A DNA stretch of 64,000 nucleotides from Candidatus Altimarinota bacterium (GTDB taxonomy: Bacteria; Patescibacteriota; Gracilibacteria; 1-14-2-50-48-13), in NCBI GenBank assembly GCA_046314355.1, contig JBKBWQ010000001.1, positions 480,001 to 544,000 of the forward strand. The letters run 5' to 3'. The notes under the pieces are model-generated. The model did not search any database. It saw only the letters and a list, made by a program, of their open reading frames with translations, and had not been told where the DNA came from. This document shows, piece by piece, positions 1-64,000 of this stretch (positions are counted from its first letter, which is position 1; every line of letters begins with the position of its first letter). Position numbers and translations under genes: made by a program.

Positions 1-1407
1 AGATTTTGCACCGGATAATTCCACAGTCAATGGTGATGTACCTGCGATAGGGTCGGCCTCTATAAACGCCTTCGGAAGCTGCGTGTCGGTCGCATCTACT
101 TGGAAAATTTTAGTAGAAGTGGCGCCTTCTCCATTGATAGCCCGGACGGCAACCTTATATTTGCCGATTTGTTCAAAAGTACGGCTTTGTTTTGCTCCAG
201 CAGCTTCAAAAGTGCCGTCATTATCCATATCCCATTCTAAGGAACGAATATCAACTCCATTGAGTGTATTCGATGCATCAAAGTCCACTTTAAATGGTAC
301 TGGACCAGAGAGAATATCTGGAGTAGTTACGATCTTTAAGGTTGGTCTTATTTTTGTAAAAGTTAATGAGACTCCTCCATTTTCAGAACCTGGGCCATAG
401 GTTTCTTCAAGAATTTCTCCTGCTTTTCTACCTTGGTACGGCTGCATGAATTCAATAGTTGCCTGCATTTTTACATTATATAAACCTCCATTAAATCCTT
501 TATTGGTATAAGTATAATTTACTGTACGGCCAGTTCCTTCTGCTCCAGTATATTTACCATCCCCATCGAGATCCCATTGATATTTTTTTATACGGAAAAA
601 ATCAGTCTCTGATGGGAGTACCTGATCTGACACAGTAAACTGTACTTCCATTGGTGCTTCTAGATCTATAGTAGAGAGTAATGGTTCAAACTCTCCCGTC
701 GCTTCATTCTTATATGCTAGAATAATAGGAGTATTCTCTGCCTGTGTGATTGCTCTAGGAGCACGTATTGTTGAAAGAATAGCAACCCATGCAATGATAG
801 AAAATATGACTACTACAAAGGATATGATCATTGCCCAGAAAGCGGTACGCTTCGTATGTTTTTCATCCTTCTTTGCTAAAAGCAGTCGAAATAGACTTAT
901 AATAGCAATAATAAGGAAAATACCCGTAAAGAGCCCAAAGGATGTACTTACTAAAGTACTTAATATTCGAGGCATATCCTGCGTCGAAAGACCAAAACTG
1001 CTGAATATACTACTATTTGTGTTATACCCGAGAATCAATACTCCAACGAATAGGACAAAAAGAAAGGCAAAAAATCCAAAACATCCAGCAACTGCCCAAG
1101 GTCCACTGACCTTTCTTCCTTTGGCAACTGCAGTGTTTGCGATTTTTGTACCTGCAACTGGAGCAGCAGCAGGAGATGCAGCAGGAACAGTACCTGCTGC
1201 ATTAGTTTTTGGAACAACTCCGGGTGCGACAGGCGCAGGTTGCAGAAAAGAAGGAACATATACTGGCTGCTGCGGTTCTGGAATTGGAGCAGATACAGGA
1301 GCTTCAGCAGGCACCTCAGGATTTTGAGTAGGTGCTGCATCAGTATTTGGAACTGGATTTTCAGAAGGAAGAGTGTTTTTAGGCTGCTCTGGAATTTGAT
1401 CTGCCAT
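1..1407 (-). CDS. Membrane-anchored PKD-repeat protein (3' end runs off the window; absent from the ORF track)
   Basis: Manual translation from the ATG at 1407 is open to base 1. It reads MADQIPEQPKNTLPSENPVPN (Pro/Ala-rich), then three hydrophobic segments (WAVAGCFGFFAFLFVLFVGVLIL; FGLFTGIFLIIAIISLF; FWAMIISFVVVIFSIIAWVAIL), then PKD-like units (YQWDLDGDG, GPVPFKVDFDAS, LEWDMDNDGTFE, FEQIGKYKVAV, GTSPLTVELSG). It starts 15 nt after the stop of the 2865-aa gene. Confidence 0.85.
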   Translation of the reverse strand, partial: MADQIPEQPKNTLPSENPVPNTDAAPTQNPEVPAEAPVSAPIPEPQQPVYVPSFLQPAPVAPGVVPKTNAAGTVPAASPAAAPVAGTKIANTAVAKGRKVSGPWAVAGCFGFFAFLFVLFVGVLILGYNTNSSIFSSFGLSTQDMPRILSTLVSTSFGLFTGIFLIIAIISLFRLLLAKKDEKHTKRTAFWAMIISFVVVIFSIIAWVAILSTIRAPRAITQAENTPIILAYKNEATGEFEPLLSTIDLEAPMEVQFTVSDQVLPSETDFFRIKKYQWDLDGDGKYTGAEGTGRTVNYTYTNKGFNGGLYNVKMQATIEFMQPYQGRKAGEILEETYGPGSENGGVSLTFTKIRPTLKIVTTPDILSGPVPFKVDFDASNTLNGVDIRSLEWDMDNDGTFEAAGAKQSRTFEQIGKYKVAVRAINGEGATSTKIFQVDATDTQLPKAFIEADPIAGTSPLTVELSGAKS

Positions 1408-1422
1408 AATTAGGAAAAGATA

Positions 1423-4400
1423 TTAGGTGTTTCTAGGAGGTTCTGGTTTTCTAGGTGCAGGCGGCTGCTGCTGACCAGAAGGCGGTAGAGGTTTTTTAGG
1501 CATCCCTGTACCAGTATTTGGTCTTTGTCCACGAGATTGTACCTGTTGCTGAGCAGTCTGTAAATTGCGCGGTATGTAAGGGCGTTGTGCATTAGCTCTT
1601 TGTTGAGGTAATACTCCTGGCGCAGTCTTCTTTACAGGCGGTTCCTGAGTTACCTTCTCAGTATTTTCCGCTGGCGGTTTTGCTAGATCAGCACCCGGTT
1701 CAAATGGAAGTATATTTACTTCTGCAAATGGATCAAAAACAGGAGTTTCCTCTGCATTTTCTGCATCTACTTTTTTGTCCTGTTCATCCTGGAGAGCTTC
1801 CATACCCTCGTTAAAGGATTCCTCTGAATCATTATTATTTGTCGCAGGATGATCTGGACTCAATTCAGGTGCAAGCTCAGGACTTTGCGGAACAGTGAGT
1901 GGGGTAAGATCTGACGGTGATACAGCAAATGGATCAAATAATGGAGCGGTCTCAGAGGAAGGTTCAGCATCAGTAAAAGTCTGACTTGGCGCTTCTGTAG
2001 AGATAGCTGGCTCAACTGGAGCATCTTGGATCTGAGGTGTCATCTGCAGCCATGATGGTGCAGTACCATCAGCAGGAGGAATCACACCATCATCATGATG
2101 ACGATCCTCATTCTGCTCTACTACCGCAGGCTTTTCTTCAACTACTTCCGCCTCAACTGGAGCAGAGACTGGAGCCTCCTCATGAGCTTCTGCATTTTTT
2201 GGAAGTCTTGGGAGAGCTTCTTCCGCATTTTCATTAAATAACTGCTCTTCACCATCTTTTTTTCTAAATCGTGCAAAGAACTTCTTTACCGCTTCTCTAA
2301 TATTGAGAATATACTCCTCAAAGTCCACATGCTCATCAGGATGTCTACCTTTATATATAAGGAAAGAAACATAGAACCCAACTCCCAACAGTAAGATGAG
2401 AATAATGATACCCAGAAGGACTTTTCCAATAGTAAGTAATACAGAGACAAAGCCGGATGGTTCACCCGTAGCTGGAGCTGGCAATTCTTCAAGAGGTGCC
2501 TGATTTTGGTTTGCATTTGAATTTTCTGGATTTATCTTTGCTGCCACATACGTATAGAAATCTCTAGTAACACCAGTATCTAATATTATTGGTGTCTTCT
2601 CAGGCTCATTGAGTTCACTACTCTTCTGGATCATGTCCTGCAGTTTAGCAGATGCTCCTTGAGCAGCTAAGAAATCTTTTTCTGAAGACGCTTTCAGAAG
2701 AGTATCAAAGGAAGCCTTTGCCGGTTCATAAATCTTTCTACCCTGAAGAATATCGAGCTCACGAGAGAGTTTATCTAAAGTGATCTCAGGTTTCACCGAA
2801 CCATAATCAATAGAAACATCTGTACGTCCAAGACCAATAAGCATTTCCTGTACTTTCTTTTGAGGCTCTGCATCGAGCTTAGACTCTGTCACAAGACGGG
2901 ATGTGAAAGATACTGCAGCATCTACCCGGTCAGGTTTTTTGCCATAAAAGTTCTTTATTTGGAGAAGCATTTCACGGATAACACTTCGTTCTGTCGTAGC
3001 AAGTGGTCGTGTAGCAGCTAAGATATCTTTAAGGATCTGATCTAGTTCTCTTGGTGCTGCACCATGTGTATTCTGGATTGTCAGATCGTTTTCCTGAATA
3101 ATCTTTATCTCATCTCCAACGACTGGGATAGCATACAGTTTAGATAAAAGTGATGCTCTATTCTCTTGCGAAAGAGATGGATGCTCAAGCAGAGAAAGAA
3201 GAAGACGTATATTTTTCAGTCGTTTCTCCATACTAAGTGTCTTATCTGTAACTAGTCTTTCAAGCAGAATATTTAATGCTTTCTTAAGTTCAGGATCAGT
3301 TACAACTGTATCAATAGAAGCCATCAGTGCTTCCTTCGCCCGCTGCATCTCACTAAAGAGATCGTCAGATGCTACAGGCTTGAGATCAGGGTTATTCTTC
3401 AGCTCTTCCTGACACATTCTCTGAAGTACATTATTCTGTCCTCGTACGTAGACTGGAGTACATTCCCGAAGTGCTTTAAAGTAATCCTGGAATGTTGGGT
3501 CATTTTCTAATGCCGTGATCATTTCCAGTTTCACACTTACTGGAAGTTTTTCTGAAGCCAAAATAGTCTTTTTGAGATTATCTAGTTCATGCGCTGCTTC
3601 AGAGACAGTCATTTTACCATTTTTAATACGGTCTATTGTATCATTGATAATCTTTTTCTCCGCAGCATAAGATGCCGCATTAGAAGTCTTTGTTACGCGG
3701 TCGATATCACTATGAGTTGTACGTGAGAAAGCCTCCACATATCCTCCTAGCTTTGCTTTTAAGTTAGTATATCTCGCATCTTGTTTACTGATGACTGTAT
3801 AAAGCTCATTTAATGCTTTTAGTGAGTTACCGGCAGGATCAGAACTCGTCGCAGCTTCTGATAAAGCTTTTTTATACTTATCAAGATATGGTTTAAATAT
3901 TGCGCCACCTTCAGCATCAAAGATAGCTTCAAGAGTTCCCACTGAGCCGTTAAGGGTAGAGACAATTTTTGCATCTACTTCCCGGGATTTATCCGCAAGT
4001 TCAGGAATAGTCGAAAGCCCCTTTCTCGCATCAGATACTTGAGAAAGCATAGTGATACTAGGAAATACCTGCTGTCTTTTCTGATCAATTTCTGTGACTA
4101 ATGATGCTCTACGTGAGAGATCTTCTGCGGAAGTAATAGGAATCGCATTTACTATTCCACGGGCATTTTTCAGTGCTGTATCTGCTTGTATGCTTAGGCT
4201 TGCAATCAGCTTCTCATAAAGTACAGGATCATTCGTAAGTCTCTTATCGTTGATCCATACTGAAAGCTGTTTCTCAAGCTGTGGAAGAAGTACGCTACTG
4301 TCTTTTGCAGCAAGAAGAGCATCGATTTCCTTATAATACGTATCCTTCTCAGAGGAACTAAGGGTGGTACTAGATTCTATACTTCTCTTCATTTCCTGCA

Positions 4401-7400
4401 GCCATCCGTTTAGTCCGGAGACGATAGTAGTATCCACTTTTGTTTTTTCAGCAGGAGGTATCCATGAAGCATTTGTTATAGAGTTCTTTAGGTCTTTTAA
4501 TGCTTTAAGTGTATTAGTAAGACCAGAATTTGTATTCAGATCATTCTCAAGATTCTTTGCAATAAGACCTCCCTGCCCTGCAACTTGCTTGAAGGTAGTA
4601 GATATCCGCTCCGATGCCTTATCTGAAATCTGGCTAATACTATTATTCACTTCCTTTGTAATCAGAGTTTTGACATCTGTCCCAATATTCTGCTGATTCA
4701 TGAGGCTCAATATAGCATCTTGGATCTTCTTTGCACGGGTTACAGGATCATCATTCTGATAACTTGACTGAAGTATATTTATTCGATCAAGAAGATCCTT
4801 TCTCTCAGCTTCAGAGAGAGTAGTAGTATTTCTAATGATTTCACTCACCTTTGTAACGAGAGTTTTCGTACTTGAATCAACATCGCTCTTTATCTGCTGC
4901 TTTGTAGAGTCAGGTATAAGTGTAGAGTTCATGATATCTTTGAGGATCTGCTCCATTTTAGTACTCTTCACATCCACACTTACAGTACTATTTTTTAGAC
5001 CCGCAAGTTCATTGAAGTATTTTGAGAGCAAAGTATTTCCAGTCTTTTCCGCATCTGTAAGAGCATTTACAAGACCAGCCTTGAGATTATCTACAGCATC
5101 TACTACCATTTTATTTTCAAGAGTTCTATCCACAGGAGCTACAGCCACAAAAGAGGCAATTTTGAGTAGCTGTGCCTTGTCTTCAGCACTTAATCCAGAG
5201 GTATTTATTTTTTTAAGAATTTGCTCAAAGGTATCAAGCCGTGCATCCGGACTTGTTTGAGAGTTTAGTGCTTCAAAAAGAGCCTTGAACTGATCATTAT
5301 AAAGGTTTTCATCTTTTCGTTTAAGATACTCTGCAATCACAGATGCATCACTTGAGTAAAGATTATAATCGTTACATGCAAGACGTGCCTCTCCATTCGC
5401 ATTCAGAACGAGTACAGTATTTGTACAACCTACAAGAGACGTTGGACCAACAATCTTATACCCAGAAACGTTCGCAGGTACTACTGGTGCACTTGGATTT
5501 GTAGCACTTGATGTCGTAATGTTCTGAATAAGTTTCTTGATCTCTTCGATATCTTTTGCTGTAGGAGCAGCAGGTTTGACAGAACCATCCTGATTTGAGT
5601 ATGCAGGCTGTGAGGTATTGATATTAGGATTTGTGGTTGGCACAGTGGTACCGCCAGGCAAGGTATGCACTGGAGGAACATCAGGAAGATCATCATCGTC
5701 AGTGGTAGTTCCATTCCCATTTGAGTTATTTATCTGAGCAACTATTGTATTCGTGTTTGGGTTAGCAGTAGTACCAGGAAGATATCCATTTGAAGGAGTT
5801 ACTACACCATTCTGATTTGTATTAAATGGTGTATACGGTAAAGCAGTATTCGTATTCCCGCCTCCTCCAACAATTGGAGTCGTCTGAGTATTTGAATTTC
5901 CATTACCAATAGTATTTGGATTAGTTCCATTATTGCTGTTCCCATTGCTAGTGTTCGGATTATTCGCAATCGTATTGGTATTACTATTCGTATAGTTATC
6001 TACCACCGCCTGCTCTGCTGGAGTAAGATCTGCAGGTACTTTTTTCACCTGGAATACGACATTATCCGTAGCGGTCTTTCCTTTATCATCGATACTTACT
6101 GACACTGCATATACACCGCATGTTGCAAAAGTATATGGTAAATTCAAGCCACTGTTCGTAATCGTTTTTGGAAGTTCACCTTGAGTATCAGAACATCCTC
6201 CAACCACAACTGAAGTTTTCTCAATCTTCCAAACATATTTTGCATCAGGTGATACAGGATCTCCTGTCATCAAAATAGCCTGAGCACTTAGATTTACGGG
6301 AGATGAGACAAGCCATGGGATAGTTTTTCCGCCATCTGGACCTCTAGGGCTAGATATTCTAATACTTGGCTCAGGTACCTGAGGAGTTTGGATAAAAAAA
6401 GCTTCAGAATAAAGAGTATATGACTTCTGGTTATCCGTAACAGCAGCATTTTCAAGATCTCCATCAAACACTTGGGCCCCTATCTGATACATAAATTTTG
6501 CTCCAGATGAACCATAAGGCATGATCGTAATATTTCTGCTTGCCACTTCCTGACTAATCTCACTCTGCATTTCCTTACCCTGTACTAGATAGAACCATCG
6601 GATTCTAGGTAAACCTGCCCGGTCAGGGTCTGCAAGATTTGTAAGTGTTGCTTTTACAGTTACAGGAGATGTAAGTGTTCCAAAGGGCTTTTCTACCATA
6701 AAAGAACTGTATGTAGGGAAAGTATTTTGTACTCTCACATACTTTGTAAGAGTGCTTGCTACGCCATTGTCTACTACTGTAAGTTTGATTTGCTGACATG
6801 ATTCTGCCAAAAGACTTAGGCTTTTAAATTGAATAACTTGTCTTTCCTGATTGCTGAAATTCGTATCTCCATCGATATTCCATGTAAAAGTATTATTACC
6901 ATCCACAGGCAGACCGTTATTTTTTACGGAATAGCTGCCGTCTAGTATATAATCCTGATTCTTTCTTACAAGATATCCCTCCATGTAGTCTCCTCCAACT
7001 TTACAAAGATTTGATATAGGTCTGAGAGAAATATTCCCAGAACTCTTTACTGCACTAATATCAAAGGCAGCAGCAGGATGTGAGTCATCTTTTATATATA
7101 CACTCTTACTTACTTTCGTCGGAATAGTTTTTCCTGTCTCATAGACAAAGAAATCTAGAATAAAATATCCTGACTGATTAAATTTAAATTCCTTTTGAAA
7201 TACCTGCAGACCTTCTGACATTGCAGGACCATCCATATTCGGGATTGACTGATTTACTCCACGAATAGAAATTCCTACTTTTTCCATAAATCTTCCTTTT
7301 ACCTGAGCGGTAAATATCTGACCTGCCTGGAAGATAATACCTGCATTGTCTGGGATCTGTTCCTTTTGTGCACCAAGGAAACTTACATCATATCCAAGCA

Positions 7401-10020
7401 GCGAATCGATACGAACCGACTTTGATGTACTTTCAATCTGTCCGAAATCATTTCGCCCACTCACAGTTACTTTATACGTTCCTGACTTTGTAAAAGTAAT
7501 AACTCCTCCTTCACTTCCCCGTTTCTCAATAATTACTGAGTTATCAAATGGACTCACAGTAATACCTACGGATTCAGGCACAACATATTTTGTACTAGTT
7601 TCAAGATCATAGACCGCAGGATTAGCAATTCTTGGTGTAACCGTAAAATCAATTACTGGAGAAAGTGGATAAACGAGTACTCTGTCTTCTATCACTGTTG
7701 CTTTTTCTACCCCCTGATAGAGCGCAGAGAGACGGACAGTATAGTATCCTGGCTTAAGGAAAGCATAATCAAGACTATCTCCGTCAGATGTAAGCAAATC
7801 CTTTGTGTACTCACTCTGGTTTTGCGTACCGTTCTGTCCAAGATAGATAAGGTCTATTGTCTTTTTCTGCAGGAGAGAATCTTGTGAAAAAAGCGGATAG
7901 GTATTTATTCTAAATGTTGAACCAAGCTTATTTACATGCGGACTCACATCTAATTGTGTTTTATCTCCAAATACCGTAATAGAAGTAGAAAATGAGCTAA
8001 TGGAATTATTTGTTGCCTCATCAAGCCAGTCTATTCTCAATGAATATTTTCCTGGAGAAGGAAATGAGAATACTGGTTTCTCAGTTATCACCTGAGGTTT
8101 TTGACCATTAATACTTTCTTCCGTGTCTCCTGCAGACATAGCATCTTTACGTATCTCCTTCACTTCTATCTGTTTTTGTGAACTATCCTTTGTCTCGATA
8201 CGTAGGAATGAAGGCTTAACAGTTCCGTAGAGTTTTGGATCTATTGTAAGTTTAGTAGCACTCGCAGTATCCAGCATTGGTATATAGAGAGATTTATTTG
8301 CAAGAAGTCGAAGTGTCAGAGGCTTCTGCTCGTTATCGGGTGTGAAGCTAGTATATGTACCATCCACAAGAAGACGTTGTACAGAATCTACACTAGTAGA
8401 AGTATCCCCTACTCTCGGCAGCATACTATTTGAAAAGAAGAGTCTGTTTGTTGAGATAATACGTGCATTTCCATTTTCTCCTATAGCACTGATCTGATCC
8501 ACAAGAGTAAGCGTATCCCCTCTTGTAACAGTAAATCTGAGTGCAATATCTTTTTCATTGGCAACACTGCTTGTAGTACCGACGACTTCTCCTGTTGCTT
8601 TTAGTACTTTATGTTCGATTTTCTTAGTATCTACAAAAGTACGCATGTAATTCTTTTCATCATTGATAGTCATGATGACATTTATATCATTCTCCCCGTC
8701 CGTAACAGGTATGATAGATTCTGCGACAAAGTTACCGATATTTCTTTGAGGCGTTTCATCTGCCTTCACGTTATATTCCACATCCTTGACTGTATAATAA
8801 GAAAGCGCAAGAGGTCCAGATGGATTATTAGTACCGCTGCTGTTGGTTCCATTTGTACCATTGGTTCCGTTAGTTCCGTTTGTGCCAGTTCCGTTTGTGC
8901 CGTCAGTCCCTGTGCCATCAGTTCCATTGGTTCCTGTGCCATTTGTACCATCTGTACCTGATCCGTTAGTTCCATTCGTCCCCGTACCATTTGTACCGTC
9001 TGTACTTGATCCATTAGTTCCACTTGTACCATTAGTTCCGTTCGTACCATTGGTACCATTTGTGCCATTTGTTCCTGAAGTATTTGTTCCAGTTCCTCCA
9101 TCACCAGGATTTTTTACTCCATTGACTGTGTTATATACCGTGATACGCCCTGTCGTAGTGGCGACATTTCCATTAGGCATCTTTATAGATACAGTATCAA
9201 ACAATATCTCAGAGGCACCATATGCAAGATCAAACGTGACCTTCCCGCTCTGCCTAGATGCATTATAGGTTGTAAGTACCGCACCGTTTGAACCCTTCTT
9301 AATGGTGTGAGTGATATCAGTAAACTTTGTTGTAAGATACTGATAATTAGGATCTTTCATATCAAGTTCTACTGTAACTTTCGGCTGCTGATTGAGCGTA
9401 GCGCTGCCGTTATATTTTATAGCACTCTGACCATTGATAAAGTAATTTACATCCCGTGCATTGTAGGTTGAAGACGCATAGAGGTTATCTACACCAGCAT
9501 TTGTAGTAGAGGTAAGTGCGCTCCGTTCTCCATCAGTGGAAGCAAATAAGAATCCTAAGATGAAACTCACTATTGCATAGGAAAGCAAAATCGTACCAAA
9601 ACCGATAGTGATATTAATAATCGTTGAGAGAATCTTCTTTCTTCTGTCTTCCTTATTTTCCACAATAAGAAGAATACCTTCAAATATGATAAGTACTACC
9701 GCTACAAATCCTAATATAAAGAATACTGTATTGAGGACATTTGTAATCAGTGTAAACAGGTTTCTTCTTGGATTTTCATTACTATCTTCACAGTTTTGAT
9801 CCAGCTTAATATCACAAGGATTTAAGGAATTTGTATTAAGACCTTTATTACATTGAGAATTAAGCTTGTTTTCAGCCTTCGAACAAAAATCTACATCAGC
9901 TGCATAAACATTATTTACGTGAAGTACTGTCGTACTTAACCCTATTATCAATAAAAGCATCAGCATAAGCTGTTTCCATATATTCATCTTATTTTTTTGT
10001 CGTGATGATAAAAGGTTCAT
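1423..10020 (-). CDS. 2865-aa surface protein: signal peptide, VirB2/TrbC-like pilin hairpin, Ig/PKD repeats, GTN repeat, long helical region, C-terminal TM and acidic Pro-rich tail
   Basis: Uninterrupted ORF with a hydrophobic N-terminus ending VYA-AD. It has a two-helix hairpin (LFTLITNVLNTVFFILGFVAVVLIIFEG...RRKKILSTIINITIGFGTILLSYAIVSFI), PKD-type strands (FPSPGKYSLRI, FLKPGYYTVRL, FTKSGTYKVTV, FATCGVYAVSV) and a TM segment VLLGIIILILLLGVGFYVSFLIY. The true start may be the second Met (MNIWKQ). Confidence 0.85.
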   Translation of the reverse strand: MNLLSSRQKNKMNIWKQLMLMLLLIIGLSTTVLHVNNVYAADVDFCSKAENKLNSQCNKGLNTNSLNPCDIKLDQNCEDSNENPRRNLFTLITNVLNTVFFILGFVAVVLIIFEGILLIVENKEDRRKKILSTIINITIGFGTILLSYAIVSFILGFLFASTDGERSALTSTTNAGVDNLYASSTYNARDVNYFINGQSAIKYNGSATLNQQPKVTVELDMKDPNYQYLTTKFTDITHTIKKGSNGAVLTTYNASRQSGKVTFDLAYGASEILFDTVSIKMPNGNVATTTGRITVYNTVNGVKNPGDGGTGTNTSGTNGTNGTNGTNGTNGTSGTNGSSTDGTNGTGTNGTNGSGTDGTNGTGTNGTDGTGTDGTNGTGTNGTNGTNGTNGTNSSGTNNPSGPLALSYYTVKDVEYNVKADETPQRNIGNFVAESIIPVTDGENDINVIMTINDEKNYMRTFVDTKKIEHKVLKATGEVVGTTSSVANEKDIALRFTVTRGDTLTLVDQISAIGENGNARIISTNRLFFSNSMLPRVGDTSTSVDSVQRLLVDGTYTSFTPDNEQKPLTLRLLANKSLYIPMLDTASATKLTIDPKLYGTVKPSFLRIETKDSSQKQIEVKEIRKDAMSAGDTEESINGQKPQVITEKPVFSFPSPGKYSLRIDWLDEATNNSISSFSTSITVFGDKTQLDVSPHVNKLGSTFRINTYPLFSQDSLLQKKTIDLIYLGQNGTQNQSEYTKDLLTSDGDSLDYAFLKPGYYTVRLSALYQGVEKATVIEDRVLVYPLSPVIDFTVTPRIANPAVYDLETSTKYVVPESVGITVSPFDNSVIIEKRGSEGGVITFTKSGTYKVTVSGRNDFGQIESTSKSVRIDSLLGYDVSFLGAQKEQIPDNAGIIFQAGQIFTAQVKGRFMEKVGISIRGVNQSIPNMDGPAMSEGLQVFQKEFKFNQSGYFILDFFVYETGKTIPTKVSKSVYIKDDSHPAAAFDISAVKSSGNISLRPISNLCKVGGDYMEGYLVRKNQDYILDGSYSVKNNGLPVDGNNTFTWNIDGDTNFSNQERQVIQFKSLSLLAESCQQIKLTVVDNGVASTLTKYVRVQNTFPTYSSFMVEKPFGTLTSPVTVKATLTNLADPDRAGLPRIRWFYLVQGKEMQSEISQEVASRNITIMPYGSSGAKFMYQIGAQVFDGDLENAAVTDNQKSYTLYSEAFFIQTPQVPEPSIRISSPRGPDGGKTIPWLVSSPVNLSAQAILMTGDPVSPDAKYVWKIEKTSVVVGGCSDTQGELPKTITNSGLNLPYTFATCGVYAVSVSIDDKGKTATDNVVFQVKKVPADLTPAEQAVVDNYTNSNTNTIANNPNTSNGNSNNGTNPNTIGNGNSNTQTTPIVGGGGNTNTALPYTPFNTNQNGVVTPSNGYLPGTTANPNTNTIVAQINNSNGNGTTTDDDDLPDVPPVHTLPGGTTVPTTNPNINTSQPAYSNQDGSVKPAAPTAKDIEEIKKLIQNITTSSATNPSAPVVPANVSGYKIVGPTSLVGCTNTVLVLNANGEARLACNDYNLYSSDASVIAEYLKRKDENLYNDQFKALFEALNSQTSPDARLDTFEQILKKINTSGLSAEDKAQLLKIASFVAVAPVDRTLENKMVVDAVDNLKAGLVNALTDAEKTGNTLLSKYFNELAGLKNSTVSVDVKSTKMEQILKDIMNSTLIPDSTKQQIKSDVDSSTKTLVTKVSEIIRNTTTLSEAERKDLLDRINILQSSYQNDDPVTRAKKIQDAILSLMNQQNIGTDVKTLITKEVNNSISQISDKASERISTTFKQVAGQGGLIAKNLENDLNTNSGLTNTLKALKDLKNSITNASWIPPAEKTKVDTTIVSGLNGWLQEMKRSIESSTTLSSSEKDTYYKEIDALLAAKDSSVLLPQLEKQLSVWINDKRLTNDPVLYEKLIASLSIQADTALKNARGIVNAIPITSAEDLSRRASLVTEIDQKRQQVFPSITMLSQVSDARKGLSTIPELADKSREVDAKIVSTLNGSVGTLEAIFDAEGGAIFKPYLDKYKKALSEAATSSDPAGNSLKALNELYTVISKQDARYTNLKAKLGGYVEAFSRTTHSDIDRVTKTSNAASYAAEKKIINDTIDRIKNGKMTVSEAAHELDNLKKTILASEKLPVSVKLEMITALENDPTFQDYFKALRECTPVYVRGQNNVLQRMCQEELKNNPDLKPVASDDLFSEMQRAKEALMASIDTVVTDPELKKALNILLERLVTDKTLSMEKRLKNIRLLLSLLEHPSLSQENRASLLSKLYAIPVVGDEIKIIQENDLTIQNTHGAAPRELDQILKDILAATRPLATTERSVIREMLLQIKNFYGKKPDRVDAAVSFTSRLVTESKLDAEPQKKVQEMLIGLGRTDVSIDYGSVKPEITLDKLSRELDILQGRKIYEPAKASFDTLLKASSEKDFLAAQGASAKLQDMIQKSSELNEPEKTPIILDTGVTRDFYTYVAAKINPENSNANQNQAPLEELPAPATGEPSGFVSVLLTIGKVLLGIIILILLLGVGFYVSFLIYKGRHPDEHVDFEEYILNIREAVKKFFARFRKKDGEEQLFNENAEEALPRLPKNAEAHEEAPVSAPVEAEVVEEKPAVVEQNEDRHHDDGVIPPADGTAPSWLQMTPQIQDAPVEPAISTEAPSQTFTDAEPSSETAPLFDPFAVSPSDLTPLTVPQSPELAPELSPDHPATNNNDSEESFNEGMEALQDEQDKKVDAENAEETPVFDPFAEVNILPFEPGADLAKPPAENTEKVTQEPPVKKTAPGVLPQQRANAQRPYIPRNLQTAQQQVQSRGQRPNTGTGMPKKPLPPSGQQQPPAPRKPEPPRNT
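8830..9096 (-). repeat. Coding (Gly-Thr-Asn)n low-complexity repeat within the 2865-aa gene
   Basis: Translation GTNTSGTNGTNGTNGTNGTNGTSGTNGSSTDGTNGTG...GTNGTNGTNGTNGTNSSGTNN; 9-nt periodicity with varied synonymous codons. Confidence 0.95.
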
Positions 10021-10028
10021 AGAAAGTT

Positions 10029-10628
10029 TTATTTAATTATTCCGGTAGGACTTGCAGACACATACACCTTAGTATTTTCGTTATTTTCTATACTGCTCAC
10101 TTCTGGCGCTATTGCTCCTGTCTTTGACTTGAATTCATCAATATTTACAAGGTTTACGATGGCAATCACGATCGCATATGCAAAGAATATCAGTAGTGTC
10201 CCGATTGCGATGTTTATGATGGCAGTAATAGCCTCTTTCCGTTTATCAGTCTTATCACGGGAAAGAAGAATCTGTACTCCGAAGTAAATGATAATACCGA
10301 CAGCAACAAATATATAGAACTGCAGGAAGTAGTTAATCCATCCCAGTACAAGCTGTACGAAGCTATCCTGTCTCTGTATACCTCCTGGAAGATCTTCTGC
10401 AGCATTATCCAGTCCCGCTTCAAGTCCCTCCTGTGCATATGGAAAATTATCGTTTGGATTCGGAGTTATGCCAGGATTAAATGGAAAGTTTGAATCTCCA
10501 GGATTATAGACTGGTGTATTCTCGGCAAATGCCTCTGTTGGCGCAAAGAACAACAGAGCAGTTACAGTAAGCCCCAGAGCTATCAAAACTAGTCTAAATG
10601 TTTGTTTTATGTGTATTTTTGGCCCCAT
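10029..10628 (-). CDS. VirB2/TrbC-like (T4SS_pilin-type) pilin
   Basis: Signal peptide ending AFA-EN, a short acidic/Pro linker, then the hairpin FVQLVLGWINYFLQFYIFVAVGIIIYFGVQILLS-RDKTDKRKEA-ITAIINIAIGTLLIFFAYAIVIAIVNLV, which matches the pilin pattern abundant in Patescibacteria. It ends 8 nt before the 2865-aa gene. Confidence 0.75.
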   Translation of the reverse strand: MGPKIHIKQTFRLVLIALGLTVTALLFFAPTEAFAENTPVYNPGDSNFPFNPGITPNPNDNFPYAQEGLEAGLDNAAEDLPGGIQRQDSFVQLVLGWINYFLQFYIFVAVGIIIYFGVQILLSRDKTDKRKEAITAIINIAIGTLLIFFAYAIVIAIVNLVNIDEFKSKTGAIAPEVSSIENNENTKVYVSASPTGIIK

Positions 10629-10658
10629 TAAGCATGAGAAAAGAATTATATTCCTGTT

Positions 10659-10667
10659 ATTATACCA
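10659..10667 (-). promoter_or_regulatory. Extended -10 promoter candidate for the pilin-2865aa-PKD operon
   Basis: Minus strand reads TGGTATAAT (TGnTATAAT), 30 nt upstream of the pilin ATG. Confidence 0.5.
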
Positions 10668-10800
10668 TATATGAGCTGATTAGAAAAATACTACCCAGCT
10701 TGCGAAAAGCAAATTTGATGGGTTAATTTTAAAAAGTATTGCATGAATAAAAAAAGTAAGATACTTTAACGATATTTTCTATTTTTTGCCCCATATACTT

Positions 10801-11379
10801 ATGAAAGTTGCAATCATTCGACACGGTGAGACTGAAAACAATAAGTTGGAAGTGTTCCAAAGCCCTATGGAAGGTCAGCTGACAAAGGAAGGAATAGAAG
10901 GAGCAGAAAAATTAGGACTACGTTTTAAAGATGAAGTTTTTACTATTATTTATTCTAGCGACTCTAAAAGAGCAAAAGATACTGTCGAAAAGATTACGCA
11001 GTATCATCCAGGTACACCTTTAGAGTATGTAGAGCTCCTTAGAGAGAGGAATTGCGGAGCCCTCATAGGAAGACCTAAGTCTGAGCTAGATCTCGACAAT
11101 CTCCCTGCTGATTATGAGACCGATACAATGATGCGTGTCCGTGCAAAAGAATTTAAAGTAACATACCTTGATCCGTACAAAGAAACAGATCAGTATATTC
11201 TGATCTCAACCCATGGAGCGTTCAGCAGAATGCTCATGACTGAGCTCTATGAGAGTCCCGATAAACACCCAAACAACGTAGGAGGCATCTCGAATACAGG
11301 AGTTACTGAATTTGAGTACTTCAATGACATAGGCTGGGAAAAGACACTAGATAACGACGTCTCCCACCTAAACAAATAA
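10801..11379 (+). CDS. Histidine phosphatase (phosphoglycerate mutase-like) family protein
   Basis: MKVAIIRHGET (RHG motif), IYSSDSKRA, LRERNCG, ISTHG and ISNTG motifs. The ATG at 10801 is preferred over the upstream TTG. Confidence 0.9.
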   Translation: MKVAIIRHGETENNKLEVFQSPMEGQLTKEGIEGAEKLGLRFKDEVFTIIYSSDSKRAKDTVEKITQYHPGTPLEYVELLRERNCGALIGRPKSELDLDNLPADYETDTMMRVRAKEFKVTYLDPYKETDQYILISTHGAFSRMLMTELYESPDKHPNNVGGISNTGVTEFEYFNDIGWEKTLDNDVSHLNK

Positions 11380-11396
11380 ATCATTTCCAAAGATTC

Positions 11397-11437
11397 TTTA
11401 AAAGACTAGTAACAGCATTTGTTACTAGTCTTTTAAA
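11397..11437. terminator. Probable bidirectional terminator (18-bp perfect inverted repeat)
   Basis: TTTAAAAGACTAGTAACA-gcatt-TGTTACTAGTCTTTTAAA between the convergent phosphatase and giant genes. Confidence 0.75.
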
Positions 11438-11459
11438 ATCAGAATATATAGAAGAGTCG

Positions 11460-14400
11460 CTACTTCCCTTTTACATCAAACATTTGATTATCCTGCCCAA
11501 GTGGAATAGATAAGAGACCTGCCTGGACTCCTTCTACGGTGATCAGTAACATACTTACATACATACCATTTTTTATAATAGTCTCTCCGCCAATCATATC
11601 TGCATCATATGCACTACCTTCATTCATAACAAGAGTGTCATTTTTCTTGGTGAATTCATAAAGGTTTTTCCATTCATTTTCCTGCAGTATCTGTACAGTC
11701 TGTACCTCCCCGTTTACCTGCAAGCGTACTTTGTTCTTATCATATACTTGCAAATGTACTTGATCAGTTGGTACATCTCCCTGCTTTGTTAAGAAGCTAG
11801 ATCCAAGAGATGCATCCGTACTCTTTACAGTGGTAGATGTTTTTAATGTAGTCGTAGAGAAAAGTTTTCTGACATAGGTACTTCCCTGTTTCACGAGTAC
11901 ATCAAGAGTCTTACCTTCATACGTATCATTTACCTGGATTTTTCCAGCCTTGGTTACTTCAGCAACCTGGACATTTGTACTTCCAAGTATACCTAAACTC
12001 TCCTTTGCAAGGATCCCTTCAATACGGAAAGTACCGTTCACTCCTGTTTTGATACTTTGCGGGAGCGGAAGCTCAGATATATTTTTTGTAGTACTGCCGG
12101 TCTCAGATTTCATACGCATTACCCGAAGTTCCAGCCCTTCACTAGGAGGATCTATGTGTCCTTCCACAATACCATTTTCACTATCATAGCTGTCGATGAC
12201 AATATTTGTTGTACGCGGCTCAATAGTGAGATCCTGTACAGCCATATTTCCGACCGTATCCACTGCATGAAGTCTCATATAAAATTTCTTTCCTACCTGA
12301 TCAGCAGCGAATGGAGAGATTTTAAAGACTGGAGCGTTTACTACGTAGGTATTATTTTTAGTCTTACTTACTTTACAAGAAGCGATAGCAGGATTCTTAG
12401 GATCAGAACACACAACATCCTTATCATTTGTAGCATCTCCATCCTTGTCGCTATCACTATCTGTATCCTTATCCCAATACATAGTTGCTATCTCAGAAGG
12501 ATCGGATGCATATGCCTTGATTTCCAAACCATCTTTAAGTTCCGTAGGTACAGTCATATATGCACCTTTTTCTAGAGTGATATTTGGAGAGACCGTATCC
12601 TGCTCTCTCTGTGGATGAAGAAGAATAGGAGTAGTAAAGGTACCATACGCCTTCGTTTCAGGATTATACGGTGCAATAGTAGTAGAATATGGGACTCCTG
12701 ATTTTTGGAATGAAAGTATCGCCTGCATCTGTGATGCTTTCTTTACTACTATTACTCTCTCTACCGGTGTACCTAGTTCCTCTGATTTTAACTGTTCTTT
12801 CTTTACTTGATCGGCAACCTTCAACTCTTCTGATAATGCAGGAACTCTTGACGCATCTAACGTATATGAGCTCTCTGGACTAGCATAGATATAGTACTCA
12901 ACATAATTATTCTGAACTGCATCCTTTGAGACAAGGCTATCAGTGAGCCATGCATCGGGAGTTCGATGGAATCTTATGGCATAGACAGACGGCTTAGCAA
13001 GGCTGCTGTCTCCTCTTGTCTGAGGCATCAGGGAAATAATTGCCTGTCTTGCATTTTGTCCTAGTACTCTAAAGTTCTGGACACGAGGTGTTGCTGGTAA
13101 AAGTGAATTTATAGTCTTTGTATAGATTCTCTTTGGTCCTGTATACATAGCCTTAGCTGATCCAAGATTACTTCCCTGCGCCTGAGAAAGCACATTATAT
13201 TTGATGGAAATATCACGTCCCTGGTAATAGACGATATCTCTTTGTCCGTCACCATTGAGATCCTCGGCACTATCAAGACCAGAATCCTCATCATTTCCTC
13301 CGCTGTAATTCATAATAGGCACAAAGCTTCCAGGCAGGTCAGTGAGCTGTACAAGAAGATTAGATGCAGTTTCAGAGGAAGATGGATCAGGAGGGGTATC
13401 TTCTTTAGCAGTACTTGCGGTAGTAGTTGTACTGCTGGATGTAGTAGTAGCTGCTGCAATCAAAGTCCCATCACTCGTTGAGGCTGTGATTGGAGTAATA
13501 TCAGATGTTCTCACGCCTGCCTCAGGGATATCATATGTATCTGATATAACCTTCTGAGATTCTTCGATTTCAGGTGCCATCATCTCTCTATAGTCTATTG
13601 GTACGATCGCAGCGGCATTCTGGAGTATCACCTCAAGATTTTTCTGCTGCTCATTATTTCTTTCCTCAGGAGTCTGGAGAGATAGGTCAGTGCTGGCAGT
13701 AATAGTATTAGCAAAAGAATCTGCAAGCATACCCGCATCGGCAAGTACACTTCTAAAGTCTTCCATTGTATTTACTGAACTCATATTATTAATACTATAC
13801 TGTGCCTGTTCAAGATCCTTATGGAGCGTCTCAAGATTATTTCTTGTTGCCTTCCAGTTTCTTATTCCCTGGAAAGAATCACTTGAGACTGGCTCATCTA
13901 CCTCCAAAGCTTTTCCTTCTTTCTCAGCAAGAGCTATGATATTTTCTATCTTTTCTATAGCAATATGTCTTGCTTCACCAAGAGTATCTCCAGATGTTTT
14001 CAGAAGCTCTATTTGTGCTTTCAGTGAAGGAATATAATTATCAAAGGAAATCCCATCAGCTGTGGAAACATTTTCCATCAGAGATTTAAGCGCATCCATC
14101 TGTACAAAAAGATTCTGTACATCCGGAGACTGCATAACAGCTGCTACTTGCATATTTTCTTTAAGCTGATCTTCATTCAGCGTCTCAGCAATAGCATCTC
14201 CTGTAGATCCAGTGTCTGAAATCTGAATAGAATTACTCATAGTATCTGCAAGGTCATCGCTTACCTGCTGTACGCTGTTTCGAGCACTACTGAGCGCGCC
14301 GTTTGTTGTCTCAACGGCACTATTGATTCCCTGAGAAAGACGGTCAAGCGCTGAGCGTCCATCTTCATCCTTAAATGAAGCAGCAGCATCGGATAATACT

Positions 14401-17400
14401 TTAGAGGTTGCTTCAGAGGCAGTAGTCACAATACCTGAGACAAAACTCTGTACATTTCCAGTCACCATCTTATTCCACTGTTCTGCAGTAGTTTTTACTA
14501 AATCAGTAAGAGCAGTATACGGCTTCTTATTTACCAGATTGATATACCCTGAAATCTTTATCTGATCAATTCCCGGAAGCACTATGTCAGAGGATTTATT
14601 TTCTTTTATCTTGAAAAGTGTCGTACCTCTTGTAAGTTTTTCGATCTGTGAAGCAAGCTGCCACTCAGGTATTGGTATAAGATTTTTACGCACAAGACAG
14701 ATATTCTGTAGGATCTTATCAAGAATCTGAATAGTTGTAGTAATAGTAGCATCAAGCTTTGGTATGATAGGAGGAGGCGGAAGGTCTGCAAGTTTTGGCA
14801 GATCAAGCTGAGGGAACTCAGGAAGATCCGGCAGATCAGGTAATGCAGGAAGTACAGGAAACCTTACATTAATACCATTCTTCATCATAAGGGAGAGATC
14901 CTGCTGAGAAATACTTGATTCCAAAGATATATTCGGGAATGTAATAGGCGAGAGTTTTGGAATCTGAAAGTCTACTGGGCGAAGTTTGATATCAGGAATG
15001 GTAATTCTCATCTGCGCACGCACATTTGAGAAGTCCACAACGATATCAGGCCATCTCGGGACACGTATCACTGGAATATCAGGGATAATATTTCCTAACG
15101 CATCAAGGGTACTTGCAAGAGCAGAGCCCTTATCGTTTACACAGTCAGCACAGGAGTTTCTATAGTTTTGGAAAACATCCACAACTATCTGGAAAGTTTT
15201 ACTGTAGTTTTTGATCTGATATATTGCTTTTTTCCAGTTATTTATGATCTTTTGCTGGCGGGTAATATATCCGGAAAGAAAATCAATCACACCAGTGGTA
15301 GTCTCCACAAGACGTCCAACTGTATATGATTTCCATTGAACATATTTTTTGAACTTCACCTGAATGTTTGCGTACTGATTCAGTCTCTCAAGGTTTTTTT
15401 GAAGCCCCTGAATATTCACCCAGGCATCAGATCCTACTCTTGCTACAGCAAGACATCTTATGCTGATATCTGCTCCTGTACTCACACTTCCATTTGTATC
15501 AATAGTAGGAACTCTCGGGGTACCGCTTGCCTGCATTCTTGGTATAATGCTGAAATTTGGCTCAGAGATCGTATTATATGCTTTAGGATCATCAAAGAAA
15601 CAATCTGCATTTGCCTTATAAAAATTCTGGAAATTCTCAATAGACTGATCCATGGCGTATTGGATGTTCTGCTTTATTTCAAAAAACTTTTCCGGAGCAA
15701 TCCACGGATATTCGAATACCACTTCCTCATGAGTAATATTCACAAGAGGAATTTTGCTTAAGAAATCAAGAGCGTCTCCTATGCCCTTCTGCTTCATAAG
15801 GAAAGAATTTACAAGACTAGGATCGGAAACTTGACCTGATAGCTCTGTATACCAGCTTGCATCTTGCAGTACATTCTGCATCTGCTGACCGATAAAATCT
15901 CCTTCACAATTGATATCTCCCTGCACATTATTAAGCGTAGTATTTACATAATCCTTTGCACTTGAGAGTCCTTCAGCAGTTTTTGAAATAAGATCATCGA
16001 TATTCTGCACCGTTTGGTTATTTGTATCTGTTCGAGTCTGAGCCTTTTGATCCATACGTGCCAGACAGCGTTCTCTCGTAGCTGCGATAGCCTGTTGTTC
16101 TTTAGCCGCAATCATGGAACGGATCTGATCATCAGTAGCACTAGAAGAAAGGAGAAGGAGCTCTTCCTTTGCTATCGTAAGGAGATTTGCACGGTTCTTG
16201 GCATTTATCTCTGTCTCGACCTCAATATAGGTCTTGTTTATCACTTGAGTTCTAAGAGCATCTTCCTTGAGGGTTGTAGATCCACTTATATTCAGTTCAG
16301 CAGCTCTTCTTCTTAGCGTTGCAAGATCCATGCTATTTACTTCCTGCAATGCATCCTTCTTTTCTTCATTAAGCACAAGAGTCTTCAATGCCCCATCAGG
16401 AACATTTTCATCTACAATACCAAGACTTTTTGCCTTGGATTCAAGAGTAGCTCTTGTATCATTTTTAGTTTTAGCTTCAAGGGCAGCTTTCTCAGCAGCA
16501 GTTGGGTCTGGTTTTAATGCATTCTCAGACATAGTAGCAGCACCTTTGATCACATTTCCGATCAGACTTCTTGGATCCGGAAGACGTATATAGATAGTAG
16601 GTATTTTCAAAAGCTTGAGGAGTTCTTCCATCTGTCTCTCCACCCAGTCCATCGGTATCTTTGGAAATCCTCCTGCATGTTTATTATAAGAAGTATTTGG
16701 TGCAGAACTATTCTTTGCAAGTGTTGCAAACTGCTCCATATAACTTGGAGTCAAAGCAGGATCATTAAATTCATAATGGTATGCTATAAACGCTCCATCT
16801 GGTTCAGCACCTGCCTCAGCGATTCCTCTTTTCTTTACTCGTGCAGCAGCATAGGCACCGCCTCCGATCATCTCAGTAGCTGCTGTAACCACTCCTGTCA
16901 AAGCACTTTCAAGACTTTGACATAACTTCACAAGATCAAATACATCTGGAAGAATAAATGGGTAACAATTTGCATTTGGAAGTGGAGTTACAACACCTAC
17001 AAGCGCAGAGGTATCTGCCATACCGAAATCAAATGGTCCTACACACACAGCCATCGCCATACGTGCTGAGAGTGTCACAGAGAAATAGACACGAATTTGA
17101 GACAGACTTTTACTATTAAAGTATGTCCCATCCGGAGGCCATACTGGCACTAGACCTGTAGGAGTTGGGAAAGCAAATACTGGAATATCCGGTCCTTCAA
17201 AGAGTTCTGATTTACCCGGCACGAGGAAGGCCTTATTTTTTGGGAATAGTCCGCATCCTCCAAAGTAGCAGTTATTTTCTGACAACCGTTTGTTCACTTG
17301 ATCCAGAGCGGTAGATGCTCCTTGAGCTAACTGAGATACCCCGCCTGTTACGGCACCAGCAATATCTATATCTCCAGCTTTGACTACAGCAGCATTTTTA

Positions 17401-20400
17401 TACTCAGGTTTAACTACTATCTCATTATCCCAAAGATCCGGGATACCATCTTCATCTTTATCTGTAGAAGTTGCAGTCTGAAGAGTCTTGCCAAGACCTT
17501 TTGCAAAGTCCTTTACCGCATTTTCATCCGGCTTCTTATCCGGATCCTTCTGAATGAGATTGCCGTCATCATCATACTCATATCCCATGAGCTTCGCGAG
17601 CTGATCCATGATAGGATTTCCCTCTCCCGGCTTCTGCGTTTTATCCTTGATAAATTGTTTCTCAAAAAGCGGATTACTTTCCTGATAGCGGTAATAGAAA
17701 GATCCTTTTCCTCCAAAGGTATCAGATGTTATATTAGCTCCCATACGCTTTGCCTTATCGCCGATAGCAAGATCTGCTCCTATAGCACTCAAGCCGCTAT
17801 TAATGTTTATACCTGCTGTCGCAGCCATTGCTGCAGCGGCATCTCTATAACCTAAAAGGTTTAAGTGATATTCTACAGGTTCTTCAGCAACTTCCATTTG
17901 ATAAGTAATCCGAAGTTTATCGCCATTTTTAAGAGAAAGGTTTTTGAAATACAAACTAAAGAGATTACCTCCGCCGATACCAGAGAGTGTACATTCATCA
18001 GCCAATGAGAGAACTTTCCATGCAGTCTTTCCATTTTCCTGCAATTCACAAGTGATAGATCCAGGCAAGAGGTCCATACTCAGCGGAGTCCTATCAGCAA
18101 GATCAAAACCTTTTATTTCAGGCAGCGTTGTGGATGCAGCGATCTCGTATTTGATCTTATCTCCTTTTCTGATCTTGTTTCCATTGAGATCAGTACCTCT
18201 CTTACTTACTGCAAATTGAGTCGGTGTTGATGTGATTTCATTTGTAATTATAGCTTGCTGAATATTATTTACTGGATTAAGTACTCCAATGATACCTTCG
18301 TTCATAAAAGCAAACGGATCTGTTTTTTTGAGTCTAAAAAGAATATCATCTAGTGCTGCGGTTTTTGCACCTCCAGAGCGTATATACGGCTGCTCACTTG
18401 AGACGAGCATCTTTACCATCTGATTCCGGAGACCATCTACACTGCTGAAAGTTCCTTGAGTTCCACTTAAGAATGATTCATAGCCTTTTTTACCAGGATC
18501 TTCGTTGCTGAAACTATTTGCATTTGTGACTCCCTGTCCTTCTATATTTGGTACAAATACTACATCCGGAGAAGTAGGCATAGCCTTCGGAGCCTCCGAC
18601 TGATCATACAGTTTTGTATTCTGGAAACGGATATATACATCCTCAGCTCCAAGTTCACGGTTAGACATATTTACTCCTAGCGTATCAAGTGTGATCACTT
18701 TATATGGAGTCTTTGATCCGTCAGGAAGTGTTGGAGCAATAAGCACCACTTTCAATTCTTTTTTATCTGTAATAGCAAACAAATCATCAGTACCATTACC
18801 GTCAAAATCTCCCATCTGCATATCATCCACCTTTCCTAGTTCCTTGATAGCATTTACACCCCTCTGATACATACCGTTTCCTAAATTGATGAGAGAGACT
18901 ATTGACCCGTCTGCATAACTCATTGCAGTGTTACTCTCATTTCTAGTCGCAATAATATTATCCTTTCCCGTAGAGACCATCAGATCAAGCTTATCATCAT
19001 TATCTAATTTTGTTACCAGAAGCTTCTTTATACCATCCGGTACATCAAAAATCTCACCAGTGTATTTCCACATGACAGGGTTACCTCCCATATTTTTTAT
19101 ACCAAAGATCTTTCCAGTTTTTTCTGCAAAGAGGATATCCTTGCGTCCATCGCTATCAATATCAAATACCTTTATTGTATTGATGCCGGCATGCGCATGT
19201 TCCATGATGAATTCTCCCACATCATTGGTAAACATATCATTGGTACGGTTGTCTGTAGGCTCGATCTTCAAAGAAATAACAGGATCTCCAATATTGATAA
19301 GTGCCTCTGACATATGTGGAAGAGTACTCTTACCCACACTATTTCCAGCAGCGAAGAGCAGCATATTTTTAAAATCTCCAGTCCACCCTGCACCGCTTCC
19401 AGAATCTGTAAGTGCATCCTCTACACCTATTCCAGTATTACCGGCAGTTGCAGTTTTGGATGTAGAAAGCGTTTGATCTTTTAAGACGAGTGCATATGGA
19501 TTATTCGTAGACTCACCTGTTGCTTCATACCCGATACTAAACCAGTTATCATTCACTCTTTTTTCCACAAAGACACCGTGACCATCAAGTAGCGTAAGTG
19601 CTTCCTGAGTATCTGTAAACGTTTTATCTGCTATCTGAGCTGCTGCTCTTACAGGATCAGTACTTACACTTGTACTCTCTGTGGTCCCAGAGGTAGTGGT
19701 CGTAAGTGTCGCTTTTTCTACAAAATTTGGAGTTATGATGTAGGTGAGAAGTTTTTCTCCATTTTCTTTCAGAAGAGTGAATCCCATTCCTTTTACTATA
19801 CTTGGATCATAACTTAGTTTCGTTTTTTCAAGCAGAGTTGGAGCAAGAGTAGAAGTCCATTGTGCTACAGGAGTGCCGTCCAAAGCAGCTGAAACCACAT
19901 GACCTAGAGTATCGGTAATAATCTCGACTCCCTTCTGCAGACTTCCCCATTCCTTGTGATTTATAAGTGTAAGCACATTTCCAGATGAAGGCAGGATAGC
20001 ATCTGTGCCCTTTACCGTAAGTCTCTCAGGGATTTTCGTAGTAGAGAAAGCAAGATTTGAGAATTTATAGAACTCATGGGCAATATCCACATTGAAGGCA
20101 TTCATGGAAAGATAGAGTGCAGTTGATGGAAGCGGCTGAGTAAGCGCTGTATTAATAGTAAATATATTTGGATTTTTACTTTGAAGCACACCATTTGCGC
20201 CTAGAACAAAAGCTTCATCATAACCAAAGTATACACTTTGCGTAAAGAGAACAGGATCTGCACTGAGAGATACCAATGGATCTGCAACCCGAATGTACAC
20301 TCCTGGTCTCTGGATTGCCTCTCCTATAGTGTTTTTGCCTATGTAGCGAAGAGGCGTATATCTATTATCATTTTTGTATGAAAGTACAGCAAAGGCCTTT

Positions 20401-23400
20401 GTCTCATCCGTCTCCCCCTTTGGAAGCAGTGTAAGATAAAGACCGTTCTGAGAGAGAGCAGATACTTTTATGTCAGCAAGATTTTCCGTTAATGTTCCCT
20501 GACTTACATCCTGTTTTGATATTGTCCAAAGCACTTGCTCCAGAGCATCAGTTTTTTGTATGATCTGTAATTCTGTATCATTATCTTTGACAGAGATCGT
20601 ATTTGAAAAAGTGCTTAATACTGCTGTTCTATTCTCCTTTGCAGATCTTTCCGTCTGAGCAGGGTCTTGTTTTATAGAGATCTGAGGAGCATTTTCATTC
20701 AGTGACATATAGATATTTGCCACTTTTTGAGCCGTAGCATTATCTACTAACCCCAATATTGGAGGAAGGATTTTTCCAGTCTGAGTAAGTTCATTTGTCT
20801 CAGGCACAAGATTGAAATTCTGATTGGCGTTGATGATAAAGAAAGTATCCTTTTTGAAAGACACGATTTCATCCAGATTTACATTTTTCTTTCTAATGCT
20901 GAATGCATTCTGATCTAGATAATAATTGCTATCTAGTATATCCGCATATACTCCTTGGTATGAAGGGTTGTATAAAGAGATCTCTTCGTTCTTATATGGA
21001 AGTACTCTCGTAATTGTACCTGGTTTGAGAAGTATGGAAATACTATCCAATAATGTTCCTGTGGACTTTTCATATAATGATGCTGAGTAATTGCCTTGAG
21101 TATATGATATCTTCCATGAATACGCAGCATCATTGAGCACTACGGATCCGTCACGGGTAACCTTTGCAATATTTTTTTCCTCACTTATATTCCCTTCCTC
21201 ATTTCTCTTCACTTTCCAATACACTCTATCCTGACCATCAATTCTTCTCTCAAGTGTATAGCCTTCTGCGAGGACAGCATTCTTTACTTCATTTCCAGCA
21301 AAATAAATACCAGTTGTATTCTCTCCATTATAGAGCTTCATTGGAAGTACTTGAGGAGAATAGCTTCCCTGAAGTTCAAGAAGAGTTTTCTTTTGACTAA
21401 GGTTGCTCTTATCAGAAAGAACAAGGTTCATCTGGCTATGGTTTTCCTGATATTTATACGATGCTGAATAAAGATTTCTAGATGTAAGTTCAAGTACCTT
21501 TGCTACAAATTCAGGTGGTTTTGCAACACTGAATGCGGCATTGAATTCCTTTAAATTAAATCCCGTAATAGCTCCGGCAACATCTCTATTCCATACCACA
21601 TAAGGATCAATCTTTTTTAGATATGTTCCCGGTGCTTTGTAAGCTATATTCGTGACTTCTTTATTGCCTGTAAAACGTGCAGAGAGCTTGAATGACACTT
21701 TTGCCATCACAGTAGTTCCCTGTCTTAGACTATATACATTCATATCAGGTCCCACCTGTTCTGGCACGATATTCCATGAGGCAGGAGGCAGGATTCTGTT
21801 TTCAAAGGTACTTTCTTCAAATGCCCAAAGTACACTTCCATCTGTATTCTTGATACGTACCTCACCTGCTGTTTCTTCTACTGGAAGTGTTGTTGAGACC
21901 GTACCTTTGAGCTCCTCAGCAGGTACTGCATCTTGAGTACTAGCTGTAAACTCCAGAGGCGACTCTGCAAGCTGTATGTATAAGTCTGCTATCAAAACGC
22001 TGCTGGTATTTCTAAGCTGAAGAACAAGTGGATTTTTCGTATTCAGATTTGTCTGCGTAGGATCCTTGACCGTCAGGACATATGAAGGCTGCACAACCTC
22101 AAGAAAGTGTTCAGGCAATAGTGACAGAATAAGGTCATTTGCCTTTTTTATTTCTCTAGTTACTTCATCGAAGCTGCTGCCCGTATCTTTTATCTCTATA
22201 TATACTCCCTGCTCCTTTGAAGAGTACAGGAGTGACGTCCCTTCAGAATAAGGCAATACTCGAAGCGAAGACGGATCAAGTACTAAGACGCTGTTTCCAA
22301 GTATCTTATTAGAACTTTTTTCCACAATAGAATATTTCACGACATTCGCGGCAAAGCTCCGCTTTACATCAAATCTTATATCATTAATAAGATAGCTACC
22401 GTCAGGATATATTTCCGCAGCAGTAACAGTTTCAGACTCCGTGCGGGCAGGTATGATCACCTCACCATTTTTGGATTCAGGTATGATTGTCACGAATGTT
22501 TTCTTAATACGGATTCGGTCAGCAAGTACATCCGTGTCTACTTTTTCTGGTATCTTTACACTATTTGCAAACTGCATGTCAGCAAACAGCCCTGGCTCAA
22601 CAGTATTAGATAGGATACCTACCTTTATATTCTTTGCACGGAATATCTGCTGCATACTGATAAGATCTCTTGTTTTATTTGACCGGTTGAGATCTTGAAG
22701 TGCATATGTTGATAAGATACCTCCAGAAGATGCCTGTACTTTAATAACTGGCTGAGATTTCTGGTTAGCAGCTGTATTCGCCGCTGCTATGGATGCCGGA
22801 ACATTATTCGGATTTAATATTGTATCTACACCTGCGAGGACAACATTACCGCCTAATATTGTATACAGTGGAGATGTGCTCGCTTCCAGGAATGTACCTC
22901 CCTTATATTGATCCAGCTCTGATCTTGAGACAATTACCTTGTTTACATATCTGTCTTTATCCTCCACTGGAGTTATGATATTTTTACTAGCAAGTATTTC
23001 AGTGGTTTTTTTCAGACTTTCACTAAACTGTATTCCAGTTTTTCCGGTGGATGCCTGTGCTTCATAGTTTTGAGATTCTTTTTTTGACTTTGCAGCTTCG
23101 ATATCTGATTTAAATCCCTTCGATGTTTCATAAATATTTTCCTGAGCAAGGACCACATACATATCCATGACATCAGTTCCGTCAGGAGTTTTCATGGTCA
23201 TCTCAAGCAAGTCCTTTCTGTCCGTATTTACATCAATCTCAGGAGGAAGTCCTGTCGGTAAAAACTGCAGATTATCTCCAAGTACGCCAAGCTCTTTGCC
23301 GTCATATGTAATCACCGATTGTTTTGATGCATCATTCCGGCTAATCTTTGTGTTTGCGGATTTTCTTAAATAGATACCAGGCACAGTCTGAATCTGACTC

Positions 23401-26400
23401 TCAGAAGTAATCTCCTTCACAGGGAGAGGAGCAATATTATACCGCACTCTCATAAGAGCTTTATTTGTATCCTGTTCTCTTATCTCAAGCTGAAATGGCT
23501 CACCTTGATTGTATATCGGAACTACTGCTTTATTTGTAGAGACACCGTCTCCCTGAGGTATATCTATAGCGCCATTGGGCTGCACACGCACTGATACCGG
23601 ATCCTCATGAGAAGAAATAGTAGATGCAGTCACTGCCTGACTCTTTCCGGAAAGAAGCCACCATCCTGCCATAAAGTCTTTCTTTGTAACATCGCCATAG
23701 TTTCCACCAAGCAGGTTGGTATACAGAATATTTGGCCTTAATCTCTGGATAAACTCCTTATAGAGAGTAAATCTGACTGGAATTCTTACGCTGTCCTTTG
23801 AGATAGTATCCTTTGCCTGACCTGAAAGTACGATTGTTACTTCTCCAGTAAACATAGTAGATTTTACTTTCACACGTGCTTTTCCATTTGTAAGAGTTTG
23901 TCCGTAAAATTTCTTACTTCCTGAAGGAAATACTGTGAGCTTTTCACCGTCGCTACCGTCGGATTTCACATCATAGAAATCAAGACCTTCAAAAGGAGAG
24001 AGTTCAAAAAGCACAGGATCATTCGTCTCTATGACATTTCCATATGCATCTTCTCCTTGATACTCAAGCATCATTTCCGTAAGATTTTTTCCTAACTTTG
24101 AGTCCTCAGTCTTAGGCTCTAACGGGCGCTCCACTTGAGATGTAAAGTGTACCTTTGACAAAGGTCCTGCAGTGAACTTCAAAGTAATATTTTGCGGAGA
24201 AAAGCTCTCCTGCTGATCCGTTACGGTAATGTTAGTCTCTCCTGCCTTATGTGACGGCGTAAAAGTAACTACTCCTTTTCCGTCTTTTATCTCAATTGTC
24301 TCTTCGACTTTTTCAAAGTATCCCTGATCCGCATATGATATACGGATCGTTCCATTATACGGGACAGCACTTCCAGATTTATCTGTGATAGCAATATCAG
24401 CAGTAATAGGAGCATCTTCAGTCACCGAGTAGCTTGGCTTTGCATTTCTAATTGTAGCCTTTGCCTGAAGACTTCCTTTTTTATATACTCTGAGTGACGC
24501 AGATTTTTTGATAGTATCAGAGATCTGTAGTCTCAGAGGGATGATATCTACAAAGTCAGGCGCACCTTCAGGCATTTCCCCTGCAGTCATAGTAATCTGA
24601 TTCACTTTTCCTACCATAAAATCTATTGGATTCTCAGTAGTAGTTTTGTTGCCAGGATACCCGTCCAATTTATCTCCGCTTTGAATATTAAGTGGAATAG
24701 CAGGATTCGTAGGAATAACAAACTGTGCCAACTGATCTGATATCGGCACTTCTTTTTTCTGACTATCCAAGAAAGAAAGCGTAATATGTGTTGTACCTCC
24801 TTCTATAAGTACACTCGGATTTACTTTCATATCCACAGACGCAATTTTGCTCTCAACGACCAGGAAGGTAGTTTTTACAGGTGGAAGTTCCAAAGCATCT
24901 TCCGGTGTAATTTCCACGAGATATTTTCCCGCTTCACTAGGAATAGAGAGTGGGACTGCATTCTTACCGATATTTATTCGAGATGTGAGTTTAGTATCAT
25001 TATATGGTTCAAATTCTCCTGTATCTGTATTTTCTTTCTTATATTCAATACTTACTTTGCCTGCTTTCTTCTCGAGAATATTTCCATTGGTATCTACTGC
25101 AGCAATACTTAGGGTATGGATCTTATCATCAGTAGTAAATATTGCTCCTTCACTGAAGCTCTTTTTTCCATTATCTTTTGTAGGAGAATAGAGATACGCA
25201 ACAGAAAGACTATCGCTTGTAGATTTTAATGTAAGCCAGTCAGATACGAGATCAGGAGTTAGTCTCTCAAAAGGCTGATCAGAGTTTGATGTCTTTTGTC
25301 TTACTACATGGAATCGGACCTTTCCTTCAATACCATTCGCTCCAAATGTAGGAAATATATTAAATGTTGCACTACCTTTTTCCGCCTTCTGTATTTTCTC
25401 TGCACTACTCATTGTCACCATTCTATTTGCCTGCTCATCTAGCTCTATCTGAATATAGTCAAAACTATTTCCTTCCAGTATTTGACCATCTCTTGTACGG
25501 AGTTGCGCCTGTACTTTGAGAGGCTCAATACTCTTTGTAGAAAGAATAGTTTTTTTAATATTATCTTTTCCCGATACTTTAAATGTAACTTTATCTACAT
25601 AGTCCTGTACATCTTTAAAACCATTACTGCCATCGATGATCTGAGCAGTACCATTTGTAATGACCCGTGTTTTGCTGTCAGAGAGGAAGACATTATTGTC
25701 TGATGGTGCCCCAACCATTGGCAGTCCGTCTCCATCGATATCCTGAAAAGTATTTCCAACACTCTCCGCCACTTTTCCTGCAGTCTCTCCAAATGCTTTT
25801 ACAGAATTTTCGAATTTTTTAAAATCATCAAGCAGATTAGATCCCCTTGTTACGACATCTTGTCCTGCCTCAGATATTCTCTTGGCAAAAGTCTCGTACT
25901 TTTCGTTATTATTTGGAAAAGTGATCGGCGGCGTAATAGAAGGAAGCCAGCAGTTTATAATAGCACCCGGCCACTCAAAGAGCGGTACTCCTGTTTGATT
26001 ATAGCTGCTGCCTTTCTTACAAGAAGTAACGATATCATTCGGATCTTCAACTTTTACAGCAATAGGATCAGGCATCGTGATCTGAGGCTTCTGCTCTTTT
26101 GTATAGGTAAGATTCTCAAGACCAAGAGGAACTGCATGCGGGAAAGCACTATCTGCGATAATCGTACCTGCCTCAAAACCGGTCTTATCTCCAAAGTAGG
26201 AAGGTACAACTTTTGGAGTATCTCCCTGAGAGAGGCTTTTATCAGAGCTTAGATAATTATGGAGCACATATTTATATTTTTCAGAAAGAGGCAAATGCTG
26301 CCAATAGATTGCAAATGAAAGACGCTGCTCCGCAACACTTACTTTCTTCTTATCATCTGTGATATCCTTTACGATCTCACTCTCTTTCAGTGCTTTATCA

Positions 26401-29400
26401 TAGTCAAAGAAGATATCTTTTAAAGTATTCTTGCCATTAGCAGCTCCTCCTTGAAGACTAGTTTGAGCAACGTAGTCATTAAGATATTGCTGAAAATGTC
26501 TGGCTATTTTTCTTGTCTCTAGAGTTATTTCTGTAATAGTCTTATCCACTGTACTTCGAGAATCTTCAGTCACATACGCAAAGCGTTTTTCCTTCTCAAA
26601 AACATTAAACCAGTCAAGATATGGGAATCTTAGATGTTCATAGTATTCAGTCCATTTTTTAATCACTGCTTTGTATGTAGTCTTCATAATACTATTTCCA
26701 TCCGCATCTGTTGATGGGGTTTGTTCACCTACACTTCCCCACTGTGGTATCGGATCATAGTGGAACATATCCACATAACGAGGACTGTCGACAGGTAGAT
26801 CAAAGGAAGTGGAGTTTTTAAGTTGTTTTGCAATAGTCTCATTTGTCGGCTCCTTATGTTTGATGATACTGACAATCGATTCCTTCTTATCAAGACCTAG
26901 TTTTTCTTCGCCGTTTGGAACCTGCTTCATTGTTCCTACATAGTTCGTAGTAACTATAGGGTCAGCACCTTTTGTTACGATGAGCCATTCTCTCTTATCT
27001 GGCACTAAAGCTGGTGGAAGTTGTTCTCTGGCACCATAATGCCCTTCAATATAAGCAGAAGAAGTATTCTGTAATCTGTTTACATCTGTAACAAGCATTT
27101 TTCTTACAGCCTCCTGAGCAGCACTAAGCGGCATACCATAATCAGCATACAAAAGACATGCCTGATAGCTTGTCTCAGCTTTTACTTCCTCCTCTACAGG
27201 AGTAATACTATATCTATTTTGAGCTTTTATCTGGTCTCGGTAAGGTGCAACATCTTGTCCTTTTGTAGATTGAGTCTCGATACCATTCTGAGGTGCAGAG
27301 TCAAATACTGAACCTGAGAAGAAAGCTCTTACCTTTTGGGAAAGTAGAGACAGATACTGAGATTTGAAATTCGCTTCAATGGATCCAAGATTTATATTGA
27401 TTGCAATAAGAGCAGCTGCCAGATCCTTAGCATTCATTTTGCTATTTGTTGATCCCGCAAATTTTTCTGCTGTTATCTGCATCTGTGGTGCCATAACGCC
27501 ATCTGAACTTGATGGACCCATGATAAAATTCTGCGGTACAGGAGTAGTTCGGTTCTCTCTTGTAATCACCTTAGTTGCCTTTAGAGGCTCATAAGATGGA
27601 GATTCGACACTCTTCGAACCAGCAGTATCTTTGATAGGTACAAGTGCCTTCATAGGCTGACAATCATGTTTTTTATTTGCATCATCCTCAGGATCAAATT
27701 TTGACTGACTAACAGCAAGCTGCACAATAGAAAGAAGCATATTGTATTTTGACTCTTCTGCAGATTCAGGGAGAGTTCTATATACTGCAACCAGCTTATC
27801 TAAAGGATCACTAGATTTCGGATCAGGATTATATCCAGGCTTTTGAATAGCATCCAGTGCAGCAGCAGCAACAGCAAAATCTAAAAATTCTTCAAAAGTT
27901 TTTACCTTCTCTTCCGGATTTTCCACCTTTCTTAATATTGCCACTACACGGTCTATTTCATTTCCACTTTCCCAACGTACATCCGCAGGTGCAGTCTTCA
28001 TACGTAAAAGAATACCTTGCTGGAGTCCACCTTTTTCAAGTTTATCAGCCTGACCGAGACTTAAGAAACCCTTAATAAATCCTCCGATTTTATTTGTAAG
28101 AGCTGTCTTTTGTCCACGTACTGCTTCAATAGTAGCAGTGAGCATTCCCTTTTCAACACTTGCATCTGGAGGAACAGCATCTCCATCATCTGTAAACTTC
28201 AAATTTGGAGCCGTACAGTCTCCAAAATATCCAGATTTATAACCTCCAGAGTTTTTTCCTAAACCTAAACCTGTATTATCAGGATAAAGAGTCTCATAGT
28301 ACTCTGCCTCAGGACGTTTTTTCAGTTCAGAACCGTCATCTTTTCCATACTCCATATATGCATCAGAGGCAATATTATAGAGCTTGTTTGCTTCTACGGT
28401 CTGTGCGGTCGTCTGAGGGAGTCTTTTTGCATATTCTATAAAATCTTTTAAACGAGCAGCATCACCTCTTTCACCAGAAGACATATATTGCTCCCAACTA
28501 AGTATCTCTGCAGGAATATCACTTTTTCTCTGTGTGTCTGCATTCTTAATGGCATTGTCACGTGAATTTTGCGCAGGAGTAGTATCTCCCTTAGCACAGG
28601 CAACTGATCTATCATAGTTGAGCATTGCCCGAGCTCGAGCTATTTCATATTTAGCATTTGCTACATCGTTGGCTTGCTCTACAGGATTTACAGAGACATT
28701 ATAAAATTTTAACCACTGATTTTCTGATTCCAATTTCTTTTCATCTTTTTGTATCTCTTTTTCACGTATATCCCAATTATGTCTTTGTGAATTACTCGGA
28801 CACGGAGGAGGATTACCAGTGCTATCTTTTACAGGGGTAGCCTTCATAGTATCGATTTGTACCTGCAAAGGCGTAATATCAAATGCGACTTGTGCATCCA
28901 CTTTTTCATTTCTCCATCCTGAACCACCGGGTCGTCCTTCATAAATCGGATCATTCCATCCTTCCACACTTGGATCTCCTACAGATTCTTCACCTCGTAC
29001 AAATAGTCCGCCTTCCGGAGCACCACCTACGAATATGGTACAATCTTCAGCCGTAAACGGTTTATTAACAAGATGCAGTACTGCCTTCCGGTATGGCTTA
29101 TAAGTAGAATTTTCAATTGTTTCTCCACTTATTTTTCCTGACCACACCGTGTCCCAGATAGCCCTTAATTCAAAAAATGGAACTGGCGCTTTTATATCAT
29201 CTACGTACTCAATATATTTTTCCTGAGTTGCATTTGGATTATAATATACCGTAGGCTCAGTCCGGCTGCCACCTTTTATTGATCCGCCAAAGTATCCACT
29301 ATATCCTTGAAGTTTATAATCAGCCTTTGCGTCTCCTTCAATATGCACTTTTACCTCATCAAAATCCTGACCTGTAAAAGGTATATATCTGTTTCTCGAT

Positions 29401-31097
29401 GCATCTTTCAGATCTTTAGCACTTGTATCAATCTTATCTTTCGTAAAGGCAATCTTGCTTGTACCGACATTACCAAGGTAGTTATTGCTCCACTCAGGAC
29501 TTGGATCCACATCAATATACGGATGAGGTCTCGTTGCTCTTATGGTTTTGAGAAATTTACCAAAATAGTTTACTTCTCCACTTGGTATATCGATCATCAG
29601 ATTCTTATCATTCTGATATTTATCAAGCATCTGGTCCATGACTTTCTCCATACTATCATTTACGGAGCGAATATTCTTCTGTGCATCCTGGTCAAGCTGA
29701 GCAATGATCTTGAAGAGACTTGTACCATCAGCTCCCTTTAGCTGACCAAAGAAATCCCATCTTCCGCTGCCATTAAAGTATGCGGCATAACTATTTGTAA
29801 GAAAACCAAATACGTCAGTGGATCTGCTCAAAAACTTTTCAATAGGATCCTTTGTAAAAATATCCGGAATAAGATTCTGCGTATTCCCCTCTGAATCTTC
29901 GAATTTTCCTGAAAGATCCTTTGCAGTAGCAAATACATCTTTTTTTGTAGGATCGCTGTCTTTAATATTTGCATTATCAGTCGGAACTTTTCCAGTGTCC
30001 TGAAGCTTTTGCTTTGTTTTAGGGTAAAATTTATCCGTAAGTTCAGTAAGCCATTTTTTTGTATATCTCATATATGAGATATTGTCCCAGTTCTCTATAA
30101 ATTCCTGATACCCCTGCAGAGAGCTCTGTGTCACCTGTCCAAGTTCTCTAAAGAGATCCATCTGGATGGCTTTTTTACTAAACTCACTGTATTCCCCGCC
30201 AATATAGTAGGAGTGATTTTTATCAAAATAAGTAGCTAGTTCTTTTCTCTGTGCATCCATGAACTCACCCCGCATTTTTTCGAGTACCTTATTGTACTCT
30301 GTATTTGTTGTGTCCTTCATCTTTGCATCAGAAAGCTCCTCTGAATGCTTAGTATCTAGTACATACTGCTGCCAGCTCACAGGATATCGTATTACTCCAT
30401 GCCATACTTCAGCCTTCAGAGCACCAGAGAGTTCATTATAAATAAACTGATCTCTTTCATGGTCATAATAATATGCAGGATCTTCAAAATCCGTATATGG
30501 ATATACACTTAAAAATGTTCTTGTATCCTTTGTCACAAGAGGCAAAGGAATATCTCCGATCATTACCACTCCCTGCAGTTTCGCAATTTTGTTATCCGTG
30601 ATATCTCCTTCCGTATAGAGTCTATCTAGTACTTCCTGGATCCTCCATGGTTTCTCAGGATTATCCATAGAAGGAACTGGCACGATCATTACTTTCGTAT
30701 TCTGAAGTTGACGCTGAATATCATCAGCGTACCTCAGGATTCTTCCTCCAACAGTCTTTGGAAGATTATTGGCGATGTTTGTAACTCCAAGAGTATTCAA
30801 ATCAGAGGAAAGTGAGCCATCAGCAAGAATACGGCTGATATCTGCATTCATAGTTCCTGCAGTAGTATCGCCTGTAAGTCCTCCATCTTCCTTTGCATCC
30901 TTTAGAAGTTCCTCAGCTACCAGGATAGTCACAAGTCCCATAGTATCCCGGGTAGCCTCTGCGGCTTCTACAATAGGATCAAGAATAATGACTTGAGACA
31001 GCATGATCGTAGTGATCAATATGCTTGAGACTGTTCTTTTATATATATATGGGAAAACCTGCATAGAAAGTTCAGAAACCTGAGAGAATTTTGTCAT
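11460..31097 (-). CDS. Giant 6545-aa secreted multidomain protein (C25-like N-domain, Ig-like domains, FG-GAP/VCBS repeats, DUF11-like domain, Cys-rich, helical and Pro-rich regions)
   Basis: 19.6-kb uninterrupted ORF with an N-terminal signal-like segment (KRTVSSILITTIMLSQVIILDPIVEA). It carries Ca-binding DxDxDG loops (FDIDSDGRKDILF, GDFDGNGTDDLFA, EDLNGDGQRDIVY, DKDEDGIPDLWD) and a DUF11-like segment (VSKRGTDLNGNKIRKGDKIKYEI...LADRTP...LRITYQMEV). No obvious C-terminal TM. Confidence 0.85.
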   Translation of the reverse strand: MTKFSQVSELSMQVFPYIYKRTVSSILITTIMLSQVIILDPIVEAAEATRDTMGLVTILVAEELLKDAKEDGGLTGDTTAGTMNADISRILADGSLSSDLNTLGVTNIANNLPKTVGGRILRYADDIQRQLQNTKVMIVPVPSMDNPEKPWRIQEVLDRLYTEGDITDNKIAKLQGVVMIGDIPLPLVTKDTRTFLSVYPYTDFEDPAYYYDHERDQFIYNELSGALKAEVWHGVIRYPVSWQQYVLDTKHSEELSDAKMKDTTNTEYNKVLEKMRGEFMDAQRKELATYFDKNHSYYIGGEYSEFSKKAIQMDLFRELGQVTQSSLQGYQEFIENWDNISYMRYTKKWLTELTDKFYPKTKQKLQDTGKVPTDNANIKDSDPTKKDVFATAKDLSGKFEDSEGNTQNLIPDIFTKDPIEKFLSRSTDVFGFLTNSYAAYFNGSGRWDFFGQLKGADGTSLFKIIAQLDQDAQKNIRSVNDSMEKVMDQMLDKYQNDKNLMIDIPSGEVNYFGKFLKTIRATRPHPYIDVDPSPEWSNNYLGNVGTSKIAFTKDKIDTSAKDLKDASRNRYIPFTGQDFDEVKVHIEGDAKADYKLQGYSGYFGGSIKGGSRTEPTVYYNPNATQEKYIEYVDDIKAPVPFFELRAIWDTVWSGKISGETIENSTYKPYRKAVLHLVNKPFTAEDCTIFVGGAPEGGLFVRGEESVGDPSVEGWNDPIYEGRPGGSGWRNEKVDAQVAFDITPLQVQIDTMKATPVKDSTGNPPPCPSNSQRHNWDIREKEIQKDEKKLESENQWLKFYNVSVNPVEQANDVANAKYEIARARAMLNYDRSVACAKGDTTPAQNSRDNAIKNADTQRKSDIPAEILSWEQYMSSGERGDAARLKDFIEYAKRLPQTTAQTVEANKLYNIASDAYMEYGKDDGSELKKRPEAEYYETLYPDNTGLGLGKNSGGYKSGYFGDCTAPNLKFTDDGDAVPPDASVEKGMLTATIEAVRGQKTALTNKIGGFIKGFLSLGQADKLEKGGLQQGILLRMKTAPADVRWESGNEIDRVVAILRKVENPEEKVKTFEEFLDFAVAAAALDAIQKPGYNPDPKSSDPLDKLVAVYRTLPESAEESKYNMLLSIVQLAVSQSKFDPEDDANKKHDCQPMKALVPIKDTAGSKSVESPSYEPLKATKVITRENRTTPVPQNFIMGPSSSDGVMAPQMQITAEKFAGSTNSKMNAKDLAAALIAININLGSIEANFKSQYLSLLSQKVRAFFSGSVFDSAPQNGIETQSTKGQDVAPYRDQIKAQNRYSITPVEEEVKAETSYQACLLYADYGMPLSAAQEAVRKMLVTDVNRLQNTSSAYIEGHYGAREQLPPALVPDKREWLIVTKGADPIVTTNYVGTMKQVPNGEEKLGLDKKESIVSIIKHKEPTNETIAKQLKNSTSFDLPVDSPRYVDMFHYDPIPQWGSVGEQTPSTDADGNSIMKTTYKAVIKKWTEYYEHLRFPYLDWFNVFEKEKRFAYVTEDSRSTVDKTITEITLETRKIARHFQQYLNDYVAQTSLQGGAANGKNTLKDIFFDYDKALKESEIVKDITDDKKKVSVAEQRLSFAIYWQHLPLSEKYKYVLHNYLSSDKSLSQGDTPKVVPSYFGDKTGFEAGTIIADSAFPHAVPLGLENLTYTKEQKPQITMPDPIAVKVEDPNDIVTSCKKGSSYNQTGVPLFEWPGAIINCWLPSITPPITFPNNNEKYETFAKRISEAGQDVVTRGSNLLDDFKKFENSVKAFGETAGKVAESVGNTFQDIDGDGLPMVGAPSDNNVFLSDSKTRVITNGTAQIIDGSNGFKDVQDYVDKVTFKVSGKDNIKKTILSTKSIEPLKVQAQLRTRDGQILEGNSFDYIQIELDEQANRMVTMSSAEKIQKAEKGSATFNIFPTFGANGIEGKVRFHVVRQKTSNSDQPFERLTPDLVSDWLTLKSTSDSLSVAYLYSPTKDNGKKSFSEGAIFTTDDKIHTLSIAAVDTNGNILEKKAGKVSIEYKKENTDTGEFEPYNDTKLTSRINIGKNAVPLSIPSEAGKYLVEITPEDALELPPVKTTFLVVESKIASVDMKVNPSVLIEGGTTHITLSFLDSQKKEVPISDQLAQFVIPTNPAIPLNIQSGDKLDGYPGNKTTTENPIDFMVGKVNQITMTAGEMPEGAPDFVDIIPLRLQISDTIKKSASLRVYKKGSLQAKATIRNAKPSYSVTEDAPITADIAITDKSGSAVPYNGTIRISYADQGYFEKVEETIEIKDGKGVVTFTPSHKAGETNITVTDQQESFSPQNITLKFTAGPLSKVHFTSQVERPLEPKTEDSKLGKNLTEMMLEYQGEDAYGNVIETNDPVLFELSPFEGLDFYDVKSDGSDGEKLTVFPSGSKKFYGQTLTNGKARVKVKSTMFTGEVTIVLSGQAKDTISKDSVRIPVRFTLYKEFIQRLRPNILYTNLLGGNYGDVTKKDFMAGWWLLSGKSQAVTASTISSHEDPVSVRVQPNGAIDIPQGDGVSTNKAVVPIYNQGEPFQLEIREQDTNKALMRVRYNIAPLPVKEITSESQIQTVPGIYLRKSANTKISRNDASKQSVITYDGKELGVLGDNLQFLPTGLPPEIDVNTDRKDLLEMTMKTPDGTDVMDMYVVLAQENIYETSKGFKSDIEAAKSKKESQNYEAQASTGKTGIQFSESLKKTTEILASKNIITPVEDKDRYVNKVIVSRSELDQYKGGTFLEASTSPLYTILGGNVVLAGVDTILNPNNVPASIAAANTAANQKSQPVIKVQASSGGILSTYALQDLNRSNKTRDLISMQQIFRAKNIKVGILSNTVEPGLFADMQFANSVKIPEKVDTDVLADRIRIKKTFVTIIPESKNGEVIIPARTESETVTAAEIYPDGSYLINDIRFDVKRSFAANVVKYSIVEKSSNKILGNSVLVLDPSSLRVLPYSEGTSLLYSSKEQGVYIEIKDTGSSFDEVTREIKKANDLILSLLPEHFLEVVQPSYVLTVKDPTQTNLNTKNPLVLQLRNTSSVLIADLYIQLAESPLEFTASTQDAVPAEELKGTVSTTLPVEETAGEVRIKNTDGSVLWAFEESTFENRILPPASWNIVPEQVGPDMNVYSLRQGTTVMAKVSFKLSARFTGNKEVTNIAYKAPGTYLKKIDPYVVWNRDVAGAITGFNLKEFNAAFSVAKPPEFVAKVLELTSRNLYSASYKYQENHSQMNLVLSDKSNLSQKKTLLELQGSYSPQVLPMKLYNGENTTGIYFAGNEVKNAVLAEGYTLERRIDGQDRVYWKVKRNEEGNISEEKNIAKVTRDGSVVLNDAAYSWKISYTQGNYSASLYEKSTGTLLDSISILLKPGTITRVLPYKNEEISLYNPSYQGVYADILDSNYYLDQNAFSIRKKNVNLDEIVSFKKDTFFIINANQNFNLVPETNELTQTGKILPPILGLVDNATAQKVANIYMSLNENAPQISIKQDPAQTERSAKENRTAVLSTFSNTISVKDNDTELQIIQKTDALEQVLWTISKQDVSQGTLTENLADIKVSALSQNGLYLTLLPKGETDETKAFAVLSYKNDNRYTPLRYIGKNTIGEAIQRPGVYIRVADPLVSLSADPVLFTQSVYFGYDEAFVLGANGVLQSKNPNIFTINTALTQPLPSTALYLSMNAFNVDIAHEFYKFSNLAFSTTKIPERLTVKGTDAILPSSGNVLTLINHKEWGSLQKGVEIITDTLGHVVSAALDGTPVAQWTSTLAPTLLEKTKLSYDPSIVKGMGFTLLKENGEKLLTYIITPNFVEKATLTTTTSGTTESTSVSTDPVRAAAQIADKTFTDTQEALTLLDGHGVFVEKRVNDNWFSIGYEATGESTNNPYALVLKDQTLSTSKTATAGNTGIGVEDALTDSGSGAGWTGDFKNMLLFAAGNSVGKSTLPHMSEALINIGDPVISLKIEPTDNRTNDMFTNDVGEFIMEHAHAGINTIKVFDIDSDGRKDILFAEKTGKIFGIKNMGGNPVMWKYTGEIFDVPDGIKKLLVTKLDNDDKLDLMVSTGKDNIIATRNESNTAMSYADGSIVSLINLGNGMYQRGVNAIKELGKVDDMQMGDFDGNGTDDLFAITDKKELKVVLIAPTLPDGSKTPYKVITLDTLGVNMSNRELGAEDVYIRFQNTKLYDQSEAPKAMPTSPDVVFVPNIEGQGVTNANSFSNEDPGKKGYESFLSGTQGTFSSVDGLRNQMVKMLVSSEQPYIRSGGAKTAALDDILFRLKKTDPFAFMNEGIIGVLNPVNNIQQAIITNEITSTPTQFAVSKRGTDLNGNKIRKGDKIKYEIAASTTLPEIKGFDLADRTPLSMDLLPGSITCELQENGKTAWKVLSLADECTLSGIGGGNLFSLYFKNLSLKNGDKLRITYQMEVAEEPVEYHLNLLGYRDAAAAMAATAGININSGLSAIGADLAIGDKAKRMGANITSDTFGGKGSFYYRYQESNPLFEKQFIKDKTQKPGEGNPIMDQLAKLMGYEYDDDGNLIQKDPDKKPDENAVKDFAKGLGKTLQTATSTDKDEDGIPDLWDNEIVVKPEYKNAAVVKAGDIDIAGAVTGGVSQLAQGASTALDQVNKRLSENNCYFGGCGLFPKNKAFLVPGKSELFEGPDIPVFAFPTPTGLVPVWPPDGTYFNSKSLSQIRVYFSVTLSARMAMAVCVGPFDFGMADTSALVGVVTPLPNANCYPFILPDVFDLVKLCQSLESALTGVVTAATEMIGGGAYAAARVKKRGIAEAGAEPDGAFIAYHYEFNDPALTPSYMEQFATLAKNSSAPNTSYNKHAGGFPKIPMDWVERQMEELLKLLKIPTIYIRLPDPRSLIGNVIKGAATMSENALKPDPTAAEKAALEAKTKNDTRATLESKAKSLGIVDENVPDGALKTLVLNEEKKDALQEVNSMDLATLRRRAAELNISGSTTLKEDALRTQVINKTYIEVETEINAKNRANLLTIAKEELLLLSSSATDDQIRSMIAAKEQQAIAATRERCLARMDQKAQTRTDTNNQTVQNIDDLISKTAEGLSSAKDYVNTTLNNVQGDINCEGDFIGQQMQNVLQDASWYTELSGQVSDPSLVNSFLMKQKGIGDALDFLSKIPLVNITHEEVVFEYPWIAPEKFFEIKQNIQYAMDQSIENFQNFYKANADCFFDDPKAYNTISEPNFSIIPRMQASGTPRVPTIDTNGSVSTGADISIRCLAVARVGSDAWVNIQGLQKNLERLNQYANIQVKFKKYVQWKSYTVGRLVETTTGVIDFLSGYITRQQKIINNWKKAIYQIKNYSKTFQIVVDVFQNYRNSCADCVNDKGSALASTLDALGNIIPDIPVIRVPRWPDIVVDFSNVRAQMRITIPDIKLRPVDFQIPKLSPITFPNISLESSISQQDLSLMMKNGINVRFPVLPALPDLPDLPEFPQLDLPKLADLPPPPIIPKLDATITTTIQILDKILQNICLVRKNLIPIPEWQLASQIEKLTRGTTLFKIKENKSSDIVLPGIDQIKISGYINLVNKKPYTALTDLVKTTAEQWNKMVTGNVQSFVSGIVTTASEATSKVLSDAAASFKDEDGRSALDRLSQGINSAVETTNGALSSARNSVQQVSDDLADTMSNSIQISDTGSTGDAIAETLNEDQLKENMQVAAVMQSPDVQNLFVQMDALKSLMENVSTADGISFDNYIPSLKAQIELLKTSGDTLGEARHIAIEKIENIIALAEKEGKALEVDEPVSSDSFQGIRNWKATRNNLETLHKDLEQAQYSINNMSSVNTMEDFRSVLADAGMLADSFANTITASTDLSLQTPEERNNEQQKNLEVILQNAAAIVPIDYREMMAPEIEESQKVISDTYDIPEAGVRTSDITPITASTSDGTLIAAATTTSSSTTTTASTAKEDTPPDPSSSETASNLLVQLTDLPGSFVPIMNYSGGNDEDSGLDSAEDLNGDGQRDIVYYQGRDISIKYNVLSQAQGSNLGSAKAMYTGPKRIYTKTINSLLPATPRVQNFRVLGQNARQAIISLMPQTRGDSSLAKPSVYAIRFHRTPDAWLTDSLVSKDAVQNNYVEYYIYASPESSYTLDASRVPALSEELKVADQVKKEQLKSEELGTPVERVIVVKKASQMQAILSFQKSGVPYSTTIAPYNPETKAYGTFTTPILLHPQREQDTVSPNITLEKGAYMTVPTELKDGLEIKAYASDPSEIATMYWDKDTDSDSDKDGDATNDKDVVCSDPKNPAIASCKVSKTKNNTYVVNAPVFKISPFAADQVGKKFYMRLHAVDTVGNMAVQDLTIEPRTTNIVIDSYDSENGIVEGHIDPPSEGLELRVMRMKSETGSTTKNISELPLPQSIKTGVNGTFRIEGILAKESLGILGSTNVQVAEVTKAGKIQVNDTYEGKTLDVLVKQGSTYVRKLFSTTTLKTSTTVKSTDASLGSSFLTKQGDVPTDQVHLQVYDKNKVRLQVNGEVQTVQILQENEWKNLYEFTKKNDTLVMNEGSAYDADMIGGETIIKNGMYVSMLLITVEGVQAGLLSIPLGQDNQMFDVKGK

Positions 31098-31235
31098 AAA
31101 ATTATAGCATAAATCTTGCGCCTGGTGCTACTTGAATCCATTGACAAAACAGATATTTCACAGAAGGCTTCTTTGCTTTTTTTTCAAAAAACTCTATACT
31201 CTTTTCTGTATGTATTTTTCACTTTTGTTTTTTCT

Positions 31236-31772
31236 ATGTCAGACTCACAAGAAAATATTACTCAGTCCCAGCAAGACGATTCACAAAATACGGATGCGGG
31301 AAGTGCACAGGATCTTTCTTTAGAAGAAATTCTAGCTCAAAAAGAAGCAGAAATCAAAGATCTTCAGGAGAAACTCCTGAGATCCCAAGCAGATTTCATG
31401 AATTTGAAGCAGCGTTCAGAAAAAGAAAAGATGGAGCTTTTATCCTTTGCAAACGAAAGATTTGCCAAAGGTCTTATTAGCGCTCTAGATACCTTCACAC
31501 AAGGTATTCAGCATCTTCCTGAAGAATTAAAAGATAACTCCTGGGTACTCGGAATCATTCAATTTGATAAAAATATCCGGAAATTTCTAGAGGATAGTAA
31601 CGTCACAAGAATGGCTATCGTACCAGAACTTACCAGCTTTGATCCAAACATGCATGAGGCAGTTGCTCAGGAAGCGGGAGATACAGCCGAAATTATTCTT
31701 GAAGTATATCAGGATGGATATATGTATCACGATAAAGTACTGAGACCAGCAAAAGTAAAAGTATCAGTGTAG
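31236..31772 (+). CDS. grpE: Nucleotide exchange factor GrpE
   Basis: LLRSQADFMNLKQR, FDPNMHEAV and GYMYHDKVLRPAKVKV motifs; acidic N-terminus from the ATG at 31236. Confidence 0.95.
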   Translation: MSDSQENITQSQQDDSQNTDAGSAQDLSLEEILAQKEAEIKDLQEKLLRSQADFMNLKQRSEKEKMELLSFANERFAKGLISALDTFTQGIQHLPEELKDNSWVLGIIQFDKNIRKFLEDSNVTRMAIVPELTSFDPNMHEAVAQEAGDTAEIILEVYQDGYMYHDKVLRPAKVKVSV

Positions 31773-31780
31773 GCTCCTAT

Positions 31781-31808
31781 ACCTCTGCAGAAATGCAGAG
31801 GTTTTTTT
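31781..31808 (+). terminator. Rho-independent terminator of grpE
   Basis: ACCTCTGCA-GAAA-TGCAGAGGT followed by a T run. Confidence 0.85.
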
Positions 31809-33417
31809 AAGAATACTTTTTTCTGGATAAGTAGAAAATCCAAAGACAGAATGTAGTCATTGAAATAACACTAAGTAGAAATCCTATTCTTTGGTATTGA
31901 GTGAACTCAAGCCTCAATTCAACACAGCCAGGCTTCGATAGTGGGACAGTGATAAACGGACGCGATGTATCAATATCTACTTTGACATTCTCTACATATG
32001 CTTTCCAATATGGGAAATAATAAAGCGGAAATGTGACTTTACTATCCATAGAAGTATCTGTAAGACATCGCTGATATGTGAGTGTTTGAGCATTCTTAAG
32101 ATCTTTATCTTTAGTGGAAACACTTGTTGGAGATCCTTCAGCATGAATATTGAGATATTCATCTCCTACTGTAGTTCTTTTATCTTCTCTCAATATCTGC
32201 TCTGGAGTAGATATCGGCTCTGAATAATAATCCCAATGCTGATAGTGCAATAAGTGTGAGGCAGCTAAAATACAAATAGAACCGTACATGAGTATAGATG
32301 CATATTTCTTATATTTTTTGAAAAAAACCTCTACAATGTAGGTAGTATTCCATAAGGCAAATACAGAAAAGAAAAGCATTAATCTCCATGGAAACTGCAC
32401 GAGATGCAGTATAGGAAACATATCCCATACAACATGGCTCACAGGAAACATCATACAAAAACTAATAGTACTAAATACGAAAGCTGTAAGACCGGATGGG
32501 TTAGATATATAAGCTGCCTTCTCTTTTACGGCAGTAAATATATTCGCAATAGGCAGAAGAAGTACTATAGGACTGATGTATATCAATGCTTTACTATCAA
32601 AAAGGAGGTTTTTTAATTCTAGAAAGTTTCTCTCATACACAAATTTACCTAAAGTAAGATCTCCAATACGTACATACGCTCCATCAAATACAGCGGGAAG
32701 CAAGAAAAACATAGCAGTACCAAATGAACACAAGACACATAGAGCGATCTCAAACAATCTTCTATCTTTGAAAGTACCATATTCATTTCTAAAAAATAAG
32801 AGCCCTAGTACTAATAAACAAGGCAGTCCCAGCATTACCGTAATATTGTGCGAGAGAAGGAAGAAAAGAAGAAAAATGAACAGCATACAGTAGCTTTTGA
32901 TACCAGGATGCTTTATCACTCTCACTAAGCCCCATAAAACAACAGGAAACAGCATAAAAGCGCTATATTCAGCAAAGGAGTTTCTGGAAAAAAGATCTAC
33001 AAATTTATATGGAGTAAACATCAAAAACAACGCGCCTATGAGGGCAAATTCCTTTGAAATAAATGCTTTAAGAAACTGGTAAAAACCATATGCGCCTCCT
33101 AATCCAAGCATAACAACAACAATTTTTACTGCAGTAATGAGATCTACCTGTAAAAAAGAAACAAGCGTCGTAAGAAAAAGGAAGAGTGGTGCATAAAACA
33201 CGAAGATAGGTGATCCATATCCCATATAAAGATCAGATGCCATTCTTGGTATACCATGTGATAATAGTGCCTCTTTATATTCAACGAGCCTTACCAGTTC
33301 CAGCTGAAGATCATGTCCGATTGGAAAACCTTCTTTAAGGAGAGGAATAGCGCTGATAAGCGAAGCTATAACTAGAGTCAGGAGGACTCGATAGCGGGAG
33401 AGAAAAGTAAAGAACAT
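31807..33417 (-). CDS. GT-C-type polytopic membrane glycosyltransferase (PTPS-related/YfhO-like family)
   Basis: GHD motif in the first loop, GYGSPIFVFYAPL, R-x-x-x-AE, SHNIT and QFPWR motifs, many TM helices, and a C-terminal YYFPYWKAYV segment. Start taken as MFFTF (33417) to avoid overlap with the upstream gene. Confidence 0.75.
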   Translation of the reverse strand: MFFTFLSRYRVLLTLVIASLISAIPLLKEGFPIGHDLQLELVRLVEYKEALLSHGIPRMASDLYMGYGSPIFVFYAPLFLFLTTLVSFLQVDLITAVKIVVVMLGLGGAYGFYQFLKAFISKEFALIGALFLMFTPYKFVDLFSRNSFAEYSAFMLFPVVLWGLVRVIKHPGIKSYCMLFIFLLFFLLSHNITVMLGLPCLLVLGLLFFRNEYGTFKDRRLFEIALCVLCSFGTAMFFLLPAVFDGAYVRIGDLTLGKFVYERNFLELKNLLFDSKALIYISPIVLLLPIANIFTAVKEKAAYISNPSGLTAFVFSTISFCMMFPVSHVVWDMFPILHLVQFPWRLMLFFSVFALWNTTYIVEVFFKKYKKYASILMYGSICILAASHLLHYQHWDYYSEPISTPEQILREDKRTTVGDEYLNIHAEGSPTSVSTKDKDLKNAQTLTYQRCLTDTSMDSKVTFPLYYFPYWKAYVENVKVDIDTSRPFITVPLSKPGCVELRLEFTQYQRIGFLLSVISMTTFCLWIFYLSRKKYS

Positions 33418-33427
33418 ACAAGAGTTA

Positions 33428-33985
33428 TTAGATGATTTCAGGTTTTCTAGTATGAAGAGTCTTAGTCTGTACTGCTTGCCAGTCAATTCGAGGCGACAAA
33501 AGACCTGAGCCGCCCGCCCTATCAAGTAAGATATCATCTTTTACAATAATTCTATGAGCTTCAACCTTTACTATTTCACTTCTATGAATGAGAAAGGACT
33601 GCAGTTTTGAAAAGAGAAACCGCTTCTCAACATCTATTTGTATTAAAGACAAATTGTTTGCATCAAAAAGAAAATCTTCAACATTTCCTATAAACATTCC
33701 CGTTTCAGTATAGACAGAAGTAGACAGAATTTTGATACCGTCTACTTTGTCTACTTGCGGAACGTTTTCTTTACCTATAGTGGTTTGCGGCTCTCGAGAT
33801 GTGAATGTAAGCTGGTCAGATGGAACGATAAACTTTCTTGAAAGCGGAGAACGTATGACCTCACACGCAGTACACACAAGGTTTTTTGGGTCAAAGAGCA
33901 TACTTCTTATTCTGCCTATATATAGATCTGTTTTATAGATCCTTACCTTTTTCCAGCGAAGTTTTCTGAATGCTATTAATGCCAT
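33428..33985 (-). CDS. PRC-barrel domain protein (two barrels)
   Basis: IGRIRSMLFDP and VYTETGMFIGNVEDFLFD...IHRSEIVKVEAHRIIVKD are PRC-barrel patterns. Confidence 0.75.
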   Translation of the reverse strand: MALIAFRKLRWKKVRIYKTDLYIGRIRSMLFDPKNLVCTACEVIRSPLSRKFIVPSDQLTFTSREPQTTIGKENVPQVDKVDGIKILSTSVYTETGMFIGNVEDFLFDANNLSLIQIDVEKRFLFSKLQSFLIHRSEIVKVEAHRIIVKDDILLDRAGGSGLLSPRIDWQAVQTKTLHTRKPEII

Positions 33986-33997
33986 AGAGCCTCATTA

Positions 33998-36900
33998 TCA
34001 TTGTGTAGAATCGTCGTCTTCAGTAATGGGTGGGATAGGTTTATCTTGAGGTGTGAATTCTATATTTACAGTACGCTGTGCAGAGTTTCCATTACTGTCA
34101 AGCGCTCTGAAGCTAAATAGCTGAGGTCCTGCCTTATAGAATTTTGGATTCACATAGATAGAGTAGGTATATGGTTCACCAGTAAAGACTTTTATTAATT
34201 CACCATTCATATATACTTCTAGCTTTGCAATCCTGCTTTGTTCATCGTAAGCATCAAGGTTTACCACTAACTGTTCTCCTAAAGAGACTTTCGTACCATC
34301 AACAGGAGAGGTAACATTGAGTACTGGTCCTTTATTATCCCCTTCTATTTTGACCGCAGATTGTGCCTCTGCAGTATTAAAGTTTTGATCAGTGAGTACG
34401 ACACGGATAGTATGTGAATTAGTATCATTAGGTATAGTTACATAGCCGACATTAAACGGCTCCACTTCCCTCGTCATCTGTGTGGTACCATCAAGCATAT
34501 AGTCTACTCTTTTTACTCCAAGAGGAGCAGTAACCTGTACTTTGACATTTACCTTTCCAACACTTACAGTTCCAAAATTTACAGGGGAGACGATACTTAT
34601 TTTTGGCGCCTGTTCTTCATCTACTTTTTTACATAAAGGACTCTCTTCATTTGAGTAAGCTCCTCCTCCAGTCGCAATACCTCGGCCAGCCGCCCATGCT
34701 CTTACTGGGTCCTCCCAGTTCTTCCACTCAGGTTTTTCAGAATGAACATTATAAGTTGATACTTCTTTTACAGCAGCAGCGGGACACTCATCAGTTGCTC
34801 TAAGATTATTTCTTATATCAATCTTTATACTTCTTGCAGCTGCATCAAAGTCCTTTGGAGCTGACCAGCTTGAGAAAATATCCTTTGAAGAGTACTCAGA
34901 CGGTGTTGCCTTTGAGGTTCGAAGCCCGGAAAGCTTACTTACCGCTACAGAGACGATTCCCTCAGGTCTCGTAAAATCTTTTTTATCCTTACCGGCATGA
35001 AATTTAATCATAAAGTCCTTCCAAGTCGGCGCACTTACATTAAGTCCATCAGATGTAGGAGGCAGTGCAGATCCGTCATTATTACCTGACCATACAGCCA
35101 CAGAAACATATTTACTATATCCTACTGTCCAGAGATCAGATGGCAGGATCTTTTTACCTCCGTTAAAACTCTTGTTAGAAGTACCTGTCTTAGCTGCCAC
35201 TGTTTGTCCTGGTATATTCAATGCATCTCTCCAGAATCCTGCAGGACGAGCTTCCCTATCAGAAAGGATATCACTAATCTCATAGGCTATCTGAGAATCC
35301 ATTACCTCACTCTTATGCTCATCAGGATTCCACTGCATTACTATATTATTATCCGAGTCACGTATTTCCATAATAGCCGTAGGCTCTACCCAGACTCCGT
35401 CATTTCCGAAAGATGCATATCCGGCAGCCATATCTAGAGGTCGTACTTCTCCTGTACCAATGGCGAGAGGATAACCATAATAGAATTTTTCATTATCAGG
35501 TTTTCCTTCATTTGTTTTATCACGGGTTTCTTTAAGGTAGCCAAATCCAAACTTTCCCATGAAATCAAGAAGTGCATCCTCTCCTCCACCTAGGATAAGA
35601 GCCTTTACAGCTGTAATATTTCTTGAATATGCGAGAGCATTTCGGATCTTCATAGGTCCCATCTGCTGATTGTCATAGTTATTAGGAGAATAACCTCCAA
35701 ACTTTGTCTTTAAATCCCATAACACACTTCCAGGTCCATATTTACCTTGAAACAGAAGTGCATACACAAAAGGTTTAAAGCTTGAACCTGGCTGTCGTTT
35801 TCTTGTAATAATGTTCACATTTCCATCATTTTCTTTATCCCAATAATCTCTAGAACCAACCATAGCAAGAATTTTTCCTGTACCTGGCTCTACTGCTACC
35901 ATTGCTTGATTCTGAATCTTATATTTTGAAGCAGCAGTATCTCCTCCTTTTTTAATAGCTGCTTCAGCCATCTCCTGTACTTTTGGATCAATGGAAGTTC
36001 TTACCACATAACCTTTTGAACTTATATCTTCTCCAAACTTTTGCTCAAGAACCTCTTTTACATACATTACAAAATGCGGATATCTGATTCTTTCTACATA
36101 GGGCTTAAATACTATATTGTGAGACTCTTTCCATGCCTGATCCATCTCTTCCTTAGTAATATATTTCTCTTCATACATTTTTTCTAAGACAAGATCCTTA
36201 CGCCCCTTCACGTAGTTTACATCATTTATATCCTTACAGTTTCCTAAACCTTTATATATTTCTGAATTTCCTGATGAGACCTGAGCTCCTGAGGATGCTG
36301 CAAGCGCAGGAAGATCGCTTTTTTTGATAGTAAATGTTTTATCAGATGGAAACTTGATCTTCGTTTCATCCTGATAAATCTCAAAACTCTTATTTCCTGA
36401 TGAGAACGTAAGAGCATCTGTAGCTTTTACATCTATCTGCTCTCCTTTTTCAAGGGTACCCTCATACTGTTTATCTCCATTATCACTTGTGATTTTTAGC
36501 CACACACGATCAATAGCTACCACTGTAAGTTCCATATCAGATGATGCAACAGGAGCTTTATTCGTATTACTATTTGGTGTTGACTTATCTCCTGCATCCC
36601 CCACATTTACCCCCTGAGATCCAGCCGGTTTACAATATCCGATAAGCTCATCCGTATGCTGACCATATGGTGAAAAATATGATGGCGCCTGAGGAACAGC
36701 AGCAATAATAGCAGATTCAGCGATACTCAAATCCTTCGCATGTTTATTAAAGAATGTCAGCGCTCCTCTTTCAATTCCATGAACTGTTGAGCCTAAACTC
36801 AACTGATTGAGGTAGAGTTCAAGAATTTTATCCTTGGTATATTTTCTCTCTACTTGAAACGCGAGGATCGCTTCTTTGATCTTTCTAGTAGGTGTTTTTG

Positions 36901-37366
36901 CAGGGTCCTTAAGTACAAGGTTCTTTACGAGCTGCTGAGTAAGCGTAGAAGCACCCTGGGTAAGCTGTCTTCGAAGAATATAATTATTTACAAAAGCACG
37001 TGAAAGTCCAATAAAAGACACCCCTGGATGACTATAGAAAGATCTATCTTCTATGGCCACGATAGCATTCTTCATGTTTGTTGAAATCTCGCTTGATGCT
37101 ACATATGTTCTATTTTCCTTATCATAAAGCTTATAAATCTCGTTACCATCCTTATCAAGAATGATAGTACTCTGTGCTAGATCCTTTTCAAGAATACCAA
37201 CATCAGGCAATCCCTGCATTAGGATAATTATAAATATGATACAACCTATAAATGCCGCTGCACACAGACCGAGAATAGAAACAAGGGCAATAAAAAGCTT
37301 TGAGCGCTTACCATCCTTCTTCTTAAATTTATTCAAAAAAGCGAGCTTTATCTTAGAAAAATTCAT
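33998..37366 (-). CDS. Class A penicillin-binding protein (GT51 transglycosylase plus transpeptidase) with an inserted beta domain and two C-terminal Ig-like domains
   Basis: N-terminal TM. GT51 motifs AIEDRSFYSH, GASTLTQQLVKN, RKIKE, ILELYLN. Transpeptidase motifs SSFK, SRN, KTGT. C-terminal Ig-like units (PKISIVSP..., PVLNVTSPVDG...). Confidence 0.93.
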   Translation of the reverse strand: MNFSKIKLAFLNKFKKKDGKRSKLFIALVSILGLCAAAFIGCIIFIIILMQGLPDVGILEKDLAQSTIILDKDGNEIYKLYDKENRTYVASSEISTNMKNAIVAIEDRSFYSHPGVSFIGLSRAFVNNYILRRQLTQGASTLTQQLVKNLVLKDPAKTPTRKIKEAILAFQVERKYTKDKILELYLNQLSLGSTVHGIERGALTFFNKHAKDLSIAESAIIAAVPQAPSYFSPYGQHTDELIGYCKPAGSQGVNVGDAGDKSTPNSNTNKAPVASSDMELTVVAIDRVWLKITSDNGDKQYEGTLEKGEQIDVKATDALTFSSGNKSFEIYQDETKIKFPSDKTFTIKKSDLPALAASSGAQVSSGNSEIYKGLGNCKDINDVNYVKGRKDLVLEKMYEEKYITKEEMDQAWKESHNIVFKPYVERIRYPHFVMYVKEVLEQKFGEDISSKGYVVRTSIDPKVQEMAEAAIKKGGDTAASKYKIQNQAMVAVEPGTGKILAMVGSRDYWDKENDGNVNIITRKRQPGSSFKPFVYALLFQGKYGPGSVLWDLKTKFGGYSPNNYDNQQMGPMKIRNALAYSRNITAVKALILGGGEDALLDFMGKFGFGYLKETRDKTNEGKPDNEKFYYGYPLAIGTGEVRPLDMAAGYASFGNDGVWVEPTAIMEIRDSDNNIVMQWNPDEHKSEVMDSQIAYEISDILSDREARPAGFWRDALNIPGQTVAAKTGTSNKSFNGGKKILPSDLWTVGYSKYVSVAVWSGNNDGSALPPTSDGLNVSAPTWKDFMIKFHAGKDKKDFTRPEGIVSVAVSKLSGLRTSKATPSEYSSKDIFSSWSAPKDFDAAARSIKIDIRNNLRATDECPAAAVKEVSTYNVHSEKPEWKNWEDPVRAWAAGRGIATGGGAYSNEESPLCKKVDEEQAPKISIVSPVNFGTVSVGKVNVKVQVTAPLGVKRVDYMLDGTTQMTREVEPFNVGYVTIPNDTNSHTIRVVLTDQNFNTAEAQSAVKIEGDNKGPVLNVTSPVDGTKVSLGEQLVVNLDAYDEQSRIAKLEVYMNGELIKVFTGEPYTYSIYVNPKFYKAGPQLFSFRALDSNGNSAQRTVNIEFTPQDKPIPPITEDDDSTQ

Positions 37367-37561
37367 AATAATTGATAGAGTATGAAAACTAGAAATTATG
37401 AAAACGACTATCGTAATAGTACGAATATTTATCCCTTTTGCAATGCTTTGTCATTTATGAGAACAGTTACTCCTGAAGGTTGAATTCGTCTAAAATCCTT
37501 TTACATTTTTTTATAAGCATCTATAGTAAAAATGTGATTAAAAGATTTATTTTCCGCATCT

Positions 37562-37822
37562 ATGACTTCGAGCAAAAAAGAAAAAAATTTGAAAAATATT
37601 GGTAAACTAGTAAAAGGTATCATTATAGGAGGTGCTATAGGTTCTGTACTTGGAGTTACTCTAGCGCCAAAGAGCGGTAAAGAAACACGAACTATGCTTA
37701 AAAAAGGTTCTATAAAAGCATTCAATTCTGGTTCTCAAATGGTTTCAAATATAAAAATGCCAAAGCCGGGTCTTTCTTTTTTCAGAGGTATCCGCGCGCT
37801 TCTATTCGGTAAGAAAAAATAA
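37562..37822 (+). CDS. YtxH-like small membrane protein
   Basis: GIIIGGAIGSVLGVTLAPKSGKETR is the YtxH signature. Confidence 0.85.
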   Translation: MTSSKKEKNLKNIGKLVKGIIIGGAIGSVLGVTLAPKSGKETRTMLKKGSIKAFNSGSQMVSNIKMPKPGLSFFRGIRALLFGKKK

Positions 37823-37823
37823 T

Positions 37824-39116
37824 ATGTTTTCTCCCTCTTTCACATATAGAACAGCAGCACGCATCATTGGATTATTGATGCTCTCTTTTGCATGTCTTTC
37901 AACTGTTTCTGCGAAGGAATTTATCATTGCTCCAGAATCCAAAGAGGCTTTTATTAAAAATCTTCAGACTATTAGTAAGACGAAAATATATCTTGAAAAC
38001 AACGCTGGAGAAAAGATCACACTCCTTACTAGTGATATTGAAAAGATTCTGAATATTGAAGAAATTACAGGTCTTAAAGTGGGAAATAGTATAATACAAA
38101 TAGCTGAGACAAATAATAATACTACGACAGGAGTAAAATATGCAAAAATAAGTATCAAAGAAGATACAGATCTCCTCTCTTCATTACTAGGTGAACAGAA
38201 AAATGCTTTTTCAAAGGCAGTTGAAAATATTACAATTAAAAAGCTTCCAAACAGCAATAAGTACTCAGTGGAAGGTAAACTTCTTGATGGGTATGAGATA
38301 GATAAAGACTTATTTGAAAGCATGCTGCTCCAAATATTTAATAAGGAAAAAAATATTCGTGCAATCAAAGTACCGGAGCATTTTACTAAGGCACAGATTC
38401 TTCAGGATGGCAAACCTGAAGATGCACTAGAGCTCGTGACTCAGGGTGTTTCTGATTTTAAAGGATCATCAAAGGCAAGACTACATAACATCGTAACCGG
38501 GTATACACGCTTTCAAGGAATTGTAATAGAGCCAAATGCAGTTTTTAGTTTTAATGATATTCTAGGACCAGTGGATGCTTCCACCGGCTATGCAAAAGAA
38601 CTTGTGATAAAAGGACCAAAGACTGTTCCAGACTGGGGAGGTGGTGTCTGCCAGGTATCATCTACAGTCTTCCGTGCCGCACTTAATGCCGGACTACCTA
38701 TAGTAGAAAGAAGAAATCATTCTTATGCCGTTTCATATTATGAGCCTTGGGGTACAGATGCGACAATCTACCCAGGAGTACAGGATCTGCAGTTCAAAAA
38801 TGACACTGCATCACCTATTATCATGCATATTTATCATGAAGGGACAACTCTCTATGTAAATTTCTATGGTAAAAAAGACGGAAGACAGGTACAACTAGAT
38901 GGACCTACAGTATATAACCGACGAGGGACTCCAGCTCCAACTGTTGAGACAACCACTTCCCTGCCGACTGGTAAGCAGGTACTCAAAGAATACGGACATG
39001 CTGGATTCTCGGCTTACTGGATACGGACAATTACAAAAGCTACTGGTGAGAAAGTCACTGATAAGTTCAATAGTGTCTACGAAGCTCGTCCTGGTCATGT
39101 ACTCCGAGGAGCATAA
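37824..39116 (+). CDS. VanW family protein
   Basis: R-x-HNI, FSFNDILG, GGGVCQVSSTVF, ERRNHS, GTDATIY and DLQFKN motifs; N-terminal signal peptide. Confidence 0.92.
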   Translation: MFSPSFTYRTAARIIGLLMLSFACLSTVSAKEFIIAPESKEAFIKNLQTISKTKIYLENNAGEKITLLTSDIEKILNIEEITGLKVGNSIIQIAETNNNTTTGVKYAKISIKEDTDLLSSLLGEQKNAFSKAVENITIKKLPNSNKYSVEGKLLDGYEIDKDLFESMLLQIFNKEKNIRAIKVPEHFTKAQILQDGKPEDALELVTQGVSDFKGSSKARLHNIVTGYTRFQGIVIEPNAVFSFNDILGPVDASTGYAKELVIKGPKTVPDWGGGVCQVSSTVFRAALNAGLPIVERRNHSYAVSYYEPWGTDATIYPGVQDLQFKNDTASPIIMHIYHEGTTLYVNFYGKKDGRQVQLDGPTVYNRRGTPAPTVETTTSLPTGKQVLKEYGHAGFSAYWIRTITKATGEKVTDKFNSVYEARPGHVLRGA

Positions 39117-39143
39117 CTCTATTTCTATATTTTTATACCTATA

Positions 39144-39734
39144 ATGGAACTATTCTGGCACGGTGAAGATACTTGTATGATAAATACAGGAAAGTCTGCA
39201 CAGATTCTAATAAATCCACATACATCCACTACCTCTGGTAAAAAGAACTCCGTAATCATCCTTAACTCAGAGGATAGAACTAAATACGCAAAAATTGATG
39301 CAGATACTTACGTTGTAGACTGGCCAGGTGAATATGAGGTAGCAGACTGCCTTATCACTGGAGTTGAAATTCGTGAAGAAGATCTATTGCTTAAGACTGC
39401 CTACAACATTCATCTCCCTGAGGATATTAGTATTGCAGTTGTAGGTGATGTTTCAAAAGTACTTGGAGGAGAAGAAATAGAACTTCTCGGTTCCGCTGAT
39501 ATCCTCGTGCTATCTTTAAAGAATCTTGATCCAAAGGATGCACATAAGATTGTAGATCATGTTGAACCGCACTTTGTTGTACCTGTAGATTATAAAGATG
39601 AAGAGACTCTAGAAAATTTTCTAAAGACGCTCGGTGTAACACAGCTCCCAGAGAAAAAATCTTCATTAAAACTTTCAAAAAGCGATATCCCTGAAATAGG
39701 TATTACAGCAGTAGTACTCGATCAGCAGAAGTAA
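39144..39734 (+). CDS. Metallo-beta-lactamase-fold protein (Lactamase_B_3-like), metal ligands apparently lost
   Basis: MELFWHG, ILINP, DWPGEYEV, VVGD, ADIL and VEPHFVVP follow the family pattern, but no HxHxDH motif is present. Confidence 0.7.
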   Translation: MELFWHGEDTCMINTGKSAQILINPHTSTTSGKKNSVIILNSEDRTKYAKIDADTYVVDWPGEYEVADCLITGVEIREEDLLLKTAYNIHLPEDISIAVVGDVSKVLGGEEIELLGSADILVLSLKNLDPKDAHKIVDHVEPHFVVPVDYKDEETLENFLKTLGVTQLPEKKSSLKLSKSDIPEIGITAVVLDQQK

Positions 39735-39748
39735 TCATGTTCTCTCTC

Positions 39749-39782
39749 ATAAGCTGTATACCGCTCACGGTATGCAGCTTAT
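39749..39782. terminator. Probable bidirectional terminator hairpin
   Basis: ATAAGCTGTATACCG-ctca-CGGTATGCAGCTTAT between convergent genes. Confidence 0.75.
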
Positions 39783-41599
39783 TTTGTATAAAGCAGATTC
39801 ATGACAACATCTCCATTCTGCTCTAGACGTCCAAGATTGAGTGTTCCCTTCGAATAAGTATCGCTTACGGTTCCTTGAAGAAGAAAAGGTACCTTTGAAT
39901 TTGCAGCAGAAGGATATATATTCATACAATATGTCTTTCCCTTCGAATCCGGGATAGGATCAAAATCTACAGTATAATACCCTTCAGCAATAAAAAGTTC
40001 TGAACGCATATCACGGCTCTGAAGTACATTAAGACACTCTTCATCTCTCAAAATAAACCGAATTGGACTGTCCGTTTTTTTAGAAAATGCAGGAAGATAG
40101 ATGGATACACCCTTGAGGTTATTTTTATCTGATGTAAAAGTCTGATACAGATTATTCCGCGGCGTAACTTCTAGAATAGTACCGCCAGATCCATTGGTAG
40201 GTAAAGCTATCGGCACACTCACCATATCATAATATCTCTCATTGAGAGCCATCCAAGTGGCAGCAAAGCTGCAAAAAGTGATTATAACAAAAGCTATCTT
40301 CAGATGTGATGCCTTTATTTTCAGATGATAAAAACTCAGTAAAAGGAGTGGAAATAGTGGAAGCAGGTATTTTCCCTGCATAAAAGACACAAGTGTACCT
40401 CCTACTGGATCATCTAATATATAAAGAATAGCAAACAGCATCGAGGAACAAAGAGCAAAGAGACCTGCAAAGAACCATCTTCTTTTGCCACTTAACGGTA
40501 CATCCTCGTGCGCACCGCAAAGAAGAAATACTGCAAAGATAATAAGCAGCAGATAGTGCAGATTATAAAGCGGATAATCCATCCATCCTAAAATACCAAA
40601 AAGATTTTTCCAATAAAAATCAAAGGAAGTATTTATAGAATTTACGAGTGTCTGAATAAATGCAAAAGGATGCTGAAGAATATGCATCATCTGCGCTTCC
40701 CTATCTACAAGTCCGCTATTTCCATAATTTCCAATCGAGAAAAGACTTCTTAGAATCAATAAAAATACAACGTGAGCAATTACAAACGCTGAAGTAAATA
40801 ATGCATACGCTTTTGTGGAAGAAAACCTCTTTCTTGGCAGAAGAAAAATAAGGAGACTTAAGAATATAAATCCTATCTTTGCGTGAATCGCAAAAAGTGA
40901 AAATAGACAAAATACTGATAGTTCTTTGTATGAGAATTTTCCTTTCCGATCAGAATAACTTAATTCTAAGATCCATGCATAAAAAAAGAATAGAAGAGAG
41001 TAATGCATAGCATCCAGACTATAGGATGATATTTGCTGTATAAACATTGGAAGTAGAGCTACAAACATGAATACAGGTTTTCCGAAAGGCAGCTTCCTCA
41101 GTGCAAAAAAGATAATACTAACAGCCGCAATAAGATTAGCTGCTCTTCCAAGGTAAAAAATACCCAAAAGTGAAAGCCCAAGCAATTTCCCTAGCAAGAT
41201 TCCCAATGCTTGCGGAATACTGCTCCAAGCAGGAGATTCACAAAAAGGATGTTCTGCAAAAACCTTATCATTTTCATTTACTGCGACAAAAGATCCTCTC
41301 TGAATTTCTTCCTTTTGAATCTTTATGTCAGAATGATATGGAAGCTTTTCCACTCCCATGATCTTACCAGCCTCCCATGCGCTCCGAGGAATATACATAC
41401 CTGGTTTTCCTGCCGCATTCTTGGTACAAAGTATATTTCCTTCAGAAAGAGCATATGCTTTATTGAAATGATTATATTCATCCATGACCTGAAATGGAGG
41501 CATGTGAAACACCATAAATAACCCGAATACACATGCAATCGGAAGATAATAGAATTCTAGAGGAAGATGGGAAAGTTTTCTAAAAAAAGCAGGAATCAT
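39779..41599 (-). CDS. DUF2142-like GT-C membrane glycosyltransferase with a C-terminal soluble beta domain
   Basis: PPFQVMDEYNHF, PQALG, YLGR, LLPM...SYSLD, GILGWMD and QGKYLLP motifs; polytopic. Start taken at MIPAFF. Confidence 0.75.
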   Translation of the reverse strand: MIPAFFRKLSHLPLEFYYLPIACVFGLFMVFHMPPFQVMDEYNHFNKAYALSEGNILCTKNAAGKPGMYIPRSAWEAGKIMGVEKLPYHSDIKIQKEEIQRGSFVAVNENDKVFAEHPFCESPAWSSIPQALGILLGKLLGLSLLGIFYLGRAANLIAAVSIIFFALRKLPFGKPVFMFVALLPMFIQQISSYSLDAMHYSLLFFFYAWILELSYSDRKGKFSYKELSVFCLFSLFAIHAKIGFIFLSLLIFLLPRKRFSSTKAYALFTSAFVIAHVVFLLILRSLFSIGNYGNSGLVDREAQMMHILQHPFAFIQTLVNSINTSFDFYWKNLFGILGWMDYPLYNLHYLLLIIFAVFLLCGAHEDVPLSGKRRWFFAGLFALCSSMLFAILYILDDPVGGTLVSFMQGKYLLPLFPLLLLSFYHLKIKASHLKIAFVIITFCSFAATWMALNERYYDMVSVPIALPTNGSGGTILEVTPRNNLYQTFTSDKNNLKGVSIYLPAFSKKTDSPIRFILRDEECLNVLQSRDMRSELFIAEGYYTVDFDPIPDSKGKTYCMNIYPSAANSKVPFLLQGTVSDTYSKGTLNLGRLEQNGDVVMNLLYTK

Positions 41600-41651
41600 A
41601 ATGTACAGGATAAGAAGCGTATATTGTATGTAGCACGAACCAACAGGAAAC

Positions 41652-42659
41652 TCAATACTCCTTTGAGCTCTTCCCTCTTTTTCCCTGTGTCTGCAGCAAG
41701 AGCTCTTCCCATTGCCCAAGACCGTAAGAAGTATGAGAGATCAGAAATAACAATACAACGAGAGGAAATAACAGAATATTTTTTCTTTTAACTACTAGAT
41801 AAAAACTAATCAGTAAAATAAGAATAATATATAAACTAAAGGGTACATAGGTTATGCCTCCAAGAAACAAAGCTATTGCGATCACTAAGAGCATCGGAGC
41901 AAGAAGTATTGGTCGCTCAATCATCATAGAAGGATATTTCCGAAAGAGCATGACTCTTCCCTCCCCATACAAAAACATATTTTTTGCCCAAAGATAAACA
42001 GTCGGTCTAAGTGTATGATGGACACTTCCTGCAGGATTATAAACAAAGCAGTAGCCCTCATGGGACATTCTCCATGTTATATCTGCATCCTCACTTATCC
42101 TGATCATATCCTCATCAAAAGGAAATTTTAATAGTATCTCTTTTTCATATAAAGCATTTACAGTAGCGATATGAGGTAAGTATTGCTCCTGCGGGAAAGA
42201 CATGCCATATACAGATCCATGGCTTCCAAGATAGGAATTTTTCATAGTCTCAAGAGCATCATAAAAGTAGCTGGTCTGCTCCGGAGGAATATTTGATCCT
42301 CCCACTCCTACAACTCTCTCATCTTTACTTTTCCACCTTTCATATACCTCTGACATACTGCTTAGCCAATACTTTGGAACGCTGCAGTCTGAGTCTGTAA
42401 ATGCTAAAATTCTATACCTAGATTCTCTTACCCCAGTATTCCTACTTGCAGATAAACCATCTGTACAACTGATAACTCTGAGCTGCGGGCAGGTTCTCTG
42501 TTGTTCATTGAGGTATTCTAAAGTGCCGTCAGTGGATCCTCCATCAATGAATATATACTCTATTTCTCCTGAGTAATGCTGCAAAAACAAAGACTCAAAG
42601 GATTCTTTAATAGTTGCAATAGAATTGAAACTCGGGACTATCACCGATATATTTCTCAT
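41652..42659 (-). CDS. Glycosyltransferase family 2 with C-terminal TM helices
   Basis: ISVIVPSFN, IDGGSTDGT, SRNTG, FTDSD and SEDAD motifs. Its ATG overlaps the upstream stop (ATGA). Confidence 0.9.
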   Translation of the reverse strand: MRNISVIVPSFNSIATIKESFESLFLQHYSGEIEYIFIDGGSTDGTLEYLNEQQRTCPQLRVISCTDGLSASRNTGVRESRYRILAFTDSDCSVPKYWLSSMSEVYERWKSKDERVVGVGGSNIPPEQTSYFYDALETMKNSYLGSHGSVYGMSFPQEQYLPHIATVNALYEKEILLKFPFDEDMIRISEDADITWRMSHEGYCFVYNPAGSVHHTLRPTVYLWAKNMFLYGEGRVMLFRKYPSMMIERPILLAPMLLVIAIALFLGGITYVPFSLYIILILLISFYLVVKRKNILLFPLVVLLFLISHTSYGLGQWEELLLQTQGKRGKSSKEY

Positions 42660-43396
42660 ATTCTTTTTTGTAATAAAAAAGAAAGTCTCTTGGGAATATA
42701 GTAGAATATTATTTTGAGATTTCTGATTCCATCTCTCCACGTACGTAGATGCGGTGGTTTAGAACGTTTATCTCGAAAAAAATTCATAGGAAATTCATAG
42801 ATAGCTAAGTTTAGGAAACTCGCCTTAATGGTCATCTCACTAATATATTCCATGCCGCTAGAATGAAGATCGAGATCTTTATACACGGACTGCCGAAGTC
42901 CTCTCATTCCTGAGTTACAATCTGTAATACGCAGACCATAAATGCTGTTGATAAGAAAAGTAAGAATAGGTGTACCAATATATTTATGCAGAAACGGCAT
43001 CGCATTTTTTTCCATATTCCCTCGCATTCTTGAACCAATCACCATGTCATTGCCCTTTTTCAGCAGAGTAAAGAAATCAGGAATATAAGAAAAATCATAG
43101 GAGCCGTCAGCATCCCCAAAGATAATATATTTTCCCTGTGCTTCATGAATTCCTGCATTCAGTGCTTTTCCATATCCTCTCTGTAGAACATTTACCACTT
43201 TCACTTTATATTTTTCTGCTATTTCTATACTTCCATCAGTTGAACTGTTATCAGAGATGATCACCTCTGAGGCTACTCCCATTTTACTGAGCACAAGTAA
43301 CACCTTTTCAAGAACATTCCCTAATGTTTCCTCTTCATTGAGGCATGGGATTACTACTGAGATTTCTATATTTTCTTTACCGTTAGTATCCTGCAT
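42656..43396 (-). CDS. Glycosyltransferase family 2, polyprenol-phosphate (DPM1-like) type
   Basis: SVVIPCLNEE, DNSSTDGS, GYGKAL, GDADGSY, VIGSR, TDCNSGMR and LRTWRDG motifs. Confidence 0.92.
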   Translation of the reverse strand: MQDTNGKENIEISVVIPCLNEEETLGNVLEKVLLVLSKMGVASEVIISDNSSTDGSIEIAEKYKVKVVNVLQRGYGKALNAGIHEAQGKYIIFGDADGSYDFSYIPDFFTLLKKGNDMVIGSRMRGNMEKNAMPFLHKYIGTPILTFLINSIYGLRITDCNSGMRGLRQSVYKDLDLHSSGMEYISEMTIKASFLNLAIYEFPMNFFRDKRSKPPHLRTWRDGIRNLKIIFYYIPKRLSFLLQKRI

Positions 43397-43572
43397 ATAT
43401 AGCTATAAAAACAATCACTATGAGTATATAGAGTTAGTACCTTTACTCAAATAATTGCTTGAGATTACCTGTACAGCAGTCAATCTCCTAGTCTCGTAGT
43501 AAAAATTAAGTTTTCTTTTTGGAAAAACACTGAAATACATATAATAAACATACCTTATTCCTATCTTATCTT

Positions 43573-45357
43573 GTGGGATCCATACATATTCTTTCTAAAA
43601 CAGTACAGAATCATATCGCTGCTGGTGAAGTGATCGAACGTCCTTTATCTGTAGTAAAAGAACTTGTTGAAAATAGTATTGATGCTAAATCTACACATAT
43701 CACAGTGGAGCTTTTAAATGGAGGAAAAAATCTTATTCGGGTATCTGACAACGGAATCGGGATGGACAAGGAAGATGCAGAACTAAGCATAAAGCGTCAT
43801 GCGACTTCCAAGATATCAAGCTCTGAAGATCTTTTTGCCATAGGTACATACGGTTTTCGTGGAGAAGCCTTATCCTCTATCTCAAGTATTTCCTCATTTA
43901 CTCTTGAAACAAAACAGACAGAAACCCCTGAAGGTACGCAGATAAAATTTGCGGGTGATACTCACCTTTCTACTGTGTCTGTGGGAATAGCTGATGGTAC
44001 TTCTATTAGCGTTGAGGATCTTTTCTTTAATACCCCTGCTAGGAAAAAATATCTAAAAGGTGATGATACAGAATATCATCATATCTACCGTTATCTTGTA
44101 GAAGTTGCCCTCGTCTCTTATGATAAAAGTTTTACACTCATACATAATGGAAAACGTACATTAGACCTGCGCCAGTCAACTCATGAAGAACGAATCAGAC
44201 AAATATTGGGGGGAAATTTTCTTGAGGAATCTGTTCCAGTATTTTGTGACCGCACAGATATTACGATCCGCGGATTTATTTCAAAACCTGCATTTTGTAC
44301 AAATGTTCGAAAACACCAGTATTTGTTTGTAAACAAAAGACCTGTAAATGATAGCCTTATTTCAAAGGCAGTTATGGAAGGTTATCACAGAATAATAGCA
44401 CCAGGAACTTATCCTCAATACATCTTATTTCTAGAGCTCCCACCTCATTTACTGGATGTAAATGTGCATCCTCGAAAACTTGAAGTAAAGTTTGCCGAGC
44501 CCCAGACTGTATTTGGAAGTATCAAAGGTTCAGTAAAAGAGAGTCTGGAAAAGAATGTACTTCACCCGTTAGTGAACTTATCTCCTAATGAGAACATACA
44601 ACCTTTTAGCCCTCCACCTCTATCTCAGGAAAAAAAATATCATTCCTACTCTCCGCATAGTAATGCATCCTCACCTTATGCAGTACCGAAGTATCGTGTA
44701 CTACAGTCTCAGAAAAATATTTTTGCAAATATACCGCATATTGAGGAAACTTCTCCTGCCTACACCTCACAGTCTATAAAAACATTAGCACAGTTGAAGA
44801 ACTGCTATATTCTTGCAGAAAATTCAAGTGGATTGATCATGATTGATCAACATGCTGCTCATGAGCGAATATTATTTGAGAAATTAGTCGAGAATTATAA
44901 AAGGAAAACACCTGCTTCTCAGCAGCTGCTGCATGGTGAAGTAATTGAACTCTCTAAAACTGAACAAAGTTCCTATGAAGAATATAAGGAACAAATTGAA
45001 GAGCTTGGTTATGCTCTCGATCCTTTCGGAGAAAATACTTATGTCCTTCGTGCCATACCTGAGATCGTCAATACAAAGCATGCAGATAGTAAGGAACTTT
45101 TTCTATCACTGCTCCATGAGATTCATCAAACCTCATTGCCACTACTATCAAAAGAAATTACCTCCGTGGCAGAAAAACTATTGGCATTTACAGCCTGCAG
45201 AGCTGCTGTAAAATTTGGAGATCCACTATCCATACCTGAACAGGAGGCACTTATCAAAGATTTTTTTCAACTTGAGAGAAGACATACATGTCCTCATGGA
45301 AGAACAAGTGTAGTGGAAATTACTCTTCCTGAGCTCAAGAAATATTTTGATAGGTAA
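43573..45357 (+). CDS. mutL: DNA mismatch repair endonuclease MutL
   Basis: IAAGEVIERP, DNGIGM, GFRGEAL, DVNVHP, the endonuclease motif DQHAAHERILFE, ACRAA and CPHGR. Confidence 0.97.
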   Translation: MGSIHILSKTVQNHIAAGEVIERPLSVVKELVENSIDAKSTHITVELLNGGKNLIRVSDNGIGMDKEDAELSIKRHATSKISSSEDLFAIGTYGFRGEALSSISSISSFTLETKQTETPEGTQIKFAGDTHLSTVSVGIADGTSISVEDLFFNTPARKKYLKGDDTEYHHIYRYLVEVALVSYDKSFTLIHNGKRTLDLRQSTHEERIRQILGGNFLEESVPVFCDRTDITIRGFISKPAFCTNVRKHQYLFVNKRPVNDSLISKAVMEGYHRIIAPGTYPQYILFLELPPHLLDVNVHPRKLEVKFAEPQTVFGSIKGSVKESLEKNVLHPLVNLSPNENIQPFSPPPLSQEKKYHSYSPHSNASSPYAVPKYRVLQSQKNIFANIPHIEETSPAYTSQSIKTLAQLKNCYILAENSSGLIMIDQHAAHERILFEKLVENYKRKTPASQQLLHGEVIELSKTEQSSYEEYKEQIEELGYALDPFGENTYVLRAIPEIVNTKHADSKELFLSLLHEIHQTSLPLLSKEITSVAEKLLAFTACRAAVKFGDPLSIPEQEALIKDFFQLERRHTCPHGRTSVVEITLPELKKYFDR

Positions 45358-45451
45358 TATAAAGAGATTCCGGAGTAGTTTTGGCAACCCCATTGTCTTG
45401 ATGAGTGCAGGAAAACACATATAATTGAATACGCTGTAAGATCTTATTTTT

Positions 45452-46078
45452 ATGAATATATACGCTATGACGAGTGAAGCTGTCACAACTCCAGATAGTC
45501 TAGGAACACTGGAGAATATAATGAATTCTTCTCTCGTAACGTGGATCGCCATAGGTATCCTTTTATATCTATGCGTACTATGGATAGCAATTATCCTTTG
45601 GGTTACGAAAGATATTACCAACCGGACAAACAATGTAGCATTTCAGATTGTCTGTATTTCACTGGTAATATTCCTCACTCCAATTTTTGGACTTGTGATT
45701 TATTTGATCGTTAGACCAACAAAAACACTCATTGAAAAGTACTATGAGGAATTTGAACTTGATCTCATAAATACTGAGGAACAGCTCAAAGAAGTGGAGC
45801 ACTGTCCTTTCTGCAATGCAAAGACAAATGCTACATTTAATTACTGTACGCTTTGCGCAAAAGAGATTGTGAAAGACTGCAGCAACTGTAAGAAAGCAGT
45901 ACGTGTGAACTGGGTTGCATGCCCATACTGCGGACATGCTCAGGAAGAGGTCTTTGAAAAACCTGAAGATACTTCTTTGCTGGAGAAAAAACATGCAAAG
46001 AAAAAATCTTTGGAAAAGACTGTAAAAACAAAATCTCTTAAAGAAGATTCTGCAGAAACCCCGGCATCTGCATTGTAA
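45452..46078 (+). CDS. Membrane protein with a double zinc ribbon
   Basis: Two to three TM helices followed by CPFC, CTLC, CSNC and CPYC pairs. Confidence 0.8.
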   Translation: MNIYAMTSEAVTTPDSLGTLENIMNSSLVTWIAIGILLYLCVLWIAIILWVTKDITNRTNNVAFQIVCISLVIFLTPIFGLVIYLIVRPTKTLIEKYYEEFELDLINTEEQLKEVEHCPFCNAKTNATFNYCTLCAKEIVKDCSNCKKAVRVNWVACPYCGHAQEEVFEKPEDTSLLEKKHAKKKSLEKTVKTKSLKEDSAETPASAL

Positions 46079-46142
46079 TAATGCCATTTTATATTAGCTC
46101 TACTACTCTTCCTTATGTAGACGTTATTCTTAATACTCTTCT

Positions 46143-47762
46143 ATGGATACTCAAAAAATGTATGGAAAAATTGTAGGAATATCGCTCGCTCTAGGGCTTG
46201 CAGGTGGTCTCGTTGGCTCAGCCGTCATCAATAAAATTACCGATACTACCTCTCAGTCAGCCTCTGGCAGCAGTATAGTTACTCAGTCTGAAGTCATAAA
46301 AGAAAAAATATTTACCTCTGCAATTACAGATGTTGCAAAGGAGACAAGTCCTTCTGTAGTTAGTATTGTTGTAACTAAAGAACTAAGCAGATATAGAACA
46401 AACCCAAACGATTTCTTTTCAAATGACCCCTTCTTTAATCAGTTCTTTGGAAATGATGATATTTTTACCCCTAATCAGCCGCGCAGATCTCAGCCTCAGG
46501 TAGAGACAGAAAAGCAGCAGGTTGCAGGAGGTACAGGATTTGTAGTTACGCAGGACGGAAAGATTATTACAAATAAACATGTGGTAAGTATTCCTGGTGC
46601 GGAATATACAGTACTCTTTAATGATGGTACTGAATATCCAGCAACTATTCTCAGCCGTGACCCAAGTAATGATATTGCTATTCTGCAGCTGCAGGCTAAG
46701 GATGGGCAGAAGCCTACAAATCTAAAACCTTTGAAGCTCGCAGATCAGCAGGAGGTGCAAGTAGGACAGATAGTGGTAGCTATTGGAAATGCTCTGGGAG
46801 AATTTGAAAACTCTGTCACTATGGGAGTCATCAGTGCCAAAGGTAGAAAAATAATTGCAGATGATAATACACAGGACGGTGAATCTCTCTCAAATCTTAT
46901 ACAGACTGATGCCGCTATTAACCCTGGAAACAGTGGAGGTCCACTGCTCACTCTTGATGGTGAAGTCATAGGTCTCAATACGGCAATCGCTCAGGGAGCC
47001 ACAGGAATTGGATTTGCTATCCCTGTTAGTGAGGTAGCAGCGGTACTTAAAAGTGTGAATACATATGGTAAAATAGTTCGTCCATTTCTTGGAGTGATCT
47101 ATAAAGAAAATAGTCCTGAAATTGCGAAAATCTTTAATCTTTCTGTAAATTATGGCGCTATTATTCAAAGCGATAGTGGTACATCAAGCAATAAAAGTAT
47201 TGTGAAAGATGGACCAGCTGATAAAGCAGGTATTATACCTGGAGATATTATCTTGGAGATCAATGGACAGAAGCTTGATCAGAACCATGAATTAAAGGAT
47301 ATTATTACACAATTTGCCCCAGATCAGGATATCACTATCAAAATACTGAGAGGTGCTGCAGAGATGGATAAGAAAGTTACGCTAGGTAGACGTGAGGATA
47401 CTAGTACGGATCTCGGAGCCGCATCTCCAAATACTCAAAAGGAAGCTGCATATCTTGGTATCAATGGAAAAACTCTCACTAAAGAGCTAAAAGATACCTT
47501 TAGACTACAGGCAGATAACGGCGTCATACTTTATAATGATTTCGATACAAATACTCCTGCAATAGCTCAGGATTCACCATTAAAGAGTGCAGGTTTTATG
47601 CCTAATGATGTCATAACTGCAGTGGATGGAACAGCTCTGAAGACAGTAGAGGAACTCAATAGAATGATTGATGCAAAAAAAGCGGGAGACAAAGTGAAAA
47701 TTACTGTAAACAGAATAGGAACGAATATTGAGAAGGAAGTGACACTAGGGAAAGTGAATTAG
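46143..47762 (+). CDS. htrA: HtrA/DegP-family serine protease with two PDZ domains
   Basis: N-terminal TM; TNKHVV, DIAIL and TDAAINPGNSGGPL catalytic motifs; two PDZ units (PFLGV..., AYLGI...). Confidence 0.93.
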   Translation: MDTQKMYGKIVGISLALGLAGGLVGSAVINKITDTTSQSASGSSIVTQSEVIKEKIFTSAITDVAKETSPSVVSIVVTKELSRYRTNPNDFFSNDPFFNQFFGNDDIFTPNQPRRSQPQVETEKQQVAGGTGFVVTQDGKIITNKHVVSIPGAEYTVLFNDGTEYPATILSRDPSNDIAILQLQAKDGQKPTNLKPLKLADQQEVQVGQIVVAIGNALGEFENSVTMGVISAKGRKIIADDNTQDGESLSNLIQTDAAINPGNSGGPLLTLDGEVIGLNTAIAQGATGIGFAIPVSEVAAVLKSVNTYGKIVRPFLGVIYKENSPEIAKIFNLSVNYGAIIQSDSGTSSNKSIVKDGPADKAGIIPGDIILEINGQKLDQNHELKDIITQFAPDQDITIKILRGAAEMDKKVTLGRREDTSTDLGAASPNTQKEAAYLGINGKTLTKELKDTFRLQADNGVILYNDFDTNTPAIAQDSPLKSAGFMPNDVITAVDGTALKTVEELNRMIDAKKAGDKVKITVNRIGTNIEKEVTLGKVN

Positions 47763-47773
47763 AAAGAGTAATA

Positions 47774-47812
47774 AAAAAAAGAGCAGGAGAGATACTTCCC
47801 TGCTCTTTTTTT
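47774..47812. terminator. Bidirectional Rho-independent terminator
   Basis: A-run, GAGCAGG...CCTGCTC stem, T-run; lies between htrA and the convergent tRNA-Leu. Confidence 0.85.
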
Positions 47813-47819
47813 GTGCGGT

Positions 47820-47850
47820 AGGGCTCAGAGTGTGAGTGATAGTGGGAGTA
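47820..47850. repeat. 31-nt dispersed repeat, copy 1
   Basis: AGGGCTCAGAGTGTGAGTGATAGTGGGAGTA; 29/31 identical to 60939-60969. Confidence 0.85.
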
Positions 47851-47954
47851 GTTAGTACTTAGGGATAAATTTTTTTTACATCTCAATACAAAAAAATAGC
47901 CTTCTAAATACGAAGTACTCAAGACTAATTACTCAAATTTTTGAAAAAAATTTA

Positions 47955-48041
47955 TGGTGCTCAGGAGAAGATTCGAACTTCCATACCCGTGAAGGTGCTA
48001 CCACCTCAAGGTAGTGCGTCTACCAATTTCGCCACCTGAGC
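47955..48041 (-). tRNA. tRNA-Leu (GAG)
   Basis: Minus strand GCTCAGG...CTACC-TT-GAG-GT-GGTAG, long variable arm, GTTCGAATC T-loop, CCTGAGC-A-CCA. Confidence 0.95.
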
Positions 48042-48198
48042 AGACTATTAACGATCAAACTTGCTCCTCTATTCTATGTAAAAAGTAAAAGAGTGCAAGA
48101 AAAAAGATAAGAAAACATCTAAACAGTTTTTTTACCATTTTTCTTTACTTCTATTTTTTATGGTGTAGATATATTAAAATTTATATTCAAGAGATATT

Positions 48199-48879
48199 AT
48201 GGCAAAAGACAGACATGAGAACAATAACTATTATATGGAAGATATGTTTAGAAGTTCGCCAAAAGCAACTGTAAGCTTTATTGAAGATGCGGCAACACGG
48301 TTTTTTAAGAAGCATAAATGGAACAGCTTCAAAGGAAAAACATCAGATTTGAATAAAACCTCATATGTCTTAAATCTTGATACCTACTTTGGCTGGGGTG
48401 TAAATCTTATAAAAGAAGAAGATACTGTAAATGCAACTGTCTCTCTTACTCTTATTGGCAATGCATCTTCTTCCATCCCCTTACCTGCACAAATTCCACT
48501 GAAAAACATCCCAAGAGCTAATGCTGACCAGAGTACTAAACTCTATATTAATTTTCTCAATGAACAGTTTGAAAGTTTGAAAAAACAGCAAAATACCTAT
48601 CAGCAAAAAGTCCATCATATTGTGGATAATGAGGGAGATAAAATTGTTAGTGATTTTTCAGATATTTATGAATTAAGTCAGGAGGGCTTTTACTACTTCA
48701 TCAGACATGTAGAGAAGGTTTCAAATCATTCTATTTTATCTACGACAGAAAGTTCTGCTCGTATAAGTATAGATTTGGTTGCAGAAATTGCAAAAATTTG
48801 TACTGAGATCGGAATGAGTAAGGATACTTTTGAGAAAACAATTGACGGCATCCATGAAATTTATAGATCAAAAAGATAG
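48199..48879 (+). CDS. Hypothetical protein
   Basis: 226-aa ORF filling the gap between tRNA-Leu and the SLH gene; no recognised motif. Confidence 0.6.
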   Translation: MAKDRHENNNYYMEDMFRSSPKATVSFIEDAATRFFKKHKWNSFKGKTSDLNKTSYVLNLDTYFGWGVNLIKEEDTVNATVSLTLIGNASSSIPLPAQIPLKNIPRANADQSTKLYINFLNEQFESLKKQQNTYQQKVHHIVDNEGDKIVSDFSDIYELSQEGFYYFIRHVEKVSNHSILSTTESSARISIDLVAEIAKICTEIGMSKDTFEKTIDGIHEIYRSKR

Positions 48880-48905
48880 TATGGTTGCACAGAGCCTGTG
48901 CTGAT

Positions 48906-48934
48906 TTGAAAAAATACTCTCATTAAGGTATAAT
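48906..48934 (+). promoter_or_regulatory. Sigma70-type promoter candidate for the SLH protein
   Basis: TTGAAA-17 nt-TATAAT, 25 nt before the ATG. Confidence 0.6.
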
Positions 48935-48959
48935 AGAAGGAATATCTCCAATTCTTATT

Positions 48960-51900
48960 ATGCATATTAAAAAACCTTTCCTTCTACTGATAGCTGCAGT
49001 GATTATTGCAGCTACTGTTATTATTAGCATGTTCATGAGCGGCGCACTCTTTCAAAGCTCGCTACTAGTAGATGAACCTGCACCTTCAATAGGAACCTAT
49101 GAGGCTTTTCAAAGATATAACACAACAGCATACAAAGATCATTGGACAGAAACCTTTAGCGGGGCTGTCATCAGAAGCTATTCTGGAGCAACATTGAAAA
49201 CTCTTCCTATGAGTGAGCTTGCATGGGGATACAGTTTAAAACTGCCAGGATATATGGAAATGTTTAAGACATACAAGAATACCGCTTACTTAGATCAGCT
49301 TATCGGTGTTTTTGAGGAGTTTTTACAAAATGAAAATTTTAATGATAAAGACAATGATGGAAGACGTGATTGGATGACTACACTCCCTGATGATTACGCA
49401 TATGAGAAACTTTCAAATAATACCTTCTGGGATTATGACACTCCTCAAAATAAAACAGTCCTGTATGATTTCGAAGATACACTCAAAAGTGCAGGACAAG
49501 AGACAGTAAGTATGGACTACAAAAGTAATGCTGCTAATAAAGCTGTGAAAGTCACAAAATCAACTCCAAAGAGAATTGCTCTTACAAATATAGTGCCGGG
49601 AGCTTACCATGTTATTTCTTTTATAGGTAAAAGTAATGGAAAACCTGATCTTGAAGGTTTTGCTACAGTAGTTTCAAACCCTTCAAAAGATGGGGAAACG
49701 TTTACAAAAATTACCTCCCATTGGCCGCCTGTAAGATCACCTGAATGGGAAACTCGTTATATTGCATTTAAAGCACCAGGTACTACTGCTGAACCTATTC
49801 CCCTATTTCTTGAACTGAGCATCTCCGAAAAAGGTACTGAGGATGCAGAGAGTTATTTTGATAACATAAAAGTAGGTAGTGTTGCGAATTATCCAGCAGC
49901 ACTATCGCAATCAGATAGAGCAATTCCAATTTTTTGGGAAATTTTCACAGGTGAAGGAAGTACCAGCAGTAGTGTATCCGTAAAGAGAAACTATGCAAAT
50001 ACTGGGGCTCAGAATCCTCTCTATGGCTCAGGAGTTATTCTAAAAAATAATGGCTCCGGACTTGTAGGTCTTCGGCAAGAACTCATGTACTACAGCCCAA
50101 AAAAAACATATGAGCTCGCATATCTTGCGCAGACTTCTTCCGCAGATGATATTGGAGTAGTAAGAGTCAAAGATGCTACTACCAATATGATACTTGCTGA
50201 GAGTGAATTCCAGAATACTATCCCGGATATTAAAAGTGAATATGATCCTAAAGCAAATATCGATGGATCCTGCACGGGCAAATTTATAAGCTACAAAAAC
50301 TTCAAGAAAATGACTATGACTATGTCCGAAGAAGACAGTCATAGAATAGTCGTAGAAATTGTAAATAAAGATCCATCCAAAAGCAGTACCATAGGTATCA
50401 ACTGTATCAGTATGAGACAAGTAGCGCCTTATGCAGAACATGCAGGACAGATCATGATGCCGATTGCTGAATTTATTTTAGAAGTAAAACAAAACCCTTC
50501 CCTTTCAAAGTATAAAGATGTCGCAAAAAAGTATGAAGATATTATCTTAAAAGAAATCTTACCTACCTATGAAGCTCATATCAGAGCCATACCTGGTACA
50601 GATAAACTTGTGGAATACTACCATTCAAAGGACTTTCAGGGAGTGGACTACTATGCAGATGAGGTAAGTACATCTCATAATAAATTTATGCCGATGATGC
50701 GGACATTTTTAACAATGTCAAAGGTCACTGGAAATGTAAAATATAAAGACCTTGCAATAGGTTTAAGTAAAACATTTAAGAGCGTATTAAAACTAAAGGA
50801 GAAAAATACAAAGGAATATTATATATGGAATCTCATGGATAATATCCAGCCACACGATAATCACTACAGCAATGTGGTAGAAGACTTTAGCCATGCTAAT
50901 TTAACACTAGGAGGAGTATTTGAGATGTTTGAGCATGGACTGGTCTATACAAAGAAAGATATGCAAAGATTTATCAATACATTCTTTGAAGCCACATACA
51001 ATCCAGCAATTACAGTACCATGTGTCTCCGGCGGCAAACAACTTACAAAAAGAGCTATCACACATTATGTGGACGGCTTGGCACATAATAACAATGAGAC
51101 ACCCTATGACTTAAGTTGTAGTGCTCCAATCTGGCAATGGATAAGAATAGCTGCGTATGATGTAAGAATGTGGGATGTATTTAAAGGAGCTTATACAAAA
51201 TCAACAACAGCTAAAGATCTCCAAACACTGGGATATATGGCAGAGTGGGATAACGCAAAGATCAGAAACAACAGCTTCAGCTATGAGGATGTTTATTCTG
51301 ATGGAGCTTCGCATTGGGCTCAGACAGGATCAGGAGGCACAATACTTCGAACAACGAACGCTCAAGAAATAGTTTCTCTTCCAGCAGCTCTTATGGTATC
51401 AAAAAATGCCCTCAACCAAAATATTGGAGTGACACAAACTATACTGGCAACAACACCATCACAAGCACAATATCATCTTTATTTTCATTCTAAAAACACT
51501 TCGGGTATAAAAGGAAGAGTAACAGTTACTACACAGACAGGAGCTCTTTTATTAGAAAAAGAGATTAATACTGTGACATGGACTCCTCAGGGTTATGCGA
51601 TAGCTGTACCAAGCAAAGCGACTTCATTGAAAGTTACATTTGAAATACAATCTAGTCTTCAGGAAGGTACAATGCTCTTAGATGATATATATCTTTTCCC
51701 TAAAGAAGGACCCGTTGCTATTACATATGTTCCCTACGTAGAAAATAGTAATCAGAATATTTCAAATACCAACACAACGCCAGTTGTGAATGTAAATAGT
51801 AACACTATCTCAGTTGAGAACGCTAATAAGAATTTAAATGAAAATACTGTCGTAATTACAAATACAAATACTTCTAATCAAAAAGTGATTTCAGGATATA

Positions 51901-52559
51901 CGGGAGGCAGCTCAAGCAGTGGAGGTACTTACATCCCTGCACCTGCAGCTATTGAGAATCCTTCTCAGAATATGACAAGCAAACCATCTGCACCTATCTT
52001 CACTGATATTGGTCAGCATTTCTCAAAGGATGCAGTTAATTACCTCTCAGCAAAAGGTATAATCAAAGGCCGTACATCTACACTCTTTGTACCAAACGGG
52101 CAGCTCAATAGATCTGAGGCTGCAGCTCTTATTGTAAGAGCATTAGAAAAAGAGGAAGAAAGTACAGAGTTTCTTAAAAGTTTTATAAATAAAAATCCTA
52201 GTTTTTCATACATACGGTTTATGGATGTACCTACTAACTCATGGTTTGCTCCTGCAGTAGGTTATCTGTCAGACATTGGCATTATTAAAGGCCGTTCTGC
52301 AACAGAGTATGCATCATCAGAGTCCATTACAAGAGCTGAGTTTATCAAACTTCTTCTCACCTTTGAAATACCTCTTCAAAGTGCAGAATTCGGCGACGCA
52401 CCTTTTACTGATATAAAGAGTACAGATTGGTATTTCTCATATATAAATGATGCTTATCGAAAAGGAGTTATAATGAAATCACAAACCTTCAGACCAAATG
52501 CACCAATTACTCGAGGAGAGGCGGCATCTGCTCTAGAAAGAGTATTAAAAAATATGTAG
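48960..52559 (+). CDS. S-layer homology (SLH) domain protein with CBM-like beta domains and a putative alpha/alpha-barrel domain
   Basis: N-terminal TM/signal; three C-terminal SLH repeats (FTDIGQHF...LNRSEAA; FMDVPTNSWF...ITRAEF; FTDIKSTDWY...FRPNAPITRGEAA); Asn/Thr/Ser-rich linker. Confidence 0.85.
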   Translation: MHIKKPFLLLIAAVIIAATVIISMFMSGALFQSSLLVDEPAPSIGTYEAFQRYNTTAYKDHWTETFSGAVIRSYSGATLKTLPMSELAWGYSLKLPGYMEMFKTYKNTAYLDQLIGVFEEFLQNENFNDKDNDGRRDWMTTLPDDYAYEKLSNNTFWDYDTPQNKTVLYDFEDTLKSAGQETVSMDYKSNAANKAVKVTKSTPKRIALTNIVPGAYHVISFIGKSNGKPDLEGFATVVSNPSKDGETFTKITSHWPPVRSPEWETRYIAFKAPGTTAEPIPLFLELSISEKGTEDAESYFDNIKVGSVANYPAALSQSDRAIPIFWEIFTGEGSTSSSVSVKRNYANTGAQNPLYGSGVILKNNGSGLVGLRQELMYYSPKKTYELAYLAQTSSADDIGVVRVKDATTNMILAESEFQNTIPDIKSEYDPKANIDGSCTGKFISYKNFKKMTMTMSEEDSHRIVVEIVNKDPSKSSTIGINCISMRQVAPYAEHAGQIMMPIAEFILEVKQNPSLSKYKDVAKKYEDIILKEILPTYEAHIRAIPGTDKLVEYYHSKDFQGVDYYADEVSTSHNKFMPMMRTFLTMSKVTGNVKYKDLAIGLSKTFKSVLKLKEKNTKEYYIWNLMDNIQPHDNHYSNVVEDFSHANLTLGGVFEMFEHGLVYTKKDMQRFINTFFEATYNPAITVPCVSGGKQLTKRAITHYVDGLAHNNNETPYDLSCSAPIWQWIRIAAYDVRMWDVFKGAYTKSTTAKDLQTLGYMAEWDNAKIRNNSFSYEDVYSDGASHWAQTGSGGTILRTTNAQEIVSLPAALMVSKNALNQNIGVTQTILATTPSQAQYHLYFHSKNTSGIKGRVTVTTQTGALLLEKEINTVTWTPQGYAIAVPSKATSLKVTFEIQSSLQEGTMLLDDIYLFPKEGPVAITYVPYVENSNQNISNTNTTPVVNVNSNTISVENANKNLNENTVVITNTNTSNQKVISGYTGGSSSSGGTYIPAPAAIENPSQNMTSKPSAPIFTDIGQHFSKDAVNYLSAKGIIKGRTSTLFVPNGQLNRSEAAALIVRALEKEEESTEFLKSFINKNPSFSYIRFMDVPTNSWFAPAVGYLSDIGIIKGRSATEYASSESITRAEFIKLLLTFEIPLQSAEFGDAPFTDIKSTDWYFSYINDAYRKGVIMKSQTFRPNAPITRGEAASALERVLKNM

Positions 52560-52581
52560 GTCACTTGTACAAAATATTATC

Positions 52582-52610
52582 TTGAAAAACGTCGAGTGAG
52601 CCTCTATACT
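52582..52610 (+). promoter_or_regulatory. Sigma70-type promoter candidate for tRNA-Val
   Basis: TTGAAA-17 nt-TATACT, 12 nt before the tRNA. Confidence 0.6.
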
Positions 52611-52622
52611 CTCACAGTCTTA

Positions 52623-52699
52623 GGGCAATTAGCTCAGTTGGCTAGAGCGCTTCCTTGACGTGGAAGAGGCCAGAGGTTCGAATCCTCTATTGCCCACCA
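52623..52699 (+). tRNA. tRNA-Val (GAC)
   Basis: GGGCAAT-TAGCTCAG..., anticodon arm CTTCC-TT-GAC-GT-GGAAG, GGTTCGAATCC, ATTGCCC-A-CCA. Confidence 0.96.
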
Positions 52700-52866
52700 T
52701 TCTTTTTTCTACGAGTTTCGAATGATACAGCTACTCAGGATATTCATAATCTGAAGTGCGGAGCACTACGATATATGTGATTGCCAATAATTCAAATGAA
52801 GTAATTATTCACTTGCGAAATATTTCTGTTGGAGTACTTTTATTAGTTATAATTTTACTAGTGGAT

Positions 52867-53295
52867 ATGAAACAAGGTACTCTTAATGCTGCTCCAAAAA
52901 CTTTTGCTCAGACTTACTTTCACGGAACAAAGGCAGATCTAAAGTGTGGAGATCTTATTGATGTAGGCTTTAACTCAAACTTTGATCAGGGGAAAAATGC
53001 AAAATACATTTTTTTGTCAGCAACACTGGATGCCGCTATATGGGGTGCTGAGCTTGCACTTGGGACAGGACCTGAAAAAATATATCTGGTAGAACCGACA
53101 GGATCAATCGAAGATGATCCTGATTTAACAGATAGGAAGTTCCCTGGTAATCCTACAAAATCATATCGTTCAACTGATCCGTTTAAGATTGTCGGTGAAG
53201 TCACTAAATGGCAGGGACATACATCTGAACAGGTACAGGCAATGAAAGATGGATTAAAAAAACTAAAAGCCCAAGGGGTGCAATCGCTTAATTAA
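52867..53295 (+). CDS. arr: NAD+-rifampin ADP-ribosyltransferase (Arr family)
   Basis: FHGTKADL, LDAAIWGAELA, IYLVEPTG and EDDPDLTDRKFPGNPTKSYRS...VGEVTKWQGH are the Arr signature blocks. The ATG at 52867 gives 142 aa. Confidence 0.92.
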   Translation: MKQGTLNAAPKTFAQTYFHGTKADLKCGDLIDVGFNSNFDQGKNAKYIFLSATLDAAIWGAELALGTGPEKIYLVEPTGSIEDDPDLTDRKFPGNPTKSYRSTDPFKIVGEVTKWQGHTSEQVQAMKDGLKKLKAQGVQSLN

Positions 53296-53342
53296 ATATA
53301 TATACAGTATGTCCTGGTAACTATTTCAGTGAATCTAAAAAT

Positions 53343-53378
53343 ATGATAACCTGTGAGTCATGACTCACAGGTTATCAT
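53343..53378. repeat. 36-bp perfect palindrome downstream of arr
   Basis: ATGATAACCTGTGAGTCA|TGACTCACAGGTTATCAT with no spacer. Confidence 0.95.
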
Positions 53379-53446
53379 TCGCTAACGCTCAGGTACATGG
53401 TACGCCAGGGCTACAAATTAATTTGTAGTTATTTTTAATATATTAT

Positions 53447-55579
53447 CTAAAATCTGCTGTAACTCATTCCTTCTTTTGCATCTTTATATGTCACCATATC
53501 AACTACCTCTTTTTCAGATCCATATAATAATCTTACAGCATCACTGGTATTTCCTAATGTGATCTTTGTATCTATATCAGAGAGTATCAGATAACTTTGA
53601 GAGCTTATTTGTCTTCCTTTTAAGCTTACAGGCATGCTTCCTCCTTCTTCGTCATCAAGGAATATATCGCAGAAGGTAATATGTTCATTAGTAGGATTGT
53701 AAATTTCTATCCACTCTGCGCCTGTATCTACACCCTTTGGATTAGGAAATATTTCTGAGAGAATTACATTGGTCTCTATCGAGGAGCTGCATACATTGTT
53801 TGGAATTGTTTGTATATTTCCAGAAGTGCCTCCTGAGGATACTGGCAAGACATCGATATGGATTGTCTTTGTAGCAGTATCTCCAAGTACATTTGTAACT
53901 TTTAAACTTACAGTATAGCTCCCTGCAATACTATAAATATGATCAGTGGGATTCATCTCAGCACTTACAGTCCCATCACCGAAGTCCCATAAATATGACT
54001 CGATGCCGTATATATCTGATGATCCCTCTCCTGTAAGATTAAGGTGAAATGGGACAGCACCACTCACTTTGCCATCACCTTGTATCTGCATATTTACTAT
54101 TGGTGATGAATGCGGTATTACATTGGGAGATCCAGGAGTTTCAAGGGGGATTACTTCCCATAGATCTTTTGTGTTCCCCTCAGAAGGATAACTGCCTTTT
54201 TCTTTTCTCATGAGAGATTTCCCTGAGGTAACAACTTTAGCATCTACACATGCTCCATTCCAAAGACCATGAATACCTGTAAAACTATCATAATCACTTC
54301 TCTCAGTACTTGCGATAGGAAGCGTTTCCCAACATACGCCATCAACTGGAGTTCCCTGATACATAAGAGTAATTTGTTCCGTAGTTCCAACTAATGAAGA
54401 TGGAGCTGTAACTATCTTCTGTAATGTGGGGTCCATCTCTGTACGCGCTCCTCCAAAGCTAATAAGAGCATATCCGTCACTCGCAATTGGCGTATCATCA
54501 AGCGGTATAGCAGTTTGATCTATTTGGAGTGAAAACCCCCGCAATGATGAAAACGAACTGCCAGAGGGTGAAAAATATAATTCAAGAAAATCTTTTTTCC
54601 CGTCTGATGGGTTAAAAGATAGTTCATTTATGTAGGGATATAGTAGCGGCACTGGTTTAAAATACGTAAGTGTTATAGATTTCAAAGATGACTCATCATT
54701 ATTGAGAAAATATGAAAACATATATGTCCCCTCTTCTTCAATTTGTACTCGAAACTGCCCTGAAGTAATCTCATAAAAACCGTTGCCTTCATCAAGATGT
54801 AGAACTGCACCTGAAGAGGTAAGAATCTGTAAATCTATCGGATTCTCCGAGCTAAAAGTATCTTCTGCAAATATCGTTTCATCTATAAAGACGGTAGCTA
54901 CAGGCAATACAGATCCCGTAGATATATTCTGATTCATCTCTGGATTTATATTTTGATTACTAACAGCTGGATTATCCTGCAGTGTATGTACTCCCGGTGT
55001 TGCACTACCATAGTTCCAACATATTGTATTTGTATTACTACGGCAAGTACGCATGATCGACCATCCCTCTGTCCCTGAGACAGGCACATATAGATTTTGC
55101 TGCCAGATTCCTTTTTCGATAGCTATGGTCTCATGAATCTGAGCAGATGCTCCATATTCCACATAATCCATCAAAGTGGCAGCAACATGAGTTTGAGAAG
55201 TAAAAAGAGCGACTGCCCCATTGGTATTCTTCATATTTGTGCTTCCAAAAGTTGCACCAGTAAATATTGTTTCAGCTGTATTTATTCCATCTTTTCGAAA
55301 ATATATAGTAAGCGTGGACAGCGGAGCAATCTGTGTTGCCTGAGGAATAGTAAAATATGGCAGATCAGCAGCATCAATATCCCAGCCACCAATAGCCTGA
55401 GTCTCATTTGTGATATTCACAAGCTCTACAAATTCTGCTCCAGTATCACTGCCGTCTGGATTCATCTGAACTTCACTTATTCTGACAGGAAATATATTTT
55501 CAGAAGAGGCAGAAGGAAGAGAAATAAGAATTATTGCGGATAAAATACTCATAAACAAGACTAGCCGGACCATATGCAT
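53447..55579 (-). CDS. Secreted protein with three lamin-tail-like (LTD) domains and a PKD domain
   Basis: ISEVQMNPDGSDTGAEFVEL, INELSFNP...DFLEL and LSEIFPNPKGVDTGAEWIEIYN; PKD segment YLWDFGDG...HIYSIAGSYTVSLKV. Confidence 0.85.
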   Translation of the reverse strand: MHMVRLVLFMSILSAIILISLPSASSENIFPVRISEVQMNPDGSDTGAEFVELVNITNETQAIGGWDIDAADLPYFTIPQATQIAPLSTLTIYFRKDGINTAETIFTGATFGSTNMKNTNGAVALFTSQTHVAATLMDYVEYGASAQIHETIAIEKGIWQQNLYVPVSGTEGWSIMRTCRSNTNTICWNYGSATPGVHTLQDNPAVSNQNINPEMNQNISTGSVLPVATVFIDETIFAEDTFSSENPIDLQILTSSGAVLHLDEGNGFYEITSGQFRVQIEEEGTYMFSYFLNNDESSLKSITLTYFKPVPLLYPYINELSFNPSDGKKDFLELYFSPSGSSFSSLRGFSLQIDQTAIPLDDTPIASDGYALISFGGARTEMDPTLQKIVTAPSSLVGTTEQITLMYQGTPVDGVCWETLPIASTERSDYDSFTGIHGLWNGACVDAKVVTSGKSLMRKEKGSYPSEGNTKDLWEVIPLETPGSPNVIPHSSPIVNMQIQGDGKVSGAVPFHLNLTGEGSSDIYGIESYLWDFGDGTVSAEMNPTDHIYSIAGSYTVSLKVTNVLGDTATKTIHIDVLPVSSGGTSGNIQTIPNNVCSSSIETNVILSEIFPNPKGVDTGAEWIEIYNPTNEHITFCDIFLDDEEGGSMPVSLKGRQISSQSYLILSDIDTKITLGNTSDAVRLLYGSEKEVVDMVTYKDAKEGMSYSRF

Positions 55580-55628
55580 TTTTCAGGGTGTAAGAAAGTA
55601 GATATACTACAAAACTACTCCTAGAGCT

Positions 55629-55669
55629 AAAAAAAGCAAATCACCCCTAAGTAGGAATCATTTGCTTTT
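55629..55669 (-). terminator. Rho-independent terminator of the lipoprotein gene
   Basis: Minus strand AAAAGCAAATGATTCCTA-ct-TAGGGGTGATTTGC followed by a T run. Confidence 0.65.
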
Positions 55670-55715
55670 GAGAAGAGAGTTCACAGTAGTTGTTTATAAA
55701 AATAAACAACACTTC

Positions 55716-57374
55716 TTATTTTGAAACACTCTTTAATATTTCTGCCATATGCTCAGAACTGCCTCCTGTAGTGACATATACTTTTCCATCAGTGCCCTTT
55801 ACAGCGTATTGTGTAGTGCCATCTGTAGCTTCAATCTCATAAGCAGAGACACCTCCTACGGTAGTTTTAGAAGCACTAGTGAGATCCACACCAGCAGAAG
55901 TGTAGACCTTCAGTGTTACTTGTTCTTCAGGATTCTCATCAAGAGGCTTTGAACTAAATGTAACCTGCTGTACTCCTCCCTTTTCAGCAAGAGTTGATCC
56001 CTGGTAATACCAGTTATTAGGAAACTGCACTTTTACACCTGTCTTATCATTTGCATAAAGATTTTTTCCTTCAGCAACATCTGCAGTTTTTTCCGGAGCA
56101 CCAGAGGATGCAACTGCATATACTTCCCTATTGGAATTTGGAGCAGGATTTACACCACCTAAAGTTGTCCATTTGGATGTTGCAGGATCTATTTTAAATA
56201 ACCCTTGCTGAGAGACTTTATACGTTCCATCTCCATTATCTGCATATGAGTATGCAACTTTCTTTGTATCTTCACCTTCCTTATATGTTACATACACATA
56301 CTTGCCTCCTGCAATTTCAATCTTGCTTACCGTAGAGCTGTCTACACCCTGCGGGAGCATATAACTATTCTGTTTAAGATACGAAAGGATTGTAGGGGCA
56401 GTAGAAGTTGGTGCTGAGGTATTCGTAGATGCACTAGTGTTTTGATTAACATTAGCAGCTGGGACTGGAGTTGGAGTTGACGGACTAGTAGTAGTACTCT
56501 GATTACTATTTTTATTCGGAAGTACAAATTCTTCACCTGAAGGATTACTGCCAGTAGTAATTGAAGTTGTGGAGAATGTGTCATCAGAAGTGTTCTGATT
56601 TGTAGACTGAACAGGTAAGGTCCCCGGCACAAAGAACTCAAATGAATTACCAAGTTCTGCAAACTGTCTAATCACAAGATTCTGCTCAAGCTCTTTTCCA
56701 GAATACTTGAAATGAACTGTGTAGAAGTAGCTATTTTTTGCAATAAGGATAATCTCCTCATTTGAATCATCAGTGGCAATACGGATTCCTTCCACATCTC
56801 CGAATTCTGTCTCAATAACCTCAGCATCCTTATAGTTTATCCCTATCCAATTGGAAAGAGTCTGATTAACCTTTGGAACAATACGAAAAATCTCCAAAAT
56901 TGATTCTCCATTTTCTTTCGTTACTAGAGAAATCTTTGTTGTTTCTTTTTCATCAACACTCCAAGCAGCTGGATACTGAAACCGTATTCCTAGAGTATTG
57001 CTCGCATAAGTCTGAAGTGCTCCTCCAGTGATTGAATTCTGGTTCATATTAGTATTCTCACCTACGCTCAAAACTTCAAAAATTGTTTTTTCATCATTTT
57101 TATAATATCCACTTACTACCACTGCCTGATTAAAATATTTTTCAAGAGAGACAAGTGTGCTTGTAAGATTTACTTCACTACCTCCATCCATTTTCAATAG
57201 AAAATCCGTATCAGAAGGAGGAGTTGGATGCACCAACTGCCCTTTTAATTCTATGCTTTCCTGATTTGCAAGTGAAGCATTACTGTTTTCATTACTATTG
57301 CCGCACGATACAAAAGTCAAAAGTCCAATGGAGATTACTCCTGCAAGCACCAAGTGTTTCATTACATTCTTCAT
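55716..57374 (-). CDS. Putative lipoprotein with two PsbP-like domains and a Ser/Thr/Pro linker
   Basis: Lipobox-like FVS-C. YASNTLGIRFQYPAAW and YANDKTGVKVQFPNNW resemble PsbP-like domain starts. Confidence 0.65.
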   Translation of the reverse strand: MKNVMKHLVLAGVISIGLLTFVSCGNSNENSNASLANQESIELKGQLVHPTPPSDTDFLLKMDGGSEVNLTSTLVSLEKYFNQAVVVSGYYKNDEKTIFEVLSVGENTNMNQNSITGGALQTYASNTLGIRFQYPAAWSVDEKETTKISLVTKENGESILEIFRIVPKVNQTLSNWIGINYKDAEVIETEFGDVEGIRIATDDSNEEIILIAKNSYFYTVHFKYSGKELEQNLVIRQFAELGNSFEFFVPGTLPVQSTNQNTSDDTFSTTSITTGSNPSGEEFVLPNKNSNQSTTTSPSTPTPVPAANVNQNTSASTNTSAPTSTAPTILSYLKQNSYMLPQGVDSSTVSKIEIAGGKYVYVTYKEGEDTKKVAYSYADNGDGTYKVSQQGLFKIDPATSKWTTLGGVNPAPNSNREVYAVASSGAPEKTADVAEGKNLYANDKTGVKVQFPNNWYYQGSTLAEKGGVQQVTFSSKPLDENPEEQVTLKVYTSAGVDLTSASKTTVGGVSAYEIEATDGTTQYAVKGTDGKVYVTTGGSSEHMAEILKSVSK

Positions 57375-57590
57375 ATAAACATTTTATAAATAGGCGAAAT
57401 TAGATACAAATAGTGTAAGATAACACTAGTATTAGGCAAGATAAAAGAGGCACCAGGACTTGTTATGTCTTGCATGAAACTTGCAGCATGGCGCAATAGT
57501 ATTTTTTATCTTCCTCGCCTAATGAACTTGCAAACAAGGCTTTTTTGGTTAGAGTAAATGCAGTTTTTTGTTTTCAATTTTTTTATTATC

Positions 57591-58886
57591 ATGAACATTC
57601 TTTTAAGTTCAGCTCCGGAACATATCGGAAAAGAGGTTACTATCCAAGGATGGATGTCAGGAAAACGCTCTTCAGGAAAGATACATTTTCTTCAGCTGAG
57701 AGATGGTACGCAAATTATACAAGGTGTCGTTGTAAAAGGAGAAGTAGATGATAGTGTTTTTGAAATAGCAGATACTCTTACACAAGAATCATCTCTTAAA
57801 GTAACAGGAACTCTCAAAGAAGAACCTCGAAGTCCTACAGGAGTAGAAATGCAGGTAAAAAGTATTGAGATAGTTCATCTTACATCAGAAGAGTTCCCAA
57901 TAAACAAGGCTGACCATGGTCCTGATTTTCTTTTAAACCATAGACATCTTTGGCTTCGCACAAAAAAACAATGGGCGATTCAAAGAGTACGAAACACAGT
58001 AATCAATGCAACTTATGAGTTCTTTGCAAAAGAAGACTTCACGAAGATTGATGCTCCGATTTTTACACCTACTTCATGTGAAGACACTACAGAGCTCTTT
58101 GAAGTAAACTATTTCGAAGATAAGGCATATCTCACACAATCCGGACAGCTTTATATTGAAGCTGCAATATTCAGCTTCGGGCGGGTGTTTGACTTTGGTC
58201 CAGTATTCAGATCTGAGAAATCTAAGACACGGCGTCATCTTACAGAATTCTGGATGATGGATGCTGAGATGGCTTATGTAGACCAGCAAGGAAATATGGA
58301 GATTCAGGAAAAACTCATGAAGCATATTATTACCAGAGTACTTGAAAAGAATCTCATGGAACTTGCTATTACAGAAAGAGATTTAGAACCACTCAAACGT
58401 GCAGTAGAAAAGCCGTTCCATCATATCACTCATAAGGATGCCGTTGCCATGCTCAAGACAATGGGATCTGATATTACAGAAAATGATGATCTTGGAGCAG
58501 ATGATGAGACAATGCTTACGGAGGCGCATGATAACTTTATTTTTGTGGAGAAATATCCGTACGCAGTAAAGTCATTCTATATGAAGAAAGATCCTGCAAA
58601 TCCTTTCTATGCCCTCTGTGCAGATCTTCTAGCGCCAGAAGGATACGGCGAGATCATCGGCGGATCTCAGCGTGAAGATAATTATGATGAACTTTTAAAG
58701 GAAATTAAAAATCATAATATCCCTGTAGAGACTATGCAGTGGTATCTTGATCTAAGAAAATACGGATCAGTACCTCATTCAGGATTTGGATATGGTCTTG
58801 AGAGAATCGTACGGTGGCTTACAGGAACTCATCATATCCGAGAGACAATCCCATTCCCTCGATTGATGAATAGGATTGTACCATAG
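57591..58886 (+). CDS. asnS: Asparagine--tRNA ligase
   Basis: OB-fold GW...RSSGKIHFLQLRDG, HRHLWLR, YLTQSGQLY, FRSEKSKTRRHLTEFWM, GEIIGGSQRE and WYLDLRKYGSVPHSGFGYGLER. Confidence 0.95.
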   Translation: MNILLSSAPEHIGKEVTIQGWMSGKRSSGKIHFLQLRDGTQIIQGVVVKGEVDDSVFEIADTLTQESSLKVTGTLKEEPRSPTGVEMQVKSIEIVHLTSEEFPINKADHGPDFLLNHRHLWLRTKKQWAIQRVRNTVINATYEFFAKEDFTKIDAPIFTPTSCEDTTELFEVNYFEDKAYLTQSGQLYIEAAIFSFGRVFDFGPVFRSEKSKTRRHLTEFWMMDAEMAYVDQQGNMEIQEKLMKHIITRVLEKNLMELAITERDLEPLKRAVEKPFHHITHKDAVAMLKTMGSDITENDDLGADDETMLTEAHDNFIFVEKYPYAVKSFYMKKDPANPFYALCADLLAPEGYGEIIGGSQREDNYDELLKEIKNHNIPVETMQWYLDLRKYGSVPHSGFGYGLERIVRWLTGTHHIRETIPFPRLMNRIVP

Positions 58887-58918
58887 GGACAGAAGTAAAT
58901 TAGTAATTAGTAATTAAG

Positions 58919-58963
58919 TAAATAGGGCTGCAATAATTAATTTAATTACTGCAGTCCTATTTA
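58919..58963. terminator. Long hairpin between convergent asnS and ligase genes (probable terminator)
   Basis: TAAATAGGGCTGCAATAATTAA-t-TTAATTACTGCAGTCCTATTTA: 22-nt arms with two non-Watson-Crick pairs, flanked by TAGTAAT and TTAC tandem repeats. Confidence 0.65.
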
Positions 58964-58983
58964 AAATCCGCTTACATACTTAC

Positions 58984-60861
58984 TTACTTACTTACTTCCC
59001 CCTTCATCCCCATCACAAAATTCAAATACGCTTCATTCTCCTTTAAAAAGATCCGTAGTCTTTCCTGCTCATAGGGAGTGAGTGAGGTCCGAGGAAGCTT
59101 ATCTAGGTAGACTTTTTTGTAAAAACTTGGCGTAAAACTTATATATTTATCAAAGTACTTCTTTGCCTCGGCTATATTTCCAAGACGTGCAACAGCTTCT
59201 CCTGCATATAGTGGGATCAAAGGACAATTTGGACAGAGTGTTTCCGCTTTCTTAAAACTCTCCAATGCCCTTTCATTATCTTTTAATAGTGCATATGCTC
59301 TTCCCTTCTGCATATACACAAAATAATCATGCCCATTTATAGCTTCTGCCTTTTGTACAAAATTTAGTTTATCTTCAGGTTCATTTAATTCATCACTGCC
59401 AAAGACGAGGTATTCATATCTATATGGACTCATATCGATACTTTGTATGAGTTTTCCGATATTCTGCTCCTGCCTTGCTTCTGCATAAAGAATATCACCG
59501 GTATATATTCTATACCCTGCTACGGCAAAGATACTGCCTGCTATTGCGACAATTACAGCAGTTGAAAAGATGCTTATTTTATTCTTTACAGCTGCACTTT
59601 TACCAACAAAGGTAACTATAAGTATAAAAGAAAAAATAACACCAGAAGTTACTTTTGTTACGGTAGTAAAAAAGCCTGCAAAGTAACTTACCTCAAGAGC
59701 TATCAGAGATATTACCAACGTGCATACTAGAAGTCTATCCTCTGTGGAAGCTTTTTCAGTCCGCATAAAATACTCTTTAACATACCTGATGATCATCATA
59801 ATGCATACAACTGCAAATATTAATCCTATAACTCCCTGCTCTGTCACTAGATCAAGCAAACTATTATGAGCTCGGTCTGGCATGTTTGTAAAGTTTTCCG
59901 TTTCCCCCATACCTTGAGGAAAAAATGGTGAGAATGCATAGCTGAATGAATCAAATCCATACCCCGTCCATGGACTTTTTGAAATCATCTCAATAACATA
60001 AGGTAGGAGATACGCTCTTGTAAGAATAGATCTTGTAAATGCGCCGTCAAATACCTTGAAGGAGATATAGAAGAGTATAATTCCAGACAGGAGTAATAAT
60101 GCCTTAGCTAGATAAGGTTTTAGCCTTTGCTTTACTTCCTGAGAAAGCATTACTCTATATGAATAGAACCCAAAGAATAATAATGCTAATAAAAATGCTG
60201 CAATGGACGCTCTATTCTCAGTAGCTAGAAGAGCAAGTATTTGAATAAAAAAACTGATTCGCAAAAGAACCTTTTTCCATCGAGCACTATTTTGCTCACG
60301 AAATATAAAGAAAATATGAAGCAGCAAACATACAACTAAAAACTGTCCTAAAAAGTTTGGATGACCTGCAGCTCCATAGATTCGGCCAAGAGTTGAGGCA
60401 ATGCCTCCAAAAGGATATGCTGAAATAAACTGCCACAACGCTGTCAAAGATACTAATACTCCTCCACCTATAATTCCATAAAGAACTGAAAGTATTTCAT
60501 TTTTCTTCCATATTCTTGTTAGCATCAAGAAAGACATAAATACAATTCCTAGAATCAAGAATAATCCCTGATGCCGCTCATATGATCCCCAAAAACTCAG
60601 CTCTGGAGTCAAAGCAAAGAATGTATTTGCCGCCAAATATAAAAGATACAAAACTACAGTTATAAAAAACCACGGTATTCTTTTAAAAATATCCATAGTC
60701 ATATTTCCCTCAGCAAGGACCTCATTCGCTCTCACAAAAGCTACCACTCCGCATCCTGCAACAAGAAAAAAAGCAATTTTCGGTAATTCAAAGTGCTGGG
60801 CAGTCTGCAAAGAATATGCTACAGGAAACAATATAAAGAAGAGTTGAAGCAGCCGAGCCAT
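58984..60861 (-). CDS. O-antigen ligase (Wzy_C)-family membrane protein with C-terminal TPR repeats
   Basis: GSYERHQG, GHPNFLG, TENRAS, PWTGYG and DRAHNSLL motifs; about 12 TMs; TPR-like helices (YMQKGRAYALLKDNERALESFKKA). Confidence 0.85.
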   Translation of the reverse strand: MARLLQLFFILFPVAYSLQTAQHFELPKIAFFLVAGCGVVAFVRANEVLAEGNMTMDIFKRIPWFFITVVLYLLYLAANTFFALTPELSFWGSYERHQGLFLILGIVFMSFLMLTRIWKKNEILSVLYGIIGGGVLVSLTALWQFISAYPFGGIASTLGRIYGAAGHPNFLGQFLVVCLLLHIFFIFREQNSARWKKVLLRISFFIQILALLATENRASIAAFLLALLFFGFYSYRVMLSQEVKQRLKPYLAKALLLLSGIILFYISFKVFDGAFTRSILTRAYLLPYVIEMISKSPWTGYGFDSFSYAFSPFFPQGMGETENFTNMPDRAHNSLLDLVTEQGVIGLIFAVVCIMMIIRYVKEYFMRTEKASTEDRLLVCTLVISLIALEVSYFAGFFTTVTKVTSGVIFSFILIVTFVGKSAAVKNKISIFSTAVIVAIAGSIFAVAGYRIYTGDILYAEARQEQNIGKLIQSIDMSPYRYEYLVFGSDELNEPEDKLNFVQKAEAINGHDYFVYMQKGRAYALLKDNERALESFKKAETLCPNCPLIPLYAGEAVARLGNIAEAKKYFDKYISFTPSFYKKVYLDKLPRTSLTPYEQERLRIFLKENEAYLNFVMGMKGEVSK

Positions 60862-60938
60862 AGAAACAGGAGAAATAATTTGACCTTACTATAAAAGATT
60901 TGAGAAAAATAGGAAGAGATGAAGAAAATTTGGGCTCG

Positions 60939-60969
60939 AGGGCTCGGAGTGTGAGTGATAGTGAGAGTA
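60939..60969. repeat. 31-nt dispersed repeat, copy 2
   Basis: AGGGCTCGGAGTGTGAGTGATAGTGAGAGTA; 29/31 identical to 47820-47850. Confidence 0.85.
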
Positions 60970-61000
60970 CTGAAAAACCCAATGCTTATTGTTAGGAATC

Positions 61001-61145
61001 CCTCTACGCCAAAAAGAACTAGAACCTTATAGTTCAGGTGTAGGCTACGAAGGACATTCTTCGCCCTATATAAAAAATCTTCGCCTGCGAAGATTCATTC
61101 CATTCCGGCTGTGCCATTCGTAGCTTCGTGAGAAGCGAAGAATGG
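61001..61145. repeat. Cluster of REP-like hairpins abutting the tRNA-Glu 3' end
   Basis: CCATTC-GTA-GCTTC-gtga-GAAGC-GAA-GAATGG (61114-61145), AATCTTCGC-ct-GCGAAGATT (61076-61095) and CTACGCC...GGCTACGAAGG (61004-61053). Confidence 0.65.
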
Positions 61146-61217
61146 TGACCCCACGGAGAATCGAACTCCGATTATCAGATTGAAAATCTGGCGTCCTAAC
61201 CGTTAGACGATGGGGCC
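61143..61217 (-). tRNA. tRNA-Glu (TTC)
   Basis: Minus strand GGCCCCA-TCGTCTAACGGTTAGGAC, anticodon arm CAGA-TT-TTC-AA-TCTG, GTTCGATTC, TGGGGTC-A-CCA. Confidence 0.95.
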
Positions 61218-61225
61218 ATTTACTT

Positions 61226-61255
61226 AAAAACGCTACTTAGGGATTGTAGCGTTTT
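61226..61255 (-). terminator. Hairpin after the large hypothetical gene, overlapping the tRNA-Glu -10 box
   Basis: Minus strand AAAACGCTAC-aatccctaa-GTAGCGTTTTT; a TTGACT-16-TACAAT promoter candidate overlaps it. Confidence 0.55.
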
Positions 61256-61286
61256 CAAGAAGAGAGTCAATTGAATTTTATTCAGC

Positions 61287-64000
61287 CTACCTAAGAGTAG
61301 CAGGAGAATTTTGTATGTCTCTTTTGTCTATATCAAATTGAATATCATGATTATAAATATCCTTATATGCTACTTGATACTTAACCTTATCTTTGACAGT
61401 TTTTGTAGTCTTATACATATCTTGCATTGAAGGAGCTATCGCTGTTGCATACTCCTTTAATTTTTCTTCATAAGTAGTTAATACTGTATCATCACCATTC
61501 AAACTGCGAATTCCAGCAATATATTCTTTAATTTTCTGTAGTCTTGGAAAAATGATCTCGGCCTTTTGTTTTAAATTAGCTGAAGTGATATCAGGAGTAA
61601 TAACACCATAAATTTTTGCAATATCATTGAACTGATTTTCTACAAATTGTAAGGCACTTGATATTCTCTCTTTCTTAGTACGCTCTTTTTCAGTTCCTTT
61701 TGTAATGATAAGTGTATTTTTCGCAAATTTAATATCCACATCTACCCCATCTTTCAATCCAAGATAATCCTTATATTGCTTTGGTAGTTTTTTGAAAAAC
61801 TCCTTTTTTACATCAAGAGCTACATAAGGTTTTTCATTTGTAGAAAAATTATTTAATTTAATATGCAGTTCCTTTGGCTGCTTAGTAAGCTTAATATCTT
61901 TCATTCCGGGATTCTTCGGAAAATACTTCTCTTCTAGTACCACATTATTGAGCACTGCTATTGATTCAAACAGCTTATCCACTTGAGCATTATTTACCTC
62001 ACTGAATCTTCTATCACTTCCGATCATAAGTACATGATTTCTCACTTCTAGGTGAAGAGCATCATCTTTTTTAAAGTCTAGCAGAGCATTTTTAGGATTC
62101 TTTTTCTTGAAAGCATGTATCATCGCGATCAAATCATTCTTAGCTCCAGCATATTCAGGTTCAAAAATACCATCTGGAGTAGTATCAGCTGGGTCTAATG
62201 TTGCACTTAAGATTCCATCTTTATAAGTTGCAGAACCTCCTGATGCCTGTATCTTCAGGTCAAACCAATTATCAAGATTCTTATAAATATTCTTTGCCAA
62301 GAGGTCAGTAGCCATGACTTCTTTTTTCTCAGTCACTTTATTCTGTGTCTCAGCTGGCTTCTTTTGTGCGCTGGTTTTTGGTGTATTTATAACAGGTTTT
62401 TTCTCAGGTGTTGTACTCTTCGGTGTTACTTTTTTTGACGGAGCTTTATTAATTGGTGCTGTAAGCTTCTTTTCACTCGTTTTCTTTGTCTCATCCTTTT
62501 TAGGGACTACAACTTCTGGAGTTTTCGCTACCTCCTGTTTTTGATATGCTTTTACTTCAAGTCTGAATGCTTTATTCTCTCCTGATGCATCAGGAAGCCG
62601 CTGATAAGAAGCATAGAATTGGTATTTTTCCGTCTGCTTTGGATCTTCCATTACGAGTTTCGCAAGTTCTTCTTGAGAAAACTCTTTTGGAAGAGCTTTG
62701 TAATCTTCCATAGTTGTAAACGGAAAATCCACAAGAAATTTCTGAGAATTAGGAGGTGTATTAATCCATGCTATCTGCTTTTTATCAGAATCCATATACA
62801 TTCCAATAATTTTCCCTTCCTTATTTATTAGCCATCCTTTATTTAACGTCACATCAATTCTTCCCTGATCTTTATGTATGAATTCATATTCCTCAAGAAT
62901 ACTTGGATCTGCATTTACCTCCTCGGGAGTATGACCGGAGTAGGTTCTATTTCTAAAATCATTAGAAAGAGGCTGCGGAAGACCACTTGGCACTCTTTCC
63001 GGATTTACCGGCGTATAAGCTTCTATGGATTTTTCAGGCTGAAAATCAGTAGCAACATATTCCGTAACTTCAGGCTCAGCTCCCCGGTTATCTAGCGTCA
63101 TTATGAGATAATTGTTCTCTGTATTCATTTCAATATTTACTTTGTCAGAAGAGACCTTTCTCAATTCCGCAATCAAATCAAGTGTCTCTTTATCCTGTCC
63201 CTCAGGAGCCTTTTCCAATTCATTTAAGGCATCATTCCACACTTTATTTTTATCTGATATATTAATGCTTTGTGTAAGCGGAATCTCAAGTTTTACACCT
63301 TTCCCCTCATTGTAACTTAAGTTAGGACCAACATAGATATCTGTTCTACGCTCTAGTGTAATGTTCTTTTCCTGCATTTCCTGAGCTTTTTTGCTAAGTA
63401 TTTCTTTAATTTCTTTTTTTAGATTCTCATCAATATGCTCTCCATCAGTCATAAGGATTTTTCCAGCTTCTTCTGCATCAGCAGTCAAGATTGCAATATC
63501 ATGCTGTAGTTCTCTCAGAGCTTTACTTGGATCTGATTTGATAAGTTCCTTTAATGCTTCTATCTCAGTGCTGGCATGTTCATTCACAGCTAGTACTTCT
63601 CCCTCTGTAGAAGTACGCTGATCCTTCATTTCCTTAGAACCAAATGTAGAAGAAAAGAATGACTCAAATCCATTCCAGTTTTTAGCAGATCCAATATGGT
63701 TTTTAAATTTTTCTTTACCCATTTCTTTTTCCACAGCAGAAAGAGCTACTACAATCTGATACGCTTCATTAGATGTTTTCAGCATCCTTTCATTTACATT
63801 CTTATATGAATCAAAACGTGCATTTCCAGATGAAGTCTTTTCCTCCATTAATGCGATATATGCCCTTTCCAAAGATTTATTTGAACCTAATAACTCACGG
63901 CGCACTCTTTGATCTACTGCCAGTGCCTTTAGAGTGTTCTGTTCAATTTTAGCAAAATCATTCCCATAAATATCATTTTGATTTAAATGCTCTGTCTTCT
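61287..64000 (-). CDS. Large Lys/Glu-rich hypothetical protein (5' end outside the window)
   Basis: The frame stays open from 63905 to the window edge (KTEHLNQNDIYGNDFAKIEQNTLKALAVDQR-VRRELL...), so the GTG start in the ORF track is internal. It contains a K/T/P-rich linker; no recognised domain. Confidence 0.75.
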   Translation of the reverse strand, partial: KTEHLNQNDIYGNDFAKIEQNTLKALAVDQRVRRELLGSNKSLERAYIALMEEKTSSGNARFDSYKNVNERMLKTSNEAYQIVVALSAVEKEMGKEKFKNHIGSAKNWNGFESFFSSTFGSKEMKDQRTSTEGEVLAVNEHASTEIEALKELIKSDPSKALRELQHDIAILTADAEEAGKILMTDGEHIDENLKKEIKEILSKKAQEMQEKNITLERRTDIYVGPNLSYNEGKGVKLEIPLTQSINISDKNKVWNDALNELEKAPEGQDKETLDLIAELRKVSSDKVNIEMNTENNYLIMTLDNRGAEPEVTEYVATDFQPEKSIEAYTPVNPERVPSGLPQPLSNDFRNRTYSGHTPEEVNADPSILEEYEFIHKDQGRIDVTLNKGWLINKEGKIIGMYMDSDKKQIAWINTPPNSQKFLVDFPFTTMEDYKALPKEFSQEELAKLVMEDPKQTEKYQFYASYQRLPDASGENKAFRLEVKAYQKQEVAKTPEVVVPKKDETKKTSEKKLTAPINKAPSKKVTPKSTTPEKKPVINTPKTSAQKKPAETQNKVTEKKEVMATDLLAKNIYKNLDNWFDLKIQASGGSATYKDGILSATLDPADTTPDGIFEPEYAGAKNDLIAMIHAFKKKNPKNALLDFKKDDALHLEVRNHVLMIGSDRRFSEVNNAQVDKLFESIAVLNNVVLEEKYFPKNPGMKDIKLTKQPKELHIKLNNFSTNEKPYVALDVKKEFFKKLPKQYKDYLGLKDGVDVDIKFAKNTLIITKGTEKERTKKERISSALQFVENQFNDIAKIYGVITPDITSANLKQKAEIIFPRLQKIKEYIAGIRSLNGDDTVLTTYEEKLKEYATAIAPSMQDMYKTTKTVKDKVKYQVAYKDIYNHDIQFDIDKRDIQNSPATLR

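What the first reader, a model, noticed from the sequence alone, without database searches (positions are those of the whole stretch)
1..31097. Candidate uncharacterised surface machine: giant secreted protein, VirB2-like pilin, pilin-fused giant protein and PKD membrane protein
Seen: four co-oriented envelope genes cover more than 30 kb. They encode a 6545-aa secreted protein, a 199-aa pilin-like protein, a 2865-aa protein starting with the same pilin hairpin, and a 3-TM PKD protein. The last three are spaced by only 8 and 15 nt. No VirB4/VirD4 ATPase, relaxase or type IV pilus assembly gene lies in the window. Known: Patescibacteria are host-attached episymbionts with many VirB2-like pilins of unclear role. 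Inference: this is a dedicated host-attachment or cell-bridging structure, with pilin hairpins as membrane assembly modules, PKD proteins as the stalk and the giant protein as tip or effector.
Basis: partly seen in the sequence, partly recalled or inferred. Interest (0 to 1): 0.85.

Follow-up and report, generated by a model that had tools for sequence, protein, structure and literature searches.

The report
Two separate envelope modules, not one machine
The four big surface genes are real, but they are two independent, uncharacterised modules of Peregrinibacteria-like bacteria: a lineage-wide giant secreted protein, and a conserved three-gene set in which a secretion-pilin membrane hairpin carries adhesin-like PKD domain arrays.

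Summary
All four ORFs, their lengths and the 8- and 15-nt spacings are confirmed. The four-gene machine is not supported.

A real opposite-strand histidine-phosphatase gene and a perfect 14-bp hairpin separate the giant from the pilin genes. In the nearest relative with an assembled locus, 12.7 kb including a tRNA synthetase lies between them. In 11 of 14 other genomes no pilin lies within 15 kb of the giant.

The giant (6545 aa) belongs to a class-restricted family. It was found in 28-30 of 41 relatives and in 0 of 376 genomes of other classes. Two conserved blocks gave no match to solved folds.

The pilin, pilin-fused protein and PKD membrane protein are adjacent in 18 of 21 genomes examined. 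The PKD protein's own TM2-TM3 is also pilin-like (hhalign 95%, controls 6% or less). Predicted cytoplasmic tails carry an 'IPDWLK' motif that resembles the FtsZ C-terminal peptide: 13 observed, 0.0075 expected.

Best reading: a pilin-hairpin-anchored PKD surface fibre, plus an unrelated neighbouring giant protein.

The parts
11460..31097 (-). Giant secreted protein, 6545 aa. It has one N-terminal hydrophobic segment (aa 25-43) and no other TM. It is a member of a class-restricted giant-protein family.
   Evidence: homologues
29538..30815 (-). Giant, conserved block A (aa 95-520). It is always near the N-terminus in relatives. The AF2 model is confident and has no match to solved folds.
   Evidence: pLDDT 82; best E 1.5; 619 representatives
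18618..19490 (-). Giant, conserved block C (aa 3870-4160) with FG-GAP/VCBS-like D-x-D-x-DG repeats.
   Evidence: Pfam FG-GAP_3 E 0.05, below cut-off
14238..17510 (-). Giant, conserved blocks D (Cys-rich, aa 4530-4860) and E (Pro-rich LPxLP stretch and long helices, aa 5090-5620).
   Evidence: AF2 mean pLDDT 65; no fold or sequence match in PDB
11400..11434 (.). Perfect 14-bp inverted repeat with a 7-nt loop, between the convergent giant and phosphatase genes. It looks like a bidirectional terminator.
   Evidence: read; -23.3 / -23.1 kcal/mol; not listed by the consensus scan
10786..11379 (+). Histidine phosphatase superfamily gene (probable ATG at 10801). It is on the opposite strand and interrupts the 'four-gene' block.
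   Evidence: PF00300 E 3.4e-28; sequence
10029..10628 (-). Free VirB2-like pilin, 199 aa: signal peptide, two TM helices and a basic loop.
   Evidence: (24.4 bits, below cut-off); G002 orthologue 32.3 bits
1423..10020 (-). Pilin-fused large protein, 2865 aa.
9544..9762 (-). Pilin hairpin of the fused protein (aa 87-159).
   Evidence: PF18895 25.9 / 31.9 bits; TM segments
6001..8073 (-). Diverged Ig/PKD-like array of the fused protein (aa ~650-1340).
   Evidence: It aligns by BLAST with regions of the relatives' fused proteins. Where scanned, those proteins carry 4-8 PKD stretches. In P0002 itself Pfam finds only a weak Y_Y_Y hit.
2521..5823 (-). Long region of the fused protein (aa ~1400-2500), shared only with G002. 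It reads as repeated helix-like segments.
   Evidence: helical character is my reading of the sequence, not modelled
2386..2442 (-). C-terminal TM segment of the fused protein (aa 2527-2545), followed by a ~320-aa disordered tail.
   Evidence: the TM-proximal segment is conserved with G017, G032 and G002
2044..2061 (-). Tail motif APSWLQ (aa 2654-2659), the local version of the 'IPDWLK' motif.
1..1407 (-). PKD membrane protein. The first 469 aa lie in the window; the full protein is 803 aa and ends at G000:C1:478996. Order: Pro-rich N-tail, TM1, pilin-like hairpin, five PKD domains.
763..984 (-). Pilin-like hairpin (TM2, basic loop, TM3; aa ~142-215) of the PKD protein.
   Evidence: hhalign prob 95.3%, E 2e-8; controls 6.3% or less; the profile finds small pilin ORFs in other classes; Pfam on single sequences 0 of 9

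Best explanation
The region holds two independent cell-envelope modules that lie side by side only in this lineage.

Module 1, the giant.
- It is a 6545-aa Sec-exported protein of a family restricted to the Peregrinibacteria/Gracilibacteria-type class.
- Its conserved blocks resemble no solved fold.
- In other families it is followed by its own small secreted helical Cys-containing proteins. In this genome those genes sit about 250 kb away.
- Its function is open. Inferred: a surface or host-contact protein.

Module 2, a three-gene operon.
- Gene 1 is a free VirB2-like pilin.
- Gene 2 has the same hairpin fused to an Ig/PKD-like array, a long rod-like region, a C-terminal TM and a disordered tail.
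- Gene 3 is a PKD membrane protein whose TM2-TM3 is also a pilin-like hairpin.

Mechanism I commit to (inferred, not shown): the three hairpins co-assemble in the cytoplasmic membrane. The free pilin is the bulk subunit and the two large proteins display PKD arrays outward as an adhesive fibre. Their extra TM anchors keep them at the base, so they are not extruded. The tail, with an FtsZ-C-terminal-peptide-like motif, ties the assembly to a cytoplasmic partner that positions it.
For: Separation of the two modules:
- An opposite-strand His_Phos_1 gene and a 14-bp hairpin lie between them.
- In G002 the giant and the trio are 12.7 kb apart. The genes between them have G000 homologues at C1:533-551 kb, including a tRNA synthetase at 72% identity.
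- The nearest PF18895 hit lies within 15 kb of the giant in 3 of 14 other genomes: G002, G017 and G020.
- The giant was not found in G004 and G023, which keep the trio.

The giant family:
- Found in 28 and 30 of 41 relatives with the two halves as query.
- Found in 13 of 25 class members and 0 of 376 other Patescibacteria.
- 145 confirmed loci in named MAGs.
- 619 representatives for block A.
- An A-like gene, defined by position and look, follows the giant directly in 9 of 12 genomes with downstream sequence.
- The G000 copies lie at C1:762627-764276.

The trio:
- Small pilin, then fused protein, then PKD-type protein, adjacent on one strand in 15 of 15 genomes and in 3 of 6 more.
- Those genomes were picked because a pilin hit lay in a large ORF.
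- Such an ORF of 700 aa or more exists in 18 of the 20 genomes with full pilin lists.
- Pfam confirms PKD in the third gene of 4 of 4 scanned, and pilin plus PKD in the fused gene of 5 of 5 scanned.

The third hairpin.

The tail motif:
- 13 hits in 3,717 aa of 21 predicted tails.
- Shuffles give a mean of 0.0075 and a maximum of 2 in 2000.
- 0 hits in 25,409 aa of the rest of the same proteins.
- Present in 12 of 18 trios.
- The FtsZ C-termini of the same genomes read D[VI]PAF[LIM]R.

Outside the class, the same hairpin is fused to Big_5, TIG and Laminin_G_3 adhesin-type domains.
Against: - No expression, localisation or binding data exist.
- P0001 stays below the PF18895 cut-off.
- Pfam finds no PKD in P0002 itself.
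- The third hairpin is not seen by Pfam in single sequences, 0 of 9.
- 6 of 18 trios lack the tail motif, and one of those has a masked stretch.
- Three of 21 genomes show variant or broken arrangements: G015, G018, G021.
- G034 and G020 carry the 3-TM PKD type away from their trio.
- In this family the giant and the trio stay within 13 kb on one strand in both assembled genomes, so a lineage-specific functional tie is not excluded.
- In G000 the giant's accessory genes lie just downstream of two other pilin genes. This could be more than chance.
- TM predictions are a Kyte-Doolittle scan, and 'cytoplasmic' tails are inferred from topology rules.
Confidence: 0.6

Rival explanations
1. One reading: one four-gene machine in which pilin hairpins assemble the base, PKD proteins form the stalk and the giant is the tip or effector.
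For: - All four are envelope proteins on one strand within 31 kb.
- The giant and the trio are also within 13 kb on one strand in G002.
- A pilin gene lies 3.6 kb and 6 kb from the giant in G017 and G020.
- The giant's accessory genes in G000 follow two pilin genes.
Against: - An opposite-strand housekeeping-type gene and a hairpin separate the giant from the trio.
- The genes between them in G002 include a tRNA synthetase.
- 11 of 14 other genomes have no pilin within 15 kb of the giant.
- With about 15 pilin hits in roughly 8 places per ~1.2 Mb genome, I estimate about 0.3 such neighbours per genome by chance. This is my arithmetic, not a formal test.
- The trio is present in G004 and G023, where the giant was not found.
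Confidence: 0.1
2. The trio encodes major and minor (tip or decorating) subunits of a true extruded VirB2-type pilus. The pilus is built by the dispersed T4SS of the same genome, and the fused proteins are incorporated into the filament.
For: - The hairpins fall in PF18895 and TrbC/VirB2.
- The genome holds a VirB4-like ATPase at C1:1478933-1481056 and a coupling-protein-like ATPase at C1:846348-848747, the latter next to multi-pilin ORFs.
- A homologue of the coupling-protein-like gene lies about 5 kb from the trio in G028.
- T4SS parts are reported to be unlinked in Gracilibacteria, and pilins are essential in a cultured Saccharibacterium (passages of PMC12102498 and PMC10633639).
- 7 of 15 fused proteins lack a C-terminal TM.
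Against: - P0002 and 7 others of the 15 have a C-terminal TM segment. P0003-type proteins have an extra N-terminal TM and a cytoplasmic tail. Both features should hold them in the membrane.
- No ATPase lies in the window.
- A homologue of the G000 coupling-protein-like gene turned up in the BLAST-clustered flanks of one trio only, G028. The flanks were not scanned with ATPase profiles.
Confidence: 0.2
3. There is no co-assembly. The hairpin is just a reusable Sec-inserted membrane anchor, and the three genes are independent PKD adhesins kept together by tandem duplication.
For: - The same hairpin is fused to unrelated adhesin domains in other classes.
- Both large proteins share PKD arrays.
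Against: - The order pilin, fused protein, PKD protein is kept in 18 of 21 genomes across many families.
- A free pilin with no passenger domain always precedes.
- The tail motif sits on either partner, fused or PKD protein, in a complementary way.
Confidence: 0.1

Closest known systems
VirB2-like pilins and pilin arrays of the patescibacterial T4SS (Ca. Southlakia epibionticum; Quinonero-Coronel et al. 2025, PMC12102498; Wang et al. 2023, PMC10633639; passages read)
   Same: The same Pfam family (PF18895). Multiple divergent pilin genes per genome: 16 hits here at E <= 1. Tandem arrays. T4SS genes scattered in the Gracilibacteria class.
   Different: Here the hairpin is fused to very large PKD or helical passengers and is paired with a PKD membrane protein. 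No VirB4, VirB6 or coupling protein lies nearby. The passages I read mention no pilin fusion of this kind and no PKD partner ('pkd' 0 occurrences; the one 'fused' passage concerns VirB3-VirB4).
Modular (bimodular) type IV pilins such as Streptococcus sanguinis PilB (10.1101/2021.01.27.428410; search listing and abstract only)
   Same: The concept is the same: a pilin module carries a bulky adhesive module.
   Different: The pilin module here is a two-helix VirB2-type hairpin with a Sec signal, not a type IV pilin with a class III signal peptide. Pfam gave no type IV pilin hit. The passengers are 10-30 times larger and often have a second membrane anchor.
Giant surface proteins noted in Vampirococcus lugosii (PMC8080830), Peribacteria (PMC4736985) and the 'huge protein' census (PMC11573180); passages read
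   Same: Same broad lineage. Proteins up to 4163 aa with integrin/PKD-type domains are thought to make a fibrous surface. Peregrinibacteria are enriched in proteins over 5000 aa with no COG assignment.
   Different: The passages I read describe the proteins only in general terms. Here the giant is defined as one orthologous family with six conserved blocks, class-restricted, with its own accessory genes. I did not check whether the 4163-aa Vampirococcus protein belongs to it, because Supplementary Table 1 was closed.
FtsZ C-terminal peptide, the docking site for FtsA and other partners (recalled textbook knowledge)
   Same: A short motif (hydrophobic, Pro, x, aromatic, Leu/Met, basic) at or near the end of a long disordered linker. 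The same genomes' FtsZ ends in D[VI]PAF[LIM]R[KN]K.
   Different: Trp replaces Phe and an acidic residue replaces Ala. The motif sits on membrane proteins rather than on FtsZ. No binding has been shown.
Ebh-type giant rod-like wall-spanning proteins of Staphylococcus (recalled, not checked here)
   Same: The overall layout of P0002: an N-terminal export and anchor element, Ig-like domains, a long repetitive region that reads as helical, a C-terminal TM and a cytoplasmic tail.
   Different: No sequence relation was found, with no Pfam hit to its repeat families. The N-terminal pilin hairpin is unique to the present proteins.

Membership tests
T4SS_pilin (PF18895) / TrbC-VirB2 pilins | Profile match at or above the curated cut-off (26.6 bits) | tested here: inconclusive
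   P0002: 25.9 bits by hmmscan and 31.9 bits in the genome search. P0001: 21.7 and 24.4 bits, both below. The G002 orthologues score 42.4 and 32.3 bits.
T4SS_pilin (PF18895) / TrbC-VirB2 pilins | Signal peptide followed by two TM helices joined by a short basic loop | tested here: met
   Hydrophobic segments; the loops read. Seen in 15 of 15 fused proteins.
T4SS_pilin (PF18895) / TrbC-VirB2 pilins | Polymerises into a pilus with help of VirB4 and the rest of a T4SS | not testable with these tools
   Needs microscopy or biochemistry.
Patescibacterial T4SS locus (VirB4, TrsD, VirB3/PrgI, VirB6, pilins) | virB4 or other T4SS genes close to the pilin genes | tested here: not met
   PF03135 and PF04610 gave no hit in the genome. 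The VirB4-like (PF19044/PF12846) protein lies at C1:1478933-1481056 and the coupling-protein-like one at C1:846348-848747. None lies in the window.
PKD-domain surface proteins | PKD/PKD_4 profile matches above cut-off | tested here: met
   P0003: PKD_4 E 2.6e-85, five stretches. P0002 has no PKD hit. Its aa 650-1340 align by BLAST with relatives' fused proteins that carry PKD arrays where scanned.
FG-GAP / VCBS integrin-like repeats (giant, block C) | Profile match above cut-off | tested here: inconclusive
   FG-GAP_3 E 0.05, 14.6 bits against a cut-off of 26.9. The repeats are visible by eye.
Type IV pilins (modular pilins) | Class III signal peptide / N-methylation motif and a single N-terminal helix | tested here: not met
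   No type IV pilin family among the Pfam hits at E <= 0.1. The topology is a two-helix hairpin.
Peptidase C25 (gingipain)-like N-terminal domain (my own recalled lead for giant block A) | Fold or sequence similarity to C25 or caspase-like domains | tested here: not met
   No Pfam hit, no PDB sequence hit and no Foldseek match (best E 1.5), with a model of pLDDT 82.
FtsZ-C-terminal-peptide-type docking motifs | Motif pattern at the end of a disordered tail | tested here: met
   This is a pattern resemblance only.
FtsZ-C-terminal-peptide-type docking motifs | Binds FtsA or another FtsZ partner | not testable with these tools
   Needs a binding assay.

The most novel reading that the evidence does not exclude
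The trio is a new kind of surface organelle built from 'modular VirB2 pilins'. Three paralogous secretion-pilin hairpins form a membrane-embedded hetero-oligomer that displays PKD fibres. Its disordered cytoplasmic tail mimics the FtsZ C-terminal peptide and docks onto FtsA or a related protein. The attachment or cell-bridging fibre is thereby positioned by the division machinery, for example at the septal plane of stacked epibiont cells. Separately, the giant and its four accessory proteins form a second, fold-novel, class-specific system.
Probability: 0.15. Interest if true: 0.8.

Novelty: new variant of a known kind. Interest (0 to 1): 0.6.

Why it matters
Patescibacteria are thought to live attached to other cells, yet the parts that make contact are largely unknown. 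Their VirB2-like pilins are essential in the one system tested (passages of PMC10633639), and the role of the pilins is unexplained.

This work does three things:
- It corrects a tempting over-reading: a 30-kb 'machine' is really two modules.
- It defines a conserved, easily recognised three-gene unit in which the secretion-pilin hairpin serves as the carrier of adhesin-type arrays. A short tail motif gives a concrete peptide to test for a cytoplasmic partner.
- It defines the giant protein as one orthologous, class-restricted family with accessory genes. Two of its conserved blocks match no solved structure. This gives structural biology and proteomics clear targets in a lineage that has cultured predatory members.

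Tried and rejected
Tried and led nowhere:
- Peptidase C25-like idea for giant block A, from recall. Rejected: no Pfam, PDB-sequence or Foldseek support.
- Fold search of blocks D+E: no match. The model is only partly confident, pLDDT 65.
- Idea that the larger giants of this family absorbed the downstream accessory genes. Rejected: the C-terminal blocks align with the C-termini of shorter giants, and accessory A/B homologues exist elsewhere in G000.
- Idea that the ~210-aa genes after the giant in other families are pilins. Rejected on reading them: signal peptide, no hairpin.
- Pfam on the accessory proteins: nothing, apart from sub-threshold DUF4215 and Leptin hits.
- Complex prediction of FtsA (alignment A5) with the tail (alignment A6): no verdict, score 0.00, controls not run. 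This is evidence neither for nor against binding.
- The look-up of sequencing runs: no RNA holder listed. One DNA holder may be the source sample.
- The consensus terminator scan did not list the 14-bp hairpin. I read it and folded it.
- A TGnTATAAT-like element about 31 nt upstream of the pilin start was read by eye. The scan did not list it on that strand, so I make no claim from it.
- The motif is not a general sorting signal: only 4 ORFs of 100 aa or more in G000 carry it.
- Not used: the protein-atlas search, the search for homologous proteins, the listing of cluster members, the Rfam and RNA tools, and the viral fold library.

Literature: my searches and the passages read showed no description of the trio, of pilin-PKD fusions or of the tail motif. 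Supplements were closed. They may list these proteins, notably Table S3 and Figs S3-S9 of PMC12102498 and Supplementary Table 1 of PMC8080830.
Full report
1. THE OBSERVATION

Under table 11 the minus strand carries four ORFs:
- 11460-31097, 6545 aa, P0004.
- 10029-10628, 199 aa, P0001.
- 1423-10020, 2865 aa, P0002.
- 1-1407, P0003, cut by the window edge.

Table 25 leaves these frames unchanged. The window is G000:C1:480001-544000 of a 1.69-Mb genome that is 98% complete. In the laid genome the last gene runs to C1:478996 and encodes 803 aa. The gaps of 8 and 15 nt are as stated.

Pfam results:
- P0001 matches PF18895 (E 2e-4) and TrbC/VirB2 (E 7e-4). Both are below the curated cut-offs.
- P0002 residues 87-154 match PF18895 at 25.9 bits and at 31.9 bits in the six-frame search, against a cut-off of 26.6.
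- P0003 has five PKD stretches.
- The giant gives only a weak FG-GAP_3 hit, E 0.05.

A Kyte-Doolittle scan gives these topologies:
- Giant: one N-terminal hydrophobic segment only.
- P0002: signal peptide, hairpin and a C-terminal TM.
- P0003: three TM segments.

The 831 nt between the giant and the pilin are not empty.
- A plus-strand ORF at 10786-11379 (probable ATG at 10801) is a histidine phosphatase, PF00300 E 3.4e-28.
- It converges on the giant.
- Between the two stop codons lies a perfect 14-bp inverted repeat at 11400-11434. It folds at -23 kcal/mol on either strand.

The giant and the three downstream genes are therefore separate transcription units.

Flanking genes:
- Upstream of the giant: grpE on the opposite strand, a PTPS_related membrane protein, a PRC-barrel protein and a class A PBP.
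- Downstream of the PKD gene: small membrane proteins, a DUF4112 protein and a NUDIX gene.

3. WHO THE ORGANISM IS

The giant's relatives lie in MAGs labelled Candidatus Peregrinibacteria, Peribacteria or Gracilibacteria. The 'class' of the genome search mixes genomes that read TGA as stop with genomes whose homologues carry in-frame TGA. That fits the Gracilibacteria-type class. This genome uses the standard code.

4. THE GIANT IS A CLASS-WIDE FAMILY OF ITS OWN

Distribution:
- Its first 3000 aa find homologues in 28 of 41 relatives, counts including G000. Its last 3000 aa find homologues in 30 of 41. Nearly all lie in ORFs of 3400-7900 aa.
- A profile of block E finds it in 13 of 25 class members of a phylum-wide sample and in 0 of 376 genomes of other classes. 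One family is 0 of 11.
- 145 tblastn-confirmed loci exist in the species-representative collection.
- A profile of block A finds 619 cluster representatives at E <= 1e-3, 336 of them at <= 1e-30. In the 150 listed, the domain almost always starts within the first ~180 residues.

BLAST coverage against 16 relatives defines six conserved blocks: aa 100-500, 2400-2560, 3880-4150, 4540-4850, 5100-5600 and 6150-6350.

Structure of the blocks:
- Block A, with a 55-sequence alignment, gave an AlphaFold2 model of mean pLDDT 82. It has no Foldseek match in the PDB, best E 1.5.
- Blocks D+E gave pLDDT 65 and no match.
- Profile searches of PDB sequences found nothing at E < 0.03.
- My recalled idea that block A resembles a gingipain-type domain is therefore not supported.

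Accessory genes:
- 12 genomes of other families have sequence downstream of the giant. In 9 of them the next gene on the same strand encodes a ~200-260-aa protein with a signal peptide, helical look and conserved Cys (type A).
- In 8 of those it is followed by a ~220-330-aa protein (type B), then by proteins of ~540-920 and ~350-560 aa.
- Only the B/C group forms a BLAST family: 10 members in 8 genomes. Type A is held together by position and look, and only partly by sequence.
- None has a Pfam family.
- In G000, profiles of A and B hit adjacent genes at C1:763605-764276 (E 3e-4) and C1:762624-763595 (E 5e-10). They are followed by ORFs of 549 and 455 aa. This is about 250 kb from the giant.

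5. THE GIANT IS NOT LINKED TO THE PILIN GENES

- In G002, the best-assembled member of the same family, the giant ends 12.7 kb from the pilin.
- The genes in between have G000 homologues at C1:533-551 kb, on the far side of the giant. They include an LTD/PKD protein, a class II tRNA synthetase at 72% identity and a Wzy_C protein. The tight adjacency in the window is thus a local rearrangement.
- Full lists of PF18895 hits in 14 other genomes that have a giant show a hit within 15 kb of it in three only: G002; G017 at 3.6 kb, divergent; G020 at 6 kb, divergent. G003 was listed too but is too fragmented to judge.
- With about 15 hits in roughly 8 places per ~1.2-Mb genome, I expect about 0.3 per genome by chance. 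This is my rough arithmetic.
- G004 and G023, where neither giant query matched, still have the pilin-fused gene and its partner.

6. THE THREE DOWNSTREAM GENES ARE A CONSERVED UNIT

I fetched the surroundings of the one large ORF per genome that holds a PF18895 hit.
- Such an ORF of 700 aa or more exists in 18 of the 20 genomes with full listings. G009 has none. G003 is fragmentary.
- In 15 of 15 genomes including G000, one to three genes encoding one to three pilin hairpins each come first. The pilin-fused protein (858-3627 aa) follows directly on the same strand. A 648-1101-aa protein of the PKD type comes next.
- In G005 a 348-aa opposite-strand ORF sits before the third gene.
- Six more genomes gave three further canonical cases (G004, G023, G029; two are cut by contig ends) and three variants (G015, G018, G021).
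- These genomes were selected by the presence of the fused gene. The count therefore speaks to gene order, not to presence.

Pfam checks:
- Four to eight PKD stretches plus the pilin in the fused proteins of G017, G019, G005, G032 and G020, 5 of 5 scanned.
- PKD arrays in the third gene of G000, G019, G025 and G010, 4 of 4 scanned.
- The remaining assignments rest on BLAST clustering and a crude motif count.

What P0002 shares with relatives:
- The hairpin, shared by 11 of the 14 relatives over aa 101-150.
- An array at aa ~650-1340 that aligns with relatives' fused proteins, which carry PKD arrays where scanned.
- The C-terminal TM region, shared with G017, G032 and G002.
- Its long aa 1400-2500 region is shared only with G002.

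7. THE THIRD PROTEIN ALSO CARRIES A PILIN-LIKE HAIRPIN

- Nine '3-TM' PKD proteins align over TM1, a conserved linker, TM2, a basic loop and TM3.
- Profile-profile comparison with 16 pilin hairpins gives probability 95.3%, E 2e-8, over 85 columns in register.
- Controls: reversed profiles give 6.3% and 3.2%. Twenty column shuffles give at most 0.9%.
- The same profile, searched in 401 genomes of the phylum, hits ~700-840-aa ORFs over its full length within the class. Outside the class the listed matches are mostly ORFs of 103-250 aa, several in tandem, usually over the hairpin part only (positions ~40-120).
- Pfam on the nine single sequences does not see PF18895, 0 of 9 at E <= 1. The G021 homologue reaches 27.7 bits.
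- I take the homology as likely, not proven.

A second form of the third gene occurs in G019, G034, G014, G012, G029 and probably G020. It has a signal peptide, PKD domains, one TM and a long acidic tail.

8. A TAIL MOTIF

The predicted cytoplasmic tails lie after the C-terminal TM of the fused protein, or after the single TM of the second-form PKD protein. They carry [IVMLA]-P-[DES]-W-[LM]-[KQ], often as the last residues of the protein.
- On the fused protein: G000 (APSWLQ), G002, G025, G005, G037, G017, G004.
- On the PKD protein: G019, G034 (three times), G014 (twice), G012, G029.
- That is 12 of 18 trios.
- In the 15 trios there are 13 hits in 3,717 aa of 21 tails. Shuffling gives a mean of 0.0075 and a maximum of 2 in 2000 trials. 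The other 25,409 aa of the same proteins have no hit.
- The whole G000 genome has four ORFs with the pattern.
- P0003's N-tail has a related VPSFLQ.
- Several tails also repeat D-[LIP]-F-[GA].

The motif resembles the C-terminal peptide of FtsZ in the same genomes, D[VI]PAF[LIM]R[KN]K, seen in 21 genomes. That peptide is the docking site for FtsA; this is recalled knowledge. G000 has ftsA next to ftsZ, a second FtsA-like gene and no SepF hit.

9. T4SS CONTEXT

- PF03135 and PF04610 find nothing in G000.
- A VirB4-like ATPase (TraG P-loop, AAA_10) lies at C1:1478933-1481056.
- A coupling-protein-like ATPase (TrwB_AAD_bind, TraG-D_C) lies at C1:846348-848747, near two multi-pilin ORFs.
- This scatter agrees with what is reported for the Gracilibacteria class (PMC12102498, passages).

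10. BEYOND THE CLASS

The hairpin is also fused to large passengers in other Patescibacteria:
- G349: 575 and 2184 aa, with Big_5 and TIG.
- G375: 3784 aa, with TIG, Big_5 and Laminin_G_3.
- G208: 1887 aa.

These passengers are adhesin-type domains. No PKD partner or tail motif was seen there.

11. READING

Shown:
- There are two units.
- Their separate conservation.
- The shared hairpin.
- PKD arrays on the predicted outside.
- The tail motif.

Inferred:
- The three hairpins co-assemble in the membrane.
- The PKD arrays form an adhesive surface fibre.
- The extra anchors keep the large proteins at the base.
- The tail docks a cytoplasmic partner.

The giant's role is open beyond 'exported, class-specific, with accessory proteins'.

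The main rival for the trio is a true extruded pilus with the fused proteins as minor subunits. I rate it lower because of the second membrane anchors.

12. NOVELTY

VirB2-like pilins and their arrays in Patescibacteria are known. Giant proteins in this lineage have been noted in general terms. The searches and passages are listed under Tried and rejected; supplements were closed.

I did not find described:
- The conserved order pilin, pilin-PKD fusion, PKD hairpin protein.
- The tail motif.
- The giant as one family with accessory genes.

Noticed in passing
window 31097-31116: The annotated starts of the giant (minus strand) and grpE (plus strand, TTG) are only 18 nt apart, and the GrpE domain begins at residue 61 of that ORF. 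One or both start codons are probably further in.
   Followed up: no
window 48960-52559 (+) and 53447-55579 (-): A 1199-aa protein with three SLH domains, and a 710-aa Lamin-tail-domain plus PKD protein. The homologue of the latter sits right next to the trio in G002.
   Followed up: partly
G000:C1:759690-766688 (outside the window): Two pilin genes (148 aa, and 328 aa with a C-terminal hairpin and a Cys-rich N-domain) are followed by an oxidoreductase-like ORF. After that come the giant's accessory genes A and B and ORFs of 549 and 455 aa. It is not clear why accessory genes follow pilins here.
   Followed up: partly
G000:C1:836208-848747 (outside the window): Two ORFs of 307 and 373 aa, each with several pilin hairpins, are followed by a 776-aa LTD/CHB_HEX_C protein. 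A coupling-protein-like ATPase lies 8 kb away.
   Followed up: partly
G000:C1:1478933-1481056 (outside the window): The VirB4-like ATPase sits beside an MscS-type channel gene, ssb and a DsbA-like thioredoxin gene, with no pilin nearby.
   Followed up: no
L123:12980-16282 (G019 PKD protein): Its tail repeats a 15-residue acidic unit containing D-L-F-G about 16 times. Pfam reads this as nucleoporin FG repeats. G017 and G032 tails repeat similar D-I-F-G / D-P-F-A units.
   Followed up: partly
G024, G036, G013, G030, G031 (relatives): Giant homologues there carry 1-14 in-frame TGA codons per matched stretch, as expected for code-25 members. The family therefore spans both genetic codes.
   Followed up: no
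L181, L182, L183 (G349, G375, G208; other classes): Pilin hairpins fused to 575-3784-aa passengers with Big_5, TIG and Laminin_G_3 domains, followed by single-TM proteins of 270-435 aa. A phylum-wide survey of such 'modular VirB2 pilins' looks worthwhile.
   Followed up: partly
L144:1267-2571 (G000:C1:607717-609021): A second FtsA-like protein (434 aa; PF14450 E 3e-13) lies away from the division genes. It could be a PilM-type or other actin-like partner.
   Followed up: no
L077: One giant homologue lies on a contig of a MAG labelled Nitrospirota. This is probably a binning error rather than a transfer.
   Followed up: no

Follow-up and report, generated by a model that had tools for sequence, protein, structure and literature searches.

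A VirB2-like pilin hairpin at the N-terminus of a giant, doubly anchored protein of Candidatus Altimarinota

Introduction

VirB2-like pilins (PF18895) are described as widespread in Patescibacteria, where they occur in arrays and are essential in one cultured species, and the same accounts report that no PrgB-type adhesin was detected in a patescibacterial survey (PMC12102498, PMC10633639, PMC12857230). According to the survey figures, pilin genes lie near virB4 or in a type IV secretion system (T4SS) cluster in 1135 of 1948 assemblies, and T4SS genes are dispersed in the class to which the genome discussed here belongs (PMC12102498). Reviews still treat a pilus in these bacteria as a mere possibility and, as far as the cited one reports, no Patescibacterium has been seen to form a filament of PF18895 proteins (PMC12857230). 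Relatives within the phylum are described as living attached to hosts (PMC12102498, PMC8080830). Classical pilins are reported to be heavily processed and, after processing, to have two TM segments in the membrane with basic residues toward the lumen; their lipid-carrying hairpins are distributed between the membrane and the polymer (PMC6362355).

Here we describe P0001, a protein encoded in a 64,000-nt stretch (the window) of the small genome of an uncultured Candidatus Altimarinota bacterium. It represents a real and conserved modular version of the VirB2-like pilin that has, apparently, not been described before. Our judgement is evenly balanced on whether P0001 works as a modular pilin, that is, one in which a surface fibre of roughly 2360 residues has been grafted on the outward-facing C-terminal end of the hairpin. 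P0001 shares with the patescibacterial pilins, as these are described (PMC12102498, PMC10633639), the profile family and the order signal peptide, helix, basic loop, helix; both are found in paralogue-rich genomes and both coexist with a monoderm-type VirB4. By contrast, the described members are small, whereas P0001 adds a 2700-aa extension ending in a TM segment, and its locus lies outside any T4SS cluster.

Giant adhesins such as SiiE of Salmonella (2yn5), and the Ig domains of PrgB (8beg), build a long surface fibre from Ig-like domains in tandem, a design predicted for P0001 as well. Ebh of Staphylococcus, a giant repeat adhesin, has a C-terminal TM segment followed by a cytoplasmic tail. 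Unlike P0001, none of the three is known to begin with a pilin hairpin. Modular type IV pilins with grafted domains are represented by PilB and PilC of Streptococcus sanguinis, in which the grafted modules have hundreds, not thousands, of residues and none is known to carry a second membrane anchor. Additionally, VirB5 is described as a pilus-tip protein (PMC12857230). These proteins embody the same idea, an adhesive module borne by a pilin or tip subunit into a filament made mostly of plain major pilin, but the pilin fold of PilB and PilC (type IV pilus, not type IV secretion) is unrelated to the hairpin of P0001, and VirB5, unlike this hairpin, is not a VirB2 homologue.

The giant protein and its N-terminal hairpin

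The gene of P0001 (2865 aa) occupies positions 1423..10020 of the minus strand of the window (C1:481423-490020 in the genome), as indicated by the ORF call and by full-length orthologues. Residues 1-40 (9901..10020, minus strand) resemble a signal peptide, with a hydrophobic segment at 14-38 and a VYA end before AD, where cleavage presumably occurs. The short segment that follows (residues 41-86; 9763..9900, minus strand) is predicted to be extracellular from sequence and hydropathy and has low confidence in the AlphaFold2 model. The original prediction had noted a four-cysteine segment here, and Cys46, 57, 69 and 77 are indeed present in P0001; however, they are not conserved in orthologues, as there are four cysteines in P0005, two each in P0006 and P0007 and not a single one here in P0008 or P0016. 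In the hydropathy scan, the signal-peptide-like stretch is followed by TM segments at 88-124 and 133-162 and by a further one at 2521-2558.

The hairpin itself (residues 87-163; 9532..9762, minus strand), with the basic loop ENKEDRRKK between its two helices, was delimited using PF18895, NF045849, the model and conservation. It had been placed at 9544..9759, which corresponds to residues 88-159 of the minus-strand ORF 1423..10020, and its proposed VirB2-like nature is supported by PF18895 (T4SS_pilin), whose positions 4-71 of 71 align with residues 87-154. With a curated cut-off of 26.6 bits, this match reaches 30.4 bits with the N-terminal 200 aa, 30.7 with the N-terminal 300 aa and 31.9 in a six-frame search of the genome, whereas the entire 2865-aa protein scores 25.9 bits, 0.7 bits short of the cut-off. 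NF045849, the NCBIfam profile of the Mbov_0395 family of mycoplasma ICEs, aligns its positions 10-79 of 80 with residues 89-157 (31.1 bits, E 1.3e-7, below the cut-off of 40); both are monoderm systems, but the Mbov_0395 proteins have about 80 aa and reside on mobile elements. PF04956 (TrbC/VirB2; cut-off 27.9 bits) gave no match in P0001 in the Pfam profile scan.

The VirB2/TrbC/TraA proteins of the T-pilus and F-pilus (PF04956) likewise have a two-helix hairpin with a basic loop, held in the membrane after removal of the signal peptide, as they are described (PMC6362355). Nevertheless, P0001 differs from them in its monoderm host, in that any cyclisation, acetylation or pilus would be putative, and in having no match of significance, by sequence or by fold, to solved VirB2: searching PDB sequences with the pilin profile returned no significant match (VirB2 8cue at E 1.1), and Foldseek found 0 matches at E <= 0.001 for the hairpin model, a two-helix hairpin being too simple to score. 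This model (AlphaFold2, 50-row alignment) has two long helices, residues 84-120 and 124-163, with pLDDT above 90. Together with hydropathy, it gives the arrangement of PF18895 pilins, in which two TM helices joined by a short basic loop come after a signal peptide; however, those pilins have about 100-250 aa and end soon after helix 2, while P0001 continues for 2700 residues past it.

Additional evidence comes from P0002, the 199-aa free pilin encoded upstream. BLASTP of the first 200 residues of P0001 against it gave 28% identity over 149 aa, with E 4e-7 for that single comparison, and the strings quoted in the original prediction are present in both proteins. The alignment spans from the signal peptide to the end of helix 2, including the loop and flanks beyond the hydrophobic cores. 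The family-invariant Gly/Ala/Gly/Gly and YAIV positions are retained in P0001; none of 19 fused proteins has lost the three invariant glycines of the family or the basic loop, and 84-100% of them retain the N, A and YAIV positions. Moreover, the hairpin is the best-conserved part of the giant, with 42-61% identity among orthologues versus 17-34% elsewhere. On this evidence, it is constrained in the same way as free pilins.

We also considered that the hairpin might be just two TM helices lying together by chance, or that faulty assembly or a frameshift had fused a pilin gene with a giant gene, as the full-length PF18895 score lies under the cut-off and TM segments bias such matches. We rejected this scarcely credible explanation, since the fusion recurs in independent assemblies (five representative giants, 14 genomes of the class and other classes), PF18895 matches all 21 N-terminal pieces of large hairpin proteins and the P0001/P0002 alignment is not restricted to hydrophobic cores. 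Because all these pieces match PF18895, and 6 of the 21 also match PF04956 (E <= 0.001, best E 1.3e-9; 35.5 bits in one of them, L036), the hairpin of P0001 is a genuine VirB2-like PF18895 member and not the generic TM pair that had been formulated as the alternative.

Orthologues and other hairpin fusions

Among the 150 matches listed of 554, there are at least five giants of 2836-3680 aa that are homologous over their full length and share a TM pattern, and their common layout is signal peptide, hairpin, Ig-like and helical ectodomain, distal TM and conserved juxtamembrane motif. An additional giant of 3665 aa carries a precomputed PF18895 domain. Within the class, hairpin matches in frames of at least 700 aa were found in 16 of 41 genomes, and large proteins with the hairpin at the N-terminus occur in 14 same-class relatives. 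When full-length hairpin carriers were scanned, PF18895 was over its cut-off in 10 of 10. The fusion of hairpin and giant is, judging by these comparisons, ancient and maintained. Beyond the class, hairpins in the phylum carry PKD arrays, Ig-like (Big_5) domains, CARDB, SLT plus Amidase_2, or SLT plus a GDSL lipase, a recurring design by which pilin hairpins may bring adhesins and enzymes to the cell surface. In the genome studied here, there are 15 PF18895 matches in 12 proteins, and the other 11 proteins have 132-373 aa, with the hairpin C-terminal or in tandem.

Some of these observations would suit a simpler explanation, which we take seriously but consider the less probable one: the hairpin may have been recruited by fusion merely as a two-helix anchor, so that both ends of a fibre or fence sit in the membrane of the producing cell, without any dealings with pilins or the T4SS. 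P0001 has TM segments at both ends, in a topology that is self-consistent for a membrane loop; the hairpin is the sole anchor in 7 of the 14 class relatives; the SLT-amidase and SLT-lipase fusions could be exoenzymes tethered to the membrane; the loci have no linkage to virB4; and no pilus is known in the phylum, according to the review cited above (PMC12857230). Yet a plain anchor needs just hydrophobicity, while all 19 fused proteins keep family-specific Gly, Ala and YAIV residues and the basic loop, in what is, besides, the giant's most conserved part. A signal peptide and two extra TM segments would also be costly when the distal TM already anchors the protein.

Ectodomain

Residues 164-2520 (2461..9531, minus strand) form the predicted ectodomain, as judged from composition and a partial model. 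A G/T/N-rich linker (about 310-400) is followed by a beta-rich Ig-like region (about 440-1345), an N/T/P-rich linker (about 1350-1500) and a region, about 1500-2520, whose alpha-helical character is read from its sequence only. A model of residues 690-1000 (7021..7953), a 311-aa piece of the roughly 900 beta-rich residues, shows three Ig-like domains in a row (mean pLDDT 83.7), the tandem beta-sandwich arrangement of SiiE-like and BIg giant adhesins. Foldseek returned 155 PDB matches at E <= 0.001 for this piece, with SiiE (2yn5) at the top (E 9.8e-8) and SGBP-B, the S-layer protein SbsB and the PrgB Ig domains also among the first. The modelled ectodomain resembles adhesins; identity to the structural matches is 9-15%, a generic Ig-fold likeness.

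An architecture of pilin, PKD domains and TM segment had also been anticipated. Ig-like domains were modelled, and genuine PKD arrays stand behind a hairpin of the same kind in class relatives, but no PKD match was found in P0001 at E <= 1 with the Pfam profiles PF00801 and PF18911; its orthologue P0008 reaches 22.4 bits versus a cut-off of 23.5, and the nearest Atlas clusters of the ectodomain are PKD (score 0.90, a weak lead). The fold class predicted by the model is Ig-like, with PKD membership only putative.

Distal anchor and C-terminal tail

The second TM segment, expected about 2400 aa after the hairpin, was located by hydropathy at residues 2521-2558, and orthologues retain this double anchoring. 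This segment and the conserved juxtamembrane motif HPDEHVDFEEYIL, delimited by hydropathy and orthologue comparison (2281..2460, minus strand), have 33-52% identity among orthologues, and the motif occurs once in the whole genome. The remaining residues, 2581-2865 (1423..2280, minus strand), constitute an acidic, Pro-rich and poorly conserved tail, predicted from sequence and composition to be cytoplasmic; the last two full 150-aa blocks of P0001 have net charges of -19 and -10.

The doubly anchored form might be a transient intermediate if cleavage after the hairpin or before the distal TM freed the pilin, the fibre or both. Classical pilins are described as heavily processed (PMC6362355), low-complexity linkers lie after the hairpin region (about 310-400) and before the helical region, and in one relative (L026) the distal TM is four residues from the protein end, resembling a sorting signal. 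We consider this improbable, as no protease gene is present in the conserved three-gene module (see below), no cleavage motif was identified in P0001, and the conserved distal TM and juxtamembrane motif argue for a function in the mature protein.

Operon context

P0002 (10029..10628, minus strand) is a free single-hairpin pilin, as indicated by its ORF, its place in the hairpin tree and PF18895 and PF04956 scores of 21.7 and 20.1 bits, neither of which reaches its cut-off; a gap of 8 nt separates its stop from the ATG of P0001. A hairpin gene is found directly upstream of the giant in 13 of 14 complete loci, the 14th of which begins at a contig end, and P0002 groups in the tree with the 12 free pilins directly upstream of relatives' fused giants (13 in one group, support 92/87). 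Given this conserved pairing, the 8-nt gap in the window and the single tree group, the upstream free pilin is probably a dedicated partner of the giant, and the retention of a single-lineage pilin at this place is another argument against the hairpin being only an anchor. By contrast, the hairpins of P0001 orthologues cluster with small free pilins, and not with other fused hairpins or with the adjacent pilins; therefore, the pairing is not mirrored by close hairpin similarity.

Beginning 15 nt past the P0001 stop, a PKD membrane protein with three TMs is encoded at 1..1407 (minus strand; PKD_4, 48.6 bits); in full, it has 803 aa and extends beyond the window to G000:C1:478996. A homologue lies directly 3' of the fused giant in 9 of the 14 relatives' loci, with PKD_4 at 272 bits in one of them (L019). 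The free pilin, the giant and this protein form a three-gene operon, and the neighbours of the locus are envelope and housekeeping genes.

Possible mechanism and secretion machinery

If P0001 is a modular pilin, Sec would insert it in pilin topology, with the hairpin ends outside and the basic loop inside, and its fibre would consist of tandem Ig-like domains, a helical rod and the second anchor with its juxtamembrane motif, followed by a disordered cytoplasmic tail. The hairpin would associate with the free pilin of its operon, initially within the membrane pool and, should the VirB4-type machine of the genome extrude a filament, also there, as a sparse or terminal subunit. The adhesin-like fibre would thus be displayed on the surface, with its distal end still anchored in the cell membrane. 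Association of hairpin and pilin, any filament, its tethering and adhesion by P0001 are all putative.

Several observations weaken this proposal. With a distal TM and a 307-aa tail, P0001 cannot leave the membrane whole, and an appendage of 2700 aa would be sterically extreme for a pilus subunit. The hairpin module is not adjacent to virB4, no link to a solved VirB2 structure is significant, the whole-protein PF18895 score is just under the cut-off, orthologue hairpins group away from the adjacent pilins and, as far as the review goes, a PF18895 filament has not been observed in Patescibacteria (PMC12857230).

A broader idea, which we find rather doubtful, is that patescibacterial VirB2-like hairpins are a general module displaying adhesins and wall- or lipid-degrading enzymes on a type IV secretion filament, in which the giant's hairpin would sit at the tip or sparsely, with the fibre running back to the distal TM. 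If so, doubly anchored giants would be the extreme case, acting as tether, length ruler or force sensor between filament and cell, and the giant would supply the adhesin missing from surveys for the essential T4SS of these host-dependent bacteria. A link between two cells, with the hairpin end delivered into a host or prey membrane and the distal TM in the cell's own, seems very unlikely to us. It would fit, by inference only, with the membrane partitioning and lipid of pilin hairpins (PMC6362355), with the host-attached life described in the phylum (PMC12102498, PMC8080830) and with the fusions to wall- and lipid-degrading domains; however, the sequence gives no sign of hairpin export, and Sec insertion into the own membrane is the default for a protein with a signal peptide and TM segments.

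Regarding the machine that extrusion of a modular pilin would require, the genome encodes a VirB4-like ATPase (NF045971, 370 bits versus a cut-off of 325) at C1:1478930-1481056, about 990 kb from the P0001 locus; the gene of P0001 is neither close to virB4 nor part of a T4SS cluster. In each of five other genomes with fused hairpins, virB4 is on a different contig or about 170 kb off. A weak VirD4-like ATPase gene is also present, at C1:846348-848747.

Locus organization

On the minus strand, a 6545-aa ORF (window 31097..11460) is the first of a series that continues with the 199-aa ORF of the free pilin P0002 (10628..10029), the 2865-aa ORF of the giant protein P0001 (10020..1423) and the gene of P0004, a PKD-repeat membrane protein (1407..1, continuing past the window edge) that has a complete length of 803 aa and three TM segments. 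A histidine-phosphatase gene in the opposite orientation lies between the 6545-aa ORF and P0002. Since the stop of P0002 is 8 nt from the ATG of P0001 and, by coordinates, the stop of P0001 is 15 nt from the start of P0004, these three genes look like one operon. In a promoter and terminator scan 5′ of P0002, sites were no more frequent than in shuffles; no RNA sequencing runs are listed, and the sole listed run is of DNA and may be the source of this assembly.

The 6545-aa ORF has one N-terminal hydrophobic segment and no Pfam family above threshold (FG-GAP_3, at 25.2 bits, is below the cut-off), and it is outside the module conserved in relatives. Residues 140-211 of P0004, which span TM2, a basic loop and TM3, align weakly with the pilin profile (10.6 bits) and are missing the invariant glycines; the alignment is treated as probably compositional. 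If it were real, the operon would hold a third hairpin-plus-cargo protein.

The pilin hairpin of P0001

The original prediction placed a VirB2-like pilin hairpin, resembling that of the free pilin, at positions 9544..9759 of the window. This stretch encodes residues 88-159 of P0001, and the peptides that had been aligned between the two proteins are found in their sequences. The likeness was borne out by BLASTP, in which the first 200 residues of P0001 matched P0002 with 28% identity over 149 residues (E 4e-7), and by the pilin family PF18895 (T4SS_pilin), which matches residues 87-154 over profile positions 4-71 of 71. With a cut-off of 26.6 bits, the score is 30.4 bits for the first 200 residues, 30.7 for the first 300 and 31.9 in a six-frame search of the genome, and 25.9, just under the cut-off, for the whole protein. 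NCBIfam NF045849, a pilin-like conjugal transfer protein of mycoplasma ICEs, agrees in kind, matching residues 89-157 with an E of 1.3e-7, under its own cut-off. P0002 matches both PF18895 and PF04956 (TrbC/VirB2), each under the cut-off.

An AlphaFold2 model built on a 50-row alignment contains helices at residues 84-120 and 124-163 with pLDDT above 90, the flanks being uncertain. Foldseek of this hairpin against the PDB gave 38 matches up to E 10, of which none reached E <= 0.001; this says little, because a two-helix fold is too simple. Against PDB sequences, a small-pilin profile reached VirB2 structures without significance (8cue, E 1.1; 8exh, E 6.3), and a giant-family profile found nothing below E 0.07. 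All 19 fused proteins compared retain the three family-invariant glycines, and 84-100% retain the residues at the Asn, Ala and YAIV positions.

The first hairpin helix carries a glutamate (IxEG; Glu114 of P0001, window 9679..9681, minus strand) in all P0001 orthologues, whereas the family mostly has Ala, Gly or Ser at this position, before an invariant Gly. This acidic residue is buried within the membrane helix. The idea that the 4-Cys segment forms a conserved knob was rejected because the number of cysteines differs between orthologues.

Topology and ectodomain

Hydropathy indicates a signal-peptide-like segment at residues 14-38 of P0001, ending in VYA, TM helices at 88-124 and 133-162 linked by ENKEDRRKK, and, as had been claimed, one further distal TM, at 2521-2558 and followed by YKGRHPDEH. 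By the positive-inside rule, both ends of the hairpin are predicted to be outside, as are the 2360 residues that separate it from the last TM, and the loop and the final 307 residues are predicted to be inside; we infer that the signal peptide is cleaved. The hairpin would thereby sit in the membrane as classical pilins do, whose three TM segments are cut to two and whose loop is basic (PMC6362355).

Apart from the hairpin, Pfam found nothing above threshold in P0001. Residues 690-1000 were modelled as three tandem Ig-like domains (mean pLDDT 83.7, 8-row alignment), with 155 PDB matches at E <= 0.001. The leading ones are the giant adhesin SiiE, a glycan-binding surface protein, an S-layer protein and the Ig domains of PrgB, at identities of 9-15%, which amount to a generic Ig likeness. 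The Atlas places the cargo weakly near PKD clusters. Residues ~1500-2520 look helical from their sequence, and the tail is acidic and Pro-rich.

Conservation of the fusion

When the first 200 residues of P0001 were compared exhaustively with 1.84 billion representatives, 554 matches had E <= 0.001. The 150 that are listed include five giants of 2836-3680 aa, four of them the best matches, in which the hairpin lies close to the N-terminus; the others listed are small and contain between one and eight hairpins. Each giant can be aligned with P0001 from end to end, at 22-27% identity, and shares its four hydrophobic segments, and therefore an assembly or frameshift artefact is excluded. Identity is highest in the hairpin region (42-61%), followed by the last TM with its juxtamembrane motif HPDxHVDFEEYIL (33-52%), and is 17-34% in all other regions. 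No second occurrence of this motif was found in the genome. One additional giant, of 3665 aa and with a precomputed PF18895 domain, was recovered with residues 2131-2640 as the query. An earlier homologue search with residues 1-420 gave no matches, probably because a G/T/N-rich low-complexity stretch consumed the words.

The N-terminal 200 residues match 28 of the 41 genomes of the class, this one included (E <= 1e-5), and in 16 of them the match lies within an open frame of at least 700 aa. Fifteen of these places were examined, and 14 were left after removal of a fragment (L034). All 14 loci encode a protein of 722-3627 aa with a hairpin at about residues 50-300; a distal TM beyond the hairpin is present in seven of these proteins and absent in seven. 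A hairpin gene is found immediately 5′ in 13 of the 14 loci, the remaining one beginning at a contig end, and a P0004 homologue immediately 3′ in nine (for one locus, by Pfam). In the fragment, a 7.3-kb contig (G003:C159), the giant is split into overlapping plus-strand ORFs of 664 and 1811 aa (2..1996 and 1876..7310), which may reflect a frameshift or a sequencing error. Triple-hairpin genes are located just 5′ of the free-pilin/giant pair in five relatives' loci (L021, L022, L023, L025 and L026), and a lamin-tail-domain protein is encoded immediately 5′ of the pair in another (L019).

Hairpins, each represented by the final 85 residues of its profile envelope, were compared in a poorly resolved tree of 68 rows and 89 columns, leaving out multi-hairpin proteins, the giant of locus L020, L034 and own-genome proteins of at least 250 aa. 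Thirteen upstream free pilins, P0002 among them, form one group (support 92/87), which points to an orthologous lineage of the partner pilin that was inherited together with the giant. P0001 and five orthologues have hairpins that cluster in one clade (100/97), apart from the other fused hairpins and next to small free pilins, including the 142-aa pilin of this genome; from this sequence comparison, the giant's own hairpin may be of separate origin. One own-genome pilin is on a very long branch beside the orthologue P0006, a placement that is probably false.

Hairpin fusions across the phylum

Of 151 genomes sampled from the phylum (one of them, G183, unpublished), 148 have PF18895. Among the 150 matches listed (635 further ones are unlisted), eight are in frames of at least 600 aa, and seven of these places were examined. 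They hold six proteins of 606-3296 aa with an N-terminal hairpin. Three proteins of 800-971 aa have the reverse layout, with a large N-terminal ectodomain and a C-terminal hairpin (L038:442-3357, L039:554-3433 and L040:2719-5121). No distal TM was found in these nine proteins.

The N-terminal pieces of large N-terminal-hairpin proteins match PF18895 in 21 of 21 cases and TrbC/VirB2 in six of 21 (best E 1.3e-9), and the PF18895 cut-off is passed by all ten full-length fused proteins scanned. The cargo that follows the hairpin in these ten comprises PKD arrays (in six), Big_5, CARDB, SLT with a GDSL lipase, and SLT with Amidase_2. The latter two combinations are encoded at one locus of a genome of another class (G125): a 702-aa protein with a PF18895 hairpin followed by an SLT lytic transglycosylase and a GDSL lipase (L041:3922-6030, minus strand) and a 606-aa protein with the hairpin followed by SLT and Amidase_2 (L041:826-2646, minus strand). 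They are envelope-degrading enzymes on a pilin module, and possibly provide the VirB1 function that is seldom found in surveys.

Pilins, secretion machinery and proposed mechanism

Twelve proteins of the genome (1.69 Mb, 28 contigs, 98% complete) contain 15 PF18895 matches in total. Eleven of them have a C-terminal hairpin or tandem hairpins; P0001 is the only one in which a large extension follows. Two adjacent genes outside the window (G000:C1:838669-840697) code for tandem-hairpin proteins, one of 373 aa with three hairpins and one of 307 aa with at least two. A VirB4-like ATPase passes NCBIfam NF045971 (370 bits, cut-off 325) and was also found with PF12846 and PF19044, and there is a weak match to a VirD4-like ATPase; both genes are far from P0001. 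PF03135 (VirB4) gave no match in the genome, nor did PF04610 (TrbL/VirB6), so that VirB6 was not found with this query. PMC12102498 describes dispersed T4SS genes and no recognisable VirB6 in the class to which this genome belongs.

That the architecture exists and is conserved is firmly established. The safest reading is that P0001 is a modular VirB2-like pilin, in which a working pilin module carries a fibre as cargo on its outward-facing C-terminus. The hairpin would associate with the co-encoded free pilin in a membrane pool and, should the VirB4 machine extrude a filament, would stay paired with it in that filament, while the distal TM would hold the other end of the giant in the cell. 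The original prediction made the giant a minor pilin that tethers a filament to the cell. A complex model of three free-pilin hairpins and the giant's hairpin, run with alignments and without controls, gave no answer either way (score 0.00).

Three observations favour the modular pilin: the hairpin is conserved at pilin-specific positions, a dedicated pilin is encoded upstream, and the same module bears varied cargo. Against this reading, fused-hairpin loci are unlinked to virB4, here and in five of five other genomes checked, a pilus subunit would have to carry a very large steric load, the distal anchor retains the giant in the membrane, and the phylum has no known filament (PMC12857230). 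The chief alternative is that the hairpin does no more than anchor the protein; lesser ones are proteolytic release of the giant and delivery of the hairpin into the membrane of a host.

In this family, large extracellular cargo is attached directly to the pilin hairpin, ranging from Ig-like/PKD fibres of up to ~3600 residues to a lytic transglycosylase with an amidase or a lipase. VirB2-like pilins and pilin arrays in Patescibacteria (PMC12102498, PMC10633639, PMC12857230) and giant surface proteins in relatives (PMC8080830) have already been published. In the literature covered, we found no account of a VirB2/PF18895 hairpin fused to large extracellular domains or of doubly anchored giants; Table S3 of PMC12102498 may list long VirB2 hits. 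PMC12102498 also reports a survey of 3035 genomes with no PrgB-type adhesin, and VirB2-like pilin arrays and T4SS genes that are essential in the one species tested. The fusions supply specific candidates for the adhesins and envelope-breaching enzymes that have been missing, and they bear directly on the role of the essential T4SS and pilins in Patescibacteria. They also make the pilus question testable, as a tagged or antibody-detected giant would show the hairpin's destination. For annotation, length filters for “small pilins” conceal such fusions.

Elsewhere in the window, a 1199-aa protein with three C-terminal SLH domains is encoded at 48960..52559 (plus strand), and a 710-aa protein with lamin-tail and PKD domains at 53447..55579 (minus strand). 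A gene with a rifampin ADP-ribosyltransferase (Arr) domain (PF12120, 156.5 bits) is located at 52756..53295 (plus strand) in this small-genome bacterium.
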